Origin: Isurus oxyrinchus
Taxonomy: Eukaryota
Assembly (NCBI GenBank): GCA_026770705.1
Contig: JANJGN010000034.1
Location: forward strand, 3,348,001-3,412,000
Length of the DNA stretch: 64,000 nucleotides
Reading direction: 5' to 3'
In this document: positions 1 through 64,000 of the stretch, one piece after another
Position numbering within the stretch: position 1 is the first letter of the stretch
How the letters are laid out: each line of letters opens with the position of its first letter
The notes under the pieces: generated by a model
Databases searched by the model: none
What the model was told of the DNA's origin: nothing
The model's input: only the letters and a program-made list of their open reading frames with translations
Position numbers and translations under genes: made by a program

Positions 1-1985
1 TCATGCCTGATAAGTTTCTCAACCACTCTCTCCCGCCTTCTCCCCATAACGTTTAATATCCTTACCAATCAAGAACCTATCTATCTCAGAATAAATACAC
101 TCAATGACGTGGCCTCCATAGCCTTCTGTGGCAATGAATTCCATTGGTTCACCACTCTGTGGCTAAAGGAGCTTCTCATCATCTCTGTTCTAAGAGGTCT
201 TCCCTTTATTCTGAGGCTGTGCCCCCGGGTCCTGGTTTATCCTACTAATGGAAACATCTTCCCATGCCCACTCTATCCAGGCCTTTCAGTATTCTTTAAG
301 TTTCAATCAGATCCCCAATCATCCTTCTAAACTCCATCGAATATAGACCAGAGTCCTCAAACATTCCTCATATGTTAAGCCTTTCAATCCTGGGATCGTC
401 CTTGTGAACCTCCACTGGACCCGCTACAGGGGCAGAACGTTCTTTCCGAGATATGGAGGTCAAGGCTGCTCACAATATTCTTAATGTGGTCTGACGAGAC
501 TCTTCTAACCAATCAGCAGCACATCCCTGCATTTGTATTCTCGTCCTCTCGAAATGACTGCCAACAATGCATTAGCCTCCCTAAATACCGACTCAACCTA
601 CAATTTAATCTAAATGAAATCCTGGACTAGCGTAGTCCAGATTCGTGAATTCTCTCTCCATTTAGAAAAAGTCTACGCCTCTTTGCTTCCTACCAAAGTG
701 AATGACCTCACACTTCCCCACGTTCCATTGCAGCTGACACTTCTTTGCCAATTCTCATAACCTGTCAAAATCCTTCTGCAGCCTCCCTGCCTCTTCATAC
801 TACCTTTCCCTCTACCTGTCTATGCATCATCTGCAAACTTGGCCAGGATGCCCTCAGTTCCTTCACCTAGATCATTAATGGAAAAGTGAAAAGCTGTGGT
901 CCCAAACCTGACCCCTGCGGAACTCCACTAGTCACCAGCCGCCATCCTGAGAAGGACCCTCTTAACCCCAATCTCTGCCTCCTGTCATACAGCCAATATT
1001 CTATCCATGCTGGTACCTTGCCTCTAGCACCATGAGGCTGTTATCTTACTGAGCTGCCTCCTCTTTGACACCTTGTCAAAGGCCTTCTGGAAGTCCAAGT
1101 AGATACCATCCATTGGCTCTCCATTGTCTATCCTACTCATTACCTCCTCAAAGAATTTTAAAAGATTTGTCAGGCATCACCTCCCCTTGATGAAAGCATG
1201 CTGTCTTTGCTCAATTTTACCATGCACTTCCATGTATTCTGAAAGCTTATCCTTAATAATGGATTCTAAAATATTATGAACGACCGAGTTCAGGCTGATC
1301 GGCGAGTAATTTCCGTTCTCTTGCCTCAATCCTTTCTTAAACAGTGGGACTCCAGCAGCGATGTTACAGTCCTCTAGGATGCTCCCTGACTCTAGTGATT
1401 CCTGAAAGATCACCTCCACGTTTTCTTCAGCTCTCTCCTTCAGAACTCTGGGGTGTAATCCATCTGGTCTAGGTTATTTATCCACCTTCAGAACTTTCAG
1501 TTTTCCTATCACCTTCTCCTTCGTAATGGCCACCATACTCACCTCTGCCCCCCACCCCCAACTCCCCCCCACCCTGACTCGCTTGAACTTTTGGGATGTT
1601 ACTCGTGTTTTTCACTGTGAAGACTGATGCAAAGTACCTATTCAGTCTGTCCGGAATTTTTTTCTTCCACACTTCTACTTCTCCAGAGTAATTTTCCAAA
1701 TTCCCAATGTGCACTTTTGCGTCTCACTTACAATTTATATATCTAAAAAAACCTCTTGCAATCTTCTTTTATATTACTGGCTAGTTTATCCTCATATTTA
1801 ATCTTCTCGTTCCTCATTTATTTTTTAGTTGTCCTCTGTTGCTCTTTATAGGCTTCCCAATCCATTGGTTTCCCACTGCTCTTTGCTGCATTGTACGCTT
1901 TCACTTTAGATTTTAATGGTATCCCTGACTTCCCATGTGAGCCATGGTTGCCTTGTCCTCGTTTTTGGTATGTTTTTTCTTCGTA
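1..1985 (-). mobile_element. CR1-clade LINE, 5'-truncated ORF2 (RT and 3' region), runs off window start
   Basis: ORF 1177-1419 (PLFKKG..GNYSPISLNSVV..ILESIIKD..QHAFIKGR); colinear with 60620-62555. Confidence 0.95.
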
Positions 1986-1999
1986 GGGACGAAGAATTA

Positions 2000-2770
2000 G
2001 ATGAAGTTAAAAGGGATAGAATGTGATTAGTTCAGGGGGGTTAAAAAGATCATCCTGAACAAGAGAGTGCAGCATGAGAAATGAGCTACCGTTGGTTGTT
2101 TGAAGAGACAAATAAGGAGGAGTGTGAACAGAGCTGGAATGAGATGATGGAGAAGACTGGCTATGGGGAAAACACTGTTAAGAAAATCGGGCTGGCGAGT
2201 GCAAAGTGAATCACAGACTAACAGAACTGTAACTGCACAGAAGAAGGTGATTTGACTCATTGTATGTGCACCGGCTCTCCAAATGAACTTTGTGACCTAT
2301 TGTCATTGCACGGTCTTTTCCCCGTACCCCATGCACATTGTTTATATTCAAACCATCAGCTAATGTCCGCTTGAATGCTTCGGCTGAACCTGCCCTGAAC
2401 CTACTTGCAAAGACTGCATTCCAGGCCCTAACCATTCAGTCTGTGAAAATGATTATTTTCTCAAGCCACCTATGCTTCCTTTGCAAAACATTTTCAGTCA
2501 TTGCCCTTTCATGCTTGATTCATTTTGCCAGCGGGAACAGTTTCTGCCCATCTACACTGTCCAGCCCTCTCATGGTTTTGAACATCTCTATCAAATCTCC
2601 TCTTGCCCTTCTTCTATCCAAGGAGAACAGTCCCAACCTCTCCAAACTATATTCGTAACTCTTTCTGTCAACCCTGGAACCATTCTTGTAAAACTTGTTT
2701 TACACTCTTCTTCAATGTTTTCACAGCCTTCCCTTAATGTTGCACTCAGAACAGTTCACACTACTCCAGC
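2000..2770. mobile_element. Two CR1 3'-tail fragments in opposite orientations (+ about 2000-2240, - about 2250-2770)
   Basis: Minus-strand MVRAWNAV..AGSAEAFKRTL motif typical of the CR1 ORF2 C-terminus. Confidence 0.75.
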
Positions 2771-2799
2771 TATTGTTATTGTTATGTCAATACTGTCTG

Positions 2800-3800
2800 A
2801 TAGCGCTTTTGACGACACTTTCTAGCACTGTTCTGATTATCATATGTTATTGGTGCAGTGATGCGAAGGAGAGGAACATTCTGAGCAGTATTTTACATTG
2901 CCAGTGACATACCATTGTTGCACGAAAATTGTTTGCAAAAGGTTGTGACGAGTTTCTTTCAGCACTATGGCTTGTATATTTTCAGTGACTCAAGGCCTTT
3001 GCTGTGTTCTATGCACCATGACCTTATTACGTGCAGTGAATCGATATATGGCGTTGGGGGCTCATGAGAAAATCGAGATCATCCATAGATATTTATTCCT
3101 GAAGATGTTTGCAAATGCTTCACCATTGTCTTTTTCCCGTCCTTTTGGGCTAAGCCAATATGAATGATGGAAGTATTCAAACTGTAACTTTCTTGCTTTT
3201 CTTGTTTCTCATCCACTGTCCTTCATGATTGGATGTGGCACGAAGTTTGAACTGAACTGTTGGTTATGCGACTAAATCAATCAATCCACTGAATACTGTT
3301 TCACTGTCTGAGATTCTGCAGTTCTGTATTGTCGCTTCACAAATTTGGCACCACATTTTTATGCATGACTGACATTCTCTCTATGACGCTTCACATTACA
3401 CGTCTGGTGACCACTGACCTAAATGAAACGCTGGAATACGGCGCTGTGAGGATATAGCTGGTGGATGAAGGCAATATCTGTTACTGCTAATTGTCTGTAG
3501 AAGTCATGGTAATTCGCCTTGAACATCCATATGTTTTGTGTCCCCGATGCATTTTGGTGGCAGCATGGCAGTAATCGACGGTTTATATAGTCAGTTTGAA
3601 TAAGGGCTTTAGTCTCTGTCAGAGCTGTGCAACTAATAGCCTACCAATACTGCCATGTTTCATGCATCGACAACAGCTACGTTGATGAGATTGTGTTCAA
3701 GTAAGAATTAACCACTTGTTTGATATTCTCCCAATGTCATCCAGTGCATTCTAGATACATTTTCTTCAGGATGCAGGGAGCCATTCAGTTTTGGTGCTGC
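2800..3800 (+). mobile_element. Ancient non-LTR RT relic (RTE/L2-like)
   Basis: SVTQGLCCVLCTMTL ... KMFANAS resembles degenerate GVxQGCVLxPxLF ... FADD motifs with plausible spacing. Confidence 0.4.
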
Positions 3801-5479
3801 TAACAGATTCATGTCCTCTAAAATCTCCCTAACATCAGTACATTCTGTATTACCCTCGCTGCTTCTTACAAGTGGCAATCAATATGGAGGAGCACTCATT
3901 CCTCGGTTGAGGGAGAGCGGTATTTTGTAAGATGCAGGGAATTTGTAACCTGTGCCTGACCTGGTGCATCAGACCCCGTCAGATCGAAAGATTTCCATTA
4001 TTAAAAAAAAACATTTGTGAACCAGGTGTGTTTACACCACAATCTTTGCATTCCTATCATTTCATTTCTATTGTTATCTGCATTCTGATGAAATATCACT
4101 TTCAGCACATTCGCTATTTTATTGCAGGATTCTTTGTTTCATTTTCAATGCTTCCCAGCTAATTCACTCTCTATCAATAACAGTGACTTTAGTTGCTCTA
4201 CTCTCTATATATGCAAAGAGTCTCAATCTGTATAAGATAAGCTCGATCACTTTCATTTTTAAAAGTCTACAACAAATGAACATTTTCTAACTCTTTCCAG
4301 TATCAGTATATTTTCGTTCATATGCATTAATACAATTTGGTACCTATGTCGTTAAGCTCCAGTAATATGCATTGATTACAGCTGTTTCACCTTATAAACC
4401 TTATCAATCATTACCATTATCACTTGTTTCATTCCCTTTGTCTTCACAGTCTTTTCAGAGCCTACTGTGTAACCATGTCAGTGCTTTAAAGGTCCATATA
4501 TTTGAGCTTGCTCTTACTATATCCCTTTGAACAGGCCGCGGATTCTGTCCCCATCAATATTAGCTCATAAGTTGTGTATCGATGTCAATTCCTCCGCTCT
4601 ATAAGATCGTGAAACATTTCTGCCATGTCTCAATAGCCATGACATCACCCTACACGTTTATCAGCTCGTCCTGTTCAGGTAAAAAAGCCACATTTTACAT
4701 AGGGCCTCGTTACAGACAGTGCCATGATCTATCGCTACCGTCCTTCACCTTCTCTAACCATGTCATCTCTTTTGTCTGATTCATGGCGTTGTTTTCAAGC
4801 TCTACCCATAACATTTTTTTAACTTCCAATAAGCGAACTGTTTCCACTCTGCAATATTCTCAATCCTTTCACATGTTCAGACTTTCCATACTATAGTTTT
4901 AAACTGAAAATTGTCTAACACTCATAGAAGTTTTGCGCCTCCCCCCGCACCCCCCCTCCCGCCCCGCCCCCCGAAGTTTCTTCAGTTATCATAGAGCAGT
5001 TGCATTTTAATGGTGTCCTTTTTTGTGCTGGCAGATGTCAAATGAATAAATCAAGTATGTCTGCAATGACATCAGGATGAGGGACGTATTTATACCAGAT
5101 AAGCAGAACTCTGCCCTGCGCTATTTGGAAGTTCGATTGTGCTTTAATGTGGGAGAATTAGATTTGTCGCCAATCAAATTCATGAAATGGGTACTTAGGT
5201 GTGGATTACAATGAGGACAACCAGGGAGTAAATGAAGATATAAGGCCTCTGATTTCATAATCTTTGGCATCTTCGCTCTGCCCCACTACCCAAAGTAGTA
5301 AAAGGGCAAAAAAATCTCGAGGCGTGGTTCGAAACATTGTGATATAATGTAGTGCTTAAGACTCTTGGCGCATGTGAACAATTCTGGTGAAGGAGGTACC
5401 AATTCAAAAATGAGGCTTTTCCCTCTACAGGGCTGGGAAAAAATCCAAATTTGGTTCATTAGTGTAGATGGAAAAGCTT

Positions 5480-7760
5480 AATCAATTTCAAATTAAGCTG
5501 GAAGGTGCATGGGTGCCTCCATATATTAGTTGCAAGCAAAAATGAAGTGCATAAGGAGTGTTAGTGCTGTGTGCAACCTGAGAAGGAAGCTTGATCACAC
5601 GTTATAGATATAAATTAATAAAAAGGGCTACGTGGAAACGTCGAATACAAGAGCGTTTTTAGAAGTCATGAATGTGGAGACTGTGGTGAATACGATTGTT
5701 GAGTTATAAGCACAGCATTTGGTTATCTAAGGCAGTGAAATTACTAATGCTTGACATAAAATGGGGAGGAAAATGATCTTAACATTTGATGATGCAAATT
5801 GTTAAGTAAGTGTGCAGAAGAGAAATAGGGAGTTGCCATGGCAGTACAATTAGGAAAGACATAATAGTATGGGAAAGTACTGGTAGCGACAAAAACATAA
5901 TTCGTTAGCTTTAAGTTGAGTATTTTTATGAAGACCTCCAATTAGGATGGGGGAGAAATGGTGAAGCACCGAAATTACAGACATGTGCAAGAATGATAAA
6001 GTGGCCATATTACCTGGGGCCAGGGAAAGGAATTGATGGAGTAGGTGGCGATGATTTTATTTACCACTCATTGATTGGGATGATATTAGAGTGAAGTGCA
6101 CCGTGGTGAAAAAGTTCCGAAATATGTCCACGAGAATGTCCTTGAACACTATCATATTAGTACTACAATTCCACTGGCATTGCTTTATCTGGTGCTTGGC
6201 AATGAGGTCAGCCACGTGCAACAATTTCTTGCAAATGGAGAGGCACAAGAAATAACCGAAGGTGGAACTTATTTTAGTTGCAGAACGACTATTTTCATTG
6301 GGCTCAGTGCTGACACAGGCATGTTAAAAAGTATCCTAACAGGAAAAGGAGTAACGGAACCATGGATGACCCAAAAGGAGCATATGGTTTAAACATCTGC
6401 CTTATACGAACGGTTACGAATGAGAAAGTTAAGGAAAATAAAATAAGACTTGCTTGAATGAAACAGGCATAGGTAATAAAATAAAACAAAATGAGGGCTT
6501 ATAATACATACTAGTTGAATTCTTTAAGTGAGAACAAGATCCAACAATTTACAATAAGAGCTTAAAGTACAGGGCAAAAAAATTCTGACAGACCAAGAAT
6601 ATGATAATATAATGACAGCCAGGATAATAGGCAGCAATGAAATCCTCTGTGAATATTCACATAACAAAGGTGTCACAGCTCGTGGAATGTCGCAAATGAG
6701 GGATATGGAATGTGACATATGTTGAGAGTGGTATGTGACGTTAGAATACTTCAGGAGAGCTTTTCATCCGTGAATACTAAATAGGAGAATGCTCACAATT
6801 AATCTGTAGAATAATAAACAAGATGGTTCGGGTGTCAGCTAATAGCTAGGATGGAAATATAGGGCTGGCTGTGCTTAGATTGGAAATATTGCCTGTGCCT
6901 TGTAGTTAGCATCTTATATATCAAAGAAAGGCACAGTGGGGATAGCAAAAGTACTTGCAAAAATTTTCAAAATTGCTATAGATACGGGGGACAGTAGTTA
7001 ACAGAGAAAATGGATTTAGGACTTTGTAAATATAATTATTCTGTGCAGAAACAGATTAAACTGCTAAACCACTATATCAACTATCTTCAAGCCACAACTA
7101 AATATTTGTATCCAGGTCTGGTTGCTAAACATTAGGAAGGATATGACGTCATTGAAAGGACGCAGAGGAGATTTAGCAGAATCGTTTCAGGAATGAAGGC
7201 TTTTAGCTACACGATATTGGAGAGATGCTCAATTCGTTCTCCCTGGACGTAAATGCATTGATTGGACATTTTAAGGAATTGCCTAGGATTGTGGTAGATT
7301 ATGTAACGTGGTATGAAAAACTGTTGGTTTTCGGTGTTTGCCCAAATACTGGGAGGCACAAAATTAATTGTTTCACATGACATGTGGTGGGAGGGCGGAG
7401 AGGGTCTGTTTTGTTACGCAGTGAGTGTGAATGACCAGGAGACCGATTTTGCAAGAGTAATGGAAACATAGACGATAAATGACAGCAAAGATAAATTGGA
7501 TGTCCAGTTGTGGAAAAAAACTTGTGATAGGGTGACGGAGACAGAATTGAGAAATCAGCATATATGATGGCCTATGGAACACAAACATGCATTCAATGCG
7601 TCTGCCTACATCCTTCTATGCCTCAAGGACTCTGACCCTACTTGTGGTAGGGTGACGGAGACAGCATTGAGAAATCAGCATACCTGATGTCCTATGGAAC
7701 ACAATCATACATTCAATGGGTCTGACTACCTCCTTCTAAACCTCAAGGACTCTGACATTA
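5480..7760 (+). mobile_element. Highly decayed CR1 ORF2 and 3' tail
   Basis: Residual CR1 motifs at 6350-6480 (PWMT) and 7110-7500 (LxxxQRRFxRxVxGM; FFTQRVV-like). Confidence 0.7.
7521..7757 (+). repeat. 120-bp tandem direct repeat, 2 copies
   Basis: cttgtgatagggtgacggagacag...cctcaaggactctgac at 7521 and again at 7641. Confidence 0.95.
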
Positions 7761-7784
7761 AATTCAAACACAGTACTGTTTTAC

Positions 7785-7811
7785 CTATCTCTTTTGCAAG
7801 TAGTGATTTCG
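7785..7811 (-). CDS. Micro-exon, 27 nt, AKSLLAKEI
   Basis: ttctgttatttcttttcag|CGAAATCACTACTTGCAAAAGAGATAG|gtaaaa. Confidence 0.88.
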   Translation of the reverse strand, partial: RNHYLQKR

Positions 7812-10800
7812 CTGAAAAGAAATAACAGAATTAGCAGAACAGTCCTCGATGTGGCCATTCTCCTGAATATAAAAGCAAGTCGAGCATTTTAGTATGTGAT
7901 AGAACCAAAAGGCGCAGGCAATTATCTGTGCTGAAAGTGAATCTGCTTCCACCTTGCCTCTCCTGAAACCAGTGGATTAATTAATGCTGCGATGTTAGAG
8001 GATAATAGCTGTGAAATTTATTGGGCTGTCACAGAACACTGAGTAGCATGGACAGCATAGTAAAATCGATAGGACTTATTGACTAGTCCACGTTGATATT
8101 GCTCACGTGGAATTAAAGCATGCATTATTTTTATTGTTGCAGGAAGCATTGCCTCTGTATAACACGTTTGGCAAGTGTATTTTTTAAAAGAATCAGAAGC
8201 ATAACAAGGCATCTCGCAGCTGATATTGAACCAAACTGCTCTCTGTCAGGTAATGGAAACTGTGATGTGGTTATCTTATTTACACAGATGCCCATTCAGT
8301 TGAATGAATTGGTGTACAGTAAACACGTAACTAATCAATGACATTGAAGTGTTCTCACATACAGCAAGCAACTAAGTCAAAGACAATACCAACATTCTTG
8401 ATTATTTTTCATTTCCTACTGTCGAAATAGAGTGCTATCATCGATGAATTTGGAAGCAAAGAGAAAGAAAAAAAGGTCGAAATTTAGAAAAAAAATGATT
8501 CTGTGTTGTTCAGAATACTTACAATCATTGAATGAATAGAGAATTGTTTTCTAAGACCAGCGAGATCTTTGAACACAAGAACATAAGGCATTGAAGCAGG
8601 ACGAGACCTGTCGTCCAATCGAGCCTACACTTCCGTGGTTAATGTGATGCCTGGTATGACTGTGGCCGGAACTCCACTTTGCATAAAGATTGGCTGCGTT
8701 ATATGTCGAGACATGGTTTCAAACAGTCTTAAATATTTAATAAATGAGCCTCCTTTTTTTGCTGTGGTAGAGAATTCGTATGACTGACTGCTCTTTGAGA
8801 GAAGAAAATTATCCTAATCTCTGGGTTAAAGAAGATTTGCCTTAATTTCAAACTGTGCCACTTATTTCCAATATTCTCCCATGAGGATAAACTTATTCTC
8901 TGTAGCCACCCCGTGAAAGACAGATAGGCAGTCGGATAGACATTCAGACAGGCAGACATATTGATGGGTATTTATATATTGAGGTAGTTCGTTAGACATA
9001 CAAATACATAGATTGATAGATAGACATTTAGCTAGACAGATAGATAGATAGATAGATAGATGGATATATAAATAGCTAGACTGACTGNNNNNNNNNNNNN
9101 NNNNNNNNNNNNNNNNNNNNNNNNNNNNNNNNNNNNNNNNNNNNNNNNNNNNNNNNNNNNNNNNNNNNNNNNNNNNNNNNNNNNNNNNNNNNNNNNNNNN
9201 NNNNNNNNNNNNNNNNNAGAAGGAAAGACGGACTGGTGAACAGACAGGCATATTGACAAAGAGAGGGTCAGGCAGAGGAATTTATCGAGGTATGAAGGTA
9301 TCTAGATAGGTGTTCAGGAGACTGGTATAACCTTTAGAAATCACCAAGCCAACAAAATACGTCATTTTCTGTAACAAAAACAGAATTAGCTGGAAAAACC
9401 CAGCAGGTCTGGCAGCATCGGCGGAGAAAAAAATAGTTTCACGTTTCAAGTCCTCATTACCCTTCAGCACAACTGATTGAATATAAGAAGAGGGGTGCAA
9501 TATAAATGGTTTAAGGAAGGGGGTGTGGGGCAGTGGTGTGAGAGAAGCGGCGTGGCGGTGTTGTAGTTGTAAGCAGAAGCAAGCAGTGATAAAAACAGAA
9601 AATCAAAAGTTGTCACCGACAAAGGAACAAACAAGTGTTGAAGGTGGTGACATTATCTAAACGAATGTGCTAATTAAGAATGGATGGCAGGGCACTCAAG
9701 GTACTGCTCTAGTGGAGGTGGGCTGGAAGGACTAGCCGGGCATACAAAATTTAAAAATAATGAAAATAGGTGGAAAAAGAACAATCTATCTAAATTATTG
9801 GAAAAAACAAAAAGGGAGAAGAAACGGAAAGGGGGTGGGGATGGAGGAGAGAGCTCAAGATCTAAAATTGTTGAATTCAATATTCAGTCAAGAAGGCTGT
9901 AAAGTGCCTAGTCAGAAGATGAGGTGCTGTTCCTCCATTTGGAGTTGGGCTCCCTCCTCCATCCCCACCCCCTTTCCGTTTCTTCCCCCTTCCTTTTGTT
10001 TTTTCCAATAATTTATATAGATTTTTGTTTTTCCTCCTATTTCCATTATTTTTAAATCTTGTTTGCCCTTCTAGTCAATCCAACCCACCCCCACAGGAGC
10101 TTTAACTTGAGTGCCCTGGCATCCATTCTCAATTAGCACATTCGTTTAGATAATATCACCACCTTCAACACTTCTTTTGTCCTTTGTCTGGGACATCTTT
10201 TGATTATCTGCTCCTATCACTGTTTGCTTGTCCCTACAACCACACCACCCCACCCCCATTTCTTTCCCCCATCCCCCCGCCCCCTACCTCCCGCCTTAAA
10301 CCAGCTTATATTTCACCCCTCTTCTAATATTCAATCAGTTGTGCTGAGGGGTGATGAGGACCCAAAAAGTCAACTCTTTTATTTTCCGCCGATGCTGCCA
10401 GACCTGCTGAGTTTTTCCACGTTATTCTTTTTTTGTTTTGGATTTCCAGCATCCACAGTATATTGTTTTTATATCTACATGATATTCTGTGTATATCTGC
10501 CCAGTAGTTATCAGACATTTTGATTGCAATGCAATCTGATATTGTTAGTGTATGGCATAAACGCCAGTGTCAGATGATTACTGTCTGTGAGGAAATATTT
10601 TAGCTGCGGTTTGATCTTCCTGGAAGTATTAATCTGTTCCTCACATTCATGTCTTGCCTTGGTGATGAACGTTATATGTAATTAATGGACAAGCACGTTA
10701 AAACTCAATGATCAAATGAATTAGCCGAAGAAAGGCTCTATGACACAAATCAATGAATCAAACTGTTTACCTGATGATTGAAGAAGTTCTTCAAGTTCTT

Positions 10801-13800
10801 TTCAGAACAATAAAGGGAAAATTAGTGCAAAATTAACAGAGTTCGACGCAAACATTAAAATGCAATTTCTCCATTGCACAGGAAATTAATTTAATTAATT
10901 TTCCTCGCGAATCACATCCTGCATGGTTGGATAATCATTGGCTCGGCTCCTAAATTAAAAATATATTGAATATCCATTATATGGAAGGACTGCGTAAAGA
11001 AATACATTAACTGCCACTTATCAGTGCTTGCTTTACATGGCATAGCCTGCTTCTGCTGGGCAGGTTTATAGAAGACAAATATCTAATGTGTGGGCAAGAG
11101 CAGAGAGCGAGATTAGATGTGGTAAATAGGAAATCACAGAACACAGGAGGTTGGAGAAGTCGGGGAATGACGAGCATAAGCGCGTAATGGCAGCAGGGCC
11201 ACAAGGAAGCAATGAGGGGGAAGGATATCTAGGGAGAAATTGGTTATTCAGGATATAATTCTTACACATTATATTGGTGTCTGATTAGTTGGTCAATGAT
11301 ATGGCTGAGAACGGATAGTAGAGACCAGGAGTGGAATCTTCAGAATCCCAGAGGTCCGTGAACAATAGTTCAGTAAACTGTGCTCTATTACGGAAACCAA
11401 ACATAACACATATAGCATTTGGCCAGAATTAGGCAGACGAATGGGCTTATGTTGTCATTAGAAATGAGGTAAAATGAACAACATCACATCCATCACCGTT
11501 AGGCATGCTGCCCAATATTAAGACATTAGACTTCAGATGAACTGACTAACTGAACTAACTATGGGAACAGGCGTCAAAATTGCATCCAGTAAGTTAGCGT
11601 CTCCATGGGGATTGCCCATTTCAGAATCTAAATTTATGATAACATTTCCGAATTTGCTTTGCTCATCAGCGCAGCATGGCTGCTATCAACTGGAAAGGCT
11701 CTTGGGAATTCTGCCCAAAATCAAGTTCGATTAAATCAATAATTTGAAGCACCCTGGAGTTTTGAGTAACGGGTGCCTACAACAAAGCACATTTTGCATG
11801 AATTCCCTCGATGTAACTACTCCTTAAGAGGTAGTAACTTGATCACATTCATATGCATGCGCTTAAAATTTCAAACTTTTTAGATGCGGAAATTTTAGGA
11901 TGGTCAGTCATCAACCTGACTGCTTATTTTCCAATGAGTGTCACCCATTATCACTCAGCCCTCAAGTTTCTGAGTTTGCACAGCTGTCACCTCCTCTGCT
12001 ATTTGGTGTAATCGTGGATACAAAATTCATTTCAAATAAAGCTCATGTGTTTGACTTCATGATTTCCAAATATTTAATTCCCATCATCAGAGATTTAGAA
12101 CCTTCCATTGACTAACGTCATGTGCAACTAAGTAGAAATTATTCATTGTTTTTATGATTCATTGTATTGCTCAGAAAGCATTAATGATTCCAAAATTGGG
12201 CAGGTTGAAAGAAATAATTAGAATTTTTAGTCTTTTGCATGACAGTGAGGACCTCAGAGCGTTTTGCAGCTGTTCAAGTACATTTCATGTGACCTAACAG
12301 TTATGCTGCATGAAAAAAATAAATGACGACAGATTTGGCCACGCAAGAAGAAACTTGCACAAACAGTACTTTGATAGCGAAATCATAAACTGTTTGTGTT
12401 GCTGTTCTCCTTTCAATTCGTTGCCCTCCCCAGCAATCGGGGCACAGCCTGGCAGGCTGTCCTGCCATCTGCAGGTTGCGAGGCCCCCAACGGATGGTTC
12501 ACTACCCGAGACCCTCATAGATTCAGCATAGAGGGTGCCTCAAAATGTAATCCCCAGCAATAAAAGGTTAAGGTATTTCCAGGAATCCGAGACCACCTGT
12601 ATTTTCTGCGGCCTCCAGGACTCCACGTCCCAGGTTTACAATTGTTTACGAGGTTATCATTTTTATCATCATTTGTAGGCTACCCTTCAGTTGTTGGACC
12701 GAGTGCCGCCCCATAGGCTGCCGATGTTTGTCTTCCTGGTATGAAGCTGCATGGGAAGGTCACATGACCTCCTGGCGGGTCTGCTCCTGCCCCTGATCAG
12801 GGTGGCCGATATCAGGTACCAGGTTGCAGCCAATGAAGCCATTGGTTGTTCCAGGTTATCTGCTCCTATTCTGAATGCATTCAGACCTGGGTATTTTTTC
12901 TTAGTAACACTTGTGGAACATTCCACAACCAGTGGTTGCCATCGGGACTGCCTTGGATTCCCACTACCGGGGTGCACTATAATTTAATTTGCTAAGTTTC
13001 CTTACAAGATTTATCTTTATTCTTTCATTGCCCATTTAATTAGTTAATCAGTTTATATTTTCATTTTGAATTCAAAAAGAGTCATGCAGTCTGTTTTGTG
13101 ATTTTGATTAAATGGAATTCTATTGGCCAAGGTTTTATGGATATTTCAATGCTTCTTTCAAATAGTGTCAGCTAATGTTTGAAATCCAACTGAGAAGGCA
13201 GATGTGGCATCGGTTTAACACCTCATCCCATAGACAGTGTGTCCGTCATTCCAGCACGTTCTCAGTACTGTACTTGTTTAAGAGCAGCAATTGTTTGTTA
13301 CCTTTTTTACGCTCAACCAGAAGTGGGAATGGGACCAATAACCTTGTGAGTTACCGAGAAAATGATAACAACTGACAGACGGATGACATGTTACATATTG
13401 CAACATTTTAAATAGTAGTGCTTGATTCTGTTTTCTTAACTGAAAAATATGCATTCACACAATGATATGCAGTCATCTATCTGCTAGTAACTACATTCTA
13501 ACAAAATGAAGCATTTTTTGTGCTCAATGCAAACTTTGCATCCTGTATTTAACTGTTGTGACTAATAAAATAACTGGTGTTTGAAAATCCATTTCTATAT
13601 AGTATGCAATTTCTCTATGGGGGAATTAGCTCGGGTGATTTCACGAATAAAAATAAACAATGATGACATGAAAACTTGATCATAAGTTTTTCAGTGATAA
13701 CTCGCCAAAATTGAATATGCCATATTATTTAAAACAAAAGCAGAAGCAGAAATATCTGGAAAAACTCAGCAGGTCTGGCAGCATCGGCGGTAAAAAGCGC

Positions 13801-16800
13801 AGTTGGCGATTCGAGTCCTCATGACCCTTCAAACAGAACTAAGTAAAAATAGGAAATGGGTGATATATGAGCTGGTTTCGGGGGGGGGGGCGGGGGGTTG
13901 GGGGGGTTGGGTTGGGTTTGTTAGGACAAGCAGTCAGTGATAGGTGGAGATAAGCAAAATATGTCACAGACAAAAGAACAAAGAGATGTTGAATGTGGTG
14001 GTATTATCTAAAGGAATGTGCTCATTAAGAGTAGAGAGCAGGACAGGTAAGGTACAGATAGCTCTAGTGGGGGTTGGGTGAAATAATACATAAAGGGCAT
14101 AAAAGGTAGCGATAAACAATGGGTGGAATTACTTTTAAAGTAATGGATATAGGCGGGAAAAGAAAAATCTATATACATTATTGGAAGAAACAAAAAGGAG
14201 GGGGAAGAAACGGAAAGAGGTTGGGGATGGAAGTTAGACTTCAAGATCTAAAATTGTTGAAACCAATATTCAGTGTGGAAGACTGTAAAGTACCTAATCG
14301 GAAGATGAGGTGCTGTTCCTCCAGTTTGCTTTGAGCTTCAGTGGAACAATGCAGCAAGCCAAGGACAGACAAGTGGGCATGAGAGCAGGATGGAGTGTTG
14401 AAATGCCAAGGGACAGGGAAGTCTGGGTAATGTCTGCGGACAGACTGACTGTGTTCTTCAAAGCTGTCACACAGTCTGTGCTTGGTCCCTGCAATGTAGA
14501 GGAAAGCCCATGTTATTTGGCGCTGACCCCTAAACTATGTTAATAGTGTGTGAACTATTTACCTAAAAGCTCAATTTATATATGAATCAATTAATGTATA
14601 GTGCATTGAGGATCAGTGTTTTTATAATGTGAGAACGGAGAAGGCAAGACATTTGCCATTTTTCATTATAAAAAGCCTTCGTTCTGTAAACAGCAAAGAC
14701 AGAAATGTAAAGCAGGCATATGGGTGAGAGGAACAATTGTTTGAGGTTTCAAACAAAAGCGATGAAAATACTATATATATATATTTATATAGCAAGGGAT
14801 GTCAATGCCTACTTGGAACTACTGCAAGGGATTTGATTCAAAATTGAGCAACCTATGCTGCATTTGTTCGTAGTCTTGGTCAGTTCACTTCGATATTATG
14901 GCCCTTACTTCTCCATTAATCAGTTGGCCTATATTTTCTTTTCATTTGGGCCGGGTCTGATTACTTATCAATCCTGCCTTGGATTCGTTTCCAAATAATG
15001 CAGAATTTGTTATGCGAGGATTTCCAATCGATAAGTGATTTCATTTGTGTTAGGAGAATCCGGAACCAGTTGCATACTCTCTCTCTCTTTTCTCTCGCTG
15101 TTTCTATCCATCCACCTGTCTCTCTTACTTTCACTTCATTAAACAACTTTTGAGTGGCGAAATACATATCAAGAACATGATATCCTCATCATTAATTAAT
15201 GATCTTACATGTAAAGGAATCAGCCAATTGATTGAAGAAAGATTTGTATTCAGCTAAGCCTCATTAGTCCTTCATTTGTTACTACCTACTTTTCCAAATG
15301 TAGGCTTAATTTTCTGCAACAGTGCCAATGTTACCGACTTTTGAATGACTGGCATATAGTTGTCGGATTTATCATCATAGTAAACATTTAAAAACGGTGT
15401 ATCATTTCCAACGTACCAGTCATTTGAAATCACCTTCAAAACTGTGGCAAATTCAATGAATGCCCAGAAACATCCAGAATTTTGATCCTGCATTCTCTCA
15501 GCCAACCATAGACGTGTCCCAACCAAATCAGACAACGTTTCTTTTGCGGGAACTGGAAACCATTTAACTGTATCGCATGTATTGACTTTATCTTATACAA
15601 TAATACTTCCTATTCCAGATTGGCTGGTCTGTTGGAATTATCCTCTTCTCCAATCAACGTGCATGCAATGTAACTTGAATACCTTTCCCAAGTTGATTTG
15701 CGTTTAAGTCATTAATAATCTCCTGTCTTACGTTCACTCACTTTTTGCTGGTGTTATTAGTTCTGCTGCTGTTCGTAGCTAATCGTACCAAGCCGATCTA
15801 CTGTCCTAGATATCACACTCGTCTGAGCTGCATCATCCTTACAACTGCCCTGGAACTTTCCAGCAAAAGCTTCCTGACGTCCGTTATAGACAAAGAAATG
15901 CCCTCCCCTCTCCCCGCTGCCCTCCACTTTGTCTTCTGTAAGAGATCTCTGTCGCTTTTCAACATTGAGAAAATTGCCTAAATAGTTCCATTTTATTTTT
16001 TTGGATGTTGATTGCGGATTTTTGGAAGGTTTTCTTTATCTGTTCCAATATCAAGCACATTTTCGTTTGCCTGTTTAAGATATGCTCCGGTTATTTCGAA
16101 TGCTATTCTGCTTCTTATTTGTACTGTCATTTTGGGATGTCTCTGGAAATTACTTTAAACCGCTCAGCGTCGTGATATTATATTTGAGATAATTCATTTT
16201 CTTTCTAGCTCGGTGTCCCTTTTGTATCTTGGTTTCCCGAGGTTTGAGGTTTTAAACTGATGAGAAAGTTTGCACCACATTACGGAACAATCTCATCTTT
16301 AAAATCTTCGAATGCAATATTTGATCTATATCTTCCAAAATTATGATTCGAGTCGAACTGATCCTCCTTATCAAGGCCAAATGCTAAATTAGAAGATGCT
16401 GATGTATGAGGATCAACACTCTCTAATATTGCACTAGTTACTGTAAAATTTCTTTCGTTATCACTTTTTCGAATTTACGTGCTTTCAGGTGTCTCTCCAC
16501 TAAATTATATCAGCTATGCATTTGGTCATTTAGGAACACATCTAACGTTTTGCGTACCCACAATAATAAATAGGACAATGTCCAGTTCAAAAAAAAGCAA
16601 CGAGTTTCAACGGGTAGTTACCTAACTCGGAAAATTTGGTGACTGAGAGAGTTGTATTTTACAGAACATGCAGCGCCCCAGAAAGGAGCCCAAATACAGT
16701 AAAATCTCAGAGCTGAAATCAGGAAGCAGTATTTCACTAAGCATTTAGGGCATTTATTGGCGAATTTAAGGCTTTCGGTATTCTGTTTTCCAGAACTGGG

Positions 16801-19800
16801 CTAGTACTTAAATTTGAACAGGAAAGTACAAGCAACGCAATACATTTATGCCACAAGTATTTAAACAGCCTAATATAAGTACAAAACACCATTCAATAAA
16901 TTCTCTAATTAATTGAATGGCTAGCATAATGCAAGTCAAGTATAAGGCAGAACCGCGTATGATCCCCTATTTCAGAATTGGGGAGTAAGTGAACAACAAG
17001 ATAGAATCAAACAAAGACGACCACGGAAGATGACTTCATGTCGAATCTCTCTGGCTCGGGGTTAGTCAGCTGGTGTGCAAATCGTGCTGACACAGAAACA
17101 TACAGTTGCAATGGACATTTTTGGATAGTGGTATCTAGGACATACATTGAAAAAAAAAGCCTCACGGGTGAAGAACAGTTTAATGAAAAAAAATAGTTGG
17201 AAAAATGTATAGTATCACGGAGCTAGCCGGTAGTTTATTTAATTCAATTTTTCAGTATTTATCCAAGGGATGGGTGGGGTGGAGTGGTGTGTTCGTTGCA
17301 AAACATGTCCATGGAATATTTGATCAAGTAACTTAACAAAAGAATAAAACAATACGGAATCAGAAATTTAATTACAAATATTCAACATTAATTTCAAAAT
17401 GTAATATATTGCGTGAGCTACTTAATTTGAATTTTTGAGGTGGTCACAGGGACAGATGTAAATGATAATGCAGACATTGTAATTTACCTTGATTTTAACA
17501 GGGCCTTTGATAAATTACAACTTAATAAATTAATGAGCAATTTTGGAAAATTTGAAGCTGGGAAAATATGTGAATATCGATTGTTAGCTGGCCTCAAAAC
17601 AGAAAATTCGATTTTGAATAAAGGGTGGTTCCTCAGATTGATATAAGATTGGAAGAGGGATGCCACAATGATAAATGCTGGGACAACTGATACTCAGAAT
17701 TTACGTTAACGAAATCTTGCTCGTTGAACTAGTCAATACCAATGAGAACTATGAAAAGAGAGGAAATATATAAACTTGTACAATGAGAAAATAAGTGGCA
17801 AATTCAGTACAACATAGATAACTGCGGGGTAATAAATTTTGGCGATTGGAACGAAAAGATGTCTTATACTTGGTAATTGCATGTCCAGATGGGTTAGAAA
17901 TAAATAAACTTACATTGAAGTACGAATATACAGATCACTAATAGCTGTGCCAAAGCTGAACTAAACATCCTGCTATTTATTATAGTGGGTATATTCACAA
18001 CAAGCGCATAACATAAGAGAAACATAAGTGCAATCTAGAGAAGTTAAGCTGTCCTTGCATCAATACTTGGTAATGCCACATTTATAGCACTGCGTGCAGT
18101 CCTGATGTTCATTATATGTAACAAATTAAAAAAAATACACAGAGGTATGGTGACAGATGGGAGGTCACACACATTTACAATGGTGACGTCAGACAACAAA
18201 TTTTAGTATACATCTCAGAAAATGCCAGAATGAGAAGTCAAGCAAATATTCGCTGCAGGGTGCCAGTTTAAGTTTTGTCCCATTCTGAATAAAATGATCA
18301 ACATCACATCATTCTTGTCTTCCTTGCCTAGATCTAATTATTGTCTTGTGTAGCCTGGATTATGCAGTTTCCAATTTCAAAGTGAAAAAAATATGATCTC
18401 CTCAATTGCCATTACAGCAAGTTTTATTTTGGTTCATTGTGCCTGGAGCTCCGGAATATATTTTACGGAGCTTCAATCATTCACACAGTCGCAATTGAAA
18501 CAATCTTCACTTGCCTCACATTTCCTCCCTATATGATCCATTCAACTCAGTTCACAAACTATGTATTCTTTCATGCCATTCGTCCCTTTCTGTCCTCTCT
18601 GCCCTTTTCATTGTCCGCTCTAATATTTGGAACCGGTGTGCACACACCAATCATCCCAGTTGAATCTCTCCAACGAATCATTAAGTAAACTTCCCGAGGA
18701 GTCATGTGTCCCAGGACCTTCGAATGGGAAACTAGCCCAATTTAAATTACCCTGTTCCCCCAGAATTATCGTTAGGAACCCCGAAAGAAGATGTAAACAG
18801 CCCCCCATCCACTGTTCCAATTGTTGTTAATGTACGCCATAGTAAGTAGAGAAATATGATATTAGAAGGGCTGAATGGGACGCTGAAGAGATCGTGCAAC
18901 AGGAATACCTATCTATCCTTTGATTGCTTGATGAACTTTTGGGGAATGCATTTTAAACCTCATAATGGATGCAACCCAATCCCACGGCTGCACTTTGCTT
19001 GTGTAAGTGAGCAAGTACCCAGCAAATTGGGCAGGGGATCTACCCGTTCGTAATGCTGTAGAGTACCATAAGAGGCGGAGAAGATGGAAACAGAAAGATA
19101 CCTAATGTGGCCGGAGCAAAGAAAGAACGTGATAAGTTGCAATGAATGCAGTGTAGGGCTGTGAAGGCACACAGCGCGGTACTTAATGTGTATGCAATTA
19201 TGGTGGAGAAAGGAACAAGAGCAGGTAACGTGGAGGCATGGAGGTAATGGGGATCTAATTCTGAAAGATACAAGATTATTTGCTAAGTGTTCCCATATAC
19301 ACGTTGTTCAGGAAAGGTGACGAGCAAATGAAGCAGAATGGGTTCTGCTGAATTGCTGTCTCATACTGAATGAATGTTGTCACCTTAACATGAGCTGGGA
19401 TGGGATAGTGTAACGAGCTCAACTATTTTCAAGATAACTTTCCAGGTGATATATTGTTATGAGGACAGAAGCACAGCTATATCTAGAGCTCGTGAACGAG
19501 GTGGGAGAAATTCCTGAGGTGGTGCTAGCAATCATTTAGTGGACAGGGCAATCCAGATTTAAAACAAAAGTCAATGTAGAGTGCTCGATATCATTGGGGT
19601 GAAGTTGAAGCATACATTAGTATATTTCAATCAAGCTATTGCAGGCCACATCTTAACGCAGCAATGCACTGACTTTGAAGATGGAATGGTTCGGAATTAT
19701 TCGAACTACATTACCACAATAGAGATAAGTACGTGGCGTTGTGGGGGTTCTGGGCAGACTAAACTGGGAGGGACAGTTCTCTTTGGCATCCCGTTTCTGA

Positions 19801-22800
19801 ACTGGATGGAATTAAATTATTTTGAAAGGCTTAGAATCAAAAGCGACCTGAAGAAGCATGGTATGCAATGATTGGTTAGCATATGCCATACAGGGCTTAA
19901 CTGGATGATGGTGGCAGATTTGGTAATGAGTTCCACAATTGGACTGTATAATTATCTAGAGAAGAAAGGACTACAAGGTGATGTGGAATCCATTTCTGAT
20001 TGAAAGTAAAGAAGCCTCAACTCCTCTCCTGTATGTTCATCTATGATTCTGCAATTCTGTTAAAAGAAACATCTATACTTACAAACATGTAAAATAGCGA
20101 GAAATAAATTACAACCATCCCTCTTTCTCCGTATTAATTTCCTGCAGCACCACTGAAATTCTACTGGTCAGACCCGAAATGCATTCGTTCTGCTTCTATT
20201 GTTGTCCATATGCATCACAGAATCTTCGTTCCCAACAACACCACCGTTGCCACCCCTTCACTCCAACAGATTGTCATCCTTTTATAAATACTCATATCTG
20301 ATAGCAGGGAGCCAGAACGTTATGTGGCACTCACATTAGAAGCTACCCTATTCACCTTCCTGTTTATCGAATCACAGATGAAAGCTGCATTTCTCATTTT
20401 AGTCAACGTGCCCATTAATTTAATCACAAGGTATTTCAGTGCCCCCAGTTGAAATCATGATTGTCTACTGTACGTAGAATGACCAGAAAATTGTAATTAA
20501 TGGTTATATTAATTAGGTAATGGCCAAAATGTTTTGTTACACGTTGCATGGTTAGTACTCACAACTACAGGCCTACAAGGAAGAAAGTCTTTAGTGCAAC
20601 ATTACCTGTTACGGTCTTGGTCGGTTTTTCACCTTTAACAGAAAATGGAGGATTAGCATTAATATACTGTAAGGGGAAATGAACAGCTTAAGGCATGGAG
20701 TGCTTTTAGAAACGCATCAAAAACTTGGAAAACAACAGATAGCTTTTATTTTGAAGTGATGAACGCAAACTATTGCAGATGTTGGAAATCTGAAGAAGAG
20801 TCAAATGCACTCGGAACGTTAACTCCACAGATGCTGCAGAACGGCTGAAGTTTTCCAGAATTTTATTTTATTTTAACCAGTAGGCACTGTTTTAATGCTA
20901 GGAAGCAGGGCTAATAATTTCTTCACCTGCCTCAAGTAATGCTACGAGGGGATTTAAAATGGTTTCATTGGTTTTGGTAACAGAATGACATTGAAGAGGC
21001 AGCGCCTGTTAATTACTTGAGAAAAAAAATATGACTGTGGGAATCAATTACGGCTTTCCAATGGATGGCCTTCTAGCATCTGATTGAAAGATCAATGCAT
21101 TGCTCGCTTTGTACTGCCATTGGGAATGCAATGTCGCCATAAGCTTGTTTATAATAGCTAGAAACAGTTAAATCCTAACTTTGTTTTGAATACTTGTAAC
21201 GGAAGCATGGCTTAATGAAACATTGCATGCATTATTTCAGGCACTGGTGGAAAATGCAAGGGTCATTAACAGGATTTCAGAATTTTTAGCTGTGGTCAAT
21301 TGCTCATATTTCATCCTCTGATGTACTTCATCTCAAAAATATCAAAAACAGCATTGAAGTATTGTACAACCGTTTTGGTATTTTTAATGATTGTTTTTTT
21401 AAGCCATGTTTAATCCAGATTTAAAAATAAAATGTGATAACGAAGCAAATATATCCTGAGTATTTAAGAATGACAAATGGATTGATACGGTTGGCAAAGG
21501 GATGATTTTTCTACTTGTCATGGAGAGCAAACTGAAGGACATCAATAAAGAAATGTTCAATAATATACCTAACGGTGAATTCTGAAGAAATTTAGCAACA
21601 CCGCAGACATTTAGAATGTGTAACTGGATGTGAGTCTTCCATTGAAGAGTCATACAGACTCAAAACATTAACGGTGTTCCTCTCTGCAGGTGCTGTCAGA
21701 TCAGTTATTTCTGTTTTGATCTTCCCATCCTTGCTGAATATGATGTATGCAATGCATTGCCTCTGAATCAGCTGCAGCAAGGGGAGTATATCGGTGGAAC
21801 ATGAGCATACAGAAGTTGATAGAAAAGGAACAGTTCAGGCTCATACGGTAAATGACTTTATGACAATATGCACATGAGGGACACATGAACCGAAGGTTCT
21901 GTTGAGTATAATTTTCCATACAATATTTCGAGAGGCTCAAGTGCTGCATAATTACATGCAAGGCCCTGGTGAACTGAAAAACAGGTTTCCTTTCTTTAAT
22001 TCGCACATATTTCATTGCATGAGCTCATGCAGGAATCAAAAATAGTTTTTAATCATTTTTTTGGAACTGGGGGAAGCATAATTTTGGAGTAACACATGAG
22101 ATGTTTGCAACCCATTTACTTTAACTTTCTTGCCAACACAAAACCACTAGTGGCTTGCCAGGTGCATTATATTGTATGTAATCAAAGAAGCAATTCGCAA
22201 TTAGGGACATATACTTACATGCAAAAAACGCTTTTACTGTTAATGAAATGGAAGGTGGGCACCTTTACCTTTGTCGAACTTATCTAGCTTGTCTTCTAAA
22301 TCATAACAAAAATATGACTTTGTCAAATGAGTATCATAGCAGGCCTTGGAAAATTCACATTGTATTCCACCTGACATGGAATCAATCTACACCTGTATCA
22401 ACCTAGTGTTAAATCATATTTGACCACAGGGGCCTGAATCGTCGTGTCAGCCGCATTTTGGATGCCTTCATACATTTCCCACAACAGTCACGACTGCACA
22501 ATTCTTCTGGGGTCTTCCCATCCTAGTTGAATATGAAATATGCTAAGCAGCACTTCTGCATTGGTGCAGCAGGAGGAGTAGATCGGTGCAACAGGAACTT
22601 ACACCTCGTTATTTACAGAATTAGCTATAGCTTTGGACTACATAGTTATCTGTCCAGCCTTTTTAATGAATGATGTATATGTGCATGGTTGAGGGAATGG
22701 GTGAGCAGATTGATGAATGAGTGTGAAAATGCTAGAGTGTGTTAAAGGTCCAATGGACAGTTGGATGAATGTGTAGGTGGAAAGAACGGTTCAGTATGGT

Positions 22801-25800
22801 CAGCAGATGGGTTGGTGAGTGAACAGTTGGGTAGATGGGCCAGGTGGCTAGGTGGGGCATGTCGTTAAGTGGGTGCATTTGCAGTTAAATATGTCGGTGA
22901 AGTTCTTAGGTGGGTGAGGGGCTAAAGTTAGTCGGTTGATGATTGTTGATGGAGAGGAGGTGGGTAGGTGGCTGAGGTGGCTTAGTGAGTGATGTGCTTG
23001 AGGAATGTACGCGATCGCTGGCTAGGTGTTTCAGTGCTTTGTATAGAAGGACGGATGGTTGTTCAAGAGGTTTCTTGGTCTGGTTGTGGGTATAGTCAGC
23101 TGCTCGGTAAAGACCTGGGCTCGGTCACATAGATTGTCTGATAGCAGGAAGTGGGCAGTTGTGACTGCTCCGGGAAAAGTTAAGTAGTCGGTGTCCAGTC
23201 CTTTGGGCCTGGGTGGTAGTCGACTCGCGGGTTTGTGGGGTGGGGCAGTAGGGCTTTTGGCGGGGTTTTCGGAGGTTGGGAATGCCTTTTCCGGTCAGAG
23301 GAGTAGTCGTATGGTCGGGGGCCGACTTCTGGTTGGGGGCATGGGGTGGCCGGATAATACCCGGAAGTCAGGCAGTCAGGGAGGACGGATCGTGTGTCGG
23401 TTACATAATCACCTAGGTATGCTGGATCAGCTTTTGAAATGTATATATTCCCGGGATAACTACAATTTTAAGTTGCGTGAATCTAACCTAAATCTCCGAA
23501 TCTAGCTCAGAGTGAGACACATGTGCTCATGGTCCGGACAGTTGGGAATTCCCCACCCGAAACTTCAACTTCCCAGGCAACTCCTTTGCTGGTCAATGCA
23601 TCAGTAGTTTTTCAGGGCATAGGCACAGTTCTTCTGCCGCACGTCAAATCTCTGATGATTCAGAGACGGAACATTTTGGGTCAGTTTTTCTTTGTTCACG
23701 CACTTTAAAATAGCTTCCGTTTTCCAATGCCTATCTACCCTGAAAATATGAATTAATGCAGATTATCCAACGTTGGTGCTGATGATAACTTGTGGAAAAT
23801 TACCAATTTTCAACAGATGCAGAAAATGCAATGAAATAATCTACAATCTTCTAAGCAACTTATTTGGACTGATGTATAAAGGGATGTGAATTATAAACAG
23901 AGAACTTACGCTTAAATTGCATGGACATACTTAACATTTCTGGCCTATATATTTGCAAACAATAGTACCGGTGTTGACACAAAAACGAATTGCATGAATG
24001 GCACCATAGCTGAGATTCTATAAATACTGGAAAAGGAAGAGGCGACGGTACTTCAAGATTACCTGCTTTTAGAGAAAATGTAGGGGAGAAACCTGATAAT
24101 AGTATTGCAAACGATGAACTATAATGTTGAGCAGGCGTTTAGTAGATGTTTCCACTTGTGCAGACTCCAAAATTAGAGGAAAAATACTGCTATGTCTCCG
24201 CACCTCGCATATTGAATCATGTTAGTAATGCAAGACAAACAACATAATTGCTCAGAGTGTGTTTAGAATTTATCATTCCTACGTGATGGATATACCTGAA
24301 CAACTTAGACACATTGACAGAGAATATCATTAACTAAGTGCATGGAAAATACATGTAATGGTGCATTTATAGAGGCGAGGATTGGTTTAAGTAGGATAAG
24401 TCTTGTGCAAAGCCTAAACACTGAACCAGATCCATTGGCACTAAGTTAAAACGTTTGGTGCTATAAATTGAATTGAATAATATGACGTGAATAACGTGAT
24501 TTCTCACTTGCTTCTTTAATTTGCTTCTTCAGTTCTTCTATTTCTGAAGAAGGAAACAATAATAGTTTGGTATTTTCAGTGTGGATGAATGTTCAATCTG
24601 AAATATTGAGAGCTTAAACTAATTTGTTAATATCTCTTACAATTGTTACGAATGTTCATTTAGGCCTAATGCATATAGTCGTGTAGCAGTGATGCTAATG
24701 GACTGGTAGTCAGAGAAAAACTAAAAAGACACAATTAATTAGCTGATCTATTTCAATGCAATCAACTAATTGAAATAAACTATTGAAAAGTAATCTCGCA
24801 ATGGTGCCCATGAATACCATCGATTCTCATAACGAATTACTTAATTGACTAATTAATATTAAGAACGGAAAAGTAATTTCAGTAATGGTATCCATCAATT
24901 ATAATCGATTCTTTTACAAACTATCTGGCTCAGTTTGCCTATTATGGAAGGAAGTGTCCCCAAGTCTATTAGGAATGGACTCCAATCATCGGCTTTGGCG
25001 CCGATGCCCACATACCATGAAATAATGCAAAGAAGTTAAAACAGATAATATGGGATAGTACCGCTAACCAGTTCCATACTTCTTGATAATTTAAGAAAAA
25101 TAACGAGCAACAGAGAAAATATGATTTGCATAAAATGTATTAAGTAACATTAACACAAATGAGGTAGCTCTTTGGTGTGTACCAACTAAGTAAATAATCA
25201 TTTATATTTTAATTTTGCATCTGTTAATTCATTTAATAGTCTGATGTAAACATATTACATCCATTAGATTCTGTGGAGTGGGTTTTCTGTTAAATTTAGA
25301 AATTCCAGTTTTGTTCCAGTGTCTCAAACTACGACATGCACAGCAAATGAGTTGAGCTGGAAAAAGATCTTGTGCCTAGCTTTGGAGTTTGAGCAGCTGC
25401 TGGAATAATTGTGATTCAACCACGTGTCTGAGCGGTTCGTGGATCGCACATTTCTATAGGTTTTCAGACCGTATCTTAACAAAATCGAGGCTGCAGGGAA
25501 TACTTGATCAGAATACGGCCAAGAACGAGCAGGAAGCTAGCATAGTTGTATGTTGAGGTCATGTCACTCGTCAATGTGTATCCCCTTCTGTATACTGGTC
25601 AGAGCGATGGTTCATCTGAGGGTTCCTGTTAGAGTGAAGCCTACAAAACCATGGGTAGCTCAGCGAGACAGGTGGCTGCAGGAAAAATGGGAAAGCTATA
25701 GTTACAGGCCAAACTGGTCAGACTTTTCTATGCTGCATAACTGCTTCACGGATGGTATTTGTCCAATTTAAGGATTGCCTGTCACACTTACAAGCAGCAA

Positions 25801-28800
25801 AAACCACATTTAGATTCCTCATGACTACCAACGCCATCAGTCGAATAAGCGATGAACTGCTGCAGGCGGACTTTAGGAGTGGGAAATTATAAAGGAGCCT
25901 CACATGTAGCATCTCTAAGGTAATATGCAGATTACAGCTGGTGCCACATGATCGTTAATATAGCATCAGGAGGATTGTGCCAATGAAATCATGGCTGGAA
26001 AGATGGTGCAGTAAACAGGGCTATTATATTCTTGGAATTTGGTTTCTGGGTGTAGAGGGACCTGTACATTCCTGTATGCACGTGATATATAGGAGCTTGT
26101 TTAAGAATTGAGAGGATGTACAAAACCGTTATGTAACAATAGAAAGGAAAAACATGTTTTGCAAATTGCTCAGAGGGGCAGAGAATGCGGGATTTATAAA
26201 AAATACTTGTTTTAAGCATTTAAGTGAACCCAGCATAAGAGGCAATGTAATAATATCTCAAAGAACTTTACAGGGTATCCGTGTGAACTCACAGATCATG
26301 TTAAAAATCTGCAGGAGAAGGCGGAGGGCAGGGAGGTTGACATCGCCGTGCTGTTTTTTTCATTCATGGAATGTGAGATTCACTGGCTAAGTCAGCATTT
26401 ATAGTCCATCCCTAACTGTCCTTTTTCAGGGTATACTTAAGTGATTCTTAAGGTACGGGCATTGTCGTGGGTCTGGAGTCACATATAGGCCAGGTAATTA
26501 TTGCAAATTTCCTTCCCTATAGGACATTAGTGAAAAAAGATAGGTTTTCATGGTAATCGATAATATTTTAATTGTCATCATTACTTTTAATCATTTTAAC
26601 ACTTCTAATTTCAGATTATTTTTAATGAATTCAAATTCCACCATTCGCAGTGGTGGGATTTGAAGCCGATTCCCCAGAGCATGACACTGGGTCCCTGGAA
26701 TTTCACTCCAGTGGCAAAGCCAACGTCTCCTCACAGTGATCACAGAGAACTGGTTCAGTAAGGGGAGAGCTGAGTACTAAATGTTCCTAGATCCAAGGCG
26801 TTTTTCAAATGGGGGTAAATTAATGTAGCAGGAGACTTCGGAGAATCATAAAAGAGAATTTGGTCTTACTGCACAGTGAGTCAGAGAGGAAGATAAACAG
26901 GCAGAGTTATGGAAACATGCCATAAAGGGGTCAAGGACATATTCAATTTGGTGCGAGCTGAACAAAATAAATCATGATGGCGTTATACTACTGAGAGTAC
27001 ACAACAACTGGGAAAGTTATAGAATAACAACTGAAATGAAATGGCAAACAAGGTGCAGCTTTCTAAACTGAATGCAGGCTTGGAGTATGGTGAGTGGAGG
27101 AACTTGATTTGAATCTTTTTTTTCTTCTCTTCAACGCAAATCCATTCTGCAGTTAGCAGTTAGTAGAAAGTACAGTTTAAGCAGGCTAAGATTTGTTACA
27201 GCAAAAAAAAATAATCTTTTTGAAAGTGCACATAACCAATTACTTCGAGAGCGGATTTAGCTGGCATCACTTTTGATGATCTGTTATCACAATCTTCCTG
27301 TTTCATGCTCGGATTCCAAAAGTGTGAGCACATCTCGCCCACGGGCCGCTCCTTTCACATTTCGAATGATGGGTCGATTGCTATCATCCCTAAAATCCAC
27401 ACGGACCAGAGCACACTGTCCCTGGTGTACCATCCTTCCAAGGACTTGAGTAACCATGACAGTTTGACTGCCTGAGCCCGTGGGCCCTTCATGATGGCAG
27501 AAACGGTGGAAAAAGTCTATTTCAAATCTCTATGAACAGTCTCAAAGCTGATACGATTTGAGTTTCTTTCTCTGAAAGCTTAATCCAAGTCTCTGGCTTC
27601 CTAGGTCAGTGCCCTATCCACAATGCTGCTGATGAGTCTAAAGACAGGATCTGCCACAGTGCAGTACCTGCTCGTGCAGTGCACAGTGAAACATCAGCCT
27701 GGATGCTGGACTCGAGACACTGCAGTGGGACTGGAAACCACAACCATCACACTGTGAGTTAAGGGTGCTGCTACTAACAGAACCACAGCAGTGAGCTCAG
27801 TGGTTAATTAATTCATTTGTTTAATTTGCTTGCACTGGCCCCTTTCATTTGGCTATAAATACAGGTTCCTTTAGTGAATGTCATGCAAATGGAATGTAGC
27901 TGTGTAAACGGGGTGCAGACTTGATGATTAGAAAGTGGGGAAGTTCGGCATAAGGGAAGAGGAGGTGGTGTTAATTTTTTCTACCCTTCTCACCTGATAG
28001 CAATTGGTTCTTTTCTTACTATTGGTAAGGGAGCTAACTGCTTGGTGAGTATCTGGTGACTGGTTAAGGTCTATTTCATCGTAAGCCCTAAAATAATACA
28101 TTCATTGTTGGTAAAGTTAAGAAAATTTCTAAAATTAACGCTAATAATCGAATAATATATTTAAATAATTCATTAAATCACATGGAGGATGGCAGGACAG
28201 GTGATGTGTCTTGGCCGTGGGATTTGGAAGCTCCTGGGAAAAATTGTGACTCTGGACAAAGATGTCTGCAGTTATCGTTTGTCGCTTGGGAAACTTCAGC
28301 TAACTATCATTCAGCTGGAGCCTGAGCTGCAGAATCTGTGACACATCAAAGAGTTTGGAAGTTACCTAGCTTTTCTGTGCCAAGAAGCAGTTACACAACT
28401 TAGGTTAGCTTGTTCTGATTTAGTCAGTGGTTAGGAACAGGTAGGTGTAACAGCGAGTGCAGTAGCTAAGGGGACCCAGAGGTCGAGAGCTCAGGAGAGT
28501 TGTCCTCTGCAATTGTCCGATATGTTAAATGACCTTTCTGCTGGCATGTTTGAAAACGGGGCTGTAGGGCAAATTTAATAACTGACCATTTTATCATGTG
28601 GCAGGAAGCTATTCCATTTGTGAGAAAAAACTAAATAATTTAGTGGTTGGCCGGGACATATAACATAGTGAAGGAGATTGATACTTTTCTCTGCAGCTAA
28701 GAGCAAGATTCCAGATGGCAGCAGTTGCTGCCCAATCCTGGATTTCGGACATCAGCAGAGGGCAGTGGAGGAACTTGCAGTGGGAGGGGGAGGATATTAT

Positions 28801-31800
28801 TACCGTGGTCCATGTGTTACCAAAGACATAGATAGAAGTGGGAAAGAGGTTCTGCACAGAGAGTATTTGGAGCTAGGTACGGAATTGAAAATGAGAACCT
28901 CAAATGTTATCCTCTCTATGTTATTACTGGCGTCATGTACAAATTCGCAAACAGCACAAATAATTAGAGAGATGAGCACGTGGCTCAAAGGTTGGTAGGT
29001 GGAAGTGAGCTCCGGTTTGTGGTGCACTCGCACTGTACTGTGGTAATTGGGAGATGCACCGTTGGGCTGATGTAAACTGAAATTCATTGTGCCCAGTGTT
29101 CTTGCAAACCACTTAGGATAGAGGCGTAGTATAGAAGGATTTTAACTTAATTGTGCGGCAAGTGATTAAATGTGGATTGGTGAGATATATCAATGAGCAG
29201 AAAGAGGATGAGCGGAGAATGGGTAATATGGGAAATGAGGGTCAGAGTATGGCAGGATGGGGAAGAGAGGAAAAACTTTAGAATGCACAAAGTATGAGGA
29301 CGAGATGTCACAAAGATTTAAAAAGAAATACAAAGCCAAAGGTTTTGTACCTGAATGTATATAATATTCAAAAAAACAGGAACTGATAGTGCACATTGAA
29401 GTGCATGCATGTCCTGTGATAGCCGTTTTAGGGAAAGGGTGCAAGATTGCGTCCAGAATATTAAACGGTCCATCAAGAAGGATATAAGCGAGGTGCATGT
29501 GGAGGGGTAGCGCTGTTATTAAGGATGGCATTGTTCAATAGCTGCCTATGTACTTGGCTATGGATGTAGAATCGGGATGGGTGGAGATGCGGAATATTAG
29601 CGGAAATGCTGGATGCTTGTGATAAAGGAACGGGAATAAGCGTGGGTGACTTTAATCTTAAATTCAAATTGGCAGTATTAAATTGGATGAAGAGCTTGAT
29701 AATGCTTTTGAGATAGTTTCTAGGAGCAGCACGTTCTGGAACCAACCAGCAAACATCTAATATTTGGCCTGACATTGTGTAATGTAGCAGGATCAATGAT
29801 CTCAGAGTAAAGGCACCACCACATAGCTGTGACCACAATATGATTGAATTTTGGATCCAGTATGAATGGGAGACAAGTGCGTCAGAAACTAATACTTTAA
29901 AATTAAATAAGGGCAACAATGTGCCATGAAAGCTGAGCTAGTTGAAGTTAACTGGGATAATAGGTTAGGAGAGAGATGAATAGAAAAACAATGGCAGGTA
30001 TTTAAAGAATTTTTACCAAATGCTCATTTTATGTATGTACATACTACAAAGCTGACAATTCAAAAAGGAGGAGCCACCTGTTGTTGTTAAATAAATAAGG
30101 AGGGAAAGTATCAATCTTAAGGGGAAAAAACACATATCTGCACAAAGCTGAATCCCAAGGCCAGATCATTGATCAGAATATAAAGGATTAGAGGGAATGG
30201 CTAAAATAATAACCAAACGTGCATTCATACATACGAAGATAGGAATGAGAAATAGCAGTATGTCCCCCCCTGCTTAAATTGCTGATCTTGCTTGTAACCT
30301 GAACCCCACAATCCTGCTCACGCAAGATCAGCTTTAAACCGTTGATAATCAAGAGTATATCAATCTTGGTCTTGTAAATATCCAAAGACTCTGTTTCAGC
30401 CTTTTCATGAACAGAGTAACAAATAATCACGGCGCTCTGAGAGATGAAAAAATATCTCTTCATCTTCATCTTAAAAAAGTGACACCTTATTTTCAAATAG
30501 TGAACCCGTGTTCTTGGTTCTCCCATAAGAGGAAACAACTCGCCCACATGGAACTTGTCAGATTCCTCAGGATCTTAAATATTTCGATAAGGAGAAATCG
30601 ATTAGAGTATAAGAAGACACTAGATGGAACTGCAAAAACAGTTGATAAAGCATTCTGCAGGTATTTAAACAGGAAAACAATAAGTAAAGTGAGTGTTGTG
30701 GCTCCAGAGAGCGACTGAATTTTAAAATAGAATTATAATGTTTTACCTAGTTATAAAAGGGGTGGTAATATTAATAATAATCATCACCATCAACATCATC
30801 ATCGCTATCATCGTCAACGTAATTGTCATTACAGGCATAATAAAATGTTCACAGCAGCTGTACAACCCTGGGATTACACTTCAGAAAGTATTTGAAGCCA
30901 TTAGTCTGTCTACCAAAAATATTTATTTATTCCTGAGAATGAATCCAGTATTCAGCGACTAAAGGTACATTTGTAAATTGCAGAAGCTATGAACGTCCGA
31001 CTTGGAGAAGCGAAATTTAGTACAAGCTTTGACAGAGATATTCAATTAATGACCTGAGGTTAAAGTCACGCCTAGGTAGCTATGGCCACAATATGATTAA
31101 ATTTTACATCCAGTGTGAAAGGGAAAAACGTATGTCAAAACTCATATTTTAAACTTAACTAAGTGCAACTATGTGGGCACGCATGCTGAGCTAGTTGGCA
31201 TTAAATAATATGCTAGGCCAAGTGATAGAACAATAAAAACGCAGTGGCAGATATTTAAGTGGATTTTTCAGAATACTCAAATATGTTTATGCCGGCTATT
31301 AAAGAGAAAGACTCTAAAGAGAGTTTTAACAACAAGCCGTGTTAAAAAAAAAAGATGTTAGGGAAAACATTAAATTTAAGGGGAAAATACATGAACATTT
31401 GAAAAGATGATTGGCAGGTCAGATGCTTAGCTACAATCTAAAGAACCGTAGAGACTGACTAAATGGTTTAATATACGATAACACAAACATAGGACCATAC
31501 GAATTAGAAGCAGGAGTAGGCCACTTTGCCCCTCGAGCCTGCTCTGCAATTCAATAAGATCATTGCTGATTTGATTTCAATCTGAGCCCCACATTCTCGT
31601 CTACCCCTGACAATGCAAACACTCTGCTTACACTGCCTTTAGAGGAACAGTGTGCCAAAGAATCATGGCTCCCTGAGAGAAAAAAAAAATCTATATCTCT
31701 GCCTTAAGAAACTTTCCCGACTGCCACCTCCACCCCGTCCTCCTTCCCGCCACGGCCCTTATATTGAAATTGTGACCCTGTGTTCTATGTTCTCCCAAAA

Positions 31801-34800
31801 GAGAATTCATGCCCTCCACATCGACTCTCTCAGGACTCCTCAGGATTGTAAAAATTTCGATCTGGAGTCATAAATCGGAGTATGAGAGGAGGCTAGGTAG
31901 ACATTTAAAAGCGCGTAGCAAGAGTTTCTGCCGGTATTTAAGCAGGATGTCAGCGTGAAGTGAATGGTTCTCCTCTAGAGAATGACACAAATATAAAAAA
32001 ATACGTACTGTTTAGCCTAGGCAAAACATGTGTGATGTTCATGATGATAATAATAATGAACTGAAAATAATAATAGTAATAATCATCATCATAATCATCA
32101 TTATCATCATCATCGTCATCAACATCATTGTCATCATCATCATCGTCATCATCATCATCGTCGTTTTCATCATCATTATCATCATCATGAGATATAAATT
32201 AGAGTTTGAGAGGAAGCTAGCTAGATAATTAAAACCAGATAGCAAGAGTTTCTGCAGGTATGTAAACGGGGTACGTCTAGCTAAAGTGTGTGCTTCTCCC
32301 CTAGAGGGTGTCAGAATATAATGTAGAATTATAATATTTAGCCTACGTATAAGAAGTGCGATTTACATATTAATCATCATCAGCATAATCGTCATAATCA
32401 TAATAATTATAATATCTTCATGATAATAATAACGAAATTCATAATCATATTCGTAATCATCATCATAATCTTCATCTTCATTATCATGATAACAGATTCA
32501 TGCACAACTGTCCAGTTCTGGCATTACACTGTAGGAAGGCGTTTGAGCAATTGGGGTGTGTACAGAAAGTGTTCCTGAGCAAGAACTTAAGGATGAGTGA
32601 CTAAAGTTGTTTGGTTAGATTGTGGAAGCTATGCATGTCCGAATTGGAAAAGGGACATTTTATACAAGCTTTGACAGAACCATTCAATTTCATGAGATAA
32701 CTCAATGAATTAGCTGGCGAGGAGGTGTTCCAGATGGGAGAGACATCTAGTGCCAGAGGGCACTGATCTAAGGTGATTGACAAAGTAAGCCATGCCCACA
32801 TGAGGAAAGAATTGTCTACGCCATGATTGACTCGAAACAGGAATGCATTGCCTGCGAGCAGTGGAAGCCAAATTGATTTAGTGGGACTACAAATTCAAAG
32901 AAAACTATACTTGCATATGTGCTGCTCAATAAAGCAACTTGGGCACGTTATTTTGGTTGTACAATTTTGATTTTTGAATTCAATTATTCTTATGTGAAGC
33001 TCCTTCCCTCATCATTGTTCTTTCCCCATTTTATTCAACTATTCATCATAATGTGAAATGGGAATTTTTTAATGAATTACCTATAGTTTTTTCAAGGTGC
33101 TTTTGGTCTGAAAAACAAGAACGTGCAAATTAACTAGCTGGAACTTTGTTTCGGATCGCTTATTAAGTACGGCTCTCTGCTTAACATTAGATAATACTTT
33201 TTCCAGTTGTGTCAAAAATCCTCGACATCTCACACTCTGTGTTTGTTGCAAGCTACGAAAGTGATGTATGGTAAAATGATAATCTATCACAATTTCATGC
33301 ATATCTTTCCTTTGTTCTTTTGCAGTCAATCAAATTGAATATAAAACCAGGAATGTAAATCTAAACCAGTCGTTTTCCAAAACCAACCAGGAAATTAGGC
33401 TAAGCTATATTTCAATTTACTTTTAATTAGTAATTTCACAATTGAGTCCGTGACTGAATGGGATGACAGAATTATAGAATTCCTGGTGTTAATTCTTCTC
33501 ACTTTACCTCAAATTGGACAGAATACAAAGGGAGAGCTTTTCGAAAATTCCTGGCTTGTGACATTTTTACGCATGATACATTGATGTTGGTGAAAATCAG
33601 CATGCTTGTTTCTAATGGCAATCAAAACTGTAGATGAAGTATTACCTTAGGCTGAAACATCATTATGTGAAGTCAAGTGTTAAGTCAGAAGAATTGCAGC
33701 GAAGAATGGAATCTGCAATTTTCAGAAAAGAAATTGCATTTTTAGTCACTCACCATCAGTTCCCAACTTGCTATCCTTTCCTAGACAAGAGAAAAACGAA
33801 CAAAGATTCCGTTTTGAGCTAAGTTTAACTTAACACCCAAAAATGTTTCTGGGAAATTACTGCACCATTATTGTGAACCAGCCCACCTACATTACACACT
33901 CAAGGACTGCTCTTCATAAATACATTGTCGTAAAGTTCTTTCGAGCCATCTGACATCGTTAAACGTGCATGCGAATGCAAACCTTTCATTTGTTCTTCTT
34001 TCGCAATAGATAACCAAATTTAATTTAGTGACCCATTGCATCTCTTAAACTTTCCGGCAGGAGAAATGATAAATCATTTCAAGTTGCAAGCCAGCATTCA
34101 ATTCCAATGAAACTCATCGACCAGGAAGGGGAATTTGTTCTTGCCCCTGAGCTGCTGAGAATTTTGAACATTATCTAAGTTTAATTTTAATTCTATCCTT
34201 ATCAAATATGCTCCCAAACACAGCAATTTTCAATGACGACTTTCTTTTCCGATAACGTGCAGGCCGATATCGGTGAAAGGATAATTCTTTGCAGAATATT
34301 GCAAGCATGATTAGATAACACATTTAAGAAATTTGCTAACCCGCCATATCCAACCTATCACCACTCTACACAGACACCCTACAGCCCACCCACATATACA
34401 TCTCCTCGGCATCACACCCCATGAAAGTACTGATTAAATTCTTCTTGCAGTGTTAACTTATGACTAGATGCCTAAAGCAAAAAAAAAAAAATAAGTTTGA
34501 GTTAAGGAAATCAACTTCGAAACAAATAGACTATTTGCATTCTGTTAAGTCTTAAGACGTGAAGAATATGGAAAATGTGATATTCAGCGGATGGTAAACC
34601 GGATTATTAAAGCTGCAAACTGTTTTTTGGTGCTGTTGATTGAAAACTAATTCATAGGCCAGGATGCTGCTGGGCATCTTGTGTTTGCTGCAACAGCGCT
34701 CAACTATTAAAGAGAACTGAAAACAAAACACCTAAGCTGGAGCGGGACACATGGCCTTTGGCGTCTGCTCAGCTTTTCAGTAAATTCACGGGGACTCGAA

Positions 34801-37410
34801 TGTAATGCTCATTGCTGTTCCAACATTTATCTCCACCGCCCATCTCCACCCTAATCCCTCCTAATTACTGATTCAATTGTATATCAATAATATGTCTGCC
34901 TCAGACTTGAATATATTCAATGAGGCATGCGTCCACTTCTGGCTTGAAAGGAAAAGTTAAAATATTAAAGATGTTCTAACATATAACATTCCTCCACAAC
35001 TCCCCTGAAATGAGAATCACCTTAAATTTAAGTGTCACCAGTACCTCGCCCCGTGAGGTGTCCCTTTCCTGAGCTGCAACTTGTTAGGTGGAAAACCTGT
35101 CCAGAAACTGATTCGGTAGCAGCGTTGCCAAAAAAATTTTTCGGGCTTCAGGCTAATGCTGACCGTCTTCCCCTCTCATCTTTCAATACATTGTTAAAAG
35201 CATTTCTCAGTTAACAGGCTGCCGTTTAAATATTCAATCACTGTGTACAAATGATACTCAAACATTTCATTAAATCAATGCACTGTAAGCTACTTAATGT
35301 AATAAAACTTAGATTATGGTCTTACCCATGCCATGTAGAATATCTTTCAGTCTTTTCAACTCTGAAAGAAATGCTGAGGTTTACGTATTGGGATGTGGTC
35401 AACTACTAAAGCAAAGCTGGAAAAGAAGAGAAAACTGAGGATGGAAGAAGGGAAGGATGGGAGACAGGAATAGGGAAAATGTAAAAAAAGGAAAATAAGT
35501 GAGAAAATAAGACAGAAAAGAAAAAAGGAAGGAAGAAAGAAAGACATACATACAATTGGAGCAATAAACGAAAATGGAAAAGACTGATGGGGCGTGTTGG
35601 GGAAAGGGGAACATGGTCCAAGATATCAGGGCAGGCCAGCCATGCTGCTTTTCACAATGAACCCTTGTGGGATCTCTCTCATGCCTATACGTGTGCAGCA
35701 AGCTTAATGAGCTGACACCTTAAACAGGTCATGCACAATAACTTCCTCCGTTTATTAATATCGACTGTCTACATGCATACAAGGTTTACTATTTCGTTCT
35801 CTTCACCTGCCATATATTCCTGCATCAGTTGGTAGTGAAGCTGCCTGATGGATTTGGTTCCTCACTGAAATGTCATTGCTAGTTAGATAAAACAAGCGTG
35901 TGTTGCACGACATATCAAAACGATTGTGAGGGATAATAGCTGAACTCGGAAGTATGGCCCATAACATTCGAACCCTGGGGCATCCTACCTCGGGACTATT
36001 CCAAGCATGCGCTGCAGAACACTTTCCCTGGAAGCCCGGATGTAAGGATTGTATGGCTGTTGCTCCAGAAGTTCAAAATTCTGTTGGGAAATTGCCCTGC
36101 AAATTGAACCATGCAATGCTGTGATTTAAATTGCAACCTTTTTCTGGTTCTGACTCTCCTACTTGCAGAAAAAAAATACACGATAATTTTAGGAGAATTC
36201 AAATGACTCCGAGCGTCTGTATTGCTGCAGTACTGATTCAACCTCCCAATGTATCCCTCCCTGTTGCCTGGAGCGTCTATGGGATCCAGCCGGCTGCCCT
36301 TCTCTTCCCTTGACTGAACTTCCCACCACCATTGTGCACTCCGAAAGTCCTCCTCACCGCCCTCTGCGATTAACATCACATTCCCGACTACTCCTCTATC
36401 CACATCGGTCTTCCAAAAGCCTGCCTGCATCTCCACCCTAGGGCTTCTAAATTCTCAACTGACCCGAGTCCGAATGCTGGACGAGGAAAAATGGTATTAT
36501 TTTAGGGTATGTAACTAGGGGTCATTTGGAAACCCACACTGATTGACATTCCATGGAATCTACGGCACATTAAGTAGGCAGCCGCCACATTACTCATTCC
36601 TATTGAGTCTTCTAAAATTGAGTTAGTTCGGCTTAAGTTGCTTACATGGGACTGTCTTATCTTCCCAATTTAATCGCACTATAGGTTACAGTCATAGAGT
36701 CGGCCATAGCACATAAATCAGTCGCTCGCCCATCGAGCCTACACGAGGTGTCTCGTAGAACTAGTCTGTCAAGGCAATCCCTCCGCTCTATTCCCTTGGA
36801 TATGATTATTGATTGATTGTTTTTGTTCCTTTGAGGTAAATATTTAATTAAAATTTGGAAAGATAGTTAATCCCTACTTCCAGTTCCTCAGACACAGTGA
36901 GTATCCCGTCATTACCAGATGCTCTGTAAAAAATGAAGTTCTGCCTGACATCCACCCTGCATCTCCCCAACCGCAGATACTTGAAACTAATGTTTTAGGC
37001 AGCATCATTATTCGTTGGGGCCATTCTTGTAAATATTGTCTCCTTCCGAAAGGCGGTGGCCTGAAATGAATGCAGTGCTGCACTTTTGGCTATTCAGAAC
37101 TTAATGAGGGCCCAGCATAACGTCCACACTTTTCTACGCAATGTCTCAAATTATTAAGCCAAATATCCCAAGTGATTTGATAATTGCGCACTTAAAAAAT
37201 CATTCCACATTCAAAGGTCGAAGCACATGAAGCAGTCTCCCAGTTTCACAATCCATGGGTACGATAGAGATGTGTTCCTGTGTGTTTAAGTGAATTCTCG
37301 CCAATACTTTCTGTCAACATTTATCACCTCATAATTCTCTATATTATACTGAATGTGTCAATTGCATACTGATTCTACCGGCCTCTCTGCACCATATTTC
37401 AATTTGCATT

Positions 37411-37462
<52 letters not shown>

Positions 37463-40400
37463 AGAGAGAGAGAGAGCGGGAGGGAGAGAGACAGAGAGAG
37501 AGTGGCTCCAGATTCAATTCCATCCAAAGCAGCTGCTGCATACAGAATTGGTTGATATGTTGATAAGTCAATTCATGATCTTCAGACTCTGACACATGAG
37601 GGACAAATGATGCTTGGATCGTCGAGCATACGAATCGTTCGATGGTTTCTGTATTCTCTCTGACAACTTGATTTTGTTGCTGCACATTGCCGACGGATTA
37701 TATCAATAATTCAGTACCTGACCTAATGCTCATTAAAAAGCTCAAACATACCCAATTGACGGTTTCTCTTTCTCTGAGTTTATATTAATGCTGTGTTTTC
37801 TTTAAGTTACCCACCACTGATGTTAAAGGAATTGGCATCTGTATCATGTGACTTTTCTTAAATCCTTCGTTCAATACTGATCTTGCCCTTGTCACTTTAC
37901 AGTCCATTGGCACGTACACGCATCAAGGTAAGATTTCAGGAGTATGGCAACCTTAATGTCGCTTTCTTCAATCCCAATTCTGCAAGCCATTATCACCTGC
38001 ATTTTTTTCCGCTCCAAGCATTTCAAAGCTTACAAGATCTCCTATCTAGCAGTCACCTCTAATATCTCTGTTTCTCTCGATATTTTGTCATCGTTCATCC
38101 GTGTTTCACCGATCCGAAATACTTTTTAAATTCCCTTTATCCTTTCAGCATATAAATCCCTCTTTTTAGCTGATAGGCTGCAGTTGACGTGTAGGAAGGT
38201 AATATTTGTGTTCGATTTTATGTTGACTCTCATTCAGTGCTCATGTTTCCCCTTTGCCAGTGTTATTTCCATCCTCACTTTCTCCCAGAGGAATTCAGAA
38301 TTTTGCCGCGATGTCTCCTGCAGAATTCACTGGCCATGCATAATATATGCTCTCCCTTTTGAAATTCATAACATTTTTTATTTCTATCAACATCCAGGGA
38401 CCAATCGCTTTGGTTTCAGCAATTAGCCTTTCCAATTTGGACGGGGAAATTACTGGTGAAGGAAGTGCTGCTCATACGTTTCTTAAATTCCTCTATCTCA
38501 TGACACTTACGAATAAATATATCTCAATCCACATTTAGGTATTTGAAGTTCACCACAAACAGTGTCCTCATTTCTCTGTGAATTTGCTCTTCTGTCTCTA
38601 TCTCGTTTTTTAGAAAAAAATAGGGATTTCACAGTCGTTATCCTTGTGAACAGTTTATCATCTTGAGCATTACATGAATATTGAAGTTACCAGAAGGAGT
38701 AGTAAACCTGAGGGTTGGGAGATTTTTAGAATATAGCACATGATTTCCAAGAAACTGGCAAAGAAAGGAAAAATTGACTATGAATGCAATCTCACAAAAA
38801 AAAATCAAACAGTGAAAGCTCTATCGGTATGTAAAATGAAGTGTTTGCAAAAGATGGATATGTGTCCATACCAGCAGTCAGGAGAATGCATAATGTGGAA
38901 TAAAGCAATGTCACGTAAGCTAAATGATTATATTGTGTCTGTTTTCACTGAGGAAGATACAGGAAATCTTCCAGATTTAGAGATGTGAGCAATGTGGGAG
39001 ATTGAGGAATTGAAGGACATTAAAAATTAACAAAAATAAAAAGGCCATTTTGGAGAAATGAATGGGGCTGAAAGTCGACCATTTCCCGCGACCTTATATT
39101 CTGCATCCCAGGGTCTGGAAAGACCTTCAAATAGGAGCAGTGAATGCATTGATGATCATTTTCCAAAATTCTGGAGTGATTCCTGAAAGCTGTAATGCAG
39201 CAAATTTGACCCGTCCATTTAAAAAGTGAGGGCGAGGAATGTTGGGGAAAGAGAAAACAGAGACCTGCTGGCCTATTCGATTTATATTAGTAAAGGGAAA
39301 ATTATTTTATCTATTGTAAAAGGTGTCTTAAATGGAAACGAGAATCATTATAATCTGATTTGGCGTACTGAGGCTAGATTTCTGAATGAGAAATGAGGTT
39401 TGGCGAACTTCATAGAATTTTGTGAGGATGTTACTGACCAAATTAAAAAAGGAGAGTCGTCAGACGTTGTATACTTGGATTTTCATAGGCCTCTTAATAA
39501 TGCCCCCCACAGGAAATTCATGAGCAATATAAAAACACACGGGATAGGAGGCCATATACTGACACAGAATAGAGATTTTCTAACAGGCAGAAAGCAGCGA
39601 GTAGGAATAAACGTGGCATTCTCACGTTGTCAGTCTGTGACTAGTGACGTTCCTCAAGGACCAGTGCTTTTGTCCTATCTGTTCACAATATGTATCAATA
39701 ATTTGGATATGGAGACCAAATGCAATATTTCCAAATTCGCAGATGGTACAAAGCAAGGTGGGAATATATGTTATTCGGAAGATGTAAATTGGATAAAGGA
39801 GAACTTGCACAGTCTTTGTGAGTGGTTAAGAACATTGCCAAATGGAACATGAGGTGGAGGAAATATTCTGAGGATATTCAGTTTGGCTGAAACAACAGAT
39901 GTGCAGGGTATCTCCTCAATGGCCAAATATTACAAATTGCAGATGTAGGAAGGCACCTGGGTTTCCTCGCCAACAAGTCACTGAAAGCTTATGGTGCAGT
40001 GGACAATTGGGAAACAAACGAAATGAAAGCCTTTATCACAAAATGTTTTGAGTGCTGAGGTAGTGACTTCTTGCTACAGTTGTATACAATATTACTTAGA
40101 CTGCACCTGGAGTTTTATGTGCAGTTATTTTTTTTCACTTTTATCTGAGGAAATATATCATTGCCAAAGGAGGAGTGCAAAAAAGGTTCACAACATTTTT
40201 CTGGGTATGGTGGTGTTGTCTTATGAAGACATATTTGAGAAACCCACCCTGTATTCTCTGAAGTATGGAAGAATGAGAGCTGATCTCATTGAAACTTACA
40301 AATTATTCAAAGGAATAGACAGAGTAGTTGCCGATACAATGTTTCACTTGACTGGGGAGTCTTGATTAGGGGACACAATTCCAAAATAAGGTGGAAGGCA

Positions 40401-43400
40401 CTTAGCGCTGATAATATGAGACATTTCTTCACGCAGCGTGTTGTGAATCTTTCGAATTGTCTACCCCAGACAGAGGTGGAATCTCAGTCATTGAGCATGT
40501 TTAAGGTGGAGATTGAAACATTTCTGATTAACAATAATGCAAAGGTTTATGTGAATGTAATGCATTAAAAGGCATTGAAGTGTTTGCTCAGCCATGATGG
40601 TGTTAAATGACAGAGCAGTCTCGGTGGGCTGAATGGCCTTCTCTTGTTCGCATGTTCATATGAACAGTTTTCAACATTTTCCGGCCACATTACTTTTATT
40701 GTCATTATTTCATATTACATTTCTTTGTGTGTGTGTTTGTAGCTTAAACCTCTTTATATTTCTGGACGGATGCATTCTAGTATTCTTTATATTCCTTGTA
40801 GTCCTCCGTTGTCCTGTCGCATTTAAAATTCTACCTCCCTCTTCACTGGTACTATGCAATAGGAACAATCTTCTTATTTTCTCATTCTACATGTTGGTGC
40901 AAGGTTCCCTGCAAATTTATTTTAAACCTTCACAGACATATCAGTAAACTCCCCCGTGGCGATACCATTGGAATCCTGTTCCATTGAAATCCATCACTTT
41001 TGAAAATGAGCCTCCTGCCCCAGACTGGTTCCAGTACTCCAAGAATCTGAAGACCTTGTGCCTGCAGCCGATCTGATGCAAACATTCATCCTTTCTATCT
41101 TCCTTTTTGAAAATATGTTAATGCAATTATTGGGATTAATACAGAAACTAATGCCTTCAAAGTTCAATGCTTTATAATTGCTTCTTAACTTCTGAATATC
41201 TAACCATGGAAACACAATACTGTCCATGACTTTGGGCACTTTACCCTTCGCCGGAAAAAAATAATATGTTTTGAAGCATCTGCGTAATGCCCTCTAACCT
41301 GACATGAATAATGAAACACATTATGCAGAAATCAGGAAGACCGTAACAGAAATGCAACCCTGTCCAGCTGATTCGTATGATGAGCTCATCTCCATCCTTT
41401 GCTGTCCACTCCTGTACAGTCTGCAACAATGATTTGGACGTGCAGAACAAATGTATTGTTTCCACGTTTGTTGATGGCAAAAAATACTAAGTTGTAATGT
41501 CAGATATAAGGAGGATTCAACGAGCTTTCCAGGGGGCTTAGGCAGCTTAAGTGATTAGGCATTTGCAAATGGCAAATCCTGTGTAGAATGTTGTTACCCA
41601 ATTTGGCTGGAAGAATAGAATTGCAAAGTCACGTGTAAGTATAAGAACAGACCTTTAGCAGTTACTGGCAATTGTTTTTCAGATAAAATAAACAATGTAT
41701 TTTCACTAAAGTTTACCTATTTCTTTTGCAATAACCGATTTGCCTGTAGAGAAGCGTAGAGTTCATCACAATAATGGTGACAATTGCTGAAATGTATCAA
41801 ATTAACTTAGCATGAATTTTTGTAATTCGCTCTAAACAACATCGTGTATAATAAAGAGGAATTCTGCTGCTTTTCTTTTTGATCATGTAAAACACACAAG
41901 TTCAGTTGAGATGCAATCTATTATATGAAGACAGTATGCATTGTAAGCACAAGCTTATTCATTTCATCAGCGCATATCTTACAAATTTCTTCAGAATGCA
42001 CTGAAACAAAATAAATACGGATTGTCCTTTAAACATAACAATGGGACCAATTTGTGAAGGGGCTAGATTTCTGTGACAGAGGGAAAGAACAAGGGTTTAT
42101 TATGAAAATGTATCATCATTTTCTAATGGCGCTCATTGTCACTGTACGAGGGTTGGGGGCGTGGGTGCAGGGTTTTATATGGACAACTGATTCAGTTGGT
42201 CTCTGTAAACTTTGACTGTATTATCAAAACATATTACGGAACACTGCAGCTGTTCATTAAACCTGTTTGCTGTCGCAAGATCGCTCTGGCATCCTGAGAG
42301 GATCTCCAGTTTATTTCTTCAATTGTAAGGAACATTTCCAATGTGCTGTTCGGGACCTTGTGCAGACTTTCTTCCAACCATGAGAGAGATGAACGTGTGA
42401 ATTTAATTTTCATTAGAGCGGGACCATCCAACGAGCTGCTTTAATGTTTTGCTAAAGTCTAATTGCCCAATGTGACAATCTTTATTTGATTTCATTATTT
42501 AAGTCATTTACTGTAGATATGCAGGCTGCTTAAGCACTGAATGTCTGACAAGTTTTCTCACAATTTAGAAACCGTGCTGGATTCAATAGTTTTGTTGATT
42601 TCCTACTGTTTACTGTGTTTCAAATTATGAAATAGTGGACTTTTTGAATTTTCTTTCCTATATCCATTCATGCCGCATTTTGGTATTTCTGTCAAATATA
42701 CATATCTCCTGCTTCGTCGGCACTTCTCCCATTGGACTGCAGACCACAGAAGTTAACTTTCTTTCTCTCCTGTGAATTTGTATTGTTACCCATTCTATGC
42801 TGCAACTCTCCTTCAAATCTGTCGTTAGCAGCAATCTCCTCAATGACAACAGCCCTTGATAGTATCCCAAATTATCTTCCTCTCCAAAATCCTTGATCAT
42901 GTTAAAACAGAGAATTGCGGGTCCATCCTTCCACACACTCCATACTTGCAACCCTCTAATGAAGGTTCTACACGTCAACAGAACCGGAATTGCTCGCATC
43001 AAAGCCTCAAGGGACACACTGTTTGACTATGACAAAGATACAGTATCCCTGCTCCACTTTCCATACCGGCCAGCAGCAACTTTCGTGCTTGATTATACTG
43101 TCCTTATCGAAAGAATCTCCAGCAAGGTGATTCTAAATGATATTTCACTTCCCATGTGTTAATCTTTCATATCCAGTTATGGTCGTAATGTTATTTGTAA
43201 TGATTTTTCTTTCCCAAGATAATCTCTTAACTCTGTTCTCAACCAAGGCAGAATTTTTGCTCCCCACTGCATCCCTTTTGCTAATCAACATTCTACCCCC
43301 TGATGTCACCATATGAAAATGCTGAGTACATTTTCAGATTTTCGTTAATGAAACACATTCAATATTATTCAACCGCCCACACTATTGAATACTTCATATT

Positions 43401-46400
43401 GTCAACATTTCGAAACCACTTGTAAACTATTTAATGCTGAATGATCAGGCATATCCACTGTAAATTACCTTAAAAAATGAAATCACTGTTTTTGACCCTT
43501 GTCACAAATTCTGGTCTTGCTCCAGCAAAACTAAACTTTCCCTCGCAATATTTGCAGCATAACCAATGCAATTATCTAGCTTGCCGTCCTGTTTCATACA
43601 TGATTACATCCTTGAGAATTGTAGAGAGAAGAGGCATGTCATAGCACATTGTTGTGCGCTCATCATGAAACTTCGCAAAAAAAAAAGTACATTGTATTAG
43701 GAGAGACTGCTGATGTATTTGCAAGTGGACTCTGACTGTCAGAAGCATTGCCATGGAGAATAAACTAATTGATTTTGAATGCCAGTTAAATGCCAGGCAT
43801 TGCTTGAAATTTAAACTAGGCAGCTTGAACGTCATTCTTCAAGGTATTGCCTTAAGGAATGATTCAGTTAATGAATGTCACATATTTTCTATTGCTGAAA
43901 CAGGTGCAATAAATAACAGCAGAATTGGGGCCTGGCTGTAGATGTGCATAACTCATTGAATGTGGAAGGAGAGGTGAGAGAGAAGTTCATAATGCAGAAA
44001 ACACCCTGTGCTTTATTAATAGGGGCATAGAGCACAAGAGCAGGGAATTTATTCTGAGTTGATATGAGGAACCAGATTGACCTTGGCTGGAATATAGAGT
44101 ACAGTTCTGAGTGCTGCACTCTATGAAGAACGCAAACACATTGGACACAGGTCAAAAGAGTTTTAAAATAATTAGAATAGTTCCAGTGATGAGAAACTTC
44201 AGCTATGAAGATGGATCGATAGATTAGGACTGTATTGTTTGGAGAGCAGAGGGTACGTGGAGGTTTAATAGAGTTGTTGAAAATCATGAAGGCAGCTCAA
44301 TAGAGTAGATTGGCAGAAAATGTTCCCATTCGTAAAATTACTGAGAACGAGTTACCACATGTTTAAAGTGATTTGCAAATGAAGAAAATGTGATGTGCAA
44401 AATATTTTTTTCGCACAGCGTTTGATTCCAGATTGGAATGGAATGCCTAGAAGGATTTTAGTGGCAGTTGCTATGGAGGCATTCTAGACGGAATTGGACA
44501 ATTATCTGAATATAAACAAAGTGCAAAGACACGGGAAAAAGCAGGAAAATGGCTCTAATTCATAATGCTCACTCGAAGATCCTGTTGAGGCACGATGGGC
44601 CAAATGCCCTGCTTCTATGTCGCAACATTCTATCTGTCTGTGAATACATCATTGGAGGAGAACAGTGTTTGACATGTGAGGAAGTTTCAGCAAGCAGGAC
44701 TAATCAAGTGGACCACTCAAACCACCTAGCCAATGTGTGACTGGTGAAAATAACCCGTTCTGCGCTATATTATGACGTGATTCCTGAACTAGTAAGGTCC
44801 TTGCATGGCAACAGTAAATTCGGATGTATAAATCTTTGCACTGTAGCCCAAGATTTCCCTTCCTGAGGCCTCCTGACTGCTTATTAGACCTGCGGCAATA
44901 ACTGAGAATCTGTTTGATTTGGACATCTCCTGTCTTTCGTTCTGTTGCATGTACTTAATCGATCATTGCTAGAAAGATTCTGATCCCTTTTCATACATGA
45001 AGTTGCAGTTTGCAATGGAATAGAAAGATGGCCATCCGAAGAAAACACCTGAGTGAATACATTTGTCTCAGGCTTTTCGAGTTTGTCTTGCAATTTCCAC
45101 TGGTCTTCACAGAACTGAAGTTTCCAACATAGCATATAGTCATCAATACTTATGATAACACCCAGGACCAATTTTCACCATTGGGAATCACTTTATTCTA
45201 ATTCATGGCTGAATAATAAAAGGCTGTAGTACCAAATCCGTCCAGCTGTTCTCCTGCCGTTTGACGATCGTTTCACAGCTCTCCAGACGCGTGGAGGAAG
45301 AATATTTCCACAAAATCACATGATGTCTTCACTTACCCAAGTCGTTAATTAGTTTCTCGAGTTCTGCAAATGTAAGAACTGAATGTTGGCGGAGAGAAGG
45401 TCAGCACAGAATGGAAAATTCACATCCATTCTTCGCTTTTACATGTAGTCACGTTAGAAGGATGCATCAAAGGTGTGACACATGAATCCACCGTTATTGT
45501 ATGGCGACTGCCAATTAATCAATTGAAATATGATTCTGATCCGTTTCTGTTGCAGATTCTAAACGAAGTTGAATTTATTTCAAATGCATTCAATTGCTAT
45601 TAATAGATTGTGCTGTGGCACAGAACCAGTCTAACCAGTTGTCAATGGAAACCACAGGTATGCATGGTTCTGCATTGCAACAACTACTAACTTCACTCCT
45701 GTTTACGTCAGTTAAATCTCCTTGTCCTTACCCTGATGGTCCTGTTTCCGTCTTTTATTGTCTACACTTCATATTCACACTCCAATTTCATTGATTGATG
45801 GCAGATTTTGTGATGGTTCTTTTGTAAGAAGGAAAACGGGCATATTTCTAGTCAGCCTAACCGAGGTACTTTACAGAAAATAGTTATGAGATTGCGCCAC
45901 CAACAGATGATTCTTGAGCATTTTAAAACAATACTGGACATGTGATGTTGTCGCCATAATAAAGTGTCAAAACCGTTTTTGTAGATGCTGCAACTCTCCC
46001 ATCCGAGACCTTCCAGCATGATCGTTGGTGCCAGGCCATGACAGGAAACAAAATAGAGCCATTGGATGTTGTACTCGGTTATCATTTGAAATCGTGGAAA
46101 TTAACGTGGATGCATATTTGTGACGAATATTGGGGTGGTGAAATACATGTTTTGTAACAATTGAAAGTAGGCTATTAACTCATTCGCTTTTCACACGTGT
46201 CAAACGATTGTCCACTTTCTTGCCTTCAGTATGACTCCAGCAGTCCTTGTTTTTTTTTCTTTAATATGACATAGGCATCACAGGTAAGGCCAGCATTCGT
46301 TGCCCTTCCATAAATGCCCTTGAACCGAATGGTTTGCTAGGCCATTTGAGAGAGCAGTTACAATCAAACAAATTGCTCTGGGTTTGGAAACATATGTAAG

Positions 46401-49400
46401 CCAAAACGGACAAGGAAGAGAGATTTCACTCCTCAAACTATATTAGTGAGCCAGTTGTTTTAATTTTCTTCTTCTATAATAATCGATAATAGCGTCATGG
46501 TCACCAGTGATAGTACTTATGTTACAGGTTTATTAATTGAATTTAAATTCCACCAACGGTGATAATGGGAAACATTTCCACAAGGTATGAGCATAGAGGT
46601 ATGGAATGCTACTCCCGTAATATTACCACTGCACAAGCATCATCTCCAACTGTTGATGTCAGCAAAGTGGAGAAGGAAACAAACAAATAACAAAAAATAC
46701 CCTAAAATGACCTAGTCGATAATGCAGTAAGTCCCCTCACATGGAGATATTACTGTTACCTTGCATGTTTACACCTTCGCATTGCCCTATAAGGCAAAGG
46801 AAAAAGTTAAGTATGCATATAAGCAAACGGAATTTACTGCATGCATTGCGATATAACCTATACCGTTGTTTATTGTTTAAAAAATAAATTTAGCTCTCAC
46901 AACATCATTCATCTGGCACTATCAGTTCAGTTTTATACCCTGCAGCCTCATATACTTATTAAATCCCCAGAGACATCCTGAACTAATTGCCTTGCTTTAC
47001 GCTTCCACTTTCTGACAGCTCTCTGCGTAATGTGGGCTCGCCAAGATTTCTTATTCAATTCCTAAAATACGGAACAACTAGAAAAACACACAAACTGTGG
47101 ATGCTGGAAACCTGAAACAAAAACATAAATGGCTGGAAAAACTGAGGAAGCCTGACAGGATCTGTGGAGGGGGAGACAGAATTAATGATTCGAGTCCGTA
47201 TGACTCTTCATCAAGACTAAAGAAAAAATAACTGATGCGAAATATATGCTTTTAGAGGGGGATGGGACAGGTGGAGCTGTATAGATGGCCTTTGATAGGG
47301 GGAAGCAAAGAAGAGATTGCCAAAGGTGCCATAGACAAAATGACAAGGAGGTGTTGCTGGTGGTGATATTAATTGAAGGATGTGGTAATGGTGACATTAA
47401 AGGTGGAAAGCAGACTTTCAAGTGACAGATGGCCATAGTGGAGGTGGGCAAGTGGAAGGGACAGAAATAGGCCAAAAGCTCGAGATAAAACAATGGATGG
47501 AAATACATTTAAAATAATAATGGAAATAGGTCAGAAAAGAAAAATGTATTAAAAAAATATATAAATATTTTTTTAAAAAAGAGGAATGGAACGAGGTGCC
47601 GGTGAAGATGAGAGTTCATGATGTGCAGTTGGTGAACACAAGGTCTAATGTAATTTTCTTCTCCCAACAATTTCTATTATTATTTTTAATGTTTTTCCAT
47701 CCATTGTTTTATCTCTGCAATTTAGCATATTTCAATTCGTCGTTGGCCTTTTGTTGATGACATCTTTGAAATCTCTCCTTTGCCTCCACCTATCACTGGC
47801 CCTCTATGCAGCTCCACCAGTCCAATTTCCCTCTAAAAATTATATTTTACCCCATTTATATTTCTCATTAGTTCTGACGAAGAGTCATGCATTCTTCCTC
47901 TCCTCAGATGCTGTCAGGCCTGGAGAGCTTTTCCAAGCATTTTTGTTTCTGTTTTTGATTCAGAGCAACTAGTTGTCTCTATGCAAACATTCATGATTTT
48001 CAGCACCATGATTATAACCATTCGTTATTTTTCTCTTCTCACACTGCTAGGTGCAAAAAGAAAATGAGCTAAAGAGATACTTGTCATCGATTGAAAGATG
48101 AATTTTATTGAGGCATAGTTTTTACATCTATCACAAAAATGTGCTGCTTTCTTCATTGTGTTTTATTTTTGCGCAGCTACTAATCTCAGTATTCTGACAT
48201 GAAGCTCTCAGAAAAAAAACCCTTCCTAGCCCGTGCAGAAATGTCAGGCTCAGCATTTAACTCAGCTGCTCAACTTTCGATTAAAATAATGATCTATTCA
48301 GTTTCACCGCATCTCAGGAAAAAATAAACTAAATGCTTGAATGTGCTCTTGATGTGTAAGAAACTGCATTCTCACAGAATTAAAGCTGGAATGGGGGATT
48401 CACATCGAGTGCCACGTCTTTATTTTTTTCCGCTGGCACAGGCATAATCAGCCACATAAAAGAATGATTCGCTTTTGAATCATAAATTTAATGATTCGAT
48501 TTTTCGACGACTGGTATATTGTATTTTAACCAAACGTCGCTGAATGCTTGCTGCTCTATATCAACTTCTACATTCTGCATGTATGAGAGTCGTTGAAGTT
48601 CAGGAATATGGGTGACTTTTGCAAGTGCACAAAAACCAAGGGCGGGAGCATGTTGTAGGATTTACAGGGAGATGGGAAATGGAAGGCAAGCCATAAATGT
48701 TCACAAATATTGGGAAAGAGTTGGAACGAATATCGGAAGAAAATTTTCTATTGTAGTTCTCCACTGAGAAACATGCATTGCATTAACAGACATTATCAGA
48801 ATTCTATAACCGATAGGATTTAGCACATGTACAGAGCACCAAATCTTCGTAAACATTCAAATATATATGATGCTTTGTATTTTTACTCACCTGAGTTAAA
48901 AGTCATCTTCAGCCTCTCCACCTCTGAAATGGATAATAAAATGCATTTCTGACGTGGAAATGCCAGTTAGTGTTAAACTGGTATTTTACATCACCCAATA
49001 TATTTTCAAAATTTAGTTTTGAAAGGATTGACCAAGAATCTGGGGCGGGAAGTGTGCAATCTGAACTACTGTGTTCCTGCATTAATTCCAAACCTGAGTT
49101 ATACATTTAGGAAAATGAAGGTTTAAAGTCAATTATTCTCACTATTATGCTTAACTTCAAGAGTTTCCGAATACGTTTTGGCAAATCAAGCAAATATTTC
49201 CAACTTTGAGCCTCTGCATAGTTTTTATCTGAACTGGAAGCCAGACAGTTCAGGCTGAAATGGGTTAACCAGTAGGATCCTAACTTCAGATGATCGGATA
49301 TGTGAGGGAAACAAATTTTGTTTCTGTTACTGCGCTATTATTGGCTTCACCTTGTTTCTTTGGGCATGACTGGTTGTGATTCGACATTTCTTGTGCTTGT

Positions 49401-51233
49401 TTCCAGTTCAGCTGGGAGCTGGAAAGACTCCAAAAAGGTACAGCAATAACTAGAGGAGGTGTGTCAAAAATTAACCGCATGTTTGTGTGGGAAAGAAGTA
49501 CTCGCTCCTTAAATTATTGTATGGGACATGAAACATAGAGCTTAGAGAGAGCGATGAGAAAAAAATGTCATGGTTTTATAGATAACATAGGGAACCTACT
49601 GTTTTTACCCTGAAAGCAGATAACGTCAAAAGGAGAGAGAAGAGAGTTATTCTAACTTGTAAAATGTTTGTGAGAGGATTATTTAATTAAAGTGGCTTCT
49701 AGTGGAGGGCCTGTAGGTGTTTGTGTATGTATGCGGGGTGGAGGGCTGGTCCGGGGGGGTGGGTAGCTGGGGGCAGCTTGTTTTACTGGGAGCATACGGC
49801 AAGAGGGTGGGGAGTATCCGTAGGGTGCGGTGGCCTCTTGCGTGGGTTACAAGTTGAGGTATAGAAAAAAAGAATATCCCAGGGAGATATGGAGCTAAAA
49901 TTTTTAAGTAACAACTTGTGATGCAGGAGTCAATAGTTGACCTGGTGCTTGCTGCGGATTCAGCCGTGGATCACAAATTCAAATTGGCAATAGACTAGGA
50001 AATAAATTAGAATTTCAAGAAGTGTGCTCATTTGAATAGTTCTGTCCAGGAGCCTGCACTGGCATGTGGACTGAGTAACCCTCATGTGTGCTGTAACATT
50101 CTATGATGTATTTATGGGCAGCTACAGATGAAGTTTTCGGGCATAAATTCTGACTGTTTGCCAATATTCGAACTCGTCCAAGCTTTTGAACTACACCAGT
50201 GGCATCTTCCGTCGACCATCTTGTATTTCACTTGTGTTAGATGTAAATATTTGAAGTTGAATTTTGGTTTAGGCTGACAAGTGTATTTTGGTGCTAAGTC
50301 ATCAATATTTCCTTACCCTGAGCCCGGTTCTCTACTCCATATGCCAGTGGAATGGATTAAGTAGGAGTATTTCACTTCCCACACCTTTATTCCGTTTTTG
50401 AGAGGAACAAGAGAAGTGTTAACTGTTTATTGAAATTGAGGTTAACCATGGACTAGCTGGCACTGAAGTGAATGTTAAATGTCTTGCTATCAGCTATATT
50501 GAATAGGATACGATTCAAAAAGTAAGACAAGATATGATAGGGATTCAAGCATAAGTAGAAAACATACGTTCAATTATAAACATATTTGTCCCTTAAAGGC
50601 AATGATTGGTGCTGCCTGTACTGCTGCCTGATTGGCCAGAGGAGCACAATAATGAGACTGTTGTCCTATCAATATTGCACTAGGTGAGGTCAAATGTTCG
50701 GCCCACCGCATTAAGTTTGAACATTCCTATTCATCGACACGACCCTTTTTCCAAAGAGCATTATTCCTTAGTATGGTTAATTTTGTTGACCATCAAAGCT
50801 GCAATATAGACATTGAACGAGTGGTACATTATGGTATAAGTGCTTTTTATTGATTTTAATGGCAGAATGCGTAGAGTTCTTTTTCCATACAATGAGGACC
50901 TTACAATCAGGAAAAAGAGGTGTAACAGTCAAAAACATTGAATTCATAAATAACAACACATAACGCTCAAATGACAACATTTGTCCTATAAGAAAAGGGC
51001 AATAGTTAACAGATTGGCATCTCCGATAAGTTACTTCAGTTATACAGGAAGAACAGAGAACCTGAGCCAGAAGAAATAATTAGATTAAACGTCCTCCCTT
51101 GATGCTATATCACCTGATAATTCTAATGCTCTAATTTCTCCTCAAGGTTAATTGCAGAATAACTTAAATACATCAATGGCAATTCGATATTTCAGAAGAA
51201 TTTTACCTATCTGCCTTTGAGCCAGCCTTTCAT
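7785..51233 (-). CDS. Partial multi-exon gene: array of phase-1 micro-exons encoding a coiled-coil-like segment (candidate butyrophilin/BG-like cytoplasmic tail); 5' and 3' ends not identified in the window
   Basis: 13 exons of 27,33,27,27,27,36,27,36,27,27,21,27,27 nt (369 nt), each with pyrimidine-tract AG and GT(A/G)A donor. Joined they read [123 protein letters not shown] with no stop. The 33-nt exon has stops in both other frames. Family assignment is inference only. Confidence 0.85.
8575..8905 (-). mobile_element. CR1 3' tail fragment
   Basis: aagaacataag terminus; ORF 8729-8959 contains HSLKLR...FFSQRAV..NSLPQ. Confidence 0.8.
8915..9260. repeat. (GATA/GACA)n microsatellite region spanning a 130-N assembly gap (9088-9217)
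   Basis: Direct inspection. Confidence 0.9.
9370..10470. mobile_element. Penelope-like element end as inverted repeat (arms about 9370-9858 and 9945-10470)
   Basis: Arms are reverse complements (e.g. cagcaggtctggcagcatcggcgga / tccgccgatgctgccagacctgctg). Spacer encodes [25 protein letters not shown] on minus (GIY-YIG C-terminus). Confidence 0.88.
10771..10797 (-). CDS. Micro-exon, 27 nt, ELEELLQSS
   Basis: ttttccctttattgttctgaaaag|AACTTGAAGAACTTCTTCAATCATCAG|gtaaac; 15/27 identical to exon 45337-45363. Confidence 0.75.
13195..13285 (-). mobile_element. tRNA-derived SINE fragment (Deu-SINE-like)
   Basis: ggtttaacacctcatcc...cagcacgttctcagtactgtac, recalled similarity to the elasmobranch Deu-SINE body; related pieces near 12230-12350, 27630-27790 and 33850-34000. 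Confidence 0.5.
13735..14510 (-). mobile_element. Penelope-like element 3' fragment with GIY-YIG endonuclease C-terminus
   Basis: Minus strand 14241-about 14503: [86 protein letters not shown]. Confidence 0.88.
14657..14683 (-). CDS. Candidate micro-exon, 27 nt, ERRLFIMKN, with GC donor
   Basis: catttctgtctttgctgtttacag|AACGAAGGCTTTTTATAATGAAAAATG|gcaaat; fills the otherwise empty 27-nt slot before ELEELLQSS. Confidence 0.55.
15000..16560 (-). mobile_element. Decayed CR1 ORF2 fragments
   Basis: [11 protein letters not shown]...DKSDNYMPV matches CR1 DWxxANVTPLFKKG..PGNYRPV. Confidence 0.65.
16622..16642 (-). CDS. Micro-exon, 21 nt (one heptad), VTKFSEL
   Basis: caactctctcag|TCACCAAATTTTCCGAGTTAG|gtaact. 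Confidence 0.65.
   Translation of the reverse strand, partial: SPNFPS
17300..20050 (+). mobile_element. Cluster of decayed CR1 RT and tail fragments (mostly +)
   Basis: ORF 17440-17646 [15 protein letters not shown]; tail motifs at 19700-20050. Confidence 0.7.
20606..20632 (-). CDS. Micro-exon, 27 nt, (G/C)EKPTKTVT
   Basis: ctccattttctgttaaag|GTGAAAAACCGACCAAGACCGTAACAG|gtaatg (AAG acceptor). Confidence 0.65.
20765..20875 (+). mobile_element. Miniature Penelope terminal-repeat remnant with hammerhead-like core
   Basis: ctgaagaagagtcaaatgcactcggaacgttaactccacagatgctgc..., homologous to the PLE ends at 10340-10440 and 47870-47960. Confidence 0.65.
21630..21750 (+). mobile_element. Penelope terminal-repeat remnant
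   Basis: tgaagagtcatacagactcaaaacattaacggtgttcctctctgcaggtgctgtcaga, same motif order as the other PLE ends. Confidence 0.6.
21956..21973 (-). CDS. Candidate micro-exon, 18 nt, VHQGLA
   Basis: cctgtttttcag|TTCACCAGGGCCTTGCAT|gtaatt; same length, VH start and terminal T as 41983-42000. Confidence 0.42.
22269..22295 (-). CDS. Micro-exon, 27 nt, KDKLDKFDK
   Basis: tttttgttatgatttag|AAGACAAGCTAGATAAGTTCGACAAAG|gtaaag. Confidence 0.78.
22680..23400 (+). repeat. G/T-rich strand-asymmetric degenerate repeat (ggtagg/gggtgg/gtcgg motifs), unclassified
   Basis: Strong G over C skew by inspection. Confidence 0.6.
23750..24470 (+). mobile_element. Decayed CR1 RT and 3' fragment
   Basis: ttatccaacgttggtgctgatgata (FADD-like) followed by tail motifs. 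Confidence 0.55.
24508..24543 (-). CDS. Micro-exon, 36 nt, [12 protein letters not shown]
   Basis: ttgtttccttcttcag|AAATAGAAGAACTGAAGAAGCAAATTAAAGAAGCAA|gtgaga. Confidence 0.87.
24675..25035 (+). mobile_element. tRNA-derived SINE (Meta-domain-like family) with internal duplication
   Basis: Homologous (reverse) to 26350-26730 and 46250-46650; 3' end gccgatgcccacataccatgaaataa shared with the LINE ending near 53920. Confidence 0.6.
25380..26330 (+). mobile_element. Decayed CR1 ORF1 and endonuclease fragment
   Basis: Residual tggagtttgagcagctgctgga (LExQL) and ggtgtagagggacctg (GVxYRPP-like) segments. Confidence 0.5.
26350..26730 (-). mobile_element. tRNA-derived SINE (Meta-domain-like family), near full length
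   Basis: B-box-like ttcaaatcccacc on minus; central ggtctggagtcacatataggccagg...ttccttccctataggacattagtgaa; LINE-derived 3' tail with poly(A). Domain name is from recall. Confidence 0.75.
27115..27515 (-). pseudogene. RPS28: Processed pseudogene of 40S ribosomal protein S28 (eS28)
   Basis: Intronless. ATG at 27492, TAA at 27284-27286 (209 nt vs 210 expected). Reads [11 protein letters not shown]/frameshift/[55 protein letters not shown]. 5' pyrimidine tract CTTTTTCC ending at 27515; A-rich tail remnant at about 27115-27132. Confidence 0.95.
27800..30230 (+). mobile_element. Decayed CR1: 5' region, ORF1 (Cys-rich/leucine zipper plus esterase-like domain) and ORF2 endonuclease
   Basis: MAGQVMC.. 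near 28189; [29 protein letters not shown] (VHVGTNDI region); ttttgtacctgaat (LYLN) near 29343; gtgggtgactttaat (VGDFN) near 29642. Confidence 0.85.
29790..32880 (+). repeat. Locally duplicated composite of CR1 segment, antisense CR1 tail and (ATC/ATA)n tracts
   Basis: Homologous anchors at 29793/31046, 30601/31874/32198 and 30983/32624; ATC tracts at 30770-30830, 32040-32190 and 32370-32490. Confidence 0.8.
33081..33107 (-). CDS. Micro-exon, 27 nt, DQKHLEKTI
   Basis: ttcttgtttttcag|ACCAAAAGCACCTTGAAAAAACTATAG|gtaatt. Confidence 0.85.
   Translation of the reverse strand, partial: TKSTLKKL
35326..35361 (-). CDS. Micro-exon, 36 nt, [12 protein letters not shown]
   Basis: cagcatttctttcag|AGTTGAAAAGACTGAAAGATATTCTACATGGCATGG|gtaaga. 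Confidence 0.87.
36690..38600 (-). mobile_element. Decayed CR1 (3' tail at about 36690, RT region to about 38600) interrupted by a microsatellite
   Basis: acagtcatagagtc tail terminus; [16 protein letters not shown]; RT-like complement at 37520-37950. Confidence 0.65.
37412..37502. repeat. Compound (CA)n-(GA)n microsatellite
   Basis: (CA) run 37412-37460 then (GA) run 37462-37502. Confidence 0.98.
38690..40660 (+). mobile_element. CR1 ORF2 (RT to 3' tail), 5'-truncated
   Basis: ORF 39400-39852 [33 protein letters not shown]; ORF 40362-40568 [11 protein letters not shown]. Confidence 0.95.
41100..41650 (+). mobile_element. Decayed CR1 RT fragment
   Basis: aacaatgatttggac...tccacgtttgttgatggc (NDLD..STFVDG). 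Confidence 0.65.
41717..41743 (-). CDS. Micro-exon, 27 nt, (G/C)KSVIAKEI
   Basis: tctacgcttctctacag|GCAAATCGGTTATTGCAAAAGAAATAG|gtaaac; 20/27 identical to exon 7785-7811. Confidence 0.87.
   Translation of the reverse strand, partial: ANRLLQKK
41983..42000 (-). CDS. Candidate micro-exon, 18 nt, VHSEEI
   Basis: tatttattttgtttcag|TGCATTCTGAAGAAATTT|gtaaga; symmetric phase 1, weak exonic side of donor. Confidence 0.5.
42620..43330 (-). mobile_element. Decayed CR1 ORF1-end/endonuclease fragment
   Basis: [23 protein letters not shown] resembles CR1 EN ExxWVEI..GVxYRPP. Confidence 0.5.
43930..44645 (+). mobile_element. CR1 3' fragment
   Basis: ctttattaataggggcatagagcacaagagcaggg ([11 protein letters not shown]); tttttttcgcacagcg; tail with ttctatgt. 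Confidence 0.88.
45337..45363 (-). CDS. Micro-exon, 27 nt, ELEKLINDL
   Basis: ttcttacatttgcag|AACTCGAGAAACTAATTAACGACTTGG|gtaagt. Confidence 0.85.
46250..46650 (-). mobile_element. tRNA-derived SINE (same family as 26350-26730)
   Basis: ggccagcattcgttgccc...atattagtgagccag...aattgaatttaaattccacca. Confidence 0.75.
46760..46786 (-). CDS. Micro-exon, 27 nt, GQCEGVNMQ
   Basis: ctttttcctttgccttatag|GGCAATGCGAAGGTGTAAACATGCAAG|gtaaca. Confidence 0.78.
47080..47965. mobile_element. Penelope-like terminal repeat as inverted repeat (arms about 47080-47545 and 47650-47965)
   Basis: aaaacaatggatggaaa / tttccatccattgtttt and ggtggagctgtatagatggcc / ggccctctatgcagctccacc. Confidence 0.82.
48891..48923 (-). 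CDS. Micro-exon, 33 nt, [11 protein letters not shown]
   Basis: ttttattatccatttcag|AGGTGGAGAGGCTGAAGATGACTTTTAACTCAG|gtgagt; open only in phase 1. Confidence 0.88.
49500..50110 (+). mobile_element. CR1 3' fragment with inserted G-rich tract
   Basis: Tail motifs ending tgtgctgtaacattctatgat. Confidence 0.6.
51207..51233 (-). CDS. Micro-exon, 27 nt, (D)ERLAQRQI
   Basis: ttccatttgttgctgttcacacag|ATGAAAGGCTGGCTCAAAGGCAGATAG|gtaaaa. Confidence 0.8.
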   Translation of the reverse strand: MKGWLKGR

Positions 51234-51949
51234 CTGTGTGAACAGCAACAAATGGAAAACATTGAAACCAGAGACACTATATTCGAAAACACAGGGAATG
51301 ACAGCAGACTAAAGGCAACAAGAGCTATATAGCCTGCTCAACTAATCAAATCAAACAAAAAACTGATTATCAAAAATAATTTGAAACAGCCTCACATTCT
51401 TTTACTATGGTGCTTTAATGCCTACATCAGCCATAAAAAACATTTTGCAGGTGCGTGTACACGTGTACATGCAGCGCAGTGCATGGGGAGCTGATGCTGC
51501 ACTATATTTCAGCGGAGGTCCCAAGTGGCTGAAGACATGTTTGCATATCGTGGGACACTAAAATTGGTAATTTTCATGGGGTCAGTTTCGGAAAAAGGCA
51601 AAGACGTCGGAGTTGGGATGGATGCAGTGTCCAATGAAAAAATGCTGGGCTTGGATTTAGCACGGGTGACTATCAGAAACAACTGCTCATTCGCCCCTGC
51701 ACAACACCAAATTCTATTCCCCATCGAGCAACATTATTAACTTCTCAGTCCGTTCAGTGACTGGAAACCAGACTTAACTTGGTTATCTGTTATTCCACAA
51801 TATATTGAGATGAAATGGTTCCTCTGATGCACACATAATTTTTACGCCTAATATCAGAGCAATTATTATCAATAACTATGACTTATAATGAAAAAAAAAA
51901 TAAATGCCCTCATGATTCGGAAATTCCATTGAGTTGGACTTATCAATGC

Positions 51950-53925
51950 CATGGCGTTTGGCTGGCCAGTGTCTCTCCAATTCTGATGCATTTCTAATAA
52001 CCCGTCGATAATTTTGTGCTTTTGCCAGGACTAGATGCGAATCAGCAAGTTGCAAATCTCATTTCACCAGTTAGCTGAAGTACAACTTTAACAAACAGCA
52101 TTAGCAACAAGCGATAGACAGAGCTATGTGATTCCACAACCAACAAATCGGACCTAAGCTCTTTTGTCATGCCACATCAAGTCGTTAATGGTGGTGGACA
52201 ATTAAACAAATTAGTGAAGGAGAAGGCTCCATAAATATTCCCATTCTCAATTATTGGGCAAGACCATAACATTAGTGCAAAAATGAGGCTGAAGCAGTTG
52301 CTAAAATTTTCAGCCAGAAGTCACGAGTGGATCCTCTGGAGGTCCCTCGCATTACAGATGCCAAACTTCAGCCAATTCTATTCAATCACTGGGATATCAA
52401 GAAAGGGCTCCCGGCACTGGGTACTGACAATGCTAGGGTCCTGATAATATTCTGTCGGTAGTACAGATGAATTGTGCTCCAGGGCTTGTCACGTACATAG
52501 CCAAGTTGTTCCAGTACAGCGAAAACACTGACATCAACCCGGCTATGTGGGAATAGGCCCAAGTATGTCCTGGAAACAACAATCAGGAAAAATCCAACCC
52601 GTCCTACTGTCGCCACATCAGTCTATTCTCCATAATCAGTAAAGTAATGAAGGCGTCATCAACAGTGCTATCAAACGACACTACCACATCAATAAAGTGC
52701 TCACTAACACTCAGTTTAGGTTCCGCCAGCTTCATCCAGCTCCTGAATTCATTACAGCCTTGGGTGAAACGTGGACAAAAGAGGTCACCTCCCGAGGTGA
52801 TGTCTTAGTGATTGCCCTTGTAATCAAGGCCGTATATGACCGAGCATGACATGAAGAATACCGAGCAGAACTGGGGTCAATGGGAGTTGGGGGAAAACTC
52901 TCCACTGGTTGGAGTCATACCTAGCACAAAGGAAGATGGTTGTGGTTTTTGGATGTCAGTACTCTCAGCTCCAAGTCATCACTGCAGGTTTTCCTTAGGG
53001 TAATGTTGTCTTCCCAAGTATTTTCTGCTGTTTCATCAATGACGTTCTTTTCATCAGAAGGCCTGAAGTACCGAAGATTGTGCAATGTTGAGCACCTTTT
53101 GCGACCCCCCTGATGCTGAACCCGTTCTCGCCCAAATGCCGCCTGACCTGGATAATATCCAGGCTTCTTCTGAAAAGTGGCAATCAACATTCTCACCACA
53201 CAATAGCCAGGTTGCGAAGAAAGCCAACACAAGTAAATCAAACAATCGCCCCTGATGTACAATGGCATTTCCATTACTGATTCCCCCAGTATCAACATTC
53301 TGAGGATTCCATTGACCGGAATCTAAAGCGGTCTATCAAAATAAATAATGTGACTACCAGAAACGGTCAGAGGCTATTAATCCTGTGTCGAGTAACTCAG
53401 CTCCTGGCCCGCAACCAGAAGGCATAGGTCAGGACTGTGGGGAAGTCTTCTCCACTTGCCTCAATGAGTGCAGTGCTATAACACTCAAGAAACTTGACAC
53501 CAACTGGGAAAAGGCAGCATGCTTGTTTGCACCCCATTCATCCATATTCAGTCTCTGCACCACCGATGCATTGTAGCTGCAAGATGCACTGCAGGAATTT
53601 ACTAAGCTCCACAGGCAGCATCCTCTAAACACAGGATAGTTGCCAATAAGAAGGAGAAGAGCTGCACATAGATGGGAACATAAGCAACTGAAAGTTTCTC
53701 TCCAAGTCAGTCATAATCCTGACGTATTTTGTTGTTCCTTCACTGTCCGTGGCTCATATTCTGGGACTCCCTTCCTAAAAGCACGGTGGGTGGACCTACA
53801 CTACATGGATTGCAGTGGTTCAACAAGGCAGCTCCCAACTACCTTCTCAATGGCAACTAGAGAGGGACAATAAATGGTAGTTCAGATAGCGAAGCTAAAA
53901 TCCCATAAATGAAAAAAAAAACAAT
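51950..53925 (+). mobile_element. Second CR1/L2-group LINE family, RT region to poly(A) end
   Basis: Degenerate QFRFRQ, IALVIKAVYDR, GFP*GNVVFPSIFCCFINDV and KWQSTFSPH motifs; ends aaatcccataaatgaaaaaaaaaa. Confidence 0.88.
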
Positions 53926-54779
53926 ACGCTTACCAAAAACTGATTCATGTTGCCTGTGATGTTAAAGGGCAGGTGTCACCACAAACTGGAGTGTTAGTGT
54001 CACCAGATGTGGTTGCCCTTAACGATTCTTTCATCAAAACAATATTTGGCTGTTTGCTCAGCGTTGATTCATTAAGGTGTAATATGCTGGACCTGTTTCG
54101 ATCAGAGTAGTTTTTTTTTAAATTTCAACTGTCTTCCTAATATAAATTTATTTAACTTAAACGTTAATAATTGACAGTTTCGATACATATACGTACAACA
54201 GTAAAATATACCATTTGGATACAATTCGGAGAGAGAGAAACCTTTACAAGATTGCTTTCATTCAAATTGACACCTACAACCTGCATCCAATCGCCCTGCA
54301 TTCTAGCTCCGGCATATAAATGCCCAATGCTATGGAAAATAATTTAACCAACATATAAATCACCGAATCCGGGATTTTTTTCATAAATAAAGCATTATAT
54401 ATGTCGACAACATTTTTCTGTTAATGCCAGAGTAAGGTGTTAGACTTCAGTAGTACTGCTAAGTGACCACATCGCCCAGCTGCCCTCGTTCCTTCTTAAT
54501 ATGCTGTATATTTGAAACCAGGGGAACTGAATGGAGAATGGGGAACGCAACAAATGCTTAATGAAGCATTAAGCATAATAGGCGATTTTATGCTATACAG
54601 AAATTTAAACCTAAATTGAAGTTAGCCCAACTTTTCTACCAACCATTTTGATTCACTGGCCCATTGTAAACATTGCACTTGTAACAGCATGCTGAATTAT
54701 TTCAGTTTATGTTGATGTATTATGAGACCAATGCGAGAATGCTTCCTTCAAATACCCAATCAAGAATTGTTAAAAAAAA

Positions 54780-55710
54780 ATGTTGGAACCTTCATATGCC
54801 ATTATAAAACATACATGTTTCAACTAGGCTATGTGCAATTCTCGCACTTGCATTTCAGTCTGAATACCACATCTTAGATACGTTGCAAAGGAGAGTTTGT
54901 ATAAGGCATCCTGAGAACTGTGCCTTCAGTTATGTTGAATGAACAAAAAACATGCTCTGTTATCCCTTCAACAATGAAGCCTAAAGTGATAATTAAAATA
55001 GGCTCTTAAATTGTTAAAGGCCTTGAATCCACTGCGCAAGGATAACCTTTTCCCACTGGGAGGATGAAAATAATGATGTTAAGGTTATGCTACTTGGCTC
55101 GTAATGCAAATGCCTGGTTAGATTCTGGAGAGGGGAGTTCACATCTCAACACGGGAACTGGGGAGGTCAAATTCAACTGAGTAACTTTCAAAACAGAATT
55201 AAATAGAACAATTAAAATCAATGGTGACAATGAGGCTTGTTTATTCTCATTAAAAACACGCCAATTCGTAAGGGATAAAAATGCATTGTCCTTAAATTTT
55301 CAGGGTCTCATGTTATTTTAGACCCAAAGTGATGTGGTTCACCCTTAGGTCCCTCCGAAGTGGCTGCTCAGTTTTGTTGAAGGTTGTCACTCACATTCCC
55401 AACTGAAATTGAAGATGAACAGCCAGTGTGGGTGATGCCGGAACAAAATAATTGCCAAGCGTCAAGAGAGGTGTCTGGGCCAAGTTTTCATAAATATTGA
55501 TTTTGAATTAAGATCTGAGATTCTGGGATGCAGGGACTAAAATTCCGCTAGATGAAATTGAAACACATCTTTCAGAAACTAAAATAGTACATTATCCAAA
55601 TTGGAAATAAACTTGCCATTCAATGGGAAACTAATAGTAGCGTATTGGCTTAATCTGTTGCAGAGCTGGGATAATTGGTTCTTCATGTACTACAACGTTT
55701 TATGAAAATG
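54780..55710 (+). mobile_element. Decayed CR1 3' fragment with an embedded SINE piece (about 55090-55450)
   Basis: cagtctgaataccacatctt...aaaggagagtttgtataagg (QxWxP..QRRF); aatggtgacaatgagg SINE motif. Confidence 0.55.
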
Positions 55711-56894
55711 AGCTAAGTTGAGATTGCCTTGGCTAAAGCAATAATGTAATCGAATGCATTAAAAAGGTACGATGCTTGACAAGCAGTCCACGTGACAAAG
55801 ACTACACTCTATTTTAAACCAAGCAGTTATATTCACTGCAAATTCATTATACTCATCAAACAACACTTGTTTAAATGACAGACAGCAGACACATGATTCA
55901 TATTCTATGTCTAACATTGATTAAAGAGTGTTCCACAATAATTAAAATCAGCAGTCAACTTAAGCAGGGAGTTCTGCAATTGTATTTAACCTGATCAATT
56001 CCATTTTGATTAAGAATAGTGGCGTCAACGTCTCCTGGTGTGACTGTGCTAATGCTCCGATGGCACAAGGAGTCACCTTCCATCGATGGGCTCGCACAGA
56101 AGTGAATAATTCAAGCTGCGTTTATAAACACCAAGATTTCATGTGAAATATTTGAACCAGTCAAATTCTGTAAGGCACATTTCGCCCATTTCATGTAGCA
56201 TCAACATCTCCGAATTATACATCCACCCTTTTCGATTTGTTTCAATCTCCTTTGCTTGGTCGATATGATAATTGTATCAACGTTCAACAGCAATGTTACA
56301 GTTCCTATTTAGCTATTTCAAGTACGTGGCGGAATGATATTGGTACTTCAGAAATCTACAATGCATTCCTATCATTTCAATGGTAACTGCTACATGCCAT
56401 TTCGATGCAAACTTACATCAGCTTCGTTTTGATCAAACTAGCTAGCTGTATATAAAAACTGTAGTGATGTCAATCCGAACAAAAAAAAATATCTGCTTGA
56501 TACGCATCCATATTCAATTACATCAAATGTCATCGCACAACCCCATCCCAACTTGAGTCCTACTGCCCGACTCTATCGAAGCACTTGATTAATCTATTAC
56601 AAATCTTACCACGGCCTTCAATCTAAATCACGATGTGAATTTATTAATGGGCCTATTCCTGGAACTATACAAAACATTTAACACTACAAAATTAGCATCC
56701 GCTCCCAATATACTCAAAAGAACTCTGCAATTTATGTACGCTAACACCAATATTGCAATCCATTCTAATGCGTCGACCAGTTAAATAAAACCTCCTGTCT
56801 GCACTGCTCCGTCATTCAGGTTCACAGTAAAACTGCAGCCACTTATTCGCTCCATATCCTGTTTGAATTGAATAATGTTCCAAATTAGTAAACA

Positions 56895-57775
56895 CGACAG
56901 GGTAGTAATGGGGGAGTTGAATATAAAGGGTAAAAGGTTGGATTGCGTCTTGTTGGAGATGGCCATTGCCTGGGACATTGGTAGCACTAATGTTATTTGC
57001 CACTTATCAGACCGAGCCTGAACGTTCTTCACGACTTTTTGGATATGCCGACGGTCCACTTTACAATCTGAGAAGTCAGGAAGTATAGTATGCATTGATG
57101 AATCATAAGCGGGCATCTTCGCTTCTACCTTTATGATGGAGGGAAGGTACTTGAAAAAGCAGCTGAAATGGCTAGTCCTAGGATCCTTCCCTGAGGAACT
57201 CCTGCAGCGATGAGCTGGAACTGACATGATTTGAATCTAACAGCCATAAACATCTTCCTTTTGTGCTATATGACTGCAACCAATAGAGAGATCTCTCCCT
57301 GGTTTCCATTGACTCCAGTTTTGCTGGGGCTGCTTGTCGCCACACCGGGCCTTGATGCCAATGGTAGTCAGTCTCACCTCACCTCCTAATTCCAGTTCCT
57401 TTGTCAATTTTTGGCCAGGGCTGTGATGAGGTCAGAAAAAAGGTGGCCCTGTCTGACCGTAAATTGAACTCCAGTGTTCTGATTATTGCTAAGCAAATGT
57501 CATTTGACAAGACTTTTGGCGGCACATTACGTCCCGTGTCTGATGATCGAGACTTGGTTGATGGGACGGCAATAGGGTTGGTTTGGATTTGCCCAGCTTT
57601 TTTGGACTGGACATGCCCGAAAAATTTTCCTCATTGCTGGGTAAATGCCAGTATTGTAGCTATTATGGAATAGATTGGCTGTGGTACTGGATCACAGCAT
57701 AATTGTTGGACTGTTGTCAAGGGCATTTCCTTTCCAGGATCAGGTGCGTTTAGCTATTTCTTGATGCAATGAATC
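56895..57775 (-). mobile_element. Second LINE family, RT fragment
   Basis: ORF 56781-57227 ARSDKWQITLVLPMSQAMAISNKTQSNLLPFIFN; homologous to 52380-53280. Confidence 0.85.
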
Positions 57776-57779
57776 GAAT

Positions 57780-59000
57780 TATAAAAGACAAACCGTGTAA
57801 TGATAAATCATTTGAGCATTTTGAATGAGGTAATAGCCATTGTTATTAACGCTAATATGCTGTTTTGTATGCTCATGTACTTTCTGAAGTCGTTTTAAAA
57901 AATGCCACACCATAGGCCTGCTAGAATGTTAATTTCAGTTAAAGAATGGGGCAGTGATGCCATTTTCGCAGTCTGCTGAGCGATAGAAAACTAAAGTAGC
58001 AGTGAACCGTTGTATTTGCTTGAAGAATGGGAGATACTGTACCAATATAAGGGGAAAACAATAGTTTTAACTGTATGGGAAGACAGCGCAGATTGGTAGG
58101 AATGTGCACTCTAATTTGTAGATGGGTTAACATGGAGAATGCACCAATTTATGTTGACTGCCAATTAGCTGCCAACTCAAAACAGTGCCCAATATTATAT
58201 GAGATTCCACCTTTGGCAACATTCCTTAGAGAACCTTCAATGTGCGGAGCATTACGCTTACAACCAATTTAACATTGATAGTCAGACCGCAGTGTAGCAC
58301 ATTTGCGTGTAATGGAAGAAACATATACCAATACAAAGTCCCCTCTTCTTTACAGACTAAAAGAAAATGTGCACAAATTGCTCCTACTGTTGAGATGTTG
58401 ATTAGGTACTTCTGCAAGTGATCTCTTACGTTTAACATTTCATATCTCTACACAAATTGCTTCTACACACGAATCTTTGAAACTAAGGCCATTTTTCAGT
58501 GCTGAAATAATGTGATTCTTAATTAACAGAACAACACCGCCATATCTTTCCAGGCTCCTATCGTTCTCATACGTCAGATGTACATCAACATTTAGGTCCC
58601 AGACTTGGCTTACCATATCACTGTAATTTCTATCAAGTGGTACCTGTGCTAAAAATCCACGCTTTTCTTTACAGGTGTTACCAAGTTTCAGATACGGGGC
58701 CATAAACCACGTGTTTTATTCCATATTTTACAAACCCAGGCCTTATGAATGTTTTTTTTTCTGTCCCTCGCTGATACTCTTGTGGTACTAATCGCTAACC
58801 TGCTCTATAAATTTGTTGTACGCCTTTAATTTACTACATTTCCTCTCTCCTGATCATTTCCAGCCACAATTTAATTTAATGCTCTATACCACTAAAGCTA
58901 TACAATTCGCCAGAAGACTGGTTCCCGCACTGTTCAGGTATAGATTGTGCCAACGGTGAAGCTATGATGCTGAATCGCTATTTCCCGATTTATCCCATTG
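57780..59000. mobile_element. CR1 fragments: RT (+, about 57780-58270) and endonuclease/ORF1 end (-, about 58280-59000)
   Basis: ORF 58440-58703 DRSLERYGGVVLLIKN..VEAICVEI. Confidence 0.75.
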
Positions 59001-59914
59001 AGCTTTTCGGCCTCGTATATGTCATTCTCCGTCCTGAGTATTTTGCAGTTACGCCTCTGTAAGGGCCATTTTCCCATAGCATCTAAATTTACTTTGTGCT
59101 TACTGTACTCTCAATTTCTTGGGTATATTAACGTTGATTTTTTTTGGGGGGGGTGGTGGTGAGGGGAAGGGGTAGTGTGATGAAAACAATTACAGCCAAA
59201 CACTTATCTCTAATGGCTATATCACGCATTATGGTTTTCTGCTCCTTGGCTAAAGAATTTACGACATCCAGTTTTCCCTTCAGGGTGGAAGAAAGATATA
59301 ACCAGTTAGCATTAGATCCAGTTTTGCTTTATTATGGAGTAGCTGGTCCATTTGCCCCCCATTGTGAAACAATAACTGGCGTTCATCTGCATTTTCAAAC
59401 ACCGATACTCCGCTCCTGTAGCTGCACATCGTGAAATAAATCCCATTAACTCAGCAATGTCGCTGCACTAGCTCTAGTTCTGCATCTTGTTCAATTTGAG
59501 TCATTGCTGCTGGAGGCTGGGCAGGGTTATGGGGTGTGGCTGTGAGGTTTGGGGGAAGCGGCGATGAAGTCGAGTCTCAGGCTTCGTCCAGGGAGTTGTG
59601 TCAGGGGAAAATTTTTTGTTTGTTACTTTATTCTCTTCTGCCTCTTGTCATTATGTTTTAATATCCTTTCTACCTGAGCGTTCCACCTCCATACCAGACG
59701 ACTTGCCAGTTTAAAATTCTTTTGACAGACCTATTTCTGTATTCTGCTGCTGTCTTTTCGCAACCTGGTTCACGTCCACACCGTCCAACAATGCAATTCT
59801 TTGATGTTGCAAAACTGTTGGCAGCTTTTCCAACGCACCTTCTCATATAGCGCTTTCATCATGGCATTCATCTCACTTATATGCTTCTATCCAGAGATCA
59901 ATCTCGGGGTCTAT

Positions 59915-60550
59915 GTTTTTCTAATTCATTCCTTCAGCGTATGGGTGTCAATGGTTTGGATAGCATTTATTGTGCTTCGATAAGTGCCCTTCAGAAGGTT
60001 ATAATGAGCTGCATCGTGAGCCACGGCAGTCGACGTAGTACATTTATACTCTACGGTCCTGCAAGAAAGGGAATCCCAGGATTTTGGCCCACGACATTGA
60101 AGGAACGGAGGTACAGTTTGAGTCACGATGGTCTGTTGTTTGGAGGGGTACTTGCAGACGATGTTGTTCTCGTGCATCGGCTGCACTTCTCATCTTAGGA
60201 GGCAACTGCCTGTGTCTGGTAGATGCTATCTGAAGAACCTTTGTGTGCTGCTTCAGTGTACCTTCCAGATGACACTAACTGAGGCGCCTGTGCATTGGAC
60301 GGTGAGTGGATGCATTGCTGATCAAGCAGAATACTTTTCATAGTATAGAGTAAAACCACTGAGTATTGTAGGAGCTATACTGCTTCAGGAACGTGGAGTG
60401 TACTCCATCATTCTCCCGACTTTTCTCTCTTAGATGGTGGACATGTTTTGTTAAGTCAAGTGATGAGTTACCCGCTGCAGAATTTCCAGCCTTTAACCTC
60501 CTCTTTTACACACAATTCTCAAGTAGCTTGTCCAGTTCAGTCTGTGGTAC
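59915..60550 (-). mobile_element. Second LINE family, 3' end
   Basis: Reverse complement matches 53310-53920 (ORF 59926-60186 PFLQCRGPKSWDSL). Confidence 0.85.
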
Positions 60551-60554
60551 ACAG

Positions 60555-63500
60555 TTAGAACATAAGACATATGAGCAGAAATTAGGCCATTCGGTCCATC
60601 GAGTCTGCTCCACCGTTAAATCATGGCTGATAAGTTTCTCATCCCCATTATCCCGCCTAATCCCTGAAACCTTTGATACCCTTACCAATCAAGAACCTAT
60701 CTATATCGGTCTTAAATGCACTCATTGACCTGGCCTACATAGCCTTCCATAGATTCCATAGTTTCACCACTCTCTGGATAAACAGGCTGTTCCCTCGGGT
60801 CCTAGTCTGTCCAATTAATGGAAACATCTTCCCCATGTCCACCCTATCCAGACCTTCCAGTATTCTGTAAGTTTCAATCATATCCCCTCTCATCCCTCTA
60901 AACCGATTGAGTATAGCCCCAGAGTTCTAAGACGTTTCTCAGATGTTAAGCGTTTCATTCCTGGGATCGTTCTCGTGAACCTCCTCTGGACCGTCACCAG
61001 GGCCAACACATTTTCCTAAGATATGGTGCCGAAAATTTCTCACAATATTCTTAATGTGATCTGACCAGAACCTTATAAAGACTCATCAGTCTTTTATCTT
61101 CTTTTATATTCTAGTCCTCTCGAAATAAATGCCAAAATTGCATTTGCCCTAACTACCGACTCAACCTGCAATTTGACCTTAAGAGAATTCTGGACCAGGC
61201 CTCCGAAGTCCACTTGTACTGCAGACTTCTGAATTCACTTCCCATTTAGAAAACAGTCTATGCCTCTATTCTTCCTTCCAAAGTGCATGACCTCACACTT
61301 TTCCTCGTTGTATTCCATCTGCCACTACCTTGCCCATTCTCCTAACTCATCCAAATCCTTCTGCAGCCTCCCTGCCTCCTCAATACTACCTGTTCCTCCA
61401 GATATCTTTGTATCATCTGCAAACAAAGCCAAGATGCTCTCAGTTCCTTCATCTAGATCATTAATGTATAAGGTGAAAAGCAGTGGTCCCAACACTGACC
61501 TAGCGGAACACCACTAGTCACTGGCCACCATCCTGAGAAGGAAACCCTTATCCACACTCTCTGCCTCCTGCCAGAGAGCCACTCTTTTATCCAAGCTAGT
61601 ACATTGCCTCTAAAACCATGAGCACTTATCTTACTGAGCAGCATCCTGTGCTGCACCTTTTCAAAGGCCTTCTGGAAGTCCAAGTAGATAACCTCCATTT
61701 GCTCTCCTTCGTCTAAACTACTCGTTACCTCCTCAAAGAATTCTAACACATTTGTCAGGCATGACCTCACCTTGATGAAACCAAGCTGACTTTGCCCAAT
61801 TTTACCATGCGCTTCCAAGTACTCTGAAATCTCATGCTTAATAATGGACTCTAAAATCTTACCAAAGACTGAAGTCAGGGTAATCGGCCTGTGATTTTCC
61901 TTCCTTTGCCTCAGTCCCTTCTTAAACAGGGGGATTATATTAGCGATTTTCCGGACCTCTGGGACTCTCTCTAACTCCTGTGAGTCCTGAAATATCACCA
62001 CTAAAGCCTCCACTGTCTCTTCAGCTATCTCCTTCAGAACTCTCGGGTGTAATCCATCTGGTCAAGGTGTTTTATCCACTTTCAAATATTTACGTTTTCC
62101 TGGCACCTTCTCCTTGGTAATGGCTACCATATTCACCTCTGCCCCCTGACTATCTTGAACATTGGGGAAGTCACTCGTGTCTTTCACTGTGAAGACTGAC
62201 CAAAGTACCTATTCAATTCCTCCGCCATTTCTTTATTCCCCACTAGTACTTCACCAGCGTCATTTTCCAGTGGCCCAATGTCCACTTTTGCCTCTCCCTT
62301 ACCCTTTATATATAAAAAAAAACCCTTGTGCAATCTTCTCTGATTTCATTGGCTAGTTTACCCTCATAATTAATCTTCTCCCTCCTTATTTCTTTTTTAG
62401 TTTTCCTCTATTGATCTTTGCATGCTTCCCATTCCCCTGCTTTCCCACTGCTCTTTGCCGCATTGTATGCTTTCTCTTTAGCTTTTATGCTGTCAAAGAC
62501 CTCCCTGATCAGCCATGGTTCCTTCGTCCTCCCCGTAGTATGCTTCTTCTGCCTAGGGATGATTTTTTGCTGTGTCTCCCAAATTACTCCCAGAAACTCC
62601 TGCCATTGCCCTTCCACTGTCTTTCCTGCGAGGCTCATCTCCTAGTAAATTCTGTCCAGCTCCTCCCTCATGCCCCTGTAGTTGCCTTTATTCAACTGCA
62701 ATACCGTTACATCTGATTCCAGATTTTTCAACTCAAATTACAGGGTAAATTCGATCATATTAGGAAACTTCCTCCTAAGTGTTCCTTCACGTTAAGGTCC
62801 CTTATCATACCTGCCTCATTATACATCACTAAATCTAGAATTGCCTTTGACCTAGTGGGCTCCATCACAACCTGCTCCAAAAAGCCATATTGTAGGCATT
62901 CAACAAATTCCTTTTCTTGGGATTACTATCAACCTGCATGTTGAAATCCGCCATGACCACTGTAACCTTACTTTTCTTACACATCTTTGCTATCTCCTGC
63001 TGTATCTTGTGCCCCACATCCTGACTGCTGTTCGGAGGCCTGTACATTATGTATTTTGTTTTACCTTTGCGTTTCGTCAACTCTACCCACACAAATTCTA
63101 CATCATCTGACCATGTATGATTTTGTGCTATCGATTCAATTTCATTTCTTACTAACAAGGCAACCCCATCCTCTTTGCCAACCAGCCTATCTTTGCGTGA
63201 GGATTTATATCTTTGGATAATTAGCTCCCAGCCTTGATCCCCTTGCAGCCATGTCTCCATGACGCCCACCACATCATACCTGCCTATTTTAATCTGCGCC
63301 ACAAGATCATTTACCTTATTTCGTTTACTGTGTACATTCAGATAGTACAACTTCAGTCCTGTATTTCCACTCCCCCTTCTCACTGTCGTCCATTTATGCT
63401 TGATAAGCTTGAAGTTAATTCCTAGCCCTTTCCAAACACTCTGTCCTATTTTGTATTTTGTAGAATTTAATAGCCTCTCCTGGGCTCTCCTTTCTTTTCA

Positions 63501-64000
63501 GTTTTTTAATCAGTTTCCACGAAGTTCAATCCATGCCACACCACATCCCCCCACCCTGCCACCAACCACATGCTAACTGGCTGCTTTGTTTCCCATTAGT
63601 CATACTTCTGAGTTCCCTTCCAACCCCCTCCCCCCACTTTATAGTTTAAATCTTGTTGACCCCCTATTTACCTTTTATGCTAGAACGTTGGTCCAAGATT
63701 GGGTCAGGTGGAGACCGTCCCAACGGTACAGATCCCTTCTGTTCTAACACTGATGCCAGTGTCTCACGAAATGGAACACCTCTTTCCCGCACCAGTCCTT
63801 TTGCCAGGTGTTCACTTCCCTTATTCCCACGTCCCGATGCCAATTTGCACCTGGCTCTGGAGTAATGTGGACATTATAAACCCTTGAGGAGGACCTGTTC
63901 TTTAATTTAGCTCCTAGTTCCTGATAATCCGGAAACAGGACCGCTTTCCTAGTGTTATCTATGTTACTGGTCCCGACGTGGACCACAACCAATGGATTGT
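60555..64000 (-). mobile_element. Comparatively well-preserved CR1 LINE (ORF1 esterase, APE endonuclease, RT, 3' tail), continues beyond window end
   Basis: ORF 63744-63992 VVVHVGTSNI; ORF 62865-63383 YLNVHS..ETWL..YRPP..MADFN; ORF 61453-62013 VIYLDFQKAFEKV..VTSGVP; frameshifted. Confidence 0.97.

What the first reader, a model, noticed from the sequence alone, without database searches (positions are those of the whole stretch)
7785..51233. Hidden gene made of 13-16 tiny symmetric micro-exons spread over 43 kb, encoding a long coiled-coil-like segment
Seen: every exon is on the minus strand, 18-36 nt, a multiple of 3 and flanked by splice signals. All join in phase 1 without a stop (123 aa core, 144 aa with the three weaker exons), rich in E/K/R/L/I with amphipathic spacing. 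Under 1% of the window is coding and the ORF track misses it entirely. Known: butyrophilin, MOG and chicken BG genes encode cytoplasmic heptads with small phase-1 exons, typically 21 nt. Inference: this is a related but differently built, expanded tail (27/33/36-nt units), possibly of a cartilaginous-fish immune receptor, or an unrelated novel coiled-coil protein. No Ig, TM or B30.2 exon was found inside the window.
Basis: partly seen in the sequence, partly recalled or inferred. Interest (0 to 1): 0.9.

Follow-up and report, generated by a model that had tools for sequence, protein, structure and literature searches.

The report
Giant shark micro-exon coiled-coil B30.2 gene
Thirteen tiny exons in this window belong to an array of more than 80 that likely forms one 730-kb gene of a cartilaginous fish, predicted to encode a very long coiled-coil rod tipped with a B30.2 binding domain, and four more likely genes of the same build lie beside it.

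Summary
The micro-exons are real. Thirteen phase-1 exons (27, 33, 36 nt) lie at 7785-51233 on the minus strand, a slice of a far larger array. Over 614 kb, 81 strong 27/36-nt candidates lie on the minus strand and 1 on the plus; 0 of 81 have a stop in the phase-1 frame (57 and 43 in the others). Duplicated exons show purifying selection. A 36+27-nt pair encodes three heptads. The array runs from +82 kb to at least -300 kb and, by samples, to a PRY-SPRY exon at -639 kb: likely one ~730-kb gene of ~150 exons. No Ig exon was found at its 5' end, so it is not a butyrophilin. Four more such arrays lie at 3.5-7.5 Mb of the contig. The three B30.2 domains tested group apart with misnamed chondrichthyan RefSeq proteins, one a 1,697-aa elephant-shark rod. 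Most likely product: a membrane-anchored cytoplasmic rod; a secreted or shed rod is the main rival. No RNA support was obtained; 248 kb of the gene was not read. The scan noted like arrays before on other DNA (two notes). Ten paper searches found no description.

The parts
51207..51233 (-). 27-nt phase-1 micro-exon; first of the window's 13 (the array starts further 5', at about +82 kb; see full report)
   Evidence: family score 23.7
48891..48923 (-). 33-nt micro-exon (short form of the 36-nt type)
   Evidence: score 29.6
46760..46786 (-). 27-nt micro-exon
   Evidence: score 21.9
45337..45363 (-). 27-nt micro-exon
   Evidence: score 26.2
41717..41743 (-). 27-nt micro-exon; 74% identical to the exon at 7811
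35326..35361 (-). 36-nt micro-exon
   Evidence: score 19.9
33754..33780 (-). 27-nt micro-exon
   Evidence: score 18.1
33081..33107 (-). 27-nt micro-exon
   Evidence: score 27.2
24508..24543 (-). 36-nt micro-exon
   Evidence: score 34.8
22269..22295 (-). 27-nt micro-exon
   Evidence: score 24.0
20606..20632 (-). 27-nt micro-exon
   Evidence: score 18.3
10771..10797 (-). 27-nt micro-exon; 78% identical to an exon of the upstream paralogue
7785..7811 (-). 27-nt micro-exon; last of the window's 13 (the array goes on 3' of the window)
   Evidence: score 24.4
41983..42000 (-). weak 18-nt candidate, not established
   Evidence: score 9.4
22219..22236 (-). weak 18-nt candidate, not established
   Evidence: score 11.7
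20927..20941 (-). weak 15-nt candidate, not established
   Evidence: score 15.9
1..64000 (-). whole window lies inside the inferred gene (about G000:C34:3441000 down to 2708632); all but the micro-exons is intron. Parts outside the window: candidate 5' exons ending at +92839 and +90617, first strong micro-exon at +82467, array to at least -298 kb, terminal PRY-SPRY exon at C34:2708632-2709152

Best explanation
The 13 exons belong to an array of phase-1, mostly 27- and 36-nt exons that runs for at least 380 kb through and beyond the window and is likely one ~730-kb gene, predicted to encode a ~1,500-residue coiled-coil rod that ends in a PRY-SPRY (B30.2) domain and is likely held in a membrane by one N-terminal hydrophobic segment, with rod and B30.2 likely in the cytoplasm. 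Shown: the exons, their frame, purifying selection on them, the heptad pattern (hydrophobic residues at positions 1, 4 and 8 of the 12-residue exon and position 3 of the 9-residue exon; 12+9 = three heptads), and no detectable Ig exon at the 5' end. Inferred: that all exons join the B30.2 exon in one transcript; that chains pair as a parallel coiled coil about 220 nm long (1,500 x 0.15 nm); that the rod works as a spacer or tether that holds the B30.2 binding head far from the membrane, like a butyrophilin or chicken BG tail without the ectodomain; and that exon duplication and skipping set its length without shifting frame. Odds: real coding gene 0.93; one gene through to that B30.2 exon 0.8; this topology 0.5.
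For: Length spikes and strand bias: 86 and 52 candidates of 27 and 36 nt on the minus strand against 7 and 7 on the plus in 614 kb. Frame test with a model blind to frame: stops 0/81 in the phase-1 frame, 57 and 43 in the others; other lengths 11/30. Duplicated block: 10 exon pairs differ at 14/288 bases (4.9%) against 12.0% in flanks, p=1e-4, 7 silent and 6 replacement changes counted, rough dN/dS 0.26. Heptad power peaks at period 3.4-3.5; exon-order shuffles reach it 4/500 (this gene) and 0/500 (gene A). Minus-strand exons in 8 of 10 samples bridging to the B30.2 exon, and in the last 40 kb before it; two genome searches list no family SPRY between. Elephant-shark RefSeq XP_042192744.1 (1,697 aa) has an N-terminal hydrophobic segment followed by a basic cluster, a long coil with 8 matches to the 36-nt-exon profile (shuffles 0.16; 0/200 reach it) and a family B30.2. 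Gene A has a 153-nt symmetric exon with a hydrophobic segment and +6 basic tail 2.2 kb before its first micro-exon; none such in 614 kb of either strand. Three of eight gene A exons tested match the catshark RefSeq protein well and in order (6/9, 8/9, 6/9). RefSeq isoforms of relatives differ by internal blocks of 6 or 9 residues.
Against: No transcript of this gene was seen. 248 kb of the 732 kb were not read, so a hidden gene boundary with a non-SPRY last exon is possible. This gene's own 5' exons are only candidates: signal-like stretches arise by reading pyrimidine-rich intron (55 minus, 46 plus in 614 kb; 5 in the 44-kb gap, about chance). The test for gene A's exon was defined after seeing it, and it has no detectable paralogue; the elephant-shark N-terminus comes from an automatic model and found no match here. 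In gene C the basic exon follows a coil exon rather than a hydrophobic one. The basic clusters fit the furin consensus R-x-K/R-R (consensus recalled), which suits an extracellular rod. One junction of the 83-exon join gives a stop (-204683). The heptad signal is weaker in this gene (0.38) than in gene A (0.80), and several window exons are linker-like. Five of eight gene A exons tested match the catshark model poorly or out of order.
Confidence: 0.5

Rival explanations
1. Same gene and rod, opposite topology: a signal peptide or type II anchor sends the coil and B30.2 outside the cell, and a furin-type cut at the basic cluster releases a ~220-nm extracellular rod with a recognition head, as a structural fibre or pattern-recognition molecule.
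For: R-x-[K/R]-R motifs near the N-terminus of gene A, gene C and the elephant-shark protein; the 90617-90692 candidate reads like a signal peptide; cysteine at a core position in 7 of 47 36-nt exons; the skate model starts with a hydrophobic stretch. Secreted B30.2 proteins (snake vespryns) exist (recalled; search listing only).
Against: Charge is higher on the C-terminal side of the hydrophobic segment in gene A and in the elephant-shark protein, which by the positive-inside rule (established knowledge) puts the C-terminus in the cytoplasm. In butyrophilins the B30.2 domain follows the TM and cytoplasmic heptads (PMC8813856, PMC4046983, passages). The skate N-terminus may be intron read-through.
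Confidence: 0.27
2. A soluble cytoplasmic rod without a membrane anchor, like chicken zipper protein, acting on actin-myosin or on vesicle traffic.
For: The annotated catshark, Narcine and short Callorhinchus models begin without a hydrophobic segment; the hydrophobic candidates of this gene are no more frequent than chance; a soluble BG tail displaces tropomyosin (PMC5938342, passages).
Against: Short models are probably 5'-truncated, since the genes here nearest to the catshark and skate models are giant arrays; gene A and the elephant-shark protein both have an N-terminal hydrophobic segment with a basic tail.
Confidence: 0.13
3. A true butyrophilin/BG-like receptor whose Ig exons were missed (very divergent, or absent from the assembly).
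For: Same exon grammar: phase-1 micro-exons, a last 27-nt exon, one B30.2 exon; 21-nt heptad exons in genes C and D; two SPRY exons ranking next to the family lie on C21, which carries MHC class II alpha and BTN-type IgV exons. About 70 kb upstream of genes A and C was not read.
Against: No Ig family in 88 of 88 minus-strand frames of 65 aa or more in the 44-kb gap, no open IgV motif in 614 kb, no N in the gap, 0 of 23 BTN-type IgV matches on C34, and no Ig motif flagged in the family proteins listed.
Confidence: 0.05
4. The window's exons belong to a shorter gene, or to several, that end before the B30.2 exon at -639 kb, giving a coil-only protein.
For: 248 kb unread; 2 of 10 bridging samples had no exon call; genome searches score only the best candidates.
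Against: No break seen in 382 kb of contiguous sequence here nor in the last 118 kb of gene C; same exon types throughout; the estimated length (~1,700 aa) equals that of the elephant-shark model.
Confidence: 0.05

Closest known systems
Chicken BG genes (butyrophilin family)
   Same: Long coiled coil built from many tiny exons with split first codons; exon number varies between genes (PMC5938342, PMC4046983, passages).
   Different: BG has signal, IgV and TM exons, 27-37 exons of mostly 21 nt in the alleles described, and no B30.2 in the domain list given (PMC8813856). Here about 150 exons of 27/36 nt (two-exon, three-heptad unit), no Ig found, a B30.2 end, and a ~730-kb span.
Butyrophilins (BTN/BTNL)
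   Same: Heptad region followed by a terminal B30.2 domain; fold matches BTN3A1 and TRIM7 B30.2 (skate relative).
   Different: BTNs have IgV+IgC, TM and only a short heptad region (PMC8813856). The family's B30.2 groups apart; BTN-type IgV exons of this genome are mostly on C21, none on C34.
TRIM proteins (RefSeq names TRIM39-, TRIM58-, TRIM69-, A33-like)
   Same: Coiled coil plus PRY-SPRY; relatives carry these automatic names.
   Different: No RING or B-box found in the 5' gap or by motif in the family proteins listed; the coil is an order of magnitude longer and micro-exon coded.
Chicken zipper protein; enterophilins
   Same: Soluble coiled coils acting on actin-myosin or sorting nexin 1 (PMC13749957, table row and reference only). 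That enterophilins are long leucine zippers with a B30.2 end is recalled, not from a call.
   Different: Far shorter (recalled), other lineages; no sequence comparison was made.
Callorhinchus milii XP_042192744.1 ('nuclear-pore anchor-like', automatic name)
   Same: 1,697 aa: N-terminal hydrophobic segment, basic cluster, long coil with matches to the 36-nt-exon profile, family B30.2.
   Different: Not shown to be the orthologue (groups weakly with gene C); an uncharacterised prediction, not a described family.

Membership tests
Butyrophilin (BTN/BTNL) | Extracellular IgV (and IgC) domains | tested here: not met
   0 Ig families in 88 frames of the 44-kb 5' gap; no open IgV motif in 614 kb; 0 of 23 BTN-type IgV matches on C34
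Butyrophilin (BTN/BTNL) | Single transmembrane segment before the heptads | tested here: inconclusive
   Two hydrophobic candidates at 92.8 and 90.6 kb, about chance frequency; a better one in gene A
Butyrophilin (BTN/BTNL) | Heptad region coded by small phase-1 exons | tested here: met
   but about 150 exons of 27/36 nt rather than a few
Butyrophilin (BTN/BTNL) | C-terminal B30.2 (PRY-SPRY) | tested here: met
   Intact exon, PF00622 E 4.6e-15; linkage to the window's exons inferred from the array
Butyrophilin (BTN/BTNL) | B30.2 nested among BTN B30.2 domains | tested here: not met
   11 family rows form one side of a branch, 100/100, apart from 12 Ig and 16 RING rows; midpoint root only, 16 of 42 RING proteins used, 57 unclassed proteins left out
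Chicken BG | Signal + IgV + TM exons | tested here: not met
   no Ig found
Chicken BG | Tail of 21-nt one-heptad exons | tested here: not met
   51 of 83 exons are 27 nt, 27 are 36 nt, 2 are 21 nt; 21-nt runs occur in genes C and D
Chicken BG | Disulphide-linked dimer with coiled-coil tail | not testable with these tools
TRIM | RING and B-box domains | tested here: not met
   no such Pfam match in the 5' gap; none by motif in the family proteins listed
TRIM | Coiled coil plus PRY-SPRY | tested here: met
Vespryn/ohanin-type secreted B30.2 | Cleaved signal peptide and secretion | tested here: inconclusive
   signal-like candidate at 90617-90692 not above background; no sequence comparison made; family features recalled
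Unnamed chondrichthyan coil-B30.2 family (this report) | Family-type B30.2 and 27/36-nt phase-1 exon array | tested here: met

The most novel reading that the evidence does not exclude
Cartilaginous fishes have their own ancient family, shared by sharks, rays and chimaeras, of giant rods (about 200 nm) tipped with a B30.2 head and displayed or shed outside the cell, coded by a ~5-Mb cluster of genes with hundreds of frame-neutral micro-exons, so that exon duplication and skipping tune rod length in three-heptad steps: a variable-length molecular ruler, fibre or recognition system hidden from annotation.
Probability: 0.25. Interest if true: 0.9.

Novelty: new variant of a known kind. Interest (0 to 1): 0.75.

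Why it matters
If right, about 4.8 Mb of one shark contig that looks like repeat-filled intergenic DNA is five giant genes, each likely holding on the order of 100 or more micro-exons, whose relatives annotation truncates and misnames (TRIM39-like, A33-like, nuclear-pore anchor-like). It would be an extreme case of micro-exon splicing across kilobase introns, a clean example of a coiled coil grown by a two-exon, three-heptad module, and a further deep branch of the B30.2 superfamily beside TRIMs and butyrophilins, shared by sharks, rays and chimaeras. It bears on where the heptad tails of BG and butyrophilin genes came from and gives exact exons for RT-PCR.

Tried and rejected
RNA: no RNA holder was listed for gene A's last exon. 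Four of the five listed runs (possibly DNA) laid on this gene's B30.2 exon covered the flanking repeats and left the exon uncovered in 4 of 4; this says nothing on expression. No annotated orthologue of this gene of 304-2000 aa was found; the alignment search returned only 2 family proteins at E<=1e-40. The V-set family search scored 150 of 3319 candidates and could not test this region; a BTN-type IgV query was used as well. DNA and protein searches with candidate 5' exons found no paralogue. Rejected as artefacts: the multi-TM-looking frame at -1232..-855 (intron read into the exon at -1186); a signal-like stretch at C34:4767308, since gene C's array runs on upstream; a TM-like 123-nt extension at +219029, since sister introns read the same way, most with stops; the 27-nt call at 61416 inside a LINE. 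The skate model's hydrophobic start was first taken as a signal peptide, then downgraded for the same reason. Scarcity of N-glycosylation sequons (3 against about 15 expected) was judged uninformative because heptad position biases could cause it. Short-word tblastn of relatives against the loci gave noise. Counts made with the family model outside the window are partly circular (it was trained there); the generic-model tests and the window count are not. In the duplication test 4 of 14 calls had no partner under the rule used and were left out. Paper searches found no description of this family; the library lacks most subscription papers, and no supplements were read. A likeness to human TSBP1/C6orf10 is recalled only; the listing gave nothing on its exon structure.

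Full report
Setting. The window is G000:C34:3348001-3412000 in a 4.98-Gb genome. It is 40% GC, holds LINE-like fragments and no long gene frame. The nearest named protein to a neighbouring exon is from the catshark Scyliorhinus canicula at 72% identity, and all named family members are chondrichthyan, so the host is inferred to be a shark. Coordinates are window coordinates (negative = below the window's first base) unless a contig is named.

1. The observation. Thirteen minus-strand exons with AG/GT ends lie between 51233 and 7785: ten of 27 nt, one of 33, two of 36, 375 nt in all. Each is open in the phase-1 frame and closed in at least one other; joined they have no stop and are rich in K, E and L. 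A generic splice model finds 10 open 27/33/36-nt candidates on the minus strand, 1 on the plus, and at most 4 in 60 simulated sequences. A family model trained only on exons outside the window on the minus strand and 0 on the plus; one call lies in a LINE and was dropped. The 15-18-nt extras are weak.

2. The array is far larger. In 614 kb (-300 to +314 kb) the minus strand gives 86 candidates of 27 nt and 52 of 36 nt against about 10 for other lengths and 7 and 7 on the plus strand. With strict generic scores and no frame filter, 81 minus-strand 27/36-nt candidates have 0 stops in the phase-1 frame and 57 and 43 in the other two; other lengths have 11 of 30; the plus strand has 1 candidate. 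A 34.5-kb tandem duplication inside the array gives a selection test: 10 exon pairs (of 14 calls; 4 had no partner) differ at 4.9% of 288 bases, flanks at 12.0% of 3,949 (p=1e-4); 7 changes are silent and 6 replace a residue, rough dN/dS 0.26. These exons are kept as protein-coding sequence.

3. Gene limits. A PRY-SPRY exon at +126116-126636 on the same strand ends the upstream gene A. The window's gene (B) therefore starts below it; its first strong micro-exon is at 82467-82432. From there 83 exons are called down to -298 kb (51 of 27 nt, 27 of 36 nt; plus-strand control 6 in 614 kb), with no SPRY match in that stretch. Eight of ten 6-kb samples further down hold the same exons (12 calls), and 7 more lead into an intact PRY-SPRY exon at C34:2708632-2709152, about -639 kb. 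Two genome searches list no family SPRY in between. Scaling over the unread 248 kb gives about 150 exons, about 1,500 residues of coil and about 730 kb. One gene is the simplest reading, not a shown one.

4. The 5' end. In the 44 kb between gene A's last exon and the first micro-exon, 88 of 88 minus-strand frames of 65 aa or more gave no Ig, RING or B-box family; the only match above a curated cut-off was a reverse transcriptase. A BTN-type IgV query gave 23 matches in the genome, most on C21, none on C34. Two candidate exons, ending at +92839 (strong donor) and at +90617 (90692-90617, weak donor), carry hydrophobic stretches and can be joined in frame with the array, but such stretches occur at about this rate by chance. 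Gene A is clearer: 2.2 kb before its first micro-exon lies a 153-nt symmetric phase-1 exon with a good acceptor, a 17-residue hydrophobic segment and a +6 basic tail, a combination absent from 614 kb of both strands, though the test was set after the fact. DNA further upstream of genes A and C was only partly read.

5. What the exons spell. In 47 exons of 36 nt, positions 1, 4 and 8 are hydrophobic in 96, 89 and 91% and position 11 is mostly small; in 82 exons of 27 nt position 3 is hydrophobic in 62%. A 12+9 pair is 21 residues, three heptads, with core positions 1, 4, 8, 11, 15, 18. Hydrophobic periodicity peaks at 3.4-3.5. Shuffling exon order lowers it (reached in 4 of 500 shuffles for gene B, 0 of 500 for gene A), so the genomic order keeps the register. 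Gene B has more 9-9 steps and linker-like exons than gene A, so its rod is probably broken by stutters or hinges. No hydrophobic 17-mer lies inside either join.

6. The family. Four more arrays with terminal B30.2 exons lie on C34 from 3.47 to 7.50 Mb; gene C shows no break over its last 118 kb; D and E rest on a few 5-10-kb samples. A search of 1.84 billion representatives returned chondrichthyan relatives. Most RefSeq models are short and named TRIM-like, but show only coil and SPRY; their isoforms differ by internal blocks of 6 or 9 residues, as exon skipping would give. Three late exons of gene A match the catshark model in order (6/9, 8/9, 6/9; the other five of eight tested match poorly or out of order), and one 36-nt exon of gene C matches the skate model at 9/12 (best of nine tested). 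The elephant-shark model XP_042192744.1 has 1,697 aa, an N-terminal hydrophobic segment followed by a basic cluster, 8 matches to the 36-nt-exon profile (shuffle mean 0.16; 5 in 36,471 aa of 128 other SPRY proteins) and a family B30.2. In a tree of 39 domains the 11 family rows (genes A, B, C and eight RefSeq models) lie on one side of a 100/100 branch, apart from 12 Ig-bearing and 16 RING-bearing rows (no outgroup). The skate protein folds as long helices plus a beta-sandwich (pLDDT 73) that matches TRIM7 and BTN3A1 B30.2 (best E 5.6e-15).

7. How it most likely works. Inferred: the exons splice into one mRNA; because all are symmetric, any can be gained, duplicated or skipped without frame shift, and the 63-nt pair also keeps the heptad register. 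The chains likely pair into a parallel rod of about 220 nm. [quoted passage not shown] The same basic clusters fit furin sites, so an extracellular, shed rod is a real rival (0.27); a soluble cytoplasmic rod is third (0.13). Ligand and tissue are unknown.

8. Known systems. BG genes have signal, IgV and TM exons and a heptad tail of mostly 21-nt exons, 27 to 37 in the alleles described (PMC5938342, passages; PMC4046983, passages). Butyrophilins have IgV, IgC, TM, a short heptad region and B30.2; TRIMs have RING and B-box (PMC8813856, passages). Gene B fails the Ig test and the RING test, so it is filed under neither, while it is built like a BG/BTN tail. For enterophilins I saw only a table row and a reference (PMC13749957); their architecture and that of vespryns is recalled. 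All other papers were seen as search listings only. Ten searches gave no description of this family. The scan's own notes held nothing for this genome and two notes on like arrays in other DNA, read after my conclusion was formed; they are not independent evidence.

9. Limits and verdict. Verdict: real coding micro-exons of a likely giant gene in a chondrichthyan coil-B30.2 family not found in the papers searched; new variant of a known kind; interest 0.75.

Noticed in passing
G000:C34:2.71-7.50 Mb: Five family B30.2 exons (2.71 and 3.47 Mb minus; 4.82, 6.40, 7.50 Mb plus), with micro-exons on the matching strand in most samples between them. Genes A and C are head to head around 4.0 Mb. The 1.57-Mb stretch before 6.40 Mb was sampled thinly and may hold more than one gene.
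   Followed up: partly
G000:C34:4070498-4179481 and 5100001-5105000: Runs of 21-nt one-heptad exons, as in chicken BG, in the 5' parts of genes C and D.
   Followed up: partly
G000:C21:89722230 and 91348269: Two further SPRY exons rank next to the C34 family and lie on the contig with MHC class II alpha (79.7-80.8 Mb), a large SPRY cluster and BTN-type IgV exons; possibly the ancestral site. Not fetched, not in the tree.
   Followed up: no
window coordinates -185000 to -116000 (L023-L030): 34.5-kb tandem duplication, about 86% identical, carrying 10 or more exons.
   Followed up: yes
G000:C34:3951203-3951355 and 4047066-4047095; window coordinate 92839 (L004): Early exons of genes A, C and this gene all end in two arginines before a phase-1 donor; in A and C the end fits R-x-R-R.
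   Followed up: partly
window coordinate -204683 (L032): A 21-nt call makes a stop at its junction with the next called exon: a false call, a missed exon or a poison exon.
   Followed up: no
   Followed up: partly
ESM Atlas clusters: Chordate clusters of 1,277-1,802-aa proteins with SPRY in all members and automatic names (one up to isoform X51) score 0.79-0.92 against family proteins; their taxa could not be resolved.
   Followed up: no
window 61390-64000, 1050-1614, 39397-39852: LINE-type reverse transcriptase and endonuclease-like fragments in introns (frames; the label is recalled from motifs).
   Followed up: no
window 7520-7756 and 9088-9217: A two-copy 120-bp repeat just 3' of the last window exon and a 130-N stretch beside an ATAG repeat.
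   Followed up: no
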